Source: Raja brachyura
Taxonomy: Eukaryota
Length of the DNA: 64,000 nt
Reading direction: 5' to 3'
NCBI GenBank assembly: GCA_963514005.1
Contig: OY740821.1
Location: 14,384,001-14,448,000 of the forward strand
Below, piece by piece: positions 1-64,000 of this stretch. How positions within the stretch are numbered: position 1 is the stretch's first letter; the number at the start of each line of letters is the position of its first letter. The notes beneath the pieces are model-generated. The model did no database searches. It was not told where the DNA came from and saw nothing but the letters and a program-made list of their open reading frames with translations. The position numbers and the translations under genes are program-made.

Positions 1-11797: not shown

Positions 11798-12984
11798 GTG
11801 AGCCTCCAAGTTTGTCACTGGGATAAGGAGAGGAGTTTTGAGCCGAGCAAATAGCCCGTCTCCTGGACACTGCTCGGTCACCGTCCAGAGAGTTGCAGCA
11901 CAACGCAGCTTGCGTCTAAGTTGTCAGCCACCTGCTGCGTGGAGCCTTTCTCCGGCGCTGGGTCGCCATGGTTACACGATCGATGAGCTTATTACCACAT
12001 CTGTTGCCATGCTAATCTGAATGGAACTAGAATTAACTGCTCCCTAGAGAAGATCCAAATGGAGATTGGGTATCTGTCAGTGACCAAGTTGTTCAATCCT
12101 CCAAAGTAGGCTAATTTCTTAAAGGGGAATTTTGGCCATAGAATAGCTACCTGGTGACTATTGAAAACATTCGCTATATTTCCAGCTTTTCATACATGAA
12201 ATGTTTAGAATAAAATCTGATGGAGAGATTTAATTTGAAGTTTTAAACAATCAAGGGGAGGGGAACAAGTGAAGAATTGTTTAGTGGCTTTCAGTACTAA
12301 ATCATTTTGTGATTATGAACTCTTTTGATATTACCGTTTGACATCCTATTGCTTGTTGATTATATTGCTGCTTAATCCTATTTCTTTGCCTATTTTTCAG
12401 CTTCTGCCTGTTCCTGAAGTATCCCTTTTCTCTCTCTGCATTCCTCTCTCTCCGATATGAGGTTCTGTTTGCTCTTTGTAATGAAACTTGACATTTTGTT
12501 AAACTTTAACAAAAATTGTTTGATCTGAATTGATGTCTGAGCAACATGCTGCCCTTGTCCTGCTTCCGTTAACTGCACAACTTATCCAAAGCTCGTTCAG
12601 CTTGAGCTGCATGGCTGTGTTGCTATTGGGTAGGGAGAGGAGGATTACAGTTTTGGTTTGCATTTATGTAGACTTTTATTTAATTCGTAGGGTGTCAAAT
12701 AATTGTGGGCATTCTTATTGATGGATTTGGGCAAGCTGGTGCTAAAGTATGCCAATGCTGCCATGTAAGGGTTGGGGTTTTGGGCACAAGATGAGTAAAA
12801 AAGCTTTTTCATACCATCCCTTTTGCCAACCCCCACAAAAAAATGAGGACTTTGCATAATTTCTGATGTAAACTTGATAGTTTTCAATGTAAAGCAACAT
12901 TTGGACTCGCCAAGATTTTTGTTTGAGCCGAACGTGATCTTGAAACCTCGTCACCATCTCACCAGATTGAATGCTGAGAGGGTA

Positions 12985-13375
12985 GTTGGTCCATGAGGGG
13001 AGATTAAGTTGACTGGACCCCTCACGAGTTTGGTACAATGGGAGGGGATCTCATTGATCTACGCACCATTATTTTGGGGCTTGACGGAGTGGGGGGGGGT
13101 CAGAAACCAAGGCCCACATTTACAAAGCAAGGTGTTGTCCATTGAGGATAGACACGAGGAAGAATTCTTCACCGAGGCTGGTGAATCTTTGGAATTCTCA
13201 ACCCAAGATGCCAGTGGAGGCTTGGTCACTAAGTATATTTAAGAGAGACCGAATAGATTTTTGGATGTTAAAGAAATCCTAGGATGTGGGTCAGTGCAGA
13301 GGTGAAAGGCGAACCATGATCTTACTGACTGGCAGAGCAGCCACAAGGGGCTGAATGGCCTATTCCTACTTTTTC
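12985..13375 (+). mobile_element. Old CR1 3' fragment
   Basis: Decayed GGGGATCTCATTGA...GGTGAATCTTTGGAATTC...GGGCTGAATGGCCTATTCCT. Confidence 0.6.
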
Positions 13376-13701
13376 TCCTGGTGCCAAGGCTGTTTGAAGA
13401 TGTCACATTGCTCCTCCTCCTCTTCCTGACCCTGTTCTGCTAATCTGTGTTTGACAAATAATTGGGGAAACTGTTTGGAGAAAGCACCAAAACCAAAGTC
13501 TAAACTGAATTTGCAAAATCCAAACGTGACATCCTCCTAATTTGTCCCATCTTTGCTGCCGACTTTCTCCAAGCCAGTCTCTCCTCTGATTCCTTTGAGA
13601 TCAAAAGGACGTTTTGAACATGTGAAGTGGTGCCAGTTAATCCTAATGTCTTGTCACGGTTCAAGATTGTGCCTTGGTGTTCTTGTACAATTTTCATCTA
13701 A

Positions 13702-13869
<168 letters not shown>

Positions 13870-14509
13870 TGAGGGCTCCGATTCTGCTTTCACCCTTAGT
13901 CTTTGTCTAAAATGTGCTCTCTCGAACCTCCGGCCATCCTCTCCGACCAGTATGGGTAACGATAAACTTAGCATGATTTTTCCTTGGGCTTTTGCTTCCC
14001 ACCACCCCAAGCCAATGCTCCATCCAGACAATAAATTCCCAACCCACACAAACAAGAGGCTATTTCCCTGAAGACCTGCCTTTGATTTATCAGTGGGATT
14101 CTGGGCTTTGTGCTTGCAGGTGCAATGACGGGCAGACGCAGCCAAATGGGACTGGGCCGGCACAGACGAGTTGGGCCAAAGGGACTGGATAGCTCTAGAT
14201 CCAGTCCACATGCTTACTATCCCTCACCACACATATTTCTCGCCCAATAATAAATACCATAAAACTCTGATAAGCTGGCCCTCCTGAGTACTGGCAGATT
14301 CTCCTGGCACCTGTTAAGATATGAACACATTTTTTATTTTGCTTTTGCCCCACTGCCCTGTAGTATAATTTCCCAGTGAACCTGGCTCAGTTTAAAGGGA
14401 GCGGGATGTACACTGGCCGCCCGCTCCAGGTGTAAACGCACCCACATTGCGATTCCCAGCTCTGCCCGCCCTCCAGACTGGCGAGCGATCCAGACGTTGA
14501 ATCAAAGCG

Positions 14510-14700
14510 TAAGGGGTGATCGCTGGTCAGCGTGGACTCGGTGGGCCGAAGGGTCTGTTTCCATGCTGTATCTCTAAAAACTTTTTTAAAAAACTGAGCA
14601 CCCAGAGGAATCCCACAAGGTCACAGATTCTGCATAGACAGCACGGGATTGAAACCGGGTCTCTGACACTAAGGCAGTAGCTGCGCCTCTGTGCCACCCG
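14510..14700. mobile_element. Rearranged fragments of the same SINE (tail on +, head on -)
   Basis: The tail ...GGGCCGAAGGGTCTGTTTCCATGCTGTATCTCTAAA is followed by a reversed head segment. Confidence 0.6.
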
Positions 14701-14798
14701 AAACCTTTGAGTCTGGGTGGGGAAGAAGATAAAGGGATAATCTTGTCTCTGGGATGAGGTAAGGATTTGGAGAGTCTGGTTTGGGATCCACTGATTAA

Positions 14799-15983
<1,185 letters not shown>

Positions 15984-17567
15984 AAACTGTGGATATGGTG
16001 ACTTACATGTTTTAATTGGTGACTGGCCTTTTGGGTTCTACATGTCAGTATCGGCTCGCCTTCCTGCTGCAAAGTGGTTTATTCACGTGCCTATGTCAAA
16101 ATTAACATTTTGTGAAGAAAAATAACTAGAGTAAGAGGAACAGACTGCTACATTTAAGTTTGGAGTTACACTCTGAAAAGGACTCTTTTAATGCCCCTTC
16201 CAAATGGTCTCCCAATATTTGTTGCAGAAAGGATGTACTAGGCTGATCAAGAAATAATGTAACAATCCAAGAACTAAACGCACCTAGATTATCAAGGTTT
16301 TACAGAGCAAAAAAAAGTCAGTAACTGAGATTGAGGTAGCTATGTCTTTTTAATTGCCCAGCCCCTGTCTACATAACGGTCTTGAAGTGAGAGGCTATCG
16401 CACTCTCCGCTCTTTTTTTGGGCATCATACTTAATTGAATGAGTTTGCCAGCGAGCTACAGATCAGTCACTCCCATCGCGGAGGCTGAATGTTTTGTCAC
16501 CAGCCTGCTTTAACAACAGGCTTCCCTATATGGGAGTTTCACGGATGGGTAACCATGTCACTGCAAGGATTATTGCCCTTTGCATCCAAGTTGTGCATCA
16601 AATTCCAGTGAGATGAAAATGGAGGCATTCGAATAACACCACTTTTGCAGCAACGTTGTGGGATGCCAACCTGACATTAGTCTTCAGTCAATCGGCCTTT
16701 GTTCCCCATTCTCTGTATCATTTTAAAGCTTGTTTTTACATACGGACAGCATGTGTATGAGGACGGGATGCTGCTGAAAATATTAAATGTTTTTGATTTT
16801 ATCTTAGATGGGAAGTGAAGAGTATGATAATATGTGCTACGGTTTGCAGTTTTAATCTGACCTTTCTGGTATTTGCTAAATGCTCTCCAGTGTTGGACTC
16901 TGCTTCCTGGGTGTGTGTTGGGCGTACCACTACACCCTCTTGTGGTACTTGATTTGGTTTAAGGTGATCTTTCATTTTAATCACGGGTAAAGTCGGTCTT
17001 TTTATTATATTGTGCTTGATGTTACCCACTTTACTGTTGATCATTGCGTTCTTAATTCCAATTTTTAAAAAAAAGCAATAGTGCAGATTGCTGGGGACCT
17101 CTTCACTGCCCGGGGATTACTTTCTTGCTCTATGTGTCCTGTGTTGAGACGACCAAATGATAAGTAGATCTCCAACAACACGTTAACACCAGACATCACA
17201 AAGTTTATTTGAAAAGTGATACCAACTGTCCACGATGCCGTCTGGGTCAGCGTTAAATCGGAGCCCATTGTGTGTTGTGGACCCCATCTCTGGTAACTGA
17301 GTCTGCCCACACTCGTTTGTGGGAGACCCCTGCAGCCACCAGATGAGGGAGGACTTGCATTCCGTTCATCCAGGCTGGAATTCCTACTGCTCAGTCCCCA
17401 AAACACAGAGGCAGATAGTCTAGCTCGTCCATTGAAATCAAAAACGGCTCAAGAAGCATTCAAATTGAACTTTGGAGTAAAAGGACTGACGACCGATACT
17501 GTTGACTTTTGCGTAAAACTATTTTCCAGTGTGTATTGTCTGTCATGATTTTTTTTGTTTAGCATGT

Positions 17568-17580
17568 AATAAATAATAAA
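17568..17580 (+). promoter_or_regulatory. Candidate LIMA1 polyadenylation signals (two AATAAA)
   Basis: AATAAA at 17568 and 17575, about 1.6 kb after the stop, followed by a GT/T-rich tract. Confidence 0.55.
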
Positions 17581-20500
17581 GTATTTAGTATAAAGTGTTT
17601 TTGCACCTGCGCCTATCTTTTCAATGTGGATGCAGAGCTGACACTGAGCTATAATCTCTGAGCAGCAAGAACATACTCGCCACTTTGCGCACAGCAAGCA
17701 GTTAAGTGGCCGGTGAATTGAGGGATGAAACTGACCAGTACAGCAGAACTCTTTGCAATTAATGCCATGGGATCTCTCACAGACTGGGAGAAGAATTTGC
17801 CTTTGATGCTTAAGGCGGTGGTGTGGCCTTCGGACTTCAGCCCAGATTATGTCTCGTGTCCTTGTGGAGTGGGACACTCCGATTTGTAGTGAAACCTACG
17901 CTTCACCCAAATAAAATGACTTCAGCTGTTCCCACTCTAAAAGGATTTAGATCGAAGGGCTAGTTAAACAGTTGGTGACCTGAATGCCAGTTCTCCCCAA
18001 ATTCTGGTGACCACAATCTGGGATTGTGTAAATAACTGAAATTGTCCAATGTTTTGCTGGATCATTGCCGGCATGCAGCGCAGGTACGCGACTCTCCCAA
18101 AGTGAAGAGGTTAAATAGTTCTGCACGTTGAATGGTTTACCAGCTGTGATAGGAGCTGGAATGCTATCTCCATTGTAAAGAATGCAAGTGTGACATTTTT
18201 ACACAAGTGCACGGTATCACTGTCAAATGCATGACCAATCATTTACTAATCTCAAGGTTAACGATTTCTGCTTGAAATATTTGCATTCCAGAAAGTTTGA
18301 CAATGCAATTGATACAACGTGGCTGAACTTCAAGTTGTTACAGAGAAAACTCGTCTTGACGTGCGGTGGTGGAACACTAAACTGGGATTGTTCATGCACT
18401 CTGGTGCCTGGCCCTGTGTTCTTTAAATGTCTCCCATAGACATTTGGAGTGACAAAGAATATTCTGAAACAAGCTGCCTTGAATGGTGTCCGTTTGTTGC
18501 ATTTTTAACTTGCTTTGATAATTAATAACAGTGTACTGATCACCAGGAAACCTGGGGGGGAAGAAAGGCCCAGGATATTTGTCATTTCTTTCCTACTGCA
18601 GAATTGGAATGCATGGCAAATTCTCCAAATAACTCATTGGTAGTATTGAAAAGACAATCCTTCCCCATTTTCTCTCTCTCTCTCCCCCACTCTAACACTG
18701 AGAACTGGGTTGGAATTTGTTGTTCACAAGACACAAGTTTGCTTGCCTCCTTACTGTTGTCTCTAACCCAGTGTGAGCAAGTCACGCGAGCCAAGCATCC
18801 GAATTGCTGGAAGGAGTCATTGTAATGTTGAGCCATCAGAGGAAGTCAAAGATGCACTAACTTATCATTTTATTTAATATTTATGACATGACTAATCATT
18901 ACAAGCTTAAGCATTGAGAATTACATTAACAGCTTTACCCATTTACAAATCCAGAGATGCTCATTGTGTCTCAGTCATCGCTAGGTTAATTTGTGTTTTG
19001 GAGCATGTTCATAGCTCAGTATAGATTTGCAAAGTTTTGAATACAGTCCATATTCAATGTCAATGGTTTTCAGCACTATCCTTAAGGAATGTAATAAATC
19101 CTCATCTTCTGGCTGATGTTTGCGCTGAGATATTTTGTTTCTCCTCTGGAAACGTTTTGTCTGTTTTTCTTTGGTTGTCACCAGCTTCTCTGAACTCAAC
19201 TTGGAGATTTTCTTTCTCATTCTATGCTATTGGCTCTCTCAAAGAATCTTTAAACAACATTTTGATCAGTTTGGTTGGTTTTAATTTCAATCCAACTATT
19301 CATGGTTCAAGATTCTTTAATCTTTCTCCTTCAGGCTCTAACTTTTTTTTAATGGTCTACCTTGTTCGAGGAAGCTTCCTGTCACTTGTAACCATTTACA
19401 TCTTGCAAATCCTCCTTCTCTATTATCCTTGTTATTACATCTGACACACACGTGACCAAATGAGGAGTAACTCTACCACATCGACCTTGCATTGTGTGCA
19501 ACGGTTTCTGATGCACAGTTGGTGTCTGCGATACCCAGTCTTTGATCTGTCATTAGAAGGGTGTTCCTGTGGTTTCGATACACAATTGGTGACTGAGACA
19601 CCAAGTATTTAATCCTGGTCATTCAAATGGTTCTCCTCTGGTTTCTGTTGCAAGATTTCTTCTTGTGCTCTGTTGCTTCACCACTGTCTTGAGATCCCGT
19701 TCAGACCAAGCTGAACTAGGACCGTCTCTTGATCTTCTGGTAATACTTGAGTTTACAGATCTTAATCTGGCTTTGGGAAACTTGGAGATTGTTTTGTTGA
19801 ATATCTGTGGTATTTTAGAGCAAGGTGGGGGCATTGCTAACTCTCCTGTCTCTCTGACTCCATATAATGGCCTGCACTTCCTGGCAATTCAAATGAACAC
19901 AGCCCAAGCCAATCTATTTGCGCTTGTTATTTCTTAATTTGATGAGCCTGGAAGTTTGGCATTATTTGCACTGTTGATAGTGGCTGAATTCTTTATGATA
20001 ATCCTATTAACCGCAGCAGCCGTGCTTTTCTCAATTGATGAAAAATACCAAGCGCGGAGAATGAAGCTTGAATTTAGCGCCTTTAGCTTTGCGGCCTTAA
20101 AGTGTCCCAAAGTGCGTTTCAATCAATGACATGCCTTTTTCACTAAAGTGTGTTTCATCATTTTGTAGATGTGTGGCAGCCAATTTGCGCACATTAGGGT
20201 TCACGAGCAATAAATGAGTAGCCAGGTGATGCATTAGGACCTGTGTTGGTTAGGACGGGATAAATGACCAAGCACAGAGTGGTGTGTGTGGAGTGGGGCT
20301 GGACCGCTCTACTCTTCAGATAGATTTCTGTCCACTTGTGCAGCTGGCAGAGTCTTCAATGTATCATATTATCCCCAAGACAATGTCTCCAGCAACATGC
20401 TACTGCCTCAGTGCTGCTCTGTAAAGTTGACCAGGTTGACCAGACTCGGGCGTGAGTCTGACTGACTGAGCCAAAGCTGATGCTTGCCACACGCATGTAC

Positions 20501-20984
20501 ACTCAGTAACCAACACTGGGCTTCTGAACATTGCACCGCGAGGCTGGGCTCAGACGGTCCGTATAACTGCAAAATGGTGGTGCCCGAGTGCAGCAGGAGC
20601 TGCGATGCTGAGACGGTGCTTGATCACAACTTTTACCAAGTGAGAATGTAATGAAGTAGTGCAGAGACGAGGAACAATTGGATTGTGGTTGCTTTACTTG
20701 TGACATTTTCAGAATGTAGGAGCGGGAGCAAACAAATCATCAACTGCTTCTCAACTCCCACCGATTCACGAAAGCTCTCTCTATGGTACAAAGTGCTCAG
20801 TACTCTACAGTTGTCTTTTCCAACACATCCAATTTAATGTTTTATTTTAAAAAGATATATCTTTTCAATTGATTTCCTGGGAGGAAATTCCTCATTCTGA
20901 AAGCCAGTTTGAAGAGGTTTAAATGATTAGCAACCAGGAGATCCCATAGGCCATCGGACCGAATGCAAGTGTTCAGCAGCAAAA

Positions 20985-21590
20985 CAGTCACTGAGTCTAT
21001 GTTTGGTCTCGCCGATGGACAGGGAACACTGGATGTAGTCAATGAGTTGAGGTGGTACATGTGAACCTCATCTGAAAGGACTGTCTGTGTCCCTGGATGG
21101 AGTTGAGGGAGGAGCTATAACGTCGGCTGTTGCATCTCCTGTGATTGTAGGGGAGGTGGTGGTTTGGGTGCCAAGGCATGAGTGAACCAATGAGTTGCGG
21201 AGGGAACGGGTCTCTGTGGAAAGAGGAGTGTGGATACGAAGATGTGATTAGTGGTGGGATCCCATATTGGGTAATGGAAATGTCTGAGGATAATGTGTTG
21301 GATGTGGAGGCTGGAGGGGAAGGGGAGTAAGAGCAGAATGATGGGGCACAGAAGAGACACGAGTGAAGCCCCATGTATGAGAGATGGGGGGGAACCCACG
21401 TTCTCTGAAGGGTGATATCTCTGATGTGCTGGTATGGCAGACCTCGTCCTGGGAGCAGAGAGGAATTGAGAGTAGGGAATAGCATCTTTGCAAGAGGCAG
21501 GGTGGGAAGAAGTGTAGTCCAGATATCTGGGGCTCGGTAGGTTTGTAATATGCATCAATGGGTAGTCTTGTCTCCTGTGATGGAGAGAGA
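20985..21590 (-). mobile_element. Penelope-like element ORF fragment (RT C-terminus, linker, start of GIY-YIG), decayed
   Basis: YLDYTSSHPASCKDAIPYSQFL followed by RRCN...SIQG..QSFQMRFTCT and a YIQCS..IGETK-like segment, with frameshifts. Confidence 0.8.
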
Positions 21591-24500
21591 GAGAGCAGCC
21601 CAGGTTAAAGCAGCCTAGCTTTAACCTTGCTTGCTGCTCACTTTCTGGATTGAAAAACCGAGTGAAAGTGTACTTTTCTTTTAATTGAGAAGTGGCATCT
21701 CTCTCCTGGCTGCTGTTCCCATGGTGGGACTGTCATCTACTCTTTAAGACTATCTAACCAGGATCTACTTCCTCAGCCTGGGTCCAGGAATGAGTGCAAC
21801 TGGAGTTTGAATAATGACTAATGTTAGAGCTGAAATGTTTCCACAGAAATCTGACGCAGACTGCCACCCCTGCATGTATTAACCTTGCCCCACCGGGGGT
21901 CTGAGGGTTAGATGACAAATTGATCCAGCACCATATAAACCTGGTGCTGTGAATGGTTGCATGGAATAGCACAGGTGAACTGGCTGGCTAAATCTTATTT
22001 GAAAAAGACACAACTGTACCTGTTACACCCATAGGGAGAGCTTCGTCAGTAGGCAACAAGTTGGTTACTGGCACATTCTACAATGTTGAACAAAAAATAA
22101 TTTGCAAAATGGTGGAATCCTTTCACAATTCTTCACATTCACATCAAATGTTTAAATAAAATATTAGTCACCATTTCGGCAATCTTCCATGAAGAGGATA
22201 CAGTATATCCAGTAACCATGGGATATAAACAGCAGCAGCATTTATACACTGAAACCCGTATACTAATAAATCCTTACAATGCTTCTCACTCCTCCACAAC
22301 CAGGTAAATCCTTTGCACAAAGCAGTAATACAAGGCACTTTCCGCAGTCATGTGCACTTCCTGGTCACTGAACAGAACTTGTTTCCCCTTCTGTGCTTGG
22401 TCCTAAAATCATTTGCTAGGGTTGCAGTATTTTGCCAAATCCAAACACTCCTGTGTCTGTGGGATTGGGGGGTGAGGAACATCACCGTAACGTCATCTGC
22501 AGAGAGGTCATCGACCTGAAGCGCCAACTCTTTCCACCTATGTTTAACCTTTTCTTCTCTGGTATTCAAGACCTGTCCCAGTGCCAGAAGTGGTGCACTC
22601 CCCCCGTGCCCACTTTAAACTGGATAGCCCTACCCAGATCTGTCCCACTTTGTGAATTTGCATGCTCCTAGAATGGCACTGACCCCCAGATAACTCAGCC
22701 TGATTTCTACCAAACCCCTACATATATATATTTTTTAACTCTTCCGCTACCAACCCACAAACATCATTTCTCTCCCTGCTCTTTATCCACAATTTATGGA
22801 AGGGGTTCTCCTCTCTGCTGGGTTAAGTTGCCATTTTTCTTTCTCTGCTCCAACTTGGCAAGCTGACTGACTCTGGCAACCAGGCTGGGGACCGAGCTCG
22901 GCGAGAGAGAACCATTCAATCCCCTCTCCCCTGCGGCGTGACGCTGTAGCTTCCGTCGCAATGGACCACGTTCCAGATATTATCCTGAATGCTGGGTGGA
23001 GATCACAGCAAGAAGTGTTTTCCTTTGCCCTGATATGTTGGTGGCCACTATAATCCTCTCAGCGTGGCTGAAGGCAGTGAAACTGGGAGCACATCTTACC
23101 GGCCTCGAGCTCTCCTTCACCAAGTGCAGCAGGCCCTCTGCCAGTGGAGCCGTGCTAACCAAACCTATTTGAGGAAGATTTCCCACCCCCCTCAAATGTT
23201 GCATCTAAATCTGAACTGTGCAGGGGTCGACCCTTCTGAAAATGAGAGTTCTTGATCCCTCTGAAAACCGGTCTCAGTGCTAACTTTCTTGAGGACGCAC
23301 AAGTCAACACTGCCTGATTGCTATCACATTTATTTGGTTCAGTGGAACTGCCTCGTCCGTTGACCTCTGGTTGCCTTAGCTCTCCCTTCACTGATTTCTG
23401 AGAGTATAATGGAGCAGAGCAAGACCTAGGAGCTTCACAGCTTCTAAAGGTTCATTTCACAATAGTTCCTGCTCTGTCTACGTTATGTTGTCAGGGTTCA
23501 CAGCTCCCACCACCTGAGTTGTCCAGGTCAACAGGCCCTATCAATCTTTGGTTTTTCAGGAGGAGCAGCTCTCATCTTCCTCCCTCTACCCCCTTCCAAA
23601 TGAGAAGCAGCCACTTTCTGCCCCTGGAATTTGAGGCTATAGTTGGCGTCAAACCCACACGTGTTCAGCTTCAAATCTTTGCAAGGGCAAGACTCCAGGG
23701 ACAGAGAAGGGGACAGGCTGGAGCTACCCAGGGACTCTGCATCACTCCAGGGGAACATTGCCTACAGGCATCCTTGAAATTTGCAATTAATTCTGCTTCT
23801 AACCAACAAGGGCATCCCACGGTTCCCCACCACCACACTCTTCTTCCCCCCCCCCCCCCGATATATAATAGCCATGGCTAAGTGCAAACTAAGTACTCAA
23901 ATTCATGCTGCCTAAATTCAAGTCTAATCCAGAGAGGCACTGCTTATTTGCTATTCCTATTCTATGCTTTAGAGAATCTCTCACTAACTGGCATACAAAT
24001 TGTGGCTGGACTGAAGCCAACACACTATGATTCAAGGATCTGGGTGATAGAAATCTGTGTGCTTTAGGGAATGCCCCAATCCTAGAATGAAATAGTTCTC
24101 GAATGGGTCTGTCGCTTCCCACAAACCCCCCAGCAACTTTTTTTTTCCCCCAAAACATTTAGATTGTATCTGCATCTTATCATTCAGCAGAGAAAGATCA
24201 GCCCGTGAGCGCCAGTCGCCTGCACCTTCCTGCCATAGCATTATGCCATGGAGAAGCCTCCTTTCATTCACCCCGGTATCTGCAAGCTCACATGCAGATG
24301 GGAGTCAGACTAACTTCCTGGCTGAACAGCAGGCATGGCCGTGCGTTTCTAGATATGAGAAATATTCTCTGCTTTAATGGTGAGCCGCTTAACGTTGGGA
24401 GGGGAAGGTCGAGGAGGAATTATCCTTAAATCCAGCCACATCCCACTGAACTACCAGGCTGCCCAGGCTTGCATCCGACCACACATCATCCGCAAACTAG

Positions 24501-25419
24501 GATGCATCACCGGGCTGCCCAATCCTGAAGGGCCATGGCACATACCGAGTCCACCCCACAGTCCTGGCCTTCATCACAGGGTCCATACTGGGACAAACAC
24601 TGGCACAGGGTTAGGTTTTGCATTGAAAATATCTGGCTTGCAAGAAGCAGATGTTTGTTAAGCAGGAGAAGGGGCCCGCTGCTCTAACCAGTCAGATAGG
24701 GATCCAACCATATGGTATATTTTGTAACTACCTCACCCATGACAATCCTTCCACTACACACACACACTGCTCTCACTCGCCTGGTCATCTCTGCAAGAGA
24801 CTGGCCATTTCTAACGGTAGTTCTTTAATCTTCCTATATTGCCACTGACTCAATTCTCCTCCTATTTTTAATTGGTGACTGAGTTCTGAGGGCATGAGAA
24901 TGGTTAAGCCATACTGAATAATCTCACTGCTGAGAATGTATCAAAGTATAATACCAACTGGTACTGCAGCATTTGTATATCTACCTTAAGGAAAATTAAG
25001 CCCAAAAAACAATTTTCAAATGCCAATTCTGGGCAGGACAAGAGGGTGTGATTGCTCTAAACCCAGAGGGGATATTTTAATAATAAAAATGAAATGACCT
25101 GAGTACAGTCCTTTTCCAAGACCTTTTCTTACCCTAATGCTGAACCTAGACTGCAAGAGGGAGGGGGGATGAACTTGCCTCTATTTTATAATTCTGCAAT
25201 TTAATTAAGACACTTGACTCTATTCAAGGAGGCATAAGCCCATTGCATATGGCTAAGAACTTGGAGCAGATTCTAGTGCTAGGTCTACTACATTGATAGT
25301 TGAAGCATGAGAATTAAACAGAATCATATAAAGTGCTCTTGGGGAAGGGCTGGGGAGGTTCAGGTCATGTTGATAGAGGCGTCCCAGAATTCTTTGGTAC
25401 CGCTTTCTGAGCAGGATTG

Positions 25420-25491
25420 TCATCTCATGCTGAGCTGTGCAAATCCAATGAGTTTGGTTTCGTCTGGGCTGTAACCCTCACAGCCAGAGAC
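25420..25491 (-). CDS. Kinase last coding exon (VSGCEGYSPDETKLIGFAQLSMR*)
   Basis: 72 nt including TGA. Ends in the KLIGFAQLS signature of OSR1/SPAK. Confidence 0.94.
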   Translation of the reverse strand, partial: VSGCEGYSPDETKLIGFAQLSMR

Positions 25492-26068
25492 CTGCGAGGA
25501 GAACGAGGGGCGAAGAGTGAGCTTCCGGCTGACATTCCCTTCCACCCGTCACTGAGCAGTCAATGTGCACAACTAGATAGCAAGTGTGGAGAGAGGGGGG
25601 GTGGTTTGGCTACAATGGTCCCGAGTGTAGAGTTAGAATGGCGAATCCATCAAATCCATAAACTCCATAAAACCGAGAGCAACCTTGGGATTTCCACAGG
25701 TACATCCTTGAATGCGGAAATCTCAAGGTTCCTGTCACTGACTCGGCTCCGCACTCCACAGTTTGGCCTGAGTCTGAAGAAATTAGTGGAATTTAGTCCT
25801 GCAGTTAAATACTCTGGCAAGGTTGGGCTTTGATGCCGAGATCTAAGTGAGTTTTTAATGTCACTCTGAACTGTAATTAGTGGTTAACATACACTGACTG
25901 CTCTTACATTTTGTCTGTTGGTTGTAATTTCCTTAGATAAACATTTCAAAATATAATCTTTACAAATTTAAATTCTTTCATATGTCCAAAATGTATTTTC
26001 ATCCCAAGGCATTTGCCTCGACCTTTGCGCTTTGGCTTGCTGCTTGTGAGAACTCTTTCACGTGCTTA

Positions 26069-26355
26069 TGCACCTGTCCCACTTGGGAAACCTGAACGGA
26101 AACCTCTGGAGACTTTGCGCCCCACCCAAGGTTTCCGTACGGTTCCTGGAGGTTTTTGTCCTCCGGCAACCACCTTCAACTAGCATCGCAACCGGCTTCG
26201 ACTAAAAAAAATTACCGATTTTTAAAATGGAAACCACTTTCGACCATTAGGGAGACTGACAAAAACTGGCACCCAAGGGAACCGCACGGAAACCTTGGGT
26301 GGGGCGCAAAGTCTCCAGAGGTTTCCGTTCAGGTTTCCTAAGTGGGACAGGGGCA
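26069..26355. mobile_element. PIF/Harbinger-type (Tourist-like) MITE with long TIRs
   Basis: About 80-bp terminal inverted repeats beginning TGC(A/C)CCTGTCCCACTT, with TTA on both flanks (26066-26068 and 26356-26358). Confidence 0.8.
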
Positions 26356-27917
26356 TTAGTTGCCCGGCCAGCCTGACGACACCATGATTGTCGCGTGCCC
26401 GGCCATCCTCTTGTAGAGGTGGCTGGCTGCAGCAGAGGCTGATTCAAGGGGAGAGTCCGTGCCCGAGAGACCAGGGCAGCCTGCTTTGAACTCTGCCGTG
26501 AGTTGATGCCGCTTGCTGCTTAGTACAAAGTCGGGATTGCAGTTTCTTTAAAGAACCAGGTCACAATTCTAAGGCGGGGTGGATGTGGCTGGGTCACTGT
26601 GAAGAACTGAACTTAGTGTTTACATCATTCATACCAGGGGCTTTCCAACAAGGTTGCTTCTCTGGCTCTGCAATGTGATCCACAATGATCACACACTTTC
26701 CCGAGAGAAAAGCCATTCAAACCACCACCGTTCAGGATCGTTTTTAATCTTGCTTTCAAGAATGGATATATTTTACAACTTTAAACACTTGAAGCTGAGC
26801 ACATTTTGCCCCCATGATTCTGGATAGAATTCTGTCACGCATTGAAAGTTTGGTAGTTAAAATTGGCAAGAGGTGAACGAGCCTGTGAGACGTGTGGGAG
26901 AGGGGTCAGGCACTGTGATATATCCCAATATAACCATGTGTCTGAGTCTGTCACATCCAGATCCCACTCTGCTCCTTTCCACTGATGCCAACTACCGCAT
27001 GGCCTCAGACACTGTGAAGCTGTGCTGCCTTGAACTTTAAGATGGTTCTGAGGCTACCCAGTCATGCCAATGTTGACCCTTCCAAGTAGTCACGAGCTCC
27101 TCATTCCTTGAGTCTGGGCTGAACCCAAAACCCATTGCATTAATAATAAAAAATACTCGGTGCTCAGGGTATGGGTTGGTTCCTCCAACCCAGCATCGAG
27201 AATTTGTTTCAAGGAGACCTGATGTACAGTCGTGCTAGGCTTTCTATCAATGCACAGGCCAGTAAGACAATAATACAGCCAGCCAAGCAACATCCTGAGT
27301 GTAGGACATAATACCACCAGCCACCAAAAGATGGAGCAGGAGGAATTTAAGAGGTGATCGATTGAAAGGGAATTCTGAAGGTAGCAAGAGGGGAAGGATT
27401 TGGCGAGTGGGTTCTAGAGGAAAGAGATGAAATGCAAATCAGTAGTTGGCGAGGAGAGGGCAGGAAGGTAGAGCGGTGTTGGTATAAAGTCAGACGAGTG
27501 TGACAAACCGGAGCTGAACAAAGTTGTGGACGTGAGAGACCGGACCAATGTCCGTACCTCTCTCGCTAATCCTGGAATAGCTACGGACATCTGGGTACAA
27601 AATTGTTTTTGATAACTGGGCCACAGTCAGAGGCCGTTTGGGAAGCATCCCCTAGAATCTGCTGTTCCGGCCAGCGTTCTGTGAAAGAATCCAATCAGCT
27701 CCTTTGGGAACTATAAAGTGAACCATGCCTGGGTCCATGTACTTGGCCACTCAATATTACAGCGCGATTCATTCTCCAGTTTTAAAAACATCTGTCTGGC
27801 AAAAGTTGGGTAAAGCAACAGCTGTTGGCAATCCACGAGATTCTGCAAAACTGGTTGAAGAAACACTTTAAAATCTTTCAGAAGTTCCGAGATAGAGGTT
27901 TGTTTTGGTCTCCTTAC

Positions 27918-27982
27918 CAGTCTAAATGTGAGTGTCCTGTTCGAATGAGGGTCATCGATTAGTCTCTGCAGGTTGTTAGCCA
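27918..27982 (-). CDS. Kinase CCT exon (VANNLQRLIDDPHSNRTLTFRL)
   Basis: 65 nt, similar to OSR1 VAANLQKIVEEPQSNRSVTFKL. Confidence 0.93.
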
Positions 27983-28941
27983 CTAAAGAAACAACAGAAA
28001 GCAACGTTAGCAGGGATATCGTGTAAGTAGGAATTCAATCGCTGTGTTTGGGGACGTATGACAATAAAATACTCTTGAGCTAATGAATGGCTTGGAGTGG
28101 TCTAATGCCCTCTGTGCAGCGTATTCAGAAGCAGCAGGGAAGGGAAACTTAATCGTTCGATGCTGCTTGATTTGCATATTTTTTGCATATTTACGCATGC
28201 AGGCGGCGCCACTTCCAAAGTCCGGTCCGTCCACACGTTGTGTTACTGGACTGAACCCCCAATGTCCCGTAAAGGGGACTGCGAGCCCTCGGGCTCCAGT
28301 GATGTCTCGGCTCTCTGTCGTCAGGCAAGATCATCAGCAGGTTGACCTGCCTGTGATGGATATTTACACTCGCAACTCTGCAACACTTTGCTTGTGGGAG
28401 GTGAAAAGGCCATCGAGCACTGCACAGCTATTCTGAGCAAAGTTGTGCCACATTTTCTGACCCACTCTCACCTGGGGCACACCCAGGCCAACCGTTTGTT
28501 TCAATTGCTCAGTCACTGGGTGTGGGTGCTGTTGACAGACAGTGTTTACTCCCCATCCCTCATTAACTGGCTCGCTGCACCTTTTCAATTAGGAGTTGAT
28601 CACACTGCTCTGGGTCTGGAGTCACACATGGGTCAGATCATGAAGGTCTAAAGGACACAGGTAAAAACCCTCGGGTTATCTGGAGGCTGGTGGCTTCATT
28701 ATCGTTATTGAATGCCAATTTTCTTTACAAATAACAATTTACATTTCCCATCTGCTGTGGTGGGATCTGAACTCACTGCTCAGAAAATTATTAATTCAAT
28801 CCTCTGAATTACATGCCCAACTGGTCAAAGGGAGAATCTTCTTGCTCGCTAACATGGAGGTGCCAACACCAACATTATCCTGACTGTGGCTCTCGCCTAT
28901 ACATTCAGCTGTAAGTTGAATATGTTGCAATTGGGACTTAC

Positions 28942-29010
28942 CAACCAGCATGTCAAACTCGTCCACTAAACCTGCAGAGACAAGTTCCTGAGAAACGCCG
29001 ATGGCAGAGT
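28942..29010 (-). CDS. Kinase CCT exon (DSAIGVSQELVSAGLVDEFDMLV)
   Basis: 69 nt with the GVSQEL.SAGLVD signature. Confidence 0.94.
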
Positions 29011-29606
29011 CTGCAGGGACAGATGTTTGAAATGAGCTCCAGCATGAAACAGTGTGAAATAGTTTCTAGCACAAATTAGGACAGCAGCAGCCTGAAGCTC
29101 AAACTTGACAATCATAGTTCCGTGCAGCACAGGAACAGGCTCTTCAGCCCACCTTGTCCGCGCCAACCAAGTTGGCATTCTGCACTCGTGCCTTTTGCCT
29201 GGCCCCAATCCCTCTAAGTGTAAACCCTTCCTACCCGTATCTGTCCAAACGTCTGTTAAACGTCATAATTGTATGGCTTCTATCGCGTCCTCTGGCAGGT
29301 CCTTCCAGATATGGACTGCCCTCTGTGTGAACATTCAGTCTTTGTCCATTAGACATTAAGGTCAGAAATACCTTTGGTCCCTCTGCAGTTAATGCGAGCT
29401 GTTCTCAGAGTTGTCCACTGTTCCTAGAGAATAGTTTTTTTACTGTTCCCCGTCCCAGTTAGTCCTGCCCCATCACTAACCAAGACAACACGCGGCTGAC
29501 TTGGTGCCAGCGTAAGCAGACAGCGTGGTTCTAGAAATGAATGCTAACAAACATCAATTCTCCAGCATCTAGTTGCTAATTTAAAAAGGAACAAAGTGGG
29601 ACTTAC

Positions 29607-29659
29607 CCCTGCCTGGAGTGAACTCAAATCTGATGTCATTCAACTGCCTTTGTAAATTC
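29607..29659 (-). CDS. Kinase CCT exon (NLQRQLNDIRFEFTPGR)
   Basis: 53 nt with the LNDIRFEFTPGR signature. Confidence 0.95.
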
Positions 29660-29972
29660 CTGTGCAAACAGTTAATACAATATAAAATATTATATTGTTG
29701 AAAATCCTCCCCTTCTCCCAGTGCCCCTGTTAATGTCTCTCGCACATGGGAGAACATTCTTCCTCCCTGTACAAGATTCTCTCGGAGGATGACCTTGTCA
29801 ACCTCCTTCAACAGCAGAGATGCTCTCCCACCAACATGCAAGCCTCCGCAATGGTGCTGCAGGCATGGTGGCACCAAGTGACAGTTGCTCCATTGCAACA
29901 GCTCATTCCGGAGATGGCCATTGTGTGCAGGGAAGCTGCTAAGACATTGAGCAGGGGCTGGATGTTGCTTAC

Positions 29973-30040
29973 CTCAATCGTAGAACAAGGAGAATAGGTC
30001 CACCCTGGTTCATCAGATGTGATGAACTTCCCGACGGCCC
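29973..30040 (-). CDS. Kinase exon starting the CCT domain (GPSGSSSHLMNQGGPILLVLRLR)
   Basis: 68 nt. PI.LVLRLR matches the OSR1 CCT start. GTAAGC donor. Confidence 0.9.
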
Positions 30041-30389
30041 CTGGCAAAATCAAAACAGCAAATGTTAATTAGAACTGGTATTGATTTATCATTGTCAAGT
30101 GGACTGAGATCCACTTTTGGTCGAACTCCGAGCCAGAGAAGGGACTGACCAGCAGTGCTGCAGGGAGACTGGAGAAGCTGAGTTTGTTCAACTTGGAGCA
30201 GAGAATGCTAAAGAAGATTTGATGCTCAAAATTGAGGGATTTGGGTGGAGCAGACTGGGGAGAAACTACTGCCACTGACTGAATGACGATAACTGGTGCA
30301 GGCAAGATAATTATTTTTGTAATCTGGAGCACACTACCTCAAAGAGCCGTGGAAATAGATTCAATTAGAATTTTCAGATGGGAATTAGA

Positions 30390-30770
30390 TTCAAGAGAGT
30401 TTTTTGTCATGTGCCCCTGATAGGACAATGAAATTCTTGCTTTGCTTCAGCACAACAGAACATAGTAGGCATTGACTAAAAAACAGATCAGTGTGTCCAT
30501 ATACCATTATATAAATATATACACACATGAATAAATAAACTGATAAAGTGCAAATAACAGATAATGGGCTATTAATGTTCAGAGTTTTGTCCGAGCCAAG
30601 TTTAATAGCCTGATGGCTGTGGGGGAGTAGCTATTCCTGAACCTGGTTGTTGCAGTCTTCAGGCTCCTGTACCTTCTACCTGAAGGTAGCGGGGAGATGA
30701 GTGTGTGGCCAGGATGGTGTGGGTCCATGATGACACTGCCAGCCTTTCTGAGGCAGCGACTGCGATTGAC
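30390..30770 (-). mobile_element. L2-clade LINE 3' end
   Basis: AATAGCCTGATGGCTGTGGGG...CTATTCCTGAACCTGG, homologous in reverse to the C-terminal region at 63000-63130. Confidence 0.6.
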
Positions 30771-31414
30771 CTCCCTTCCATTGAGGGGATCTGAGCCGAT
30801 GGATCAAAAGTTGATCTATAGCTACTGACTCATCTCTCCTCCCCTGCTACTTTGTTTGGAAAACAAGCACCTGTGAACATCGACTTCCATCCCAGTTGTG
30901 ATGTTTCTGCACGCCGACAGTTCATCTCTCACACACAGGCCCTGGGGTGAGATAGTCCCTGTCACTGCTGAGCAGGAGCCTCAGCCAAGCATGGCATCCC
31001 ATGGAGCTAACCTCAGTAACGGCTTCAAGTAACTCTTGCTTTCCCTCTCTCTCCGTTCCTCCCCATCCTAGTTCTCGGACTAGTTTCACTGTCCTGACTA
31101 AATACTACCGATTGTTCGCCTTCCACACAGCCAACAATGAACCATTCTACATTTCTTGACCATAGTCTGCTTTGATCTGTCGTTTTCACACCTTGCCCTT
31201 CCATACCTCCAGTCTACCTCTCTCCTGACTCTCAGTATGAAGGGTCTCAAATCGAAACATCACCCATTCCCTTCTCTCCAGAGATGCTGCCTGTCCCACT
31301 GAGTTACTCCAGCATTTTGAATCTATCTTCAGTGATGTCAGCACGGACTGACTCAGTCTGCTGCCGACCCAGTGAGGTGCAGGCAAAAATGAGCGTTTTC
31401 ATAAGTATTTCTAC

Positions 31415-31456
31415 CTCAGAACTTTGTAAAATTGTGGCTGAGAGCAAATCCACTAC
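31415..31456 (-). CDS. Possible kinase linker exon (VVDLLSATILQSSE)
   Basis: 42 nt, phase 0-0, GACAG acceptor and GAG|GTAGAA donor. Positioned like the short linker exon of OSR1, but without strong similarity. Confidence 0.4.
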
Positions 31457-31539
31457 CTGTCATTTGACACCGTTCCTATAAAGTTTTTAAATAATGTTTT
31501 TAGCAGTTTATCCAGTTCTGTTCTTACAATTATAGCCAT

Positions 31540-31680
31540 CTCACTTGAGACTGGAATTTCCCCAGATACTTATAAAACCGCTGTGGTAAAGCCTCTGTTA
31601 AAGAAACCAAATTTAGACGGTGGACGACTGAGTAATTGCAGACCCCTTATCAAATCTACCCTCTATCAGCGAGATACTGG
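31540..31680 (+). mobile_element. L2/CR1-clade RT fragment
   Basis: Translates as YKTAVVKPLLKKPNLD....NCRP, a typical L2 RT N-terminal motif. Confidence 0.6.
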
Positions 31681-31684
31681 ACAA

Positions 31685-32033
31685 AGGGGGGATCTTATAA
31701 AAACGTACAAAATTCTTAAGGGGTTGGACAGGCTAGATGCAGGAAGATTGTTCCCGATGTTGGGGAGGTCCAGGACAAGGGGTCACAGTTTAAGGATAAG
31801 GGGGAAGTCTTTTAGGACCGAGATAAGAAAAACATTTTTCACACAGAGAGTGGTGAATCTCTGGAATTCACTGCCACAGAAGGTAGTTGAGGCCAGTTCA
31901 TTGGCTATATTTAAGATGGAGTTAGATGTGGCACTAGATACAGGATACTGTGTTGGATGATCAGCCATGTTCATATTGAATGGCGGTGCAGGCTCGAAGG
32001 GCCGAATGGCCTACTCCTGCACCTATTTTCTAT
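31685..32033 (+). mobile_element. Young CR1 LINE 3' end
   Basis: RGDLIKTYKILKGLDRLDAGRLFPMLG...VVNLWNSLPQK. Confidence 0.9.
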
Positions 32034-32153
32034 GTGAAGCTAATTCAGATTGGATTAAACAGGAGCTGTCAAGAAAGACTATATCTGATTTTCCTTCACT
32101 GGAAAGGGGAGGTTGTTTATCGCCAGCTGCAAGAAAGAGGCAGATGCACTCAC

Positions 32154-32276
32154 CGCTTTCTGATAGGCGGCAGGTTTTGGTTCATCGTATCCGTCACCCG
32201 ATTCATCGTCACTCCATTCCCAGCCTCCGTCCTCGGTTTTGTACAAGTGACCGCTCGACCCCTGCATGCGCATGGT
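32154..32276 (-). CDS. Kinase S-motif/WEW exon ([41 protein letters not shown])
   Basis: 123 nt with the [17 protein letters not shown] signature and a GTGAGT donor. Confidence 0.93.
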
Positions 32277-32624
32277 CTGCAGGCAATCACACAGTGCAGC
32301 TGCAAGGTTAGTCGGCAGCATTTTGATTTCCTGCCAAGACGACACTTCTTGCTGGCAAGTTTTCTCCTGCCTTCGTCTGAAGGCACCGATGGCCCGAGGG
32401 ACCCCGTTTTGTAAGCCCAGACACTGCCTATCATCCACAGCATCAGGAGCTCAACCCTGCCCCACTGTCTGTTTGCTATGGAGCGAAGGAAATAGGCAAT
32501 GTTTCGGCACGAAACGTTGTCTATTCCCTTCGCTCCATAGATGCTGCTGCACCCGCTGAGTTTCTCCAGCACTTTTGTCTACCTTCGATTTTCCAACATC
32601 TGCAGTTCCTTCTTAAACAATTCA

Positions 32625-33365
32625 TAGATCGGGGCATTGAATACGAGTCAGGAAGTCATGACCGAGCTTTGGTTCGGCTGCATTTGGAGTTTTGCGTGCA
32701 GTTCCTGTCACCCAGTTACAGGAAAGATGTGGAGCCTTTGGAGAGGGTGCAGAGAAGGTTTACCAGAATGATGCCTGGATTGTGAGGTGTTAGCTACAGG
32801 GAGAGGTTAGACAGACTTAGATTGTTTTCTCTGGAACGCCAGAGGTTGAGGGGAGTCCTGATATAAGTATATAAAATGATGAGAGGCGTAGGTAGGGTCA
32901 GCAGGCAGACTTTTCTTTTCTCTCAGGATGGAAAAAACCTCAAATATAGAGAGCATAACTCTCTAGCCCTTCAGTCTGAAGAAGGGTCTTGACCCGAAAC
33001 GTCACCCATTCCTTCTCTCCAGAGATGCTGCCTGTCCCACTGAGTTACTCCAGCATTTTATGTCTACCTTCGATTCAGACCAGCATCTGCAGTTCTTTCC
33101 TACACACAGAGAGCATAGCTTTAAGGTGAGAGGAGCAAAGTTTAAAGGAGATGTGCGGGCAAATTTTTTTTTGACACAAAGGATGGCGAGTGCCTGGAAT
33201 GCACTGCCGTGGTGGTCAGATACAATCGTGGCGTTTAGGAAACTTATGGACATGCAGGGGATGAAGGGGTGTAGATTACGTGCAGGCAATGAGTGGTCAG
33301 AGATGATCTTGGCCTCATGTTCAACACATTGTGGGCTGCAGGGCCTGTTCCTGTACTGTACCATT
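32625..33365 (+). mobile_element. CR1 LINE 3' fragment interrupted by a solo pLTR insert
   Basis: Decayed RT (..LERVQRRFTRMMPGL..., HSFKVRGAKFKGDVRANFF.TQRMASAWNALP). Confidence 0.8.
32961..33107 (+). mobile_element. Solo Penelope pLTR-derived element with an intact minimal hammerhead motif
   Basis: CTGAAGA AGGGTCTTGACCC GAAACGTC at 32976-33003, flanked by AGAGAGCATA(A/G)CT direct repeats. Confidence 0.75.
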
Positions 33366-34942
33366 CTTTGTTCTAGCCATCTGCCGTTGGACAGGAAAAG
33401 CATCGCTACTAAAGGGCAAGTTACTGAGGTGGGAAGTGGAGCTAGGAATACAAGTCATTTGAACTCTGTACGCTTGCCAGGATTCTCACCCCTCATCTTA
33501 CATCCACTGCCCTACTGCAAGTAACTAGTGAACATCTTGTGATTCAACAACATGCTACCTTTACCTCTGCTGTGAGGAGCTGAATGGGTTGGTCTACAAT
33601 GATAATTCTATCCTGATGAAGGTGGGGCAGCAGATCTGGAAACGATAGATGCTGGCACAGACTTAAGCTCGTTTTTAACTGATACCAAAGTGTGATCCTG
33701 TGAGAAACACGCGATACATCCACGAGGAATGAACAAAGTGCATTTCTACACCGTCGTTACATCAGTGAGAAACACGCTGTCCTTTATAAGTGTCGTTACT
33801 ATTGCTACGTAGACAATTGCAGCCAGAAATTTGCGCAAAGCATGATTATGATCTACAAACAGCAATGCAATGTGTGGTCAGGGATGGATGTTAGGCAAGA
33901 GAACAGCCCCATTTCTGTTACTGAATAATGCTGGCTGATATATTTTTTTAAACATCCACCTGGACAGGGTGATGGAGACAGGATTAATTTTGTATTCGAA
34001 TGATGGCATCTTTGACCTTGCCAGCCATTTGATGTGGAGCAGAGTGTGCTAAATGGTGCTTGCTTTGAGTCTGGGAAATCTGTTGCGAAAACTTGCACTG
34101 CCTCTGCTGGGTAATATTCTCTGACGCTTTTGGGAAATACAGACCTTTTTGCTAGGCCCGGGCTCACTCGCAGACTTTGGTATCGTGCCAGTAGCTTGCA
34201 CTGTGTTGTCAGCCTGCAAGAAGATAGAAGAAGTCTATTTGCGCCAGTGTATAGAGTGGGAAAGGCACGGATCGATGTGTCCCTCTGAGCAGTCCAGTGC
34301 CGCACCTAGGTCCCTCTTTACATGCCGTGTCTCTTTGCGCCTTGGCCCAAACTGCATGGATTTTTAGGCCTGATTTAAAATATTGCCTTTTCTCGCCTCA
34401 TCTCTGAGCACCATAAGCTTGAAATGAGACTAGTTGTCCAAGTGAAGCTGAAAAGCAAACGGTTTGCGTGCCATTGCCTGATGTAGACACTTTCCCAAGG
34501 GATTTTCCTGTGTTGTAGGTGACGAGGAACAAAGTAAGGCTTGAAGCACGATGAACAGATACATAATTAGATCCCAACAGCATGCCAGTGAACTGCTACG
34601 ACTTAGACTCCTTCGACTCCTTTATAATGTTCACTCCTTTATAAAGCATCAAGCAGTTCGTTACTCTTGCACTCCAATCAACAGCAGCTTGCTTTGGTTC
34701 GCCGACACCATACACAACCTTTGCAAACATCTGCCTTCTAAGTTTCCATTACCTCTTTAGTACTTTGTGTACCACTTTGCTCATCAGTGTGTTGCGTAAA
34801 CTACTGTATCCCCGGTCCACTGGCAGTGCTCAATTCAGGCAGGTTAACCAAACTTGAAGGCAGAGGTTTTTAGACACCAGAGTGCAAATGCAAATCTTCC
34901 CCCACCCCGAGCTTCCCAGAATGACCGACAAGCAGCCCTTAC

Positions 34943-35008
34943 CTTTGGGTCCCGTTGCCCTCTGCATTGTGGTTGTCCCAACAACTTCTCCATCAAATAA
35001 TCTTTATT
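34943..35008 (-). CDS. Kinase exon 10 (NKDYLMEKLLGQPQCRGQRDPK)
   Basis: 66 nt, phase 0-0. NK.YL.EKLL resembles the OSR1/SPAK segment after the kinase domain. Confidence 0.88.
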
Positions 35009-35835
35009 CTGAAACAAGGCAATGGGTTTTGCATAAATCCACAGCTATGGAGTCTTGGTTCAATTGAAAAAGCAACATGTATCCAGTGGGAGCAGGAAGA
35101 GGAAAGCAATTCTTTGCCAGGTTTGCACATTTGTATCACACAGTTCGACTCAGCCTCTACCCGGCTTGTCCTCATGCATCATCAGCCCCCCAGCGGAAGT
35201 GGTGCATGCCCAGCTAAAGAACGATCAGCTCTGCCACCCCACTGCCACTCTCCCTCTTCCGGTTTTCCACACTGCTCCCACAGATCAACTGGAAAATCAG
35301 CTCCAAAGGATCAGATAAAGCCCACTACAGTTTGGGATTGGGGCAAACACATGTATAGCAGGTTAATGGTTGGAAGGTGCTGATGTAAAGGCAGGTGCAT
35401 GAAAGTTCACAGGGGCTTTCCAAAAGGGATTGGATCATTACATTGAATAGTAAAATGACAGGACTTTGTGTACTGGCTGTGTTGCTGTGGTAGAGAGGAG
35501 AGCCAGGACTGGCACCATGGGCCAAATGGCCACCTCCTGCACTGTTACCATTGTATGATTGGAATCACCCAGGCTTCGGTGGTTACAAGCCAAGTGATGG
35601 AAAAGGGGGTTAATGTGGACGGGTCGGTATGGACACGGTGGCCAAATGGCCTGCTTGCGAGCTGTGTGTCTCTACAATTGTATAAGTGAAGAGTGTTTTG
35701 TTGAGAAGTGCAATGAGACCAGTAGTCTGGAATTCCATCTCGCGTGTAAATGGCTGGCATGGGCGTCACTGTTGCAACAGACTTTCGCCGCGGTTCATGC
35801 CACCGCTGGGTTATTCACTTTCCTCTCTCATTTAC

Positions 35836-35884
35836 CTTTGATTTCTGAAAGAATTTGTGCTTCAGCAGCTCTGCTGCAGTGGGC
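35836..35884 (-). CDS. Kinase exon 9 (PTAAELLKHKFFQKSK)
   Basis: 49 nt, TTTTACAG acceptor and GTAAAT donor. Confidence 0.92.
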
Positions 35885-36519
35885 CTGTAAAATAGAGTTT
35901 ACAGAGTGAGTTGGGCACGTTGAAAGCGGGGAGGAGGGGTCGAGGCATTGCGACGAACCGGCAGCCTGGCCGGGAAACCGAGGCCACATCAGGTAAACGT
36001 CAGACATCAGCAGCACACTTCCTCGTTTCTTTACCGCCTCGCGAGCCTCTACCCCGGTTTCTCCTGGTGGAGGGAGTTGGCTGCTGTCCCTTTGTGCTCC
36101 CTAGTCACACATGAGCAATGGGTGACATTGAAATGCAAACTGGACACCCAGTGTCCAAGCCCGACCTGTGGCATCAGTTAAACGCTGGCAGGACGGGACG
36201 CTTCTGTTCATGTGTAGCAGACGCTCCACATTCACCCACCCACCCACCCCCAGCCACAAGGTTTAGTAGCTGGCACATTTCCACCTTGTTATCCATACTT
36301 CACACACACACACACACAGCACTTGGTGCATCAGGCTGTTTCTTGCCGCAAGTTATTGGGGATTTGCGATCACTGTTCCCACCTCCTCGCCTGTTCCCAT
36401 GCTTCCTCATGACATGCAACCCCCAGCTTTAACTGGATGGCTCGTTATGGTTCATTCGTAGGCAAGAGCAGGAACAGGCACTCATCCTATCCTTCAATGT
36501 CAATATCCTTCAATGGGAT

Positions 36520-36795
36520 ACTGAGATACAGCAGGGAAACAGGCCCTTCAGCCCAGCGAGTCCGTGCCAACCAGCAATCACCTGAAAATACTAGTTCTAC
36601 GCTATCCCCCTTTCTCATCCACTTCCAACACACCAGGGGCAATTTGTAGAGGGCCAATTAACCTACTACAAATCCTCATGTCTTTGGGATATGGGAGGAA
36701 ACCCACGTGATCACAGGGAGAACTTGTGAACTCCACACAGACAGCACCTGAGGTTAGAATCGAACCTGGCACTGCGAGACAGCAGCTCTACCAGC
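36520..36795 (-). mobile_element. tRNA-derived SINE copy
   Basis: Similar along its length to the copy at 46456-46761. Confidence 0.75.
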
Positions 36796-36978
36796 TTGTG
36801 ATCACCTTTCTCTCTGCAGCTGGATTTCAGCCTTCGTCTTGAAGGCGGCACTAATATGTGTTGCCCCGAGTACGCGATCGGTCCGGGTCATGGCTTCAGC
36901 TGATCCCGAGCCCACAGCCCTGTCTCCTGGCCTACTTTCCTATTGCATTCTGTCTACGACCGACGTCTGTGAACACAC

Positions 36979-37112
36979 CTCTTTGTAGGGTCCTTCTGCA
37001 GGCACAGGGCAATCAGTTTACGGAAGGACTTGCCATACTTCTTAACCATCTCCTTGTCCTCTACACCCGTCTCGAGAATAGGGGGCTCGTTCTGGAGAGT
37101 CACCATCAGAAC
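36979..37112 (-). CDS. Kinase exon 8 ([45 protein letters not shown])
   Basis: 134 nt, AG/GT boundaries, matches OSR1/SPAK. Confidence 0.95.
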
Positions 37113-37837
37113 CTGGAGCCGGATTAAAGGAGAGACGAGTTGTAATGTGCACTGGGAGTGCTCTCCTACTGTAACCAAAACAGCACTGTACTCAAAACAT
37201 TCAAGCCGCCACCAACTGCTGTTTTATCATTCAACTCGGTTTCCATTTCTTGCAACCTTTTTTCCTTTAATCCGGTCCTAGCAACTAACAAAAAAAAAAA
37301 ATCAGCTCCATTCTGACATTGAAATAAACACAGCTTAGTTCAAATTCCATTGCAAATCAGTCACAGGCTTGGATCATGAAGTCAAATTGTAATCAGTTTG
37401 CATAAAATCGGAATTCTGAAATAGATTACTGGCTGATTGGACATTTGAGTTTTCGTTTTAAACAGGCAACTTAACACATTTTGTTTCCAGACAGTTGCCA
37501 ATTAAGTATTTAGGTGCGATGCTAAGGGTGCTATGAAGGTTAGATCTTGATTTACAATTCCCAGAAAACCCACAAACCTAGATTAGATTTATTTTGCAAG
37601 GAAAAATGTAACTCATCTGGTTCTGTGTCACTCCCGGTGATACAGGATTCTCTCCAGATAGGCAAAGTGCTGGAGTAACTCAGCGGGTCAGGCGGCATCT
37701 TCCCTCCAGAGATGCCACCTGACCCGCTGAGTTACTCCAGCACTTTGTGTCTCTTTTCGGTGTAAACCAGCGTCAGCAGTTCCTTCCGACACATTCTCTC
37801 CAGTTAACTTCTGAACATCCATCAAATGTGCAAGCTA

Positions 37838-37975
<138 letters not shown>

Positions 37976-38133
37976 TCAGGAGTTGGTCTGAGGCAACTGG
38001 AAACCATCTGAAAGGGGACTTGTGCAAAAGTAGTGTGCTCACCACAATGCTGACATCTGCTGGAAACTCAAGGAACTGCAGCTGCAGTTGCGGACTCGTG
38101 GAGTAGAAACAAGAACACAAAGTGCTGGAGTAT

Positions 38134-38339
38134 TGCCCCTGTCCCACTTAGGAAACCTGAACGGAAACCTCTGGAGACTTTGCGCCCCACCCAAGGTTTC
38201 CGAGCGGTGCCCGGAGGTTTTTGTCCATCTCCCTAATGGTCGAAACTGACAAAAACCTCCGGGAACCGCACGGAAACCTTGGGTGGGGCACAAAGTCTCC
38301 AGAGGTTTCCGTTCAGGTTTCCTAAGTGGGACAGGGGCA
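38134..38339. mobile_element. Second, internally deleted copy of the same MITE, inserted in a Penelope pLTR
   Basis: Almost entirely palindromic, with the same TIRs and TAT/TAA flanks. Confidence 0.8.
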
Positions 38340-38342
38340 TAA

Positions 38343-38790
38343 ATCTGCATCTCCGGGGAATATGGATAGGTGATGTTTCGGGGCAGAACCCTTTTTCAGA
38401 TGTATTGTGGTGGGGTGAGGGGGGGGTGGGGGGAGAAAGCTGAAAGAAATGAGAGACAGACAAAGCCTGGCAAGTGATAGGTGGATATAGGTGAGGGTTT
38501 TTATTGGATAGGTGAAAGATTGAACAAAGTCGGATATGAAGGGACAGAAGGTGTGAGTTAAGGACAGAAGAGTTGTCAATTGTGAAACCAGAGGAAGGAA
38601 TGTAGGTGGGAGGGGGAGGAGAGAAATGGGTGCAAATCCAGGTAGGGCGCAGGGAAGAGAAGGGGGGGGGGGGGGGGTAGCTAAAATTGGAGAATTCAAT
38701 GTTCATAATATTGGGTTGTAAGCTACCTATGTGGAATATGAGGTGCGGTTCCTCCAGTGTGTGAGGCCTCGCTCTGGCAATGTTCAGGGG
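38343..38790 (-). mobile_element. Penelope-like 3' end (GIY-YIG C-terminus, 3' UTR, pLTR)
   Basis: LEEPHLIFHIGSLQPNIMNIEFSNF, then a pyrimidine-rich UTR, then the CTGAAAAAGGGTTCTGCCCCGAAACATC pLTR motif. Confidence 0.8.
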
Positions 38791-40722
38791 GTCAAGCAGC
38801 ATCTGATCAGGAAATGGACAGGCGATGTTTCAGATTGGGACCCTTCTTCAGACTAAAGAAGATTCCCTCAGTGTGAAGGCAGAGCCCTGGCTCGAAATGT
38901 TGTTTGTCCATTTCCCCCCCACAGATGCTGTCAGTCAGACCCACCGAGTCTCTCCAGTATTTCAGTTTTGTTTTTTGCTCAAGATTTCAGCATCTGCAGT
39001 CACTTGTGTCTCCCTTGTATACCACAGAACCTTTTGATGCTTCAAAATGCTATCCTTAATGTACATGTTGGGCTGTGACTAGCAACCAATGATTTAGGGT
39101 TTATCTAATGGCTGACAATCTCGTCAAGCCATCTCCAAATTAGCAGATGGGTAACAAATACAAGTGAAACTAGGATTGTGATACGAGAGGCCAGACTCCC
39201 AGAGGATGTGAGCTGCATCTGGCTCACAGGCTACAGATGCAGCTCACAGCTTCCTCCTGGAAATAATCAGCTACTATTTTAGTGCAAGTTCATTTGCTGA
39301 GGTCAATTGCAATTTATTTTTTAAAGGGAAATGGGAAAACCCTGGAAAGCTGGAATAAAGCCAAAATGCTGGAGATACGGCAGGTCAGGCAAGATGTGCG
39401 AAGAGATTCAGCTTAAGGCCAAAAGCATTCACATAAAAGTCTTTGCTGGATAATTAACAGAGGGCTGATTTTAGAGATTGAGTTTGCATTCCATGTTGAC
39501 GTTACATATAAATGCAGCATTTTCTAATCTATGCTTAACTGAGACAAAACAAATGGTACCTGCACCACCACATTTTGTGATAGGAGATATTTGTCCAAGA
39601 ATAAAATGTAATTTGATTTCATCAAATCCAGTGCCGACAGCTTCCAATGAAATCAGATCAAGATACAGCCCCACCCAGAGTACAATTCGACACACCCATT
39701 CCATATTTTAATAGTGCACCCACTTCATTTTGTAACAATCCTTCCTCATGATTTGGCTGCATCCATCCCATCCTTTGCACTTGATACACCACAAGCCTCG
39801 TCACATGAATAACGATCTCACAGTGAAGCACTGAGAGCTGATGAAATATCAATTCTGCGGTTGGCAAATGGGATTAGACAGCAAGGCGAAGGCTTAAATA
39901 TGAGAGTGTGCATTGAAGCGGTTTTGGACATTAGGATATCGTTTTATGTTCTGCAATTCTGCATTCCCAAGGCTCATTTTTTATTCACAGTACCTGGAAG
40001 GTACCAGGGGAGTGGTGGAAGCAGATACCATAGTGGCTTTTAAGAGGCTTTGAATATGCAGGGACTGGAGGGACATGGTCCATGTGCAGGCACAAGGGAT
40101 TAGTTTAATTTGACATCAATGATCTACATTGGTCCACTGAAGTAACCATGGCACAGGGATGCAAGCAGAAGCCTCCACGTGGCGCATCCCGGGCAATGCT
40201 GACGACAGGAACTGTACCGCAGTGACTGACTGAAGTGGCCAATTCTGCAACCACCGACCGTCAACCGTCACTGAGCGACCGGAAGGACGTGATATAGAAG
40301 ATGGCCGTTCACGAGGAAGAAGACGGTGGCACAACCCCGTTCTAAGGCATGAGGAAGAGTAATACCACGGTACATTGGGCACTTCCTGGAGCAATGTTTT
40401 GGTGGCCACGGGGCTGAGGTTTGCCAATTTATGTCATCCTAATCAGATTGTCACAACTTCCAGCAGACTTTGATTGGGTCCGTTTTGGAGGTGAAATGAG
40501 CGCTCAAACTCCCTAATACCCGTCGGCCCCAGGAAAGTTAGAGATGCCATCGCTCAACAAGGGTGATGTGAATCAGGTTCCCTAATTCACTCTGCAAGCA
40601 TCTGGGTTGAGATGGTAAACCACAACTGACCAAGCCATATTAGGTTAAAGTCTGGGTTGCGAAACAAATTATGCAAACCAGGCCCGACTTTAGCAAAAGG
40701 TTAACATGAAACCTTGATTTAC

Positions 40723-40832
40723 CTGTTCCATCACTTCAGGGGCCATCCAGCACGGAGTTCCCACAAAGGTTTTACGCACTTTATTTCTGGTCATATCCCC
40801 ACCACCAGCCAGAAAGGCACTAACGCCAAAAT
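40723..40832 (-). CDS. Kinase exon 6 ([37 protein letters not shown])
   Basis: 110 nt. Contains DFG, the activation loop with the WNK-target Thr (KTFVGT) and APE. Confidence 0.97.
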
Positions 40833-42167
40833 CTAGCAAAGGAAGAAGCCAACTGTTACACAGTTCTCTGGGAAAGAAAAACCTTGACATCAGTAACATT
40901 GCCGTGGGGCACTGAAGCACAATGTGGGCTATCAGCCGCCAGTGTAGCTTCAGGCAATGAATGCACGGGTGAGTCAGCTGGGGAAGGTATACAGACTCGC
41001 AGCCACTCGATTCCTCCTCCACATCCATACCTAGTGATGAAAGGGTTGGTATTAAAGTCTGCCTTTGTTGCAGTGACATTACGTCAGGGGACACAAAAAT
41101 ATAGATTAAACATTATGGAGTACAAGCTACGCTCATCCAGAACTCTGCCTCCTCAGTGTCATTCATCCATCATTCCTGTGGTTACCGGCACTGGCTCCCA
41201 GTCCAGCAACATCTCAGATTTAAAGATCATGTCTTGCAGTTCAAATCTCATGACTGCTTGATCCACACCCTCTTCTAGCCCTGCAATGCTCCGGGTCTGT
41301 GTTCCTGGAAAGCCGACCCCCCCATCACTCCCCACTTCCTTGAACATACATACTGCCTTCAGTTCCCTGCGTTCCAGAATTTCCTCCTTAAATCGCCCTG
41401 CCTCTTTTACCCCCCCCCCTCCTTTAAGAGGCCCTGTAAAACCTGTCTTTGACAGATAATTTGGTCTCCTGTATCATTGTTTTTTTGTCCAATAACATTC
41501 CTTCGAAATGCCTAGAGATATGTTTGCTGTGTTAAAGCTACAAATCCAAGTGTTGCTTCATAAACTCAGTCTCCAAAGGACACTTTTGTAACAACATTCT
41601 CTGCCTTCCTTTCCCTGAAAGTACTGGCTATTGCTTTAATAGAATTCAGTGGAGACTGGGTAGTGAACAAGTACTAGCACTCCAACAAGTAAACATGTTT
41701 TATACAATGCCGTAAATAGGCAACAGCAAATTGGCAGCTCATTTGTGCTTCTTTGGAAAAAAACGTGGGCAAAGATATAACATCAGCTATCACTTACTTG
41801 ACATTATTGTGCACTCAAAACAGTCCCCACTACTCAGATAGCAAATGCACTGATTGCTTTAACCTTTCAGTTTATTACTGAGATTAGATTATAGAGGAAC
41901 TGTGAGTTCAGCTCGAGGGTAGAGCCAGCAATAGAATCAATTCTCACAAAGCCGAGACCACTGCAGACTTTGGGGTCTGCGTCGCCATTACTCACTTTAC
42001 CTCCCGGTCACAATTGGAGATGCTGGGATGTTAAAAATAATCACGTTTGTTTTCTGTTCTAGTAATAATCTACACTGGCCTCATGCATTTAATTTGTAAG
42101 CAAAGTACATTAAGGACATTATTTGGAGTTAATTTATAATAGTGACATTAGCATCTGCTCAACCTAC

Positions 42168-42223
42168 CTGCAATTTGTATAGATCCATCGTCTCCAAATA
42201 GAATATTACCGGCTTTAACGTCC
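42168..42223 (-). CDS. Kinase exon 5 (DVKAGNILFGDDGSIQIA)
   Basis: 56 nt, AG/GT boundaries, catalytic loop. Confidence 0.95.
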
Positions 42224-42635
42224 CTGAAAATAATACAGATATTAAAAAACAATCAGGATTGACTGATGAGTTGTCAGGCCTTGTGTCCCTTTGCTTGTCC
42301 ACTGCCTCAGTCACCCTTCCCTTGTTGGTTGTGGCTGATGAACCGCTCTATTTAAGAGGTTGTGCTGATCAACCTTTAAACAAAGGAGGACACAGCCAAA
42401 GAACTGACTAGTTTGCGGTCGAATTGGACGTGCCGTGGTCCCCGGGCCAGTGGGTTGTTGAGACTCCGAGCCAGAAAATCTACGCTGGCACTCAGTGTAG
42501 CATCCTGCCTTCAGATGAGATATTAAACCAAGGCCCCATGTGCTCTCCCATCGCAAATCGATAATATGCCTGGGTTCCTGACCAAGATTATAGCCTGACC
42601 CACTGAGTTCCTCCAGCCATTTGCTTTCTGCTCAT

Positions 42636-42726
42636 GGTCACAGGGAGGACGAGCAAACTCCACACAGACAGCACCGGAGGTTGGGATTGAATCGGAGTAT
42701 CTGGAGCTGTGAGACTGCACCGCCAT
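42636..42726 (-). mobile_element. SINE head fragment
   Basis: GGTCACAGGGAG...CAAACTCCACACAGACAGCACC motif shared with the other copies. Confidence 0.6.
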
Positions 42727-43210
42727 GCTGTCTCCTCTACAGGAGCAACTGGACGGTACTTCAATAAAAGGATTGATTGAACTCCCAGATTGGTTGGCCC
42801 TTTGATCCTTTGATCCTGCTCTGTTATTTAGTAAGATTACGGCTGCCCTGGTTGTAACCTCAACTCCTCATTCCCGTCTACCCCCCAGTAACTTTCTCTA
42901 CTTGCTCATCAATAATCAACTTCCCTATTCCTTAAAACCATTCATTAAGACTGCTTCCACCACCCTTTGAGGAACAGTGCTCCAATTGACCTCACCTCTG
43001 TCATAAATGTGTGACCACTCATATTTAAACAGTGATCCTTAGTTCCAGATTCACCCACAAGAGGAAACATCCTCTCCACAAATAACCTGTCAAGACCCTC
43101 AGGGTCCTATCTGCAGCATCCTATTAAGGACATTTTCTTGTTTGATAAACAGGTAAATTGCTTTGGATTGTGACTCGGTACGAGTTCGGAGCAAAGGCTT
43201 AAAGGTTCAC

Positions 43211-43352
43211 CTGTGTATCTGTCCATTCCTATGCAGATAATCCAAGCCTTCCAGCACCTCTTTGAGAACGGTTGCGATCACTGGTTCATCCAGCACGCCA
43301 GTCCTGTGTTCATTTCTGCTCACTGTCTTCCTGATTATATCCAGCATAGAGC
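43211..43352 (-). CDS. Kinase exon 4 ([48 protein letters not shown])
   Basis: 142 nt, AG/GT boundaries, start of the HRD motif. Confidence 0.96.
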
Positions 43353-43554
43353 CTGAAAGGGAAGCAAAGGACTGTCCACCTTGCATCCAAGCAGAAGGCT
43401 TGCACTCTCTTTTTACTATTACACCATGCACCCCCATCTCTCACCTTCTTTGTTCCTGCTCTTCCCCAATACTGATGAGATAAAAGACTAGCGTAGTTGT
43501 TGATATTGTAGATGGGAGTCTTAAGCTGCAGCGTGATATTTTTAACGTGGGGAT

Positions 43555-44200
43555 TGGCAGATTCTTGATTAGTACGGGTGTCGGGGGTTATGAGGAGAAG
43601 GCAGGAGAATGGGGTTGAGAGGGAAAGATAGATAAGCCACGATTGAATGGCAGAGTAGACTCGATGGGCCGAATGGTCTAATTCTGCTCCTACAACTTAT
43701 GAATATGTCAATGTGTTGGTGTAATGGGCAGAGAGATGGCAGGTGGAGTTTGATCCTGATAAATGAGAGCTGAGGGAGCATTTTGGGAGTTGTATGGAGG
43801 CCATGAATGGTTGGGTCCCAGGGGGTATTGCAGAACAGAGCGACTTTTGTGTACACGTCCATAGATCTTTGAAGGAGACAGCACAGCTAGGTAAGGTGGT
43901 TAAGAAGACATGTGGAATGATGGCCTTCTTTAGTTGGGGCATTGAATAAAAGAGCAGAGAGGTTATTCTCCAACTGTATAAAACAATAGTTAAACATCAG
44001 CTGGAGTGTTCACTGCACTTGAAGAAAGAGGGTGCAGAGGAGATTCACTAGGATGTTGCCTGCGATGGTGTTTCAGTTATGAGGAGAGACTGGAAAGATT
44101 GAGTCTGTTTTTCCTGAGGAAGTCAAGAGGAGAGATGATGGCGGTATATAAGATTGAGGGGTATAGACAGAGCAGACTGCAGGAAACCTCTCCCCACAGG
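43555..44200 (+). mobile_element. Two CR1 fragments (a 3' tail, then a decayed RT segment)
   Basis: GATGGGCCGAATGGTCTAATTCTGCTCCT tail, then decayed RT (GGCAGGTGGAGTTTGATCCTGATAAATG...YEERLERLSLF). Confidence 0.65.
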
Positions 44201-44388
44201 ACCAGAAAACCGGGTTCAATCCTGACCACGGGCTCTGTCAGTGTGGAGTTTCCATGTTCTCACTGTGACCGCATGGGTTTCCTCCGGGTTCTCCAGTTTC
44301 CTCCCACATCCCAAAGACATGCGGGTTTGAAGATTAACTGGTCTCTGTAAATTGCCTCTAGTGTGTAGTGTGTGGATGAAAAAGTGGG
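44200..44388 (+). mobile_element. tRNA-derived SINE (partial)
   Basis: B box GGTTCAATCC plus the V-domain-like segment. Confidence 0.7.
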
Positions 44389-45995
44389 TCTGAAGAATGG
44401 TCTCCATCCCAATCATCACCTATTCCTTCTCTCCAGAGATGCTGCCTGACCCGCTGAGTTAATCCAGCTTTTTGTGTCTATCTTCAGCGTAAGCCAGCAC
44501 CCGCAGTCCCTTCCTACACTCCTATTCACTGTCTTACACTTGCTCTCCTTTCAACCCAACCAGCCTTACACTATCGCCTCATTCTGCAGTACCTCCTCCC
44601 CCAACCTCTCCCACCGAAACATTGTCTGCACTTTAAAAAAAAAGAAACTGAGCAATTAGCACTGGCCAAGACTACATTCTCAAACAAAAAACGCTGTTTA
44701 GAATCAGGCAGGCTCTTTTTGTGGTGCAAGAAACAGATTTGAGCTACTGGCAGAACCGCTTTTGGCTAATCTGTTGGGGTTGTGTCTCAACAAGCAGCAG
44801 ATGCTCCTGGAATCTTGCCCAGATGCCAAGCCTTCTAAATGCGAACAGGAGACAGAGTCAAGGGTTGGGTTTTTTTCTCATTATTATTTTGTTTTTCAGT
44901 TTCTGGTTGTCGTTTGCAATTACCATTTTTAGAATACATAATTACCATTACATACCCAGACATCTTAAACCACGCCTCTAGAATTCAGCTTTTTGGACCA
45001 TGTTTGGAACAATGCGGTGGTCTGAAGTTTGAGTGGTCCAGATGATACCCAAACTTGGCTTGGTGAAGAGGTTATTGGTGAGTACGCTCTACAGAATAGC
45101 AGTGTCAATGATACCTCCATCACAGTGCTGATGACTGACAGAAGACTGATTCTAGCGAATTACTGCCCATTGTACATCCTACATCTGGGCAACGGGACAC
45201 CCTGGGCAATGTTCCAGATTGTAGGGTAGATGCCAGTGTTGCGATTGTACTGGAACAGCTTGGTTAGAGGCACAACTAGTTCAAGCGTTCAGGCCCTCAG
45301 TGCTGCAGATGCGAGGTTGCCTCAACCTTTAACCTTTGCTGCATCCAGTGCTGATAGGATACGAATGTTGCTCTGACCGACCATACACACACACACACAC
45401 GCACGCAGCCTCGAGCAGGTATCACTGGATACTCGACACAAATTGGGAGCAAGGAACCTTGCTGAGGCTGTGCATTCCCTCCCTATCTGTGGAACTCAGC
45501 TAGCTCTTCGTAGATATCAGACAAACCTGGGACCTCCCTTTCCTGTAACTCTCAAGAGAACACTCAGTAGTTGCTCACTCAGCCATGGAGGGAAAGGAGA
45601 CCAATCTTGTTGGTGTTTTGCTCCAGATTAATACCATCTTAAATTTCCCTGATACATGAATAATCTTTAATGCTTGCCCACACTTCACCAAACTCTCTGA
45701 TGCAATGTGGCGGTCACGGGTCAGGTTATTGACAGCAGTTATAGTGTCAGGTGCTGCAGTTGCAGGGAGACGAACAGCAGATATTGTTAAAGAGAGTACA
45801 AGCCTCTCATTGTAAACAGCACAACAGCAATGGCCATTTTCATTGCTTTAGGAAGAGTTTGTGCATTACATCCTATTGAACAAATTCACCTTGGGAGGTC
45901 ACACATCAAACTCACTTCAAGGGGCAAGGAATTTGCTTAGAGTATAAACTGGCCACTGAGTCAATTCTGGCCATCTTCCATTTGTCCCAACTTCA

Positions 45996-46761
<766 letters not shown>

Positions 46762-46806
46762 CCATTTCAGGTTGACACCCTTCAGTCTGAAGAAGGGTCC
46801 CGACCC

Positions 46807-47132
46807 AAAACATCACCTATCCATGTTCTCCACAGATGCTGCCTGACCCGCTGAGTTACTCCAGCACTCTGTGAAACGTCACCTATCCATGTTCTCCACA
46901 GATGCTGCCTGACCCGCTGAGTTACTCCAGCACTCTGTGAAACGTCACCTATCCATGTTCTCCACAGATGCTGCCTGACCCGCTGAGTTACTCCAGCACT
47001 CTGTGAAACGTCACCTATCCATGTTCTCCACAGATGCTGCCTGACCCGCAGAGTTACTCCAGCACTCTGTGAAACGTCACCTATCCATGTTCTCCACAGA
47101 TGCTGCCTGACCCGCTGAGTTACTCCAACACT
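46807..47132 (+). repeat. Tandem array of five 66-bp units derived from the pLTR
   Basis: Units start at 46807, 46873, 46939, 47005 and 47071: GAAACGTCACCTATCCATGTTCTCCACAGATGCTGCCTGACCCGCTGAGTTACTCCAGCACTCTGT. Confidence 0.95.
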
Positions 47133-47674
47133 TTATGTCTTTTTCGGGGGAGAACATATATTAGGAGGACAAGGTGAACCTGGCTGTGAAACTTTTGGCC
47201 TAATCTACACGCAGTGTCTGGACTCGTTTAGTAAACAGCAACCACTCGATCGAGGCTGCAGAAAGCAGCTGCTGGCTGTGGTCCTCTGCCAGTTAGGCAC
47301 AAGGCCTGCTGCCCTGACACTGAGCTCCAGTTTGTAAAGATTTACCGGCCCGACTCAAAATGACAAGCAGCTTAAAATATGGAGCGGCATTGTTCTGTTT
47401 TGTTTCAATAAGTTTGCATGATGTATGCACAGCACGTACTCTGAAGGGGTTGAATTTGCAAATTCACAGTCCTGGACCTCAGTCAATAAATATCAAAAGA
47501 CAGCGCCGTCCTGAAGAACTTGCTTTCTTTGGAAAATGACGGCATCTGAATTGCTGATGAGCACACTTAACAGGTGAGACCACCTTCCTACCACCACCAC
47601 AAGCTCAAAATACTGTCTATATCCGAATATTGAGCACAGGGAAGACCCATGAAGCCCATCAGGAGATTTTGTGC

Positions 47675-47825
47675 AGGAAGGAACTGCAGATGCTGGTTTA
47701 AACCGAAGATAACACAAAAAGCTGGAGTAACTCAGCGGGCCAAGCAGCATCTCTAGTGAAAATTAATAGGTGACGTTTCGGGTCGAGACCCTTCTTCAGA
47801 CTGAGAGTCAAGGGAAAGGAAACAA
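47675..47825 (-). mobile_element. pLTR-derived element with an intact minimal hammerhead motif
   Basis: The reverse complement of 47770-47803 contains GTCTGAAGAAGGGTCTCGACCCGAAACGTCAC. Confidence 0.75.
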
Positions 47826-48169
47826 ACAGTGTCCACAACAGCTACTCAGCCTCTCAGCATCAGCGCTCAATCTGTCTAGAACTGTATGGAGGTGCCTGTT
47901 GGACCCATTGAACAATCGTTTTCATCCATTATTCTACCCCCATTTGTATAATGTCCAATCTCACATGTCGCAATGTAATTTCTAACTTCATGTGGCTAAC
48001 AAATCCAATGATAAAGCTTAAATCTGCTGCTCACAGTAGCTTGTGGGCAGCGGTGAACAAATAGAGATCAGGTACTTGCCACGTGGGTTTTTGGGCAGAC
48101 ACGGATTTGCCGCATAGAGGTTGGCAACTGGCAAAAACAGCCCCCGATGGGACCGGGGCTTCAACTCAC

Positions 48170-48282
48170 CAGCAGCTCATCCATGCTCGTATTGCATTTC
48201 TCCAGGTTTATTCTCTTTATCGCCACCCGCTCATTTTTGGGTTTGCAGAGAGCCGCCTGTACCACGGCAGTCGCCCCGCAGC
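48170..48282 (-). CDS. Kinase exon 2 ([38 protein letters not shown])
   Basis: 113 nt, AG/GT boundaries. Encodes the Gly loop and the VAIK catalytic lysine. Confidence 0.96.
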
Positions 48283-50416
48283 CTGCAGTGAGAGAAGAAA
48301 AACCCGCAAATAGCAATCACAAGCGGCAAAGCACTCTCACCCAAGCAGCAAACCGCTCTCACCTTTACAACGGAGCGGTAGCAAAACTCCTTCCACGCCA
48401 ACTCCTGACATGTTTCCAGCTCAAGTGTTCAGTCTGAGCCAGTCGTGTAGTGTTGGAGCTGACCCATGCTGGTGGTCTCACCACAGAAATGGGCTACCAG
48501 ACAGGTCTCTAAGTATTTAAAGTTCCGACATTGCAGCGGTTGCAAGGTAATCCATTTATAGCAACGTACATCACACAAAGCGGAGACATCATTCTCACTC
48601 CCTCTTTCCCTCTCACAGACAAACACTATTTTTTTGGAACAGTTATTATGCAGCATGGTCCAGGTTCAACTATTCCGATATACTTACATCCTCTCTGCCA
48701 TTTTCTTAACAGGGAGAGCGGGAGAATGGAGAAACAACTGGCTTATGGTGCTCCCTGATGCAGCTTATAACCTCCCTTATAATGGTTATTACTGATGAAG
48801 AGGCTATGACCGTCTGCAGACCACAAATTTAAACAGAGCACAAACAAATCGGTACAGATGCCACTTCTGCACCCTTGGAGTGCCTGTGGTACAAACACAT
48901 CTAGCGCAACACTGGTGCTCATTCACCAACAGATGACACCTCACCAAATCACACTAACGCCTTTTACACCAACTCTTATCCTGGACTGTTCTCGCCACGT
49001 CCATCTCTAAAGATCCACATCCCTCAATGCCCATCCACCCACCCGGCTGGCATCCTTTGTCTTCATGCTCATTGACACCATCAACACTTTCTCCGCGTGG
49101 CTGCCCCCCGTCCTCAGGGGTCTGGGCCACCCAGGGGTCATTACCACCCATATCCACATTATGCCTTCCCCACAACAGCATACCTTCCTTGGCCAACATC
49201 ACCACCATCCCATGAATGTGGCAAGGACAGAGTCACACAATCATACAGCACGGAAACAGGCCTTTCAGCCCAATTCGTCCATGCCAACCAAGATGCCCCA
49301 TGCAAGCATTTTCCTCCGCCTCGCCCGTATCCCCGAGATCCATGGGACAGTCCCTACATATATTGCTCTAACGTTGTGCTCCAAACATGTTGCATAATGC
49401 CTGCAACACAAGTATAATGTTCACTGTCCATGTTCATCAACACAGATGTTTGTCAAAAACCGATGCAGCAGATACTTTTTCTTAAAGAAACCGTATTCTC
49501 AGTAAATACCCATTCCGTGGTCACATCTTAGAAATGCTTTATCTTTGGAAAATAAATATTGAGTTGTGTAGCTGGTTAGTAGCATGTTTGACGAGTGAAT
49601 TGACGAGATGCAAATGATGTAACTGACACTAACTGGACAGAACGCTAGTGCTTAGTGGTCATGCATCATGGAATCAGAATGAACTGTTGGTTAGTTTTGA
49701 AATGAAGAGTAAGTAAATATTGAGGCTCCTTTACAAAGTGTGAAGTGTTTTGTTACACATCGCTGCAGGCGCTTCTTCCATAGTTAACTCCCCATCAGCA
49801 CTGGTGCCTCTGAGCTCCCCTGTCATGGAAGAGGAAGGGGAAGTCAATAAGGAGAACCTTCACCCAACAGCAAAAGCACAGCCAAGAGAGTGCATCACAC
49901 CTTTGAGGATCCTCCACAGGGCCACCTCAGGAAACAGCCAAGTCAATGGTCTGTCCATCTGAAACAGATAAAGGGACACTTTAACCACAATGCAGATGGC
50001 CCACAACTGCCTTTTCCAATACCTTGAGCACACAAGTTGCAGATGGTGGCACAAGGACTTGGAGCGAAGGCAATATCCCACCATGCCTTGCATCACACAG
50101 GGCAAGCAAGGATGTCTCACCACATTCATTTGCTCGTCAATTTGCTCAGCCTCGGTAACAACCAGCCAACGATCCTCTCTCTACACAGTGCTCCAATGAG
50201 CTGGCTGAAGCCCAGTCTGGTGGCATCTTTGGGGGCAACTATGAAATCCAGTGGGCTTCACAAGCAACTTGCTTCTGGTGCAAAAGTCTTTTGCAATGAT
50301 GCAACCTGGTTAAACTCTTCAGACAATTCATCATCTTCCCAACCCCATTTCATATGTAGTGTCAATAACAATGGAGTTACTTCCATCAGTACATGAGAAA
50401 TATTATTATTTTACCT

Positions 50417-50706
50417 GGGTGGCACGGTGGTGCAGCGGTAGAGTTGCTGCCTCACAGCACCAGAGACCCGGGATCAATCCTGACCACGGGTGCTGTCTGT
50501 ACGAAGTCTGTATGTTCTCCCCGTGACCTACGTGGGTTTTCTACGGGTGTTTCGGTTTCCTCCCACAATCTAAAGACGTACAGGTTTGTAGTTAATTGGC
50601 TTGGTAAAATTGTAAATTGCCCTAGTGTGTGTAGGATAGTGTTAGTGTATGAGGATCGCTTGTCGGCGCAGACTCAGTGGGCTGAAGGGCCACGCTGTAT
50701 CTCTAA
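50417..50706 (+). mobile_element. Full-length tRNA-derived SINE
   Basis: A box TGGTGCAGCGG, B-box-like GGATCAATCC, central domain, and tail ...CTGTATCTCTAAA. Confidence 0.85.
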
Positions 50707-51547
50707 ACCTTTGTAAACTTTTACGATTTAACATACTTTTCTCACTTCTGAGTCCACAGGCTGTTCCCCTTCAGTCCAGCATGCCCGTTGTCACTCTCAA
50801 AAGCAATTGAGGCATGGTGCAAAGTGGCCCAGTAGTCAGCCCCCTGCAGCAGCAGGCACTCCCTCGTTGACCCAAAGGCAGCAGAGTTCTTCTGACCATG
50901 GCTGAGTGGTGGCCCTCTCTCACTCTGCTGGCAATCAGCATCCACCTGCAGGCTCCGAAGTCTCACCTGAAGTCTCCCAATTGCTGTAAGTGCCACTGCA
51001 AAGTGACAACCAGTCAGGTGGACAACAGTTCCTGCTGATGCTGTTGGTTCTCCACCTGTCTTTAGGAAGGGACGAAAGGATACAGAATCCCTCTATTTGC
51101 CGCAAAGGAAGGGAGTTTCGCAAGTCTTCAATCTTGGCGCTCCAAGGCAGACCGTCACATTTCAGCGGTTCCTTGTTGTTCCTACATTAGTGCCGAAATA
51201 ATCCATTGACCCAGATATGGCACTCACTGCATGTCAATATGGACCAGTCATCAGTATAACCAACGAGATTTCCCCACCAGCCACACTCAGGATCCCTGCA
51301 GTCAAGTGGGTTCTAGTTGCTGATTTGTACGTACCCCCGAGTTTCACTCTAAAGATCGTTGAGGATTCAGGGTCTAACATCCAGGCTGTTACGTTCCCCC
51401 TCATCCACTCTCCCTAAATCTTAAAATGTTTCTGCCCTCCATCCCAGTGCCGACAGTCTTCCACCCACAATGTTGACTATGTTTCTCTTCCCTCAGATGC
51501 CGCCTGACCTGCTGCACGGTTCCCTAATTTTCTGTTTTTATGTTAGA

Positions 51548-51815
51548 TCTTTAGGACCGAGATGAGAAGGACTTTTTTCACACAGAGAGTGGTGGGTCTC
51601 TGGAAATCTCTGCCACAGAGGGTAGTTGAGGCCAGTTCATTGGCTATATTTAAGAGGGAGTTAGATGTGTCCCTTGTGGCTAAGGGGATCAGAGGGTATG
51701 GAGAGAAGGCAGGTACGGGATACTGAGTTGGATGATCAGCCATGATCATATTGAATGGCGGTGCAGGCTCGAAGGGCCGAATGGCCTACTCCTGCACCTA
51801 ATTTCTATGTTTCTA
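51548..51815 (+). mobile_element. Young CR1 3' end
   Basis: Near-identical to the reverse complement of 11124-11390. Confidence 0.85.
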
Positions 51816-54619
51816 TTGCAAGCATCTGCTGATTTTCTCTTGATTTTCACGGTCTGGATTTGGAGACCATCATCAGAGAGTACTTGGTTTCGGATTACAA
51901 TATTCAAACATTTAGTCACAGGCTCCTTTAGTCATGTAGTTAGTTCATGGAGAACAAAGCTCAGCTTGTTGTGTGCACACACTCACATACTGGCTGCCTC
52001 TCCAGACAGGTTTTATTTTACCTTGTTGTAGCTACTTCAAACCCCATAATCATTTGTTCACTTCCCTCTGGACTCCTGATTCATGGGTTGTCACCTTCTC
52101 CCCAAGCAACGATAAACCATTCTACATTTCCTTGAGCAGTGTCTGCTTTGATCTGTCGTTTCCATGCCTTGCTCTTCCATATCTCTAGACTCCCTCTCCC
52201 CTGACTCTCGGTCTGAAGAAGGGTCTTGACCTGAAATGACACCTATTCCTTCTCTCCAGTGATGCTGCCTGTCCCGCTGAGTTACTCCAGCCTTTTGTGT
52301 CCATCTTCGATGTAAACCAGCATCTGCAGTTCCTTCCTACACAGAACAGCATTTGCTGTCTTTGTGAAAAACAATGTTGTGAAGAGATATCCGTGTCCAG
52401 AGAAACTGAATTCTCCAGCATGACTCAGCACCTTGAGCAAGGAACAGAAGTGTTTAAATGCCTCATTCTCAATGTTGTATAAATATTGTTGTAATAAAGG
52501 TAATAGACCCCAGGCAGACTTTTATAATTGAGTTTCCTCCGGGTAAGGGCCAGGCCGCAGGTTATGTTATCTGTTTTGTTTAGTCACTGTTCGTGATGGC
52601 CCAGTGCTCAGCGGTGAATAAAGATGCTTCCAATCATTTTCACTTCACGTGGTCTTTTTTAAAATCTTGGCAGCAGACAAGGAGCTGCATATTTACAATC
52701 AGCCGCTGCTCACAGTTACTACGCCGCTCGTCACCACTCGACATAATAAAGGGCTCTCAGAATCCTTTTCCTTGCTAAACAGATTTGAAGACTGGAACTG
52801 TTCTGACAAAAGGTCATCAGAATGAACCATTAACTGTTTTCTCTCTCCACAGATGCCGTCTTAAAAAGCATTTCCAGGAGTTTGTTTTTGTGTTATTTTG
52901 ATACAGGAACCGTCAAGTCTCCACAAATGCTGCCTGACCCACCACGTCCTTCCAGCATTTTCCTTTCTCTATTCCATTCACCACCAATATTCCCTGCAAT
53001 GTATTATTCACACATTCCATCATTCACCTACATCAGGGGAAATTTAACTCTATCCATTTTTTATTTTGCTACACAGTGCATGCTCGTCCCTCAGAATTAG
53101 TGGGCAGGTCTCCACCTATTATTTTGATTGAGCTGTTTGGCAGATCTCAAGGATCGAGGCTGAGAAAAAGTAGGGTCGACCCGAAACGTCACCTATTCCT
53201 TTTCTCCAGAGATGCTGCCTGACCCCCTGTGTAACTCAAGCTTTTTGTGTCCGTCTTCGATCTGCTTCATGGTTGTGTCGAAACAGCCCACGTCAACCTC
53301 CTTTCTGTGCAAAACAGTGGTAAAATTGCGCGTCTTTTGCAAAATATTCTCTAAAAATACAAGAACGTTTGTAAAAAATAAACTGCTGGTAGAAAGAAAT
53401 AATGGAAAGATAATTGCTGATTGCTTTTGACTCTATTGTTAACTAGTTACGCACTACCCCCTGCTCTAAATTGTTCCCAGATATTAAGTTAGAAAAGGAG
53501 TCTGCAAATGTGGCAATTCATAGGATGTGCGCAAAAAGTGTTTCAAATGTACAGTGGTAACCTGCCACCTGCAAAAAAATAAGGTTTTAACAGAGCCCGA
53601 CCCCGACTTGGGTTTTAGATGGTGACCAACCCGTTATGTGTATCATTTTGATAGACATCTACCTTCCATTCTGTGGGATGAGGCTGTTGCAAACCTGGTG
53701 CTGCTGTGGTTCAAGTGCCAGAAGCATCTAGGCTCATGGGGATTACTGCTGCCCAGAGAATTGTGAGCTGTAGTGAGCTTGAAGTCTTGATCTTCCAACA
53801 CAGGTACTTAGATAAGAAAGGCATAGAGAAATACGGGCCTAATATAAGCAAATAAGATTAGTGGAGATAGGCCGTAGGTGTTATATATACACACAGGAGA
53901 CAGGTGTTGAAATATCAAGACCTTAAACTCGGTACAGTTCACTATTCACGAGGCAGTACTTGTGACATTTGATGTCTCAGTAAGTGTCTCAGTGACAGAA
54001 TAAAAGCCTGTAATTTTACAATGGACATGTTATTGCTCTTGCTTCCCTGTTGAGACTTTTTTTAAATCTACTTCTCTTACCCGTATTCGTCAGCTGTTTA
54101 TCTTTTATAGTACTTTGCTGTAAGACATATAGAGAAAACAAAATACAAAAGTAATGAAAGTGTTTCTCAATTTTATTTCTCTACATTGTTACTTGAGGGC
54201 ATGCAAGGTTTCTGCCAGGGGATAGACACAAAATGCTGGAGTAACTCAGTGGGACAGTTGCATTTCTGGATAGAAGGAATGGGTGACGACAGGAGCATTT
54301 AAGCCTGTTCAGCTATTCATTTGGATGATGGCTGACCTGTTATCTCACTCCATACAGCCGCCCTCTTCACCATATCCCTTAGTAGTTTTGATTAACAAAA
54401 ATCTCTGTCTCTGTCTCAGTCTCAGATTTAAAATCATCAATTGACTCGGCATCAGCTGCTATTTGCAGCAGGGAGTTACACATTTCTGCATGTCTGTCAA
54501 AAGATTTCAAACCACACCCCCCAAACTCTGGCCCCTCGCCCTGACCTTTGGAAAGGGTGTCAAATGATCCCCGTTCACTCTTTTTTGTGTGTTATTTCCT
54601 CGTAATTCAACCCTCCTGG

Positions 54620-55027
54620 TCAGGCTGGGCGATCGTTTCACTGAACATCTCCGCTCAGTCCATATGAACCAACCATGATCACCCGGTTGCTCAGCATTTC
54701 AACTCCCCCTCCCATTCCCAATCTGACCTTTCTGTCCTGGGCCTCCTCCATTGTCAGAGTGAGGCCCAGCGCTAATTGGAGGAGCAGCACCTCATATTTT
54801 GCTTGGGTAGTTTACACCCCAGCAGTATGAACATTAACTTCAGACAGCCCTTGCTTTCTCTCTCCATCCCCTTCCCCTTCCCAGTTTTCCCACTAGTCTT
54901 ACTGTCACCAACTACATTCTATCCTTGTCCTGCCCCCTCCCCTGACATCAACCCGTAACGTCGGCCATTCCTTTTCTCCAGAGATGCTGCCTCACCTGCT
55001 GAGTTACTCCAGCACTTTGTGTCTACC
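54620..55027 (+). mobile_element. Penelope-like 3' end (GIY-YIG C-terminus, 3' UTR, pLTR)
   Basis: RLGDRFTEHLRSV...VAQHFNSPSHS...LEEQHLIFCLGSLHPSSMNINF, followed by AGAGATGCTGCCTCACCTGCTGAGTTACTCCAGC. Confidence 0.85.
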
Positions 55028-57809
55028 ATCACTCTAATCAGTCTACCCTTCCTCATGAATGGTGCCCACAACTATTCATAGTATTCCACTGGGAATATAA
55101 CCAGGGCTATGTATAAATATTGAAAAGAGACCACTGTAGTTGCCTATGTTGCAATAACTACCTTCCTTCCACATAAAACAGTTGTGAGATGTTTCTCAAC
55201 CTGGACTGGGTGCTATTATACTTGCAAATCCACTTCCTGGGTACTTATTTAATGTACTAATTCCATTTGCAGACACTTTTGTTCTCAAGCTGCTTTTCCT
55301 TGCTGTCTGTTTTTATGTGTTTTCCTCTTGTATGTTCCTTTGCAGATTTATTTGGTTCCCCTTTTGGCCGTACTACTGGCAAATGCTTCAAACTCCCTCT
55401 CGTTCCATCCCCGGCACCAACCCTCGGGCTCCTTTCAGCAGGAAAGTGGGGAAAAGAACGATTTAAAAATAGTCAAATATGGACATTTTTTTTAAAAAGG
55501 ACGGCAACTGGATACCAGAATGTTGAGACCAATGAAAGATCGCATTGCAAAATCACAATGCATGACGTGCTGCAACAGGGGTCAGACAATTCCATCTTTG
55601 CAAACAAAGCTGTGGCGTGGGGAAGAGGGACAGGGTGTAATCCAATCCGCTAATGTTTTCAGTCCAAATCTGCTTTTACCCAAAGAGGAAACATTCTCTA
55701 TTCAAACTTTGAAAGTTAATAACATCAGATAAAATCAGTCCTTTCTAGTGCATTTTTGGGAAATCACTACCATCACTCTTTTCTTCATCGCTTCCAACAG
55801 AATTTAGATTACTAATGAATTATTCATAAATTTTGTTTTACCTGCCAAAATTGAGTGGTGATTGATGGCTCCCATGGAGCAGTCATGTTGATGTATAACA
55901 CAGGAGAAACAGTGATACAGCTAGCATTGAAACCTGCACCTCTCCACAGTGATTACCTGAGCAACACAGTTATAGAGCATGAAACAGAGAGCTCGCGGGC
56001 AAGTTCTCAAGAATCATCTGGCACTTGTTCAAAACGACCAGGGGATCCTCTTTTAGATGAACCATTTTCACTTGTAGTTTCTGATCAGCATTTTTATGGA
56101 CTGCAGTGCACACACCTGCATGCAGATACCCACGAATAGATTGATACACTCCCAGACATCCATTCCGAGCACCCACACCCAAATTACAACGCAGAAAAGA
56201 GGCTATTCAATCAACCAGTGCACACCGCTGTTTACAGTATTTACTAACAGTAATCATAAATTCCACCAAATTCCTACATTTCTAATTCCTCTTTCTATCA
56301 ACTACTCTAATGATCAGTGATACTATCATAAATCATATTACAATCCAGAACTGAATGGCTGTCTTCTCGAGCTAAGATTCCCACACCTGATTGCTATCTG
56401 AACAACACTTGCTGTTAAGTGTATTTGAGTAGGTATTAATTTGAAGAATCTGTTGACACTCACTGGCATGTCTGAGGTGCCGATAGGCTGCAAGCACCTG
56501 TGAAACTGTGCCTGTGCCCTGAAACAAATGCTTGCAGGAACGAAAGTGGGCTCAAAACTGGAAGATTAAAAAAAAACATACAAAATTTCACTTTGCGGGC
56601 TTTGGATCAATATCGTGCAGAGCGCTACAAAATGTACAGTACCACAACACTCCACACACTGCTATGTTGAGCCTAATCACTTTCTTACTAATTGGGGATA
56701 GAGGAGATTTATGACGACATACAATGCAAATTAATTAAAAGAAAGTATTTTCTATCCTTATTTATTTATATTTTTTCAAATATAAATTTATGGCTCATAA
56801 ATTGCAGATCATGGTGAGACCAACAATGCTTTGTGTTCTGTCAGCACCCCCTCGCCCGCCCACCCACACCAACTTGCAAAATAAGAATGTAATCCATTTT
56901 ATGTTCTTCCTGAAAGAGACTCGGACTCAGCACTTTGGCAATTCCACTTATGCACCAGTGGCTAGCAGAAGCTGTGGGCAAAGGTCCTTCTTTGCATGTT
57001 TGAACTGATAGTAATCATCAAAAGAATTAAAAAGGGAGACTGTGACATTTTCTTTACAAAAAGGGGCTTTAGAAAGAGGAACTTTCTGTCACAAACTATT
57101 GTTGAAATGAAGTCCATTTTTTTCCCTCATATAAAGGGAATTGCTTGATAAAGAATATTAATGGAAATCGGGAGTGAGCAGGAGAGTGGGATCAGGTTAA
57201 ATGGGGAAACACAGAACTGTTTTAATCGGACAAATGGCTGCTGTCAAGACTAGACTGCTTTGCTGTCCTTCTCCATAGCATAATGATGGCATAAAAAGAC
57301 ACAGAGTTGCTGGAGTAACTCAGCAGGTCAGCCAGCATTTCTGGAGAACATGGATAGGTGATGTTTTGGGTCAGGACTCTTTCTCAGACCCGAGATGCTG
57401 CCTGACCGGCTGAGTTACTCCAGCATTTTGTGTCTTTTTTTTTTGCAATTCCTTGCATCTAAATAATGATGCCAACTGGATTGCTGGATTGCCATCTGCA
57501 TTTCAGCATCTTTGTATGGGGGAAAAACATTATTTTGTAAAAACAATACAGCACAGAAGTAAATCATGAACAAAGATCAGAAGGAGCACACAACCTGCCA
57601 AACTTTGTCCATCATTTATGAATCTAGTTGTATCAATCGCTACATACAACACAACGCAATGATCCATGTACAAGAGGAAAAGAGTAAATAGGGTAGTTTC
57701 CAAATATTATTTTGCTCCAACATGCATAAAGTAAATGTCAGCTGTTGTAAGTGGGAGCAGTCCCTTCCCAAGTGCTTCGGTGTTGACGTGTTCAACACAG
57801 ATTTGGAAG

Positions 57810-58065
57810 CATAGAGACAAAATGCTGGAGTGATTCTGCGGGTCAGGCAGCATCTCTGGAGAAAATGGATTGGTGCCATTTCGGGTCGGGAACCTTCTTC
57901 AGGTCTGAAGAAGGGTCCAGACCCAAAATGTCACCTATTCATTTTGGTCTGAAGATGGGTCCGGATCAGAAACGTCACCTATCCATTTTCTCCAGAGATG
58001 CTGCCTGATCCGCTGAGTTACTCCAGTCCTTTTGCGTAAACCAGCATCAAGAGTTTGTTGTTATT
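57810..58065. mobile_element. Inverted plus tandem pLTR element with three hammerhead-like cores
   Basis: One - strand core at about 57870-57902 and two + strand cores at 57905 and 57949. Flanked by a 13-bp direct repeat ACAGATTTGGAAG. Confidence 0.75.
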
Positions 58066-60737
58066 ACAGATTTGGAAGATCCTGGCATTAGCCTGTGTTG
58101 AGCTCACTGATCGCATTTGTAATGATGGTAATGGCCAACCTTACAATTAACACTCATGTCTCTAAGATAAGGAAAGCCACGATTCCATTCCCAGTCCAGG
58201 ATCAGATCTGGCTGAAAAGCTCATTTTGTGTCTGACTCATTGGAAAGTACTGGACTTGGCTGTGATGCCCTCCAGTGTACAATAGCTATCTGTACCTGCA
58301 TTCCCAATCAACCAGTGGTGAAAGACAGTTATAAACATTAAACTCACCCATGTAAATTGGAAGTACCAGGACCGATACCTGTCCCGTAACAGGTAAACTG
58401 ATCTCAGCCTGGGCAGCAAATGGGCACGCAAATTTGTATCAGCATCCACAGACTAGTGAGAGGGCAACCCACACTCCACTCCCACCTCTGGCTGATAGTC
58501 AGAGCCTCTTCAATATTGGAGGAGGAGAAATGTGGGTTTGGTTAAAACTTGGTTGTAATTTTCCCTCTCCACAGCCTTCTTAAACTCCACAACTGACATT
58601 ATATTAAAGAATACCTCAGTGCAAAGAAACCCACCCTCAGCCTGGGTCAGCATCTTTCAGAGACAAGTAGTGAAAGGAACTGAAAATTGAATGTATTGAT
58701 TTTGATCCGAGGCCCAATGTGAGGCTCGATCCAGCTTTGTGCAAAATCATGCTGACACGATATAGGATGAAGTCACTGGTGGTGAGTGGCTAGTGTCTGG
58801 CAGACTTAATTGGCTTCTGAAGAAGTCTGGAGAAACCTGCTCCGAAACACTAACCCGTCAGCTGTGTGAAACATTTCACACAGAAGATAGATCCATTAAA
58901 CTGTCCAAGCTTCCATAATCCACTTTTTTTACTCAAGTTTTATGTTAGAGACAGGTTTACAATTGTGCCACGATAGACATATTCACCTGTTGAATTATGC
59001 CACCGACCAAATCACTGCATTTTCTTACAGTTTTAACCGTACAGGTGAGGTGGTACTACACCTGATTTTATTTTTGTACAGCTCTCTCAAACACGCCAAG
59101 AGATTCATTCTGCTGGGATCCAGTAGCGCTATCATATCTGATATATAAAACAAGTCTGAAGAACAATATCGGGTCAGTGTTCGGAAATGAGGAGGGTCCT
59201 AACCAGATGCAATATTGTTACCATCCAAAGTAAAACTGTATAGTGATCGCAGGTCCATGTCACTTTGCAACTATTCCACCTGAGGACACCCAATACAATA
59301 CAAAACAGCGTTTGAAACTGTGATTGTTTAGTCTGCAGAGCTGGTAATGAAATAAACCTTACCTCCAAATGAAAATGTTGTAAATCATAAACATTTGATG
59401 CCAACAATTACATAGAAAATGACAAATGCAATAAAACAAGGTCTGAACACTAAGAAAGTGTGTTGGTACCAAGTTAAGTTAACTCTTTTATGAGGGAAAA
59501 AGAGACACGGGGTTAGATTTTAGAAACAAGGACCTCAGATGCTAGTTTACGCAAAAGAACACAGTCCTGGAGTAACTCAGCAGGCCAGGCAGCACCTCTA
59601 TGCCCCAAGGGGTTAGATTATTTGTTCTTCCATGGTGGCAATTTAAATCCCTGTCACATTTTGTATCATGCATTCCTGATCTCAAATTAAAGAATCAACA
59701 ATCTTATAGTACAGAATGAGGCCATTCAGTCCATCAAATCTGTGCTGGCTTGCCATTGGAGTGGTCTATTGCCATCCACTTGCTCTTGCCTCATTTACTT
59801 TTTTTTAATATATTTTTGTGCATAAAGTTTCAATTGCTTTTCAAACTTCTCTGCGACAGTAGCTACATGTGGCAAACTGTTCCACGTCCTGACAACTCGA
59901 TGTGTGCTAAGAAATTATCGCCTGAAGAAGAAAGTTAGATAACTCTGAGGCCGCGGCCCCTTCTTTACCGATTCACCAACGAGTACAAACAATATCTTCC
60001 TTTTCACTTTCCCAGAAGCTTTTAACGTCGTTCTGCCTCATGCAAATTTGCCGTGAGACCACCTGACCCCACCCCCAAAACCCTGATGACTTACTTTGTG
60101 ATTTATATAAATACTTACGTTTCGTATGGCGGCGGGCATCAGCTGCCATTTCACTATGTATATATAAATATATATATATTAGAAAACCTTCAAGTATAAA
60201 AGATTATTGCAGGGCATCCCGTTTGACATGATGTAGCAGCGTCGCGGCTTTGCAAACATGTCAAGAGGGGGCTGGCAGACAGATTGTCATCAGAACCACT
60301 TTCAATATGTTTAACTTTCATTCATTACTGCAGAACCCGGATCAACCAGTCTGAGAGGAAAATGAAAACAGCAGGGCGAAACATACTCTGTTGCATATTC
60401 CCGACCCCGAAACATGCATTTATAAATCAGAACATTTGCAGCATGTAAATCAGAAAGAAAGCCGATTTGGTTTTTGTTGTTGTTTTGACATGTCATGAAA
60501 AACTGCGCCCGTTTTTTTCCAAAATAAAATAAGACGCAGTCCACCTGCACCCAGTTAATAGTGCAGGCTGGGCACATGCAAAGATTGAAATCGCTCAGAA
60601 TTAATAATGCCGCACATACTAGACTGAAATTGAACTACAAAAAACAATCAAGGGAAGGATTATTTCCTATGCCATTGCGATCGTTACATTTATTTAGATC
60701 CGTCACCTTTACTTAAAATGATTAGGAAGAGACTGAC

Positions 60738-60810
60738 CGATGATTTCCTGAAGCTCATAGGCATCTCTTGAATTTGGCCACTGGGACCCGGCGAGCAGCT
60801 CTTCCGCCAT
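60738..60810 (-). CDS. OSR1/SPAK-family kinase exon 1 (MAEELLAGSQWPNSRDAYELQEIIG)
   Basis: ATG in a good context (ATCATGG) and GTCAGT donor. Matches OSR1 'W..NRDDYELQEVIG'. Confidence 0.9.
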
Positions 60811-61189
60811 GATGCTGTGAGTCACAATGCGGCGAGAGGCAGCTGTGGACAGAGCGCTCAGCAACTTTATATATACACAGACACACACGCATACACACAG
60901 CTCACAATATGAGAACAGGGACCGTTTCGCTAACTGCTCGTCACTATTTTCACACATACATAACAAGTCTTTCATTGTCACCCAGTCGTCTAATCGACAA
61001 GTTTGCCATTGTTATATTTCTCTAAAACTAACAATGGTTCGTGCAACGCCCGCCTGTGAGGTGGCACAGGACGCTGGGTCCCGTTGGTGCGAATGTCCAC
61101 ATCGCGATAAGAGGTGTCCCTGAAAGCACAACAAATGTCATTAGGCCTCATTTTCCCCCCGCAGTCACCCTCTCCCTCTCTTTCCACCC

Positions 61190-61520
61190 GGTAAGGGAGG
61201 GAACCCAGGCCGGACTCGCGGTTCTCTGGGCTCCGCCCCTCCTGGCGCTATATATTGTGTGTGTGTGTGCGTGTAAGTGAGACGTGAGTGAGTGTCCGCC
61301 GTGTTGAAGCGAGATAAGAATAATGGGGGGGGGGGACATTATCACTCCCATGTTTTATTTCCTGGTCTTTGCAGCAAAGCATCAGCGGCAGAGGGACGCG
61401 TTTTGTTGTTGTCCGGCGTCCCTTGGTTTCTAGGGTGACGGAAGGGGATATTGAAACGTCAAACATCTACCTCTAGCCCCGGGCAGGCAGTTGCTCCCGG
61501 GAAGGCAGGTGGTTGGCATT
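61190..61520. promoter_or_regulatory. GC/CpG-rich putative promoter region upstream of the kinase ATG
   Basis: Local CpG enrichment, GC box CTCCGCCCC at about 61231 and a TATATA element at about 61248, within 0.7 kb of exon 1. Confidence 0.45.
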
Positions 61521-61939
61521 TCCAAACGGAAATCCTTCTGTCTGTCAGGGCCACCAGTGACACCCGTCCTGCCCCTGGGATCACGATCATTCTCCTCCTC
61601 CCCGTTTCCCCAACTGATCTAACGGACCAGGCACATTGGCAGGAACTCAGCACCGCTCTGAATATTCAAAGCCGGGGCCTGGAACAGGTGCAAGTGTCCC
61701 CTGTCCAAACTTACACCTACATAGGGACCGGACGCGAAACTCACCCATTAGTGTTTAAAAAAAATCATAAGTACAATATAGCCTTGCAAAACCGAAACGT
61801 CACCTAGCCATGTTCTCCAGAGATGCTGCTTGACTCGCTGAGTTACTCAAGTTCTTTATGTCATTTTGGGTAAGCCAGCATCTGCAGTTCCTTGTTTCCA
61901 CATCTAGCTAGTCTTGCATTTCTGTAGAAGCAGCGGATA

Positions 61940-62100
61940 TCTATTTAAGAAAGGCTACAAGGAAAAGTATTGGAATTACAGACCTGTAAGCCTCACAACT
62001 ATGGTGGATATGTGACTGGAAAGGCTTCTGAGAGACAAGGTCTACATGCATTTGAAAGGTGAGGGCAGAATAGGGATAGTCAGCATGGCTTTGTGCCAGG
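61940..62100 (+). mobile_element. CR1 RT fragment
   Basis: Decayed NYRPVSLT ... DSQHGF motifs. Confidence 0.6.
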
Positions 62101-62271
62101 TTCATTTTCATTTAGATTTCGAAGTATTTGCAGTGATTTGATTTCCATTCAAATAATATAGGTCCTCCCCAGGTTACAAACTCCTGACTAATGTACAACG
62201 TGTACATATGAGCGAGTGTTTAAGAGACCGGTGGAATGGATTTGCCAATCACTGCGGAACTGCAGGCTTCT

Positions 62272-62495
62272 TTACTTTAGACTTTAGAGATACAGCCGAC
62301 CAGTGATCACCCCGTCCACTAGCGCTATCCTACAAAATAGGGACAACTTTTACAATTACAGAAGCCAATTAACCTACGAACCTGTACGTCTTTGGATTGT
62401 TGGATAAAACCTGAGCACCCTGAGAAAACACAGGGAGAAGGTGCAAACTCCACACAGACAGCACCCGTAATCAGGGTCGCACCTGGGCCTCTGCC
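62272..62495 (-). mobile_element. tRNA-derived SINE copy
   Basis: Same tail (CTTTAGACTTTAGAGATACAG) and body as the copy at 46456. Confidence 0.75.
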
Positions 62496-62529
62496 ATGTG
62501 GTAACTGTCACCTAGCCATGTTCTGGCTG

Positions 62530-63132
62530 GGGTGAACGTATACAGAAAGGTGATAGAGAGCTGAGGAGCATGGTATCAGGACAACTACCTCCCTCTTAAT
62601 GTCACCAAAATAAAGGACTGGTCATTGACTTCAGGAAATGGAGTGGACTACACACCCCAGTCTTTATCAATGGGTCTAAAGTGGAGGTGAATATCAGTTT
62701 CAAGTTCCTAAATGTAAATTTCACTAACAATGTGACCTGGTCCAACCACATTGATAACACCTGAGAAAGCACACCAACATCTCTACTTCCTCAGAAGATG
62801 AAAGAAATTCGGCATCAGTTTCTACAGATGCCCCATAGAAAGCATCCTATCCGGATACATCGCAGCTTTGTATGGCAACTGCTCTGCCCAAAACAACAAG
62901 AAATTGCAGAGTTGTGAATGGCAGTCTATCGTACAAAGCAGCCTTCCCCCCTCCATTGGCTCCATGTATGTTTCACACTGCTTCAGGAAAGCAGCCTACA
63001 TCATGGACCGCTCACACCCCAGTCATTCTCTTCTCCCCTCTCCTGTCATGTAGAAGACACAAAAGGTTGAGAGCACGTACCACCAGATTCAAGAACAGCT
63101 TCTTTCCCACCATTATCAGATTCTTGAACTGA
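62530..63132 (+). mobile_element. L2-clade LINE RT C-terminal fragment
   Basis: Decayed W..DNYL.LNVTK..LVIDFRK, FKFL, HLYFLRR, and ARTTRFKNSFFPTIIRFLN. Confidence 0.75.
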
Positions 63133-63139
63133 CCTCTCA

Positions 63140-63360
63140 AGGGCCTGAGCTATATGGAGAGGTTGAGCAGGATAGACTCCTTGGAGCGCAGGAGGATGAG
63201 GAATAATTGTATAGAGGTGTACAAAACCATGAGGGGAATAGGTTGGGTAAATGCAGAGTCTTTTGCCCAGAGTAGGGAAATCAAGAACAACAGAACATAA
63301 GTTTAAGGTGAGGGGAGAAAGATTTAATAGGAAGCTGAGGGGTAACTTCTTTACACACTG
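63140..63360 (+). mobile_element. CR1 3' fragment
   Basis: Reverse-complement homolog of the 5487-5985 family. Confidence 0.7.
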
Positions 63361-64000
63361 CTGGAGATATATCAATTTATATGTATGATTTTTTTCCACG
63401 CACTTCTAATGAGTGAAATTAAATTTTAGATCAAGTTGAACCTTTGTTTCAAAGGGTTATTATGTGATCAAAGACCCATCAATTGAATTAATATCAGATG
63501 TGAAAATGAATTTGAGCTTAAATTACTTAGTAATAAACTCCTTTGTTGGTTGATTAACTTACAGTCACTTAACCAAAATTGATAAAAAGTAAATCAATTT
63601 TATTATTTTATGTTAGCCGTTCTTTTGTCTGCTTCAGCGCCGCACCCTATAAGTCGTTATCACACTGAAGCACTGTGGATCGTTCTTATGGTTTTACATT
63701 AACAAGTTTTTATCAAATTGTGGTTATATAAAACTAGGACATTACAGGATGTGTCACAAACAACAGGGCAGGATATGCACATCCTTGAACAAGTGCAGTA
63801 CAATACAAACTGGGTTATGGAACCATTTTTGGCAAAACAGAAATGTTTTGTTCTTTGAACTTAATCCATTGACCAATTTTTAATTCATAATTTTCACTCT
63901 GGAAGCATACAAAGAGAAATATGTGAAAATGCTTTTTGCCTGCACTACAGTTCATTGTGAAGTATAAATACAAAATGGAGCCATGCTGAGCTGTTTAAAA

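Follow-up and report, generated by a model that had tools for sequence, protein, structure and literature searches.

The 64,000-nucleotide window of Raja brachyura DNA analysed here carries, on its minus strand, an intact SPAK/OSR1-family kinase gene (Table 1) that is probably the whole-genome-duplication twin of STK39: cartilaginous fishes would have retained it and, probably, lost STK39 itself. This reading of reciprocal loss is founded on synteny and on the cassette exon that the two genes share. The gene tree cannot prove it, because an STK39 ortholog that had merely moved would also be sister to STK39.

Structure of the kinase gene

The introns of the kinase gene are all GT-AG and its 17 exons join into an open frame of 490 aa; the Amblyraja radiata RefSeq protein P0258 departs from it at 2 of 490 positions. 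An isoform without the cassette exon 11 is also an open join (467 aa, 16 exons). Spliced contigs of the gene come from three studies. An earlier, sequence-only reading had located all 16 exons of the shorter form, with their GT-AG borders and open 467 aa, and had overlooked the seventeenth (34213-34145). The motifs it listed (VAIK, HRD, DFG, T-loop Thr, WEW and CCT) are all present in the joined protein.

Table 1. Positions of the kinase gene and of the neighbouring LIM-gene exons in the window
Feature	Position	Strand	Remarks
LIMA1 (EPLIN) LIM-domain exon, first half	13735..13870	+	PDB match to EPLIN/LIMA1
LIMA1 last coding exon (LIM second half, tail)	14960..15983	+	stop at 15983
Kinase gene, ATG to stop	25420..60810	-	TGA at 25420; 17 exons; 490 aa (467 aa minus exon 11)
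Exon 1	60738..60810	-	73 nt, ATG at 60810; 100% match to residues 1-25 of P0035
Exon 2	48170..48282	-	P-loop (Cys26 in skates), VAIK Lys47
Exon 3	46082..46190	-	alphaC Glu64
Exon 4	43211..43352	-	spanned by contigs of X1, X2, X6
Exon 5	42168..42223	-	catalytic Asp147 (HRD)
Exon 6	40723..40832	-	DFG; T-loop Thr186, codon 40770-40768, = OSR1 Thr185
Exon 7	37856..37957	-	spliced gene model
Exon 8	36979..37112	-	spliced gene model
Exon 9	35836..35884	-	spliced gene model
Exon 10	34943..35008	-	spliced gene model
Exon 11, in-frame cassette	34145..34213	-	69 nt, 23 aa
Exon 12	32154..32276	-	S-motif Ser349, WEW motif
Exon 13	29973..30040	-	linker and CCT start
Exon 14	29607..29659	-	CCT
Exon 15	28942..29010	-	CCT, Leu437 = OSR1 Leu473
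Exon 16	27918..27982	-	CCT
Exon 17	25420..25491	-	CCT end and stop

The Ste20-type kinase domain is intact at Lys47, Glu64, Asp147 and Asp165, the last belonging to a DFG motif that is interrupted by intron 5, and the WEW motif occupies residues 360-362. The top PDB match is SPAK (E 5e-192). PMC4512625 gives the WNK sites as OSR1 Thr185/SPAK Thr233 (T-loop) and OSR1 Ser325/SPAK Ser373 (S-motif), with Leu473 in the pocket. Both phosphosites and the RFxV-pocket Leu are conserved in the skate kinase: the peptide around Thr186 has the same sequence as the human phospho-epitope given there, Ser349 is retained (the preceding residues are altered in skates) and OSR1 Leu473 aligns with a Leu. The CCT domain matches the CCT structures of SPAK and OSR1 (E 8e-37 and 1e-36) in a comparison that used P0258, which has the same CCT sequence as the window's kinase. 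A genome search with PF12202 was uninformative, with 3 matches and none within either family kinase, because the CCT is divided over small exons.

We predict that the kinase is activated by WNK and regulates NKCC/NCC/KCC transporters. By analogy with the known WNK pathway, from which every step is taken, WNKs and transporters would dock through their RFxV/I motifs in the CCT pocket (Leu437), WNK would phosphorylate Thr186 and Ser349, and the activated kinase would phosphorylate cation-chloride cotransporters. All family motifs are conventional and add no new biochemistry. NKCC1 of a freshwater stingray is described in PMC3857534 as having no SPAK/OSR1 docking site, so the WNK-SPAK/OSR1 pathway is not uniform among elasmobranchs.

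Genomic neighbourhood

The kinase lies on contig C42 in the order LIMA1(+)-kinase(-)-CERS5/6-type(+)-COX14(-). LIMA1 and the kinase are convergent, as had been read from the window, with their stop codons 9,436 bases apart. The LIM exon finds EPLIN/LIMA1 as its best PDB match (E 5.5e-21 vs 2.1e-14 for LIMD2), and Xin repeats occur in the genome on C7 and C4 only. With none on C42, the LIM gene is not XIRP2, which bears out its identification as LIMA1. CERS5 lies, as had been expected, on the plus strand just past the window, head to head with the kinase (14,483 bases from ATG to ATG) and with COX14 behind it (one COX14 match over the cut-off). Exon 1 of the two ceramide synthase genes scores closely against human CERS6 (100.9 bits on C7, 91.6 bits on C42), and the CERS5 versus CERS6 assignment rests on the neighbouring genes. 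Single-copy anchors, set against the human gene order, link C42 with human 12q13 and C7 with 2q24. The LIMA1-kinase-CERS5-COX14 block is the counterpart of human 12q13.

On C7 the order is B3GALT1-type(-)-CERS5/6-type(-)-SPC25(+), two of the three SPC25 matches being on C7, both at 86.65 Mb. We presume the galactosyltransferase to be B3GALT1 from its 326-aa single exon, by comparison with the human protein; the ESM Atlas gave no paralog-level name for it. The STK39 slot, bounded by B3GALT1 and CERS6 (C7:86,895,646-86,987,949), comprises 92,303 bases with 0 N, and a 200-N gap falls within CERS6 intron 1, outside the slot. The family HMM, which recovered the C42 and C4 kinases exon by exon, had no match below E 9 across 270 kb around the slot, and DNA searches of the slot returned no exon-length STK39 match. 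Neither of two candidate remnants was accepted. The one within the slot, a 25-nt match, belongs to a repeated, LINE-like frame; the other, a 47-nt gapped match (blastn E 1.45e-5, nhmmer E 0.11), falls in CERS6 intron 1 and has the wrong orientation.

The window's kinase is thus located on C42 and not between B3GALT1 and CERS6. The XIRP2-STK39-CERS6 block invoked in the sequence-only reading also includes, in the human order, B3GALT1; in the skate XIRP2 is 30 Mb away from the B3GALT1-CERS6 block. The tails of LIMA1 and XIRP2 are 44% identical and the CERS exons pair between C42 and C7. The flanks of the kinase are paralogs of STK39's flanks, alike in order and orientation when set against the human arrangement.

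Family members in the skate and in other species

Two SPAK/OSR1-family genes were found in the genome, the C42 kinase and OXSR1 (C4:122.32-122.40 Mb), which adjoins XIRP1. The T-loop exon has two sites genome-wide, at 100% and 97% (16/16 candidates scored), and full-length searches with P0035 (87/305 candidates scored) and with coelacanth STK39 (86/358) led to the same two loci. The separate OXSR1 that had been anticipated is therefore present; the separate STK39 was found neither by these searches nor in the C7 slot, an absence that at the DNA level refers to one skate genome. In this genome the kinase is thus not a 'third' ohnolog, as it had been called, since the skate has two family kinases, as mammals do.

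For about 20 cartilaginous fishes RefSeq has entries for the kinase under the name 'SPAK-like/OSR1-like', the kind of automated label that had been guessed at. XP_032871686, XP_051865384 and XP_042200308 are the window's gene (99.6% for the skate model), and the chimaera protein P0123 bears the NCBI name SPAK, without '-like'. The literature searched yielded no statement on the kinase's paralogy or on STK39 loss, existing names being automated only, and the available parts of the supplements of PMC12318234 and PMC11406177 make no mention of the gene terms sought.

Protein sets were assembled from the best 120 of 1778, of 1938 and of 1691 matches, plus cluster members. Among the 366 listed proteins of at least 380 aa, 51 belong to the kinase's clade and all 51 are chondrichthyan. 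The chondrichthyan-labelled proteins among the matches listed (n = 64) divide into 51 of this clade, 13 OXSR1 and 0 STK39; frog and teleost STK39 are present in the same lists. No sampled lineage holds both a CERS5-linked and a CERS6-linked kinase. The loss that had been proposed for mammals appears, among the matches listed, to extend to bony vertebrates generally. An insert of 21-25 aa at the exon 11 position occurs in 32/49 proteins of the kinase's clade, 11/216 STK39 and 0/89 OXSR1.

Phylogeny and comparison with STK39 and OXSR1

The main tree (47 of 75 rows) contains three clades, the kinase's, STK39 and OXSR1, at 99-100/95-100, and places the kinase protein in a chondrichthyan clade of its own. 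The pairing of this clade with STK39 is weak in these 47 rows (84/65) and receives 0.98 in FastTree with all 75 rows. AU tests (LG+F+G4, 22 rows) reject an origin from chondrichthyan OXSR1 (p = 0.00014) and retain all three possible rootings (p = 0.70, 0.41 and 0.23); a quick mixture tree left the fork between the clades open. The nearest named outgroup is Ciona, the protein searches having retrieved no lamprey, hagfish or amphioxus sequence. Stem lengths are 0.40 for the kinase's clade, 0.08 for STK39 and 0.093 for chondrichthyan OXSR1. The long stem would fit a split older than the shark-bony fish divergence, or rate could explain it. Nesting within OXSR1 or STK39, combined with single-copy status, had been named beforehand as the mark of a translocation. 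The kinase is indeed the sole STK39-like copy, but it stands beside bony STK39 as its sister group rather than inside it, and occupies the exactly paralogous slot.

Compared with STK39/SPAK of bony vertebrates (PDB 5D9H, 7O86), the skate protein is 85-87% identical in the kinase domain and 65-67% in the CCT, and shares the T-loop peptide, the S-motif His, the cassette insert and a head-to-head CERS5/6 gene. Unlike STK39, it adjoins CERS5/LIMA1/COX14 instead of CERS6/B3GALT1 and has no Pro/Ala-rich N-terminus (the coelacanth N-terminus is also short); its linker is 44-46% identical, its stem branch is long and, among the matches listed, it occurs in cartilaginous fishes only. OXSR1/OSR1 (PDB 2VWI, 2V3S) has a matching domain plan and exon sizes, 83-84% identity in the kinase domain and a conserved CCT pocket, but differs in its longer linker, in the absence of the cassette insert and in its separate C4 locus. 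The skate kinase is neither nested in the OXSR1 clade nor linked to XIRP1, a role that the C4 gene fills.

Origin of the kinase

The probable history starts from an ancestral block of a LIM gene, a kinase and a ceramide synthase gene, of which the second (jawed-vertebrate) duplication made two. The HoxD chromosome would have received XIRP2..STK39-CERS6, the HoxC chromosome LIMA1-kinase-CERS5. Later the CERS5-linked kinase would have disappeared from bony vertebrates and the CERS6-linked one from cartilaginous fishes, each lineage ending with OXSR1 and one non-orthologous 'SPAK'. The legend of Extended Data Fig. 8 in PMC10972751 puts the HoxC and HoxD clusters together as C/D. Beta segments show more gene loss and faster evolution according to PMC10115646; its SI Table 3 pairs the GGA33-type chromosome with the LER2 segment, not LER7, and sisterhood with STK39 would therefore not be predicted.

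The kinase might instead be the true STK39 ortholog, moved out of the CERS6 slot into that of CERS5 (in bony fishes, alternatively, the opposite way), for example by homeologous exchange soon after duplication, and faster evolving thereafter. Its being the only STK39-like gene of the genome, its sisterhood and common cassette exon with bony STK39, the plain SPAK name of the chimaera protein and a C7 slot that yielded no trace of a lost gene would all agree with such a move. We nevertheless consider it unlikely: the gene would have had to land in exactly the paralogous position and orientation (CERS head to head, LIM convergent), its stem is about four times that of chondrichthyan OXSR1, and two independent duplicate losses are common, with 68 differentially retained cases in PMC10115646.

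A third ohnolog coexisting with STK39 and OXSR1 in cartilaginous fishes, STK39 being missing from skates or from this assembly only, is quite unlikely. The DNA evidence does come from one genome, and bony STK39 crowds the best-120 protein lists; yet those lists, which include frog and teleost STK39, hold no STK39 among 64 chondrichthyan proteins, and the slot in this skate is contiguous and empty. Highly improbable is a chondrichthyan-specific OXSR1 duplicate, or a small-scale duplicate from outside the genome doubling. Exon sizes equal those of OXSR1 in 13 of 14 comparable exons, kinase-domain identity to OXSR1 is similar to that with STK39, and sisterhood with all OXSR1 survives the AU test (p = 0.41). 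Grouping with chondrichthyan OXSR1 alone is however rejected, which largely refutes this origin, and the OXSR1 proteins are devoid of the cassette insert, while the flanks are paralogs of STK39's.

If reciprocal loss is correct, the kinase that would go by the name SPAK in shark rectal gland is no ortholog of the mammalian one, a swap hidden by equal gene counts (two and two). At least one database entry, from a chimaera, is named plainly SPAK. Lytle and Forbush are said to have worked out NKCC phosphorylation in this classic tissue in 1992. The kinase duplicates, separated for some 450 million years, would offer a natural test of their interchangeability and a clear-cut example of ohnologs lost reciprocally. 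Cryptic, differentially retained ohnologs that cartilaginous fishes likewise kept and bony vertebrates lost include wnt6b and cspg5 (PMC10115646); Bmp16 is reported to be another (PMC6395752). Unlike these, the SPAK sister copy appears to have been lost in the other direction too, so that copy number conceals the paralogy.

Scaffold sizes suggest that the kinase is located on the elasmobranch X chromosome; outside the pseudoautosomal region, this would predict that the sexes differ in a kinase central to osmoregulation. We tentatively speculate, and regard as doubtful, that no cartilaginous fish has retained SPAK proper, the WNK pathway of the whole group relying on OSR1 and on a fast-evolving twin from the HoxC paralogon. 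That twin would, in sharks and rays, sit on an ancient, incompletely compensated X, so that females would have a greater dosage of the kinase by which NKCC is activated in rectal gland, kidney and gill.

Kinase gene and splicing

The gene model was obtained by retrieving homologues with exon 3, aligning them to the window and reading the splice sites from the sequence. The CERS5-linked kinase, a SPAK/OSR1-family gene beside LIMA1 and CERS5, has 17 exons on the minus strand (60810 to 25420), with AG at every acceptor, GT at every donor and consistent phases. It encodes 490 aa, or 467 aa when the 69-nt exon 11 is left out; the 16-exon, 467-aa model of the sequence-only reading is the latter form and had missed exon 11, and with it the full protein. 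A RefSeq skate model differs from the window at 2 of 490 positions. SPAK-like or OSR1-like annotations exist on relatives in about 20 cartilaginous fishes, including chimaera, bearing out an earlier suspicion of an automated 'OSR1-like' label. Most ray models start at 60810; RefSeq skate models have an upstream in-frame ATG (60975–60811) that lengthens the protein by 55 aa, spanning a simple repeat. In the RefSeq skate isoforms P0007 and P0031 the exon 16 donor is read through into the intron (27917–27771) and the last CCT exon is lost.

Splicing was followed over 24001–43900 in contigs from four runs of three studies (presumed RNA, one flagged as probably DNA). Exon 17 is joined to exon 12 in one contig each of runs X1, X2 and X6, with 256 letters between them versus 255 for the sum of exons 13–16. 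In that X2 contig exons 8 and 12 are also linked, 114 letters apart, where exons 9 and 10 add up to 115; exon 11 is thus skipped. Small exons inside all these joins are assigned by length. Since the contigs join distant exons, the gene is spliced in related skates. Its introns hold very high-copy repeats (30600–33300, 37300–37900 and 43300–43900; contig depth up to 4e5). Two frames, 31442–31960 and 32967–33524, gave no Pfam match and, in our view, resemble LINE fragments.

Neighbourhood and copy number

The gene convergent with the kinase on the 15.6 Mb contig C42 is LIMA1, as had been held earlier; Xin repeats (35 matches in the genome) occur only at C7:56.84 Mb and C4:122.24 Mb. CERS5 had been expected on the plus strand beyond the window, and a CERS5/6-type ceramide synthase gene does start there, 14,483 bases past the kinase ATG. 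A SWIB exon of SMARCD type is also on C42. We take human 12q13 to have the same order minus the kinase, the skate order being 12q13 with the kinase inserted. GPD1 would presumably follow COX14; a family search gave three matches (C7:85,336,603, C2:34,088,119 and C7:36,355,245), none on C42. The first lies 1.4 Mb from CERS6, and GPD1 may be another case of reciprocal retention within this block, running the opposite way. Contig C34 carries, at 12.85, 15.13 and 22.97 Mb, a LIM paralog, a match to PF12202 and an exon of SMARCD type, which suggest a HoxB-type paralogon; family searches of the skate genome found no SPAK/OSR1-family kinase on it.

Features of the kinase and STK39-slot regions
Feature	Location	Strand	Context
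Window	C42:14,384,001–14,448,000		
COX14	C42:14,526,908	minus	after CERS5/6-type gene
Second CERS5/6-type gene, exon 1	C7:86,895,646	minus	between B3GALT1-type gene and SPC25
B3GALT1-type gene, 326 aa	C7:86.988 Mb		flanks CERS5/6-type gene
SPC25	C7:86.65 Mb		other flank of CERS5/6-type gene

Two family loci, on C42 and C4, came up whichever query was used to search the genome: the sawfish ortholog, coelacanth STK39 or the T-loop exon. About 75 kb separates the C4 gene from XIRP1, and a search with exon 4 of this gene brought up chondrichthyan OSR1 at 94–98%. On C7 we take the 326-aa gene to be the paralog B3GALT1 and the gene order to be that of human 2q24, where STK39 presumably sits between B3GALT1 and CERS6. 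In the skate this slot spans 92,303 bases with no N. Across 270 kb of this region, neither tblastn with 10 proteins of the family nor a family HMM that mapped both real kinase genes rose above noise, and the DNA of 31 exons, searched by blastn and nhmmer, had no match of exon length in the slot. With only the C42 and C4 loci and an empty slot, the skate genome has two family kinases, not the three proposed earlier; of the separate STK39 and OXSR1 loci looked for, OXSR1 is present near XIRP1 and STK39 was not found.

Within intron 1 of CERS6, a gapped 47-nt alignment to exon 3 of OXSR1 (C7:86,875,935–86,875,889; nhmmer E 0.11) is probably chance, although it may be a displaced remnant. XIRP2 (Xin repeats and LIM tail, C7:56.82–56.84 Mb) lies 30 Mb from B3GALT1 at C7:86.99 Mb, presumably its neighbour in human; a rearrangement break thus adjoins the empty slot.

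We classed 366 proteins of at least 380 aa by best score to three references. Among the matches listed, none of 64 chondrichthyan proteins was STK39, and all 51 members of the CERS5-linked clade were chondrichthyan. As these counts come from best-listed matches, they are suggestive of STK39 absence in cartilaginous fishes beyond this one genome.

Phylogeny and origin

IQ-TREE (LG+C20+F+G4, 462 columns) was run on 47 of 75 aligned rows; left out were 12 unclassified rows, 14 removed by thinning and 2 distant outgroups. Three clades emerged: CERS5-linked kinase (100/100), STK39 (99/95) and OXSR1 (100/97). The kinase thus forms its own chondrichthyan clade, as a third-ohnolog origin had led one to look for, but pairs with STK39 at 84/65 only; its stem is 0.40, versus 0.08 and 0.10 for the other two. 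Three rootings were not told apart (22 rows; AU p 0.70, 0.41, 0.23). Descent from chondrichthyan OXSR1 was rejected (AU p 0.00014, 22 rows).

A 21–25 aa insert between the kinase domain and the S-motif, present in 32/49 CERS5-linked, 11/216 STK39 and 0/89 OXSR1 sequences, is an independent sequence character linking the kinase to STK39. Such a link would suit either a relocated STK39 ortholog or a paralog, and the tree cannot split the two because its set has no chondrichthyan STK39. Position, we infer, decides: two losses are far more probable than a chance landing head to head with the paralogous CERS gene and, on the other side, convergent with the paralogous LIM gene. Relocation is therefore unlikely, and a third copy beside STK39 and OXSR1 is quite improbable given the two loci and the empty slot. 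The kinase is probably the reciprocal twin of STK39, its whole-genome-duplication partner. The accessible part of PMC10972751 groups HoxC with HoxD, which fits sisterhood with STK39, whereas SI Table 3 of PMC10115646, in the portion available, pairs these chromosomes otherwise. The same portion describes beta segments as evolving faster and losing more, and lists LER40 (=GGA33) as beta; the kinase may figure among its 68 retained ohnologues.

A literature search, with subscription journals mostly outside its coverage, found no account of this paralog or of STK39 loss in cartilaginous fishes; neither appears in the accessible portions of PMC7606576, 10.1101/2024.02.13.579840, PMC5346417, PMC11979771 and PMC3857534. 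The kinase gene is real, already auto-annotated and of a known family, and its evolutionary status appears undescribed. It represents no family expansion and no new biochemistry; its weight lies in hidden paralogy and likely X-linkage.

Likely linkage to the X chromosome

HoxC, Wnt1, Wnt10b, Gli1 and Stat6 are, we assume, human 12q13 genes. Elasmobranch X chromosomes are homologous and carry these and others, with about 1.5-fold female-biased expression of X genes outside the pseudoautosomal region (PMC12318234, available text). The accessible part of a preprint (10.1101/2025.02.26.637739) gives X sizes of 16.4–28.8 Mb (X1/X2 45.0–73.0 Mb); for little skate it infers that chr40 is the X. Kinase-bearing scaffolds of sawfish (16.41 Mb), white shark (28.81) and lesser devil ray (73.08) match the ends of these published ranges, and those of five further species fall inside (23.6, 28.3, 20.1, 16.4 and 69.7 Mb); horn shark (37.8), thorny skate (8.7) and little skate (8.1 Mb) lie outside. 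Scaffold size fits in 8/11 species with an assigned X, indirect evidence by which the kinase is likely X-linked in elasmobranchs. Only some 1.15 Mb separates the locus from the end of C42, so it may be pseudoautosomal, which would remove a dosage effect.

Predicted function

The catalytic residues, Thr186, Ser349 and Leu437 agree with the WNK sites and RFxV pocket described in the accessible text of PMC4512625. From family knowledge, the kinase should work like SPAK/OSR1: its CCT would dock on WNK and SLC12 transporters, activation would occur at the T-loop, and the active enzyme would stimulate NKCC/NCC and inhibit KCC. Two changes are skate-specific (window and 2/2 other skate rows): Cys replaces Ser in the glycine-rich loop (48280–48278), where 13 other rows keep Ser, and the RRV-type residues before the S-motif are lost (exon 12, 32276–32154). 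Such changes could affect how sensitive the enzyme is to redox state or how its S-motif is recognised.

Follow-up and report, generated by a model that had tools for sequence, protein, structure and literature searches.

The question raised by this locus is whether the 28 nt at 32976–33003 (+) of the window, a stretch of 64,000 nt of skate (Raja brachyura) DNA, form a hammerhead ribozyme, as an earlier note had proposed, and, if so, to which element the ribozyme belongs and how its copies came about. Our best explanation, which we hold as a whole with a probability of roughly 80%, is a minimal hammerhead motif in the pseudo-LTR (pLTR) of an abundant Neptune-type Penelope-like element (PLE), whose copy at this locus is a 135-base antisense intronic insertion.

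The letters of the motif are present as first read. A CTGAAGA box (32976–32982) is followed by an extra A (32983), the hairpin GGGT-CTTG-ACCC (32984–32995), and GAAA-CG-TC (32996–33003), which correspond to the C3–A9 box, the extra base A9.1 between positions 9 and 10.1, a helix II with the G10.1–C11.1 pair, G12–A15.1, the self-complementary C15.2–G16.2, U16.1, and C17. This is the type I order of CUGANGA box, GAAA box and UH site, with an ACGU palindrome at 15.2–16.2 standing in for helix III. The core passes a generic descriptor and agrees with the consensus that Cervera and De la Pena (2014; PMC4209133, here and below as far as its available text goes) published for minimal PLE hammerheads, and cleavage is predicted after 33003, 3' of C17, i.e., after +28 when C3 is numbered +1. 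Instead of the 5 bp and 2-nt loop of the earlier note, helix II is better drawn with 4 bp (32984–32987 paired with 32992–32995) and a CUUG tetraloop. Helix I has just 2 bp, as the last G-T of TCAGT at 32971–32975 (+) pairs with 33004–33005 and the next two positions are unpaired; among 30 descriptor matches, 17 have such a 2-bp helix (GU/AC or GU/GC) and only 4 a longer one. The proposed extension of the GT/AC flanks to a 4-bp AGGT/ACCT helix I at 57901–57936 had to be abandoned, as that copy has mutations at G12 and C15.2. An Rfam covariance-model search gave no hammerhead match in the window or on one intact pLTR; this is expected for a motif without helix III and counts only against membership in the Rfam model. 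The motif is confirmed as a minimal type I hammerhead sequence in the pLTR of a Neptune-type PLE, a kind already described in 2014, and the present case is a further member and not a new class.

The attribution to a Penelope pLTR is borne out by coding sequences elsewhere in the genome. At all 18 loci selected for their long frames, the motif trails the RT/GIY-YIG frame on the same strand, about 220–260 nt 3' of the GIY-YIG stop. At 20 loci with tandem copies, found by searching with the 5' region of the element, the motif is continuous with leader and ORF, whose first Met is at +164. Five of these 20 have an unbroken 1,204-codon frame flanked by the motif, the intact frames being 97.6–99.9% identical, and six have same-strand motifs on either side of the coding region, about 3,960–3,990 nt apart. 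The intact frame contains DKG and YIDD motifs, a CX4CxxC linker at residue 1071, and a CCHH motif from residue 1111. It is a single ORF with RT and C-terminal GIY-YIG, as in endonuclease-bearing PLEs, and pLTRs from partial tandems, inverted 5' copies and a PLE tail are all found in the family. In Pfam, the RVT_1 and GIY-YIG matches on the full frame both stay under the curated cut-off, with the GIY-YIG fragment above it, and the closest named protein relatives (Mobula, 74%; Chiloscyllium, 70%; Rhincodon, 68%) carry no clade names. We call the element Neptune-type by the sequence criteria of a CX2-5CxxC linker and a CCHH endonuclease that are given for this clade in the available text of Craig et al. 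(2021; bioRxiv 10.1101/2021.04.23.441226, PMC8557442). The element is abundant and likely recently active, and its intact, near-identical members exist as material for biochemistry. A search with the GIY-YIG fragment returned 121,006 first-look candidates, a figure that is not a copy number. The 3' UTR from the stop codon to the YCAGT ahead of the motif varies by subfamily between about 70 and 250 nt and is highly divergent, and the sequence from YCAGT onward is conserved.

In the window, we found 11 near matches with up to three mismatches, versus none in 100 shuffles, and the generic descriptor is passed three times. The second intact core, at 47772–47799 (−), lies in sense orientation within an intron of a kinase gene, and the third, at 9391–9418 (+), has one G-U wobble in helix II. 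With only these three copies passing, and with stem and boxes lost in most others, the claim that the stem is kept between copies does not hold. The count of about two dozen fragments, in contrast, is consistent with 26 matches to an anchor downstream of the ribozyme and with 40 blastn pieces. As the note had stated, the repeat follows GIY-YIG remnants at two places, although the ribozyme is damaged in both: at 54622–55030 (+), a GIY-YIG remnant (54622–54847, +; tblastn, E 2e-18) is followed by 3' UTR and a pLTR whose ribozyme has lost its 5' half, including the CUGANGA box, and at 38347–38757 (−), a short C-terminal GIY-YIG remnant (38683–38757, −; E 6e-4) is followed by 3' UTR and a pLTR with a core at 38372–38399 in which G8 is mutated. 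The latter remnant is abutted by a near-perfect inverted repeat of about 210 bp (38131–38342), which is MITE-like, occurs in several copies in the window, and is the source of a weak MIR837 Rfam match. An old remnant of the RT-to-endonuclease linker of a related element lies at 21048–21525 (−; tblastn, E 3e-13), and at 46781–47140 (+), a pLTR copy is followed by four 66-nt tandem units without the CUGANGA box.

Exact counts across the 2.7-Gb genome substantiate the very high copy number. The 28-mer occurs 50,608 times, and full cores, defined by a pattern with all boxes, helix II and both helix I pairs, occur 61,893 times, or about 23 per Mb; the reversed controls gave 0 in both cases. For fragments, 98 pieces of 10 kb at arbitrary coordinates contained 273 matches to the downstream anchor, which extrapolates to about 752,000 fragments genome-wide (bootstrap 637,000–871,000), with 0 matches in shuffles of the first 58 pieces. 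Matches at piece edges were set aside; of the other 252, the ribozyme region is retained in 157 and the boxes in 38, and a strict test leaves 20. The generic descriptor gave 30 matches in the sampled 980 kb, versus 0.3 in shuffles, and all belong to the family under study, with no other hammerhead family in these 980 kb. None of 17 sampled intact cores has an intact same-strand partner within its own 10-kb piece, and since such partners are rare, the dispersed copies are likely inert. One short, young tandem unit, 239 bp long (G000:C1:660007-660311), carries two intact cores on the same strand as well as an inverted copy, and is a possible natural dimer substrate.

How far the letters of the motif are maintained bears on whether it functions as a ribozyme at all. 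Majorities of seven subfamilies, to which 143 of the 157 copies could be assigned, differ at none of the 11 catalytic core positions, and they keep the palindrome and both helix I pairs; the one exception is CpG decay of position 16.2 in two majorities. In helix II, a single column switches from U-A to U-G with pairing preserved, and changes are tolerated at C17/U17 and in loop II, where three of four columns vary. Downstream of the core, 9 of 12 columns are variable. The classes were built from spacer and leader columns, which inflates the variation in both; columns −12 to −6 of this comparison are mostly flanking DNA. The leader anchor downstream, with 6 of 32 columns variable, comes close to the core in conservation, and ribozyme-specific selection is therefore not isolated by this comparison. 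Two-sided compensatory changes were absent among the subfamily majorities, which are very alike and differ by one-sided changes only; counted over all 157 copies, two-sided changes number 4, 0, 0 and 1 at the four pairs of helix II, whose positions are paired in 131–143 copies. The palindromic C-G at 15.2–16.2 is found in 81 of 157, the remainder being mostly CpG-decay forms, and G12 is kept in 110; single copies lose G12 and G16.2 via CpG loss, and catalytic sites decay as fast as other sites.

These data might be taken to indicate a non-cleaving vestige with a 2-bp helix I, in which an overlapping promoter or protein-binding element keeps the letters. The short helix I, the similar conservation of the leader, and the scarcity of copy ends at the cut site (see below) would fit this, as would the unfavourable folding of the monomer, in which helix II reaches a probability of only 0.0–0.35 and the favoured alternative pairs the helix II strands with the cut site. 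Minimal PLE hammerheads are also weakly active in vitro (PMC4209133), and 8 of 9 Xenopus dimers stayed uncleaved according to the available text of a preprint (bioRxiv 10.64898/2026.07.22.740005). However, a poor monomer fold is also what one would predict for motifs dependent on a dimer or a protein, as described for minimal PLE hammerheads (PMC4209133; PMC11167929; and, in its available text, PMC6765202), a helix I of 2 bp occurs among the published motifs, namely in Drosophila and Culex (PMC4209133), and the anole motif cleaves with protein (PMC11167929). Together with the constancy of core, palindrome and helix I pairs in the subfamily majorities, this makes a vestige unlikely. By analogy to these systems, we consider it probable that the motif cleaves only as a dimer via the ACGU palindrome and/or when the protein of the element binds, and that this would occur in full-length element transcripts, with their two motifs spaced by about 4 kb.

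The copy itself spans approximately 32971–33106, i.e., 135 bases. The core is followed by the rest of the pLTR, the 5' leader of the element, at 33004–33106 (+), which extends to the longer of two 3' ends and includes the optional PLE tail. The copy is flanked by the target-site duplication AGAGAGCATA at 32948–32957 (+) and by the identical 10-mer at 33108–33117 (+), and about 15 nt of fold-back filler lie between the left duplication and its 5' side. It interrupts what we take to be an older LINE 3' fragment, CR1-like in appearance, at 32640–33340. In several subfamilies, AGAUGCUG and CAGCAUCU pair to an 8-bp helix that encloses the leader from the ribozyme to the second 3' end; this helix is located at 33023–33093 of the window and at 3380–3445 of the sampled locus L250 (z −0.9 and −1.9), and is a modeled candidate for an RT-recognition structure.

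The host gene encodes an OSR1/SPAK-family kinase, which may be a third paralogue as judged from synteny, with exons at about 25450–48220 (−). Its neighbour in tail-to-tail arrangement is a LIMA1/EPLIN-like gene with a final exon near 14970–15983 (+). The copy sits between the kinase exons near 37936 and 29649 and was thus correctly called intronic, and as it is antisense to the gene, a point missed in the earlier note, it cannot cut the host pre-mRNA; it is a dead-end insertion. For the same reason, it is very improbable that the host employs these ribozymes to process its introns, an idea that could otherwise appeal to the genomic density of intact cores and to the sense-strand core of the kinase gene at 47772–47799; the decay of catalytic positions at the rate seen elsewhere and the rarity of partners also speak against it. 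A separate HDV/CPEB3-like ribozyme candidate lies in an intron of the same gene at 40156–40247 (+), antisense to the host and ahead of a CpG-rich stretch. Judged by its letters, its structure would be complete, with P1 of 7 bp, P2 of 6 bp, P3 of 3 bp, P1.1 CC/GG, and a C-N-A-A joiner with the catalytic C. It is the sole match of an HDV-like descriptor in the window (0 in 20 shuffles), it scores 24.3 bits with the Rfam CPEB3 model, under the gathering score of 35, and no second copy was found in 1.79 Mb.

An unexpected pattern was seen at the ends of the copies. We mapped 57 copies that match the pattern of the youngest subfamily, a few close-subfamily copies included. Their 5' ends lie at −5 to +3 in 30 cases, at least 20 nt upstream in 14, and at +28/+29 in only 2, with ends also scattered over +1 to +10. 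Their 3' ends lie at +90 to +98 in 35 and at +127 to +133 in 10, positions that bound the PLE tail. Across all subfamilies, 88 of 252 begin at −6 to +3, a number possibly inflated, as older subfamilies may be without an upstream reference, and 1 of 252 begins at +28/+29. Exact genome-wide counts fall from 47,877 for copies reaching from +9 to 29,278 from −2, which is 4.8% per base, and then by 24% and 20% over the next two bases (22,245 from −3; 17,781 from −4); the subsequent drop to 11,733 at −6 is confounded by subfamily. Because both 3' classes share one 5' edge, the stop depends on position and not on length. Furthermore, since the 5' ends avoid the cut site, and cut RNA would give copies from +29, it is highly likely that most new copies derive from RNA left uncut at the motif.

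These same ends help to judge a further alternative, in which the short unit would be a non-autonomous element in its own right, a retrozyme or SINE propagated through transcripts or circles of its own. The upstream 3' UTR is retained in only about one in four young copies (14,907 with the upstream 20 nt versus 56,323 with the leader), target-site duplications flank short copies, and a few tandem units exist, as at 46781–47140. However, the short copies match the pLTR of the autonomous element and have its two 3' ends, and they begin ahead of the cut site. Tandem units with a complete hammerhead each, which characterize non-LTR retrozymes, were not encountered at any of the 17 sampled intact cores, and those of the window are devoid of the CUGANGA box. 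We regard such an independent element as improbable.

As to what determines the 5' edge, our tentative preference, held at slightly below even odds, is that the RNA of the element begins at YCAGT, 2–3 nt before C3. In 20 upstream-intact copies, C, A and G of this pentamer (−5 to −1) are kept in 18 and the T in 19, and positions −6 to −10 vary; YCAGT is thus kept although helix I uses just its final two bases. We take it to resemble an initiator, and also a splice acceptor. If RT initiated internally at +94 or +131 and copied to the RNA 5' end, and if the resulting 95–135-nt cDNA were inserted directly, such a start site would account for the SINE-like flood of short copies and for the 2-bp helix I; the inserted copies would then decay neutrally, quickest at CpG sites. 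Several findings count against this start. Six of eight long copies that reach the upstream motif continue beyond it, and in Drosophila virilis, transcription begins well upstream of the ribozyme: an intron opens 46 nt downstream of the start site and has the hammerhead at its end (PMC2377424, PMC4209133, in their available text). A G just before the 5' edge, as a cap might leave, is in excess (4,033 of 7,033, 57% versus 31% expected), but GTCT microhomology also explains this in the 30 contexts read: of 20 G cases among these loci, the duplication was followed by G or GG alone in 3, each of which was compatible with the microhomology as well. Contig ends near the 5' edge were discarded as start-site evidence, as they reflect repeat branching in the assembled contigs.

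The main rival, which we consider somewhat less probable than an RNA start at YCAGT, retains the same element and motif but explains the 5' pile-up by an RT roadblock or template-switch site. Candidates would be splicing factors on the pyrimidine tract and YCAG, the folded ribozyme, or the near-palindrome TCAG-T-CTGA. Upstream-intact copies have a pyrimidine tract and CAG ahead of the motif, junction fillers often repeat internal GAAGG/GTCT, and the spread of ends across +1 to +10 fits as well, as does the D. virilis intron, which terminates at helix I (PMC4209133). An inverted pLTR within 20 nt of the 5' end, found in 81 of 229 short copies, may point to fold-back, but such inversions are no commoner at the edge itself (27 of 88). 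Against this rival, neither a common upstream exon in the short copies read nor a clean GT..AG joint among 15 of 191 joints in assembled contigs was observed. Returning to the start at YCAGT, the more specific proposal of a hammerhead at the 5' end of the transcript that overlaps an internal promoter, with the short copies as 'strong-stop'-like cDNAs inserted without cleavage, is for us a possibility of about the same rank as the roadblock. If true, the genome would record the first step of PLE reverse transcription at an Alu-like scale, cleavage would not define the template, and the ribozyme would be a regulator, by decapping or termination.

The skate motif agrees with the minimal hammerheads of metazoan PLEs in its CUGANGA-H box, the G10.1–C11.1 helix II, GAAA, the palindromic C-G for helix III, and UH, and also in its location in pLTRs and in mostly solitary copies (PMC4209133). 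With 4 bp in helix II and 2 bp in helix I, its stems are among the shorter ones published, and its 61,893 intact cores exceed the approximately 9,000 of Xenopus and 4,000 of the coelacanth (PMC4209133). Cartilaginous fish do not appear in the supplement file of that study that was searched. One chondrichthyan with retrozymes and PLEs is described in the available text of a preprint whose supplement may list the skate family (bioRxiv 10.64898/2026.07.22.740005). In the openly searchable literature, we found no description of the family or of the 5' pile-up, and no paper that joins hammerhead ribozyme, cartilaginous fish and retrotransposon.

With the Neptune clade, the element shares the RT ORF, the CX2-5CxxC linker and the CCHH GIY-YIG, as well as partial tandems, inverted 5'-truncated copies and a 30–40 bp tail, but the estimated 750,000 fragments far exceed the 37,000 copies of Naiads that were termed exceptional (Craig et al., 2021). 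Animal non-LTR retrozymes likewise have type I hammerheads, high copy numbers and a PLE relationship, but the cases in the available text of PMC7229834 are tandem units with canonical hammerheads, and here we see dispersed pLTR ends. As many as 120,000 copies are known from the axolotl, but spread over about 28 Gb they are roughly five-fold sparser than those of the skate (PMC7229834; bioRxiv 10.64898/2026.07.22.740005, both as available). The Pr77 internal promoter of L1Tc, with its HDV-like ribozyme, is a precedent for an overlap of ribozyme and promoter at a retroelement 5' end according to the available text of PMC3383444, although ribozyme class and retroelement are different, and our promoter is putative.

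A functional parallel is PAc, a Poseidon element of Anolis, for which uncut RNA is the main template in vitro, RT begins internally at two sites, and the ribozyme requires protein (Frangieh et al., 2024; PMC11167929). The two internal 3' end positions that bound the tail and, very probably, the preference for uncut RNA recur in the skate. In contrast to the first Met at +164 seen here, the PAc ORF starts inside the ribozyme, and the main text of that study mentions no accumulation of 5' ends at the edge of the ribozyme. The skate family thus adds a host group and a scale of about 23 intact cores per Mb, which is above the published counts compared, and its tens of thousands of young copies allow base-level mapping of both ends. 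It offers test material for the open question of the role of PLE hammerheads and the origin of pLTRs. Its end map agrees with the in vitro work on the anole element, and adds a 5' stop that any model of PLE retrotransposition must explain.

Follow-up and report, generated by a model that had tools for sequence, protein, structure and literature searches.

EN+ PLEs of the Neptune type are described as carrying a pLTR, an inverted copy at the 5′ end, an optional tail of 30–40 bp and a target-site duplication (TSD) (PMC8557442, PMC3846280). The elements analyzed here resemble them in the combination of RT, CxxC linker and C-terminal GIY-YIG domain, in the hammerhead located in the pLTR, in the inverted 5′ copies, in the tail that is often found on one end, in the TSDs and in the solo pLTRs reported for these elements. 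The element class, the minimal hammerhead, the tail, the inverted copies and the TSDs are already known. In contrast to the Neptune-type descriptions, most inserts found here consist of the leader only and share one fixed start, and pairs with a single tail are near-obligate. In the passages cited, the Neptune-type layouts are given without counts and without a link to start sites. The TSDs are 9–18 bp long here, compared to the 8–10 bp given for A. vaga.

For the Anolis Poseidon element PAc, two internal RT starts that define the tail, cutting and extension of both strands and uncut RNA as the main substrate have been reported (PMC11167929), which is similar to the picture obtained here. PAc belongs to a different clade and its ORF starts inside the hammerhead, whereas the likely ATG is placed here at about +167. 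As far as the cited parts of that study go, neither one start site per strand nor start-limited short inserts are proposed. The minimal type I hammerheads of metazoan PLEs (PMC4209133) share with the present unit the CUGANGA core, an unpaired base before stem II, a palindromic helix III region and a mostly single, dispersed occurrence linked to truncated PLEs. Unlike those, stem I has 2 bp here, and the cleavage-and-circle route outlined in that work is not seen in the insert ends. Metazoan non-LTR retrozymes (PMC7229834, bioRxiv 10.64898/2026.07.22.740005) are likewise pLTR-related, hammerhead-bearing and non-coding, with TSDs of more than 4 bp. According to the cited sections they are arranged head to tail, every unit bears a canonical hammerhead, and they are expressed as monomers in linear and circular form, whereas the inserts found here are single or head-to-head, carry a minimal core and have ends unrelated to the cut site. 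Finally, as described for Penelope of D. virilis (PMC2377424), the elements occur in a partial tandem, where the 3′ UTR of one copy would provide the promoter for the copy downstream of it, and an Inr-like start is located in the pLTR. None of the papers in the literature listings and passages covered here describes leader inserts limited by a start or the use of one start site per strand.

The window, a stretch of 64,000 nucleotides of Raja brachyura (contig OY740821.1, positions 14,384,001 to 14,448,000), contains 28 stretches related to the unit under study. The host genome has a size of 2.7 Gb, of which an unbiased sample of 100 evenly spaced 10-kb stretches (1.0 Mb) was analyzed together with the window. 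In this material 352 element clusters were identified, of which 322 were scored for flanking repeats; the 30 left out had at least five pieces or lay less than 120 bp from an edge. Positions within the unit are counted from the G two bases ahead of the hammerhead CUGA, which is position 0 and corresponds to position 32974 of the window. The predicted hammerhead cut lies at +29/+30 (33003|33004). The inserts are TSD-flanked copies of the hammerhead-bearing end segment of a Neptune-type PLE. They were probably made by an RT that starts internally at +95 or +133 of the element's uncut mRNA and reaches the end of the template at the inferred transcription start, just ahead of the hammerhead.

The focal insert is located on the forward strand inside a fragment of a CR1-like repeat, assigned to CR1 by its protein motif. 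Its left TSD (32948..32960) is identical to the right TSD (33108..33120) over 10 bp and agrees in 12 of 13 positions, and the paralogues of the host repeat carry one copy; downstream of the right TSD the host repeat resumes. The insert spans position 0 to S2, and its 5′ joint is a patchwork of two inverted copies. The first (32959..32965) is a filler of 7 bp that repeats the target end (32947–32953) in inverted orientation and overlaps with a looser reading of the TSD; a repair origin is suggested for it. In the second (32967..32973), the first bases of the hammerhead are repeated in inverted orientation; this short copy restores TCA before position 0 and, judged by its sequence, may be a snap-back or a remnant of a second arm. 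The minimal type I hammerhead motif follows at 32974..33003, with CUGAAGA at 32976–32982, stem II at 32984–32995, GAAA and a palindromic ACGU. The remaining leader (33004..33107) contains S1 near 33065–33071 and ends at S2. A second insert, of a sister subfamily and with a small inverted part, was found 330 bp upstream (32476–32622), where it adjoins the CR1-like fragment.

Four further inserts had been cited in the preliminary description. A three-piece head-to-head insert (57810–58065) is flanked by an exact 13-bp TSD (57797..58078; repeats at 57797/58066, 13/13). The insert at 59509..59619 on the reverse strand is a single arm from +47 to about +123 without hammerhead, with an 11-bp TSD (59509/59609, 11/11). 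The insert at 57280..57474 is head-to-head with a degenerate core on one arm (57280/57463, 11/12), and that at 6519..6742 is a head-to-head insert of a sister subfamily; its two arms begin at about +8/+10 and lack the CUGA core, one end is S1 and the other S2, and the TSD is 13/14 (6519/6729). Three of the five cited inserts (57797, 57280 and 6519) are thus head-to-head, for which no strand is assigned. The former characterization as hammerhead-bearing units inserted on their own is not confirmed, since the core is absent at 59509 and 6519 and degenerate at 57280; a single unit in which the minimal core is intact occurs only at 32948, where the 5′ junction carries the inverted filler. Two inserts not cited earlier were identified in addition, a head-to-head insert at approximately 37649..37803 (no strand assigned; 11-bp TSD) and a single arm from position 0 at approximately 9372..9480 on the forward strand (TSD 13/14).

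All five direct repeats cited before were found at the coordinates given for them, and they exceed chance. A flanking-repeat score of at least 9 was reached by 76 of the 322 scored clusters, about 10 of them by low-complexity matches, compared to 1.6% of the mismatched flank pairs that served as control. Among 98 young single-arm copies, which were chosen by pattern, 51 carry an exact TSD of 9–17 bp, compared to 1 of 483 controls. In 15 of 15 other paralogous matches of the host repeat at 32948, a single 13-mer is present and the unit is absent at that point. In a related organism the focal site is filled, with an identical 5′ junction, and no joint skipping the 32948 insert was found among the matches listed in contigs of other organisms. 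For one long copy (L049), the empty form was found in reads and contigs of other organisms, where 735 bases are skipped between 14 shared letters, which indicates that long and short copies make the same type of TSD. The TSD counts and the single-copy paralogues of the host repeat support the earlier view that these are discrete insertions and not products of decay after insertion. In 23 of 31 young inserts of subfamily C1, which have AC-rich ends, the TSD overlaps the 3′ end of the element by 1–5 bases, which would agree with base pairing between the nicked target and the RNA.

Of the first 30 matches listed, 13 run upstream into a common sequence, which in translated long copies encodes a CxxC knuckle and a GIY-YIG domain and, farther upstream, a Penelope-type RT (motifs identified by eye). 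RT, CxxC linker and C-terminal GIY-YIG are combined in one ORF, as in EN+ PLEs. The assignment to Neptune is provisional and was made from the CxxC linker (PMC8557442), not from an RT tree. At least six subfamilies can be defined by their pyrimidine-rich UTRs, which differ from each other and all finish in YCAGT at position 0. The unit segment ends truncated long copies and also precedes the element body, as expected for a pLTR. The ORF body follows directly after the +133 end of the unit in 20 of 30 loci, by which the unit is identified as the element leader; in the tandem layout it is also the 3′ end of the preceding copy. Two loci in which the unit adjoins mid-ORF sequence (L222 and L242) were rejected as 5′ ends and are fusions or separate insertions.

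Short and long copies were compared column by column. In subfamily C1 (83 short, 21 long) no column was significant, and in subfamily A (55 and 46) one of 14 columns differed at an uncorrected p of 0.007, so that no short-only variant survives correction in these small, selected sets of loci. Among 228 upstream flanks, 106 are unique; those found more than once consist of UTRs, inverted arms or a few other repeats. The Penelope RT/GIY-YIG source that had been postulated is present in the genome, but the separate family of small RNAs mobilized in trans is not borne out, since short and long copies have their variants in common. The short inserts are probably the leader of the ordinary element mRNA, copied in cis. 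An intact full-length source element was not assembled from the loci examined, which counts against this reading.

At 26 of 30 loci with the start of an ORF body (L311–L340), short unit-stub-unit derivatives with differing breakpoints were found, several of which rejoin at −1/0. These breakpoints and the rejoining at −1/0 suggest template jumps of the RT. In the same loci, at about +165, the likely start codon overlaps with the strong splice-donor-like word AAG|GTATGT; judged from this word, the leader could also be spliced.

The 5′ ends were tallied for the 350 arms of the unbiased sample that reach +80. Of the arms at risk, 96 of 144 stop at −7 to +2 (6.7% per base), a count that in old copies would be raised by UTR subfamilies absent from the library. 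At +28 to +32, around the GUC cut site, only 14 of 259 arms stop (1.1% per base), and the stop rate upstream is 0.3–0.9% per base. The pile-up has a shoulder at +3 to +12 (59 of 203 arms), which counts against the mechanism preferred here. An exact genome-wide search revealed 45,159 copies of the word at +1 to +29. The G at 0 is missing in 4,351 of these, the A at −1 in 9,709 of the remaining 40,808 and the C at −2 in 6,473 of the remaining 31,099. Of the first 30 listed copies with CAG, 19 go on into a UTR. About 60% of the young copies thus stop at the site at position 0 and about 40% pass it. Of 44,805 young copies, 324 have a purine immediately before +30, at the cut site, and young copies starting there amount to at most about 1.4% genome-wide; about half of 30 inspected exceptions at the cut site were point mutations. 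Among the matches listed in whole-genome contigs from four runs of two other organisms, 5′ loose ends were found at 32971–32974 and none at 33004. Random 5′ ends, by which the preliminary description would have been refuted, were not found, but the ends pile up at −7 to +2 and avoid the GUC site. This location argues that the copied RNA was uncut.

The 5′ ends fall on the purines of YCAGT, a motif that resembles the initiator consensus. Where TSD-anchored inserts contain filler, it finishes in G in 16 of 21 cases starting at 0 (31% expected) and in 7 of 13 starting at −1 (29% expected), although in about 6 of the 16 the filler repeats the first words of the element itself and is not clearly a cap copy. 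Such recopied first words suggest a hard end of the template. We infer from these ends that the pile-up point is a capped transcription start. No peak of RNA starts or ends was detected on a long copy in poly(A) reads of one other organism, 96% of which aligned only partly. Among the data sets listed as containing the unit, none is recorded as RNA. A further point against this start is the layout known from D. virilis, where transcription begins 46 nt ahead of a 75-nt intron (PMC2377424) the end of which meets the hammerhead (PMC4209133); the start proposed here adjoins the hammerhead, 2–3 nt ahead of the core, which is not the known layout. A splice acceptor (pyrimidine tract and CAG) was considered as the source of the ends and rejected, since both purines at −1/0 (A and G) persist in many short copies and the 228 upstream flanks have no exon of at least 30 bp in common.

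The 3′ ends of the inserts fall into two classes, S1 at about +91 to +97 and S2 at about +125 to +133, and the sequence of about 35 bp between them is the tail. Long copies mostly end near +91 to +97 or +128 to +135, the same as short copies, and S1 and S2 are the presumptive RT start sites. In the 352 clusters, 69 head-to-head arrangements were found compared to 2 tail-to-tail, so that both the optional tail of 30–40 bp and the inverted 5′ copies of EN+ PLEs are present. Among 54 isolated head-to-head pairs of the unbiased sample, 30 of the 33 classifiable ones have one S1 and one S2 arm, compared to about 49% expected from single arms (91 S1, 70 S2, 36 other), with the caveat that an end was unclassifiable in the other 21 pairs. 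The proportion is 55 of 62 over all loci examined and 30 of 30 at an identity of at least 88%.

That each arm has its own start site in 30 of 33 pairs suggests priming by both nicked strands. Since both strands are extended in vitro (PMC11167929), twin priming with one site each would be the simplest reading. A tail on one end only is known and has been ascribed, in the cited passages, to endonuclease resolution or self-priming (PMC8557442, PMC3846280). Against one site per strand stands that, in the part of PMC11167929 considered here, no strand difference in the RT start was seen in vitro.

In the mechanism preferred here, the GIY-YIG domain would nick both strands about 9–17 bp apart, which would give rise to the TSD. 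Transcription would begin within the initiator-like YCAGT, at its A or G, and be driven by the 3′ UTR of an upstream copy as promoter, and the leader would hence stand at the start of every element mRNA. Priming on this leader would yield inserts of 95 or 133 nt, whereas the ordinary 5′-truncated long copies would arise where a tandem is transcribed by read-through and the RT primes on its downstream copy. Where both nicked strands prime, one at S1 and the other at S2, a head-to-head insert with one tail would result. The 5′ joints would be closed via microhomology or templated filler, and the frequent G would fit copying of a cap. By analogy with the anole element, in which the minimal RNA reaches beyond the RT start, short inserts would be unable to move again once inserted. 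Put together, a dimeric RT-endonuclease may nick both strands and prime each of them on the same capped, uncut leader, at +95 and +133. The hammerhead would then lie at the 5′ end of the mRNA and be uncut in the transposed RNA, and hundreds of thousands of SINE-like inserts of fixed length would arise without a non-autonomous master. This joint reading is put forward tentatively, as a serious possibility.

The main rival keeps the same element and the uncut template and explains the fixed 5′ end as a preferred site of RT stop or resolution on a longer RNA, at the near-palindrome TCAG-T-CTGA around +1, the hammerhead fold or a bound protein. Many head-to-head joints do center on the near-palindrome, and the inner break of the further-reaching arm lies at 0–9 in 72 of 98 pairs, where breaks farther upstream also score as the unit library begins at 0. 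The continuation upstream in about 40% of the young copies that reach position 0 indicates templates that span the site, and self-priming at such palindromes has been proposed in the cited part of PMC3846280. However, TSD-flanked single arms without an inverted arm stop at the same point, a template with a hard end would account for the excess of G at the junctions and for the first bases copied with slippage, and the stop rate inside the pyrimidine-rich UTR is low. A stop on a longer RNA is therefore considered unlikely, though it is to be taken seriously.

Less probable still is that short or internally deleted copies with an internal promoter act as SINE-like masters, the uncut short RNAs of which are mobilized in trans by the Penelope protein. 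Inserts from −1/0 retain everything past the start, and in the cited section of PMC2377424 downstream promoter elements are described for Penelope. The short unit-stub-unit derivatives at 26 of 30 body-start loci and the identical junction of +87 to +22 at two loci would also fit, and putatively non-autonomous PLE derivatives are mentioned in the cited part of PMC8557442. Against such masters, the sequence variants are common to short and long copies, the upstream flank is unique in 106 of 228 cases and the breakpoints differ among the deleted derivatives. A lineage of its own with diagnostic variants, as in a SINE-like family, was absent from the small, selected samples.

The units had previously been interpreted as retrozyme-like, that is as small self-cleaved or circular RNAs inserted by the Penelope machinery. 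This is highly improbable: only 14 of 259 arms and 324 of 44,805 copies have their end at the cut site, which is background level, and the sequence 5′ of it is kept in most inserts. The TSDs are real, and the focal unit and most subfamily consensuses contain the core, stem II, GAAA and a palindromic NUH junction. Yet stem I has 2 bp and helix III is missing in the monomer, so that the canonical helices I–III are not formed. An Rfam scan gave nothing at gathering score, the hammerhead fold was absent from predicted MFE folds of the monomer, and no cleavage was obtained with a single minimal hammerhead in the experiments cited from PMC4209133. An alternative cut at −2|−1 was rejected by reasoning, as the triplet is unpaired with GAAAC and an NUH is missing at that point from the young subfamily.

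Among 136 hammerhead cores, 5 cases of same-strand cores less than 400 bp apart were found, with irregular spacing, and no head-to-tail array of complete units. Two features of retrozymes were thus absent, namely unit boundaries at the cleavage site and head-to-tail repeats in which two or more successive units each have a complete hammerhead. The arrays that were observed repeat +22 to +87, +35 to +87 or +30 to +89 and lack the CUGA core. One of them (L364–L366, C2:55272484–55272635), with three 61-bp head-to-tail repeats each starting from the cut site at +30, is the sole such array and would favor a retrozyme, as would the proposal of pLTR-derived animal retrozymes in the cited portion of bioRxiv 10.64898/2026.07.22.740005. 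The retrozyme reading fails on these data and is largely refuted at the DNA level. Ordinary random 5′ truncation or decay of long copies, the least credible source of the units, accounts for a minority, given ends of about 1% per base along the unit and the insert at 59509 (+47), and is refuted as the main source by the six- to twenty-fold excess of stops at −7 to +2 and by TSDs that directly adjoin short units.

The inserts are dead fragments of a known class of retroelements, and their value is that of a natural experiment on the mechanism of insertion. The fixed 5′ end and the rule of one S1 and one S2 arm bear on how PLEs make tails and inverted ends, and the insert ends argue against hammerhead cleavage or circles at the insertion step. 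Furthermore, what a homology-based count records as "monomeric retrozymes" may be cDNAs of the leader from ordinary elements.

Minisatellites of unit fragments were also found. In the window, 66-bp repeats at 46778–47144 join +87 to +22, a junction that recurs once at another locus (L090), and at a third locus (L046) 54-bp repeats join +87 to +35. These minisatellites lack the CUGA core and are therefore not retrozymes. In the poly(A) reads, the endonuclease region of the long copy L049 (7074–7352) had 2–3-fold more first mates on the sense strand of the element, which would correspond to an excess of antisense RNA if the library was stranded as usual. On the forward strand of the window, an open frame of 394 residues (14799–15983) was identified, the start of which matches the EPLIN LIM domain (E 2.7e-15); going by this match, it is presumably the last exon of a LIMA1/EPLIN gene.
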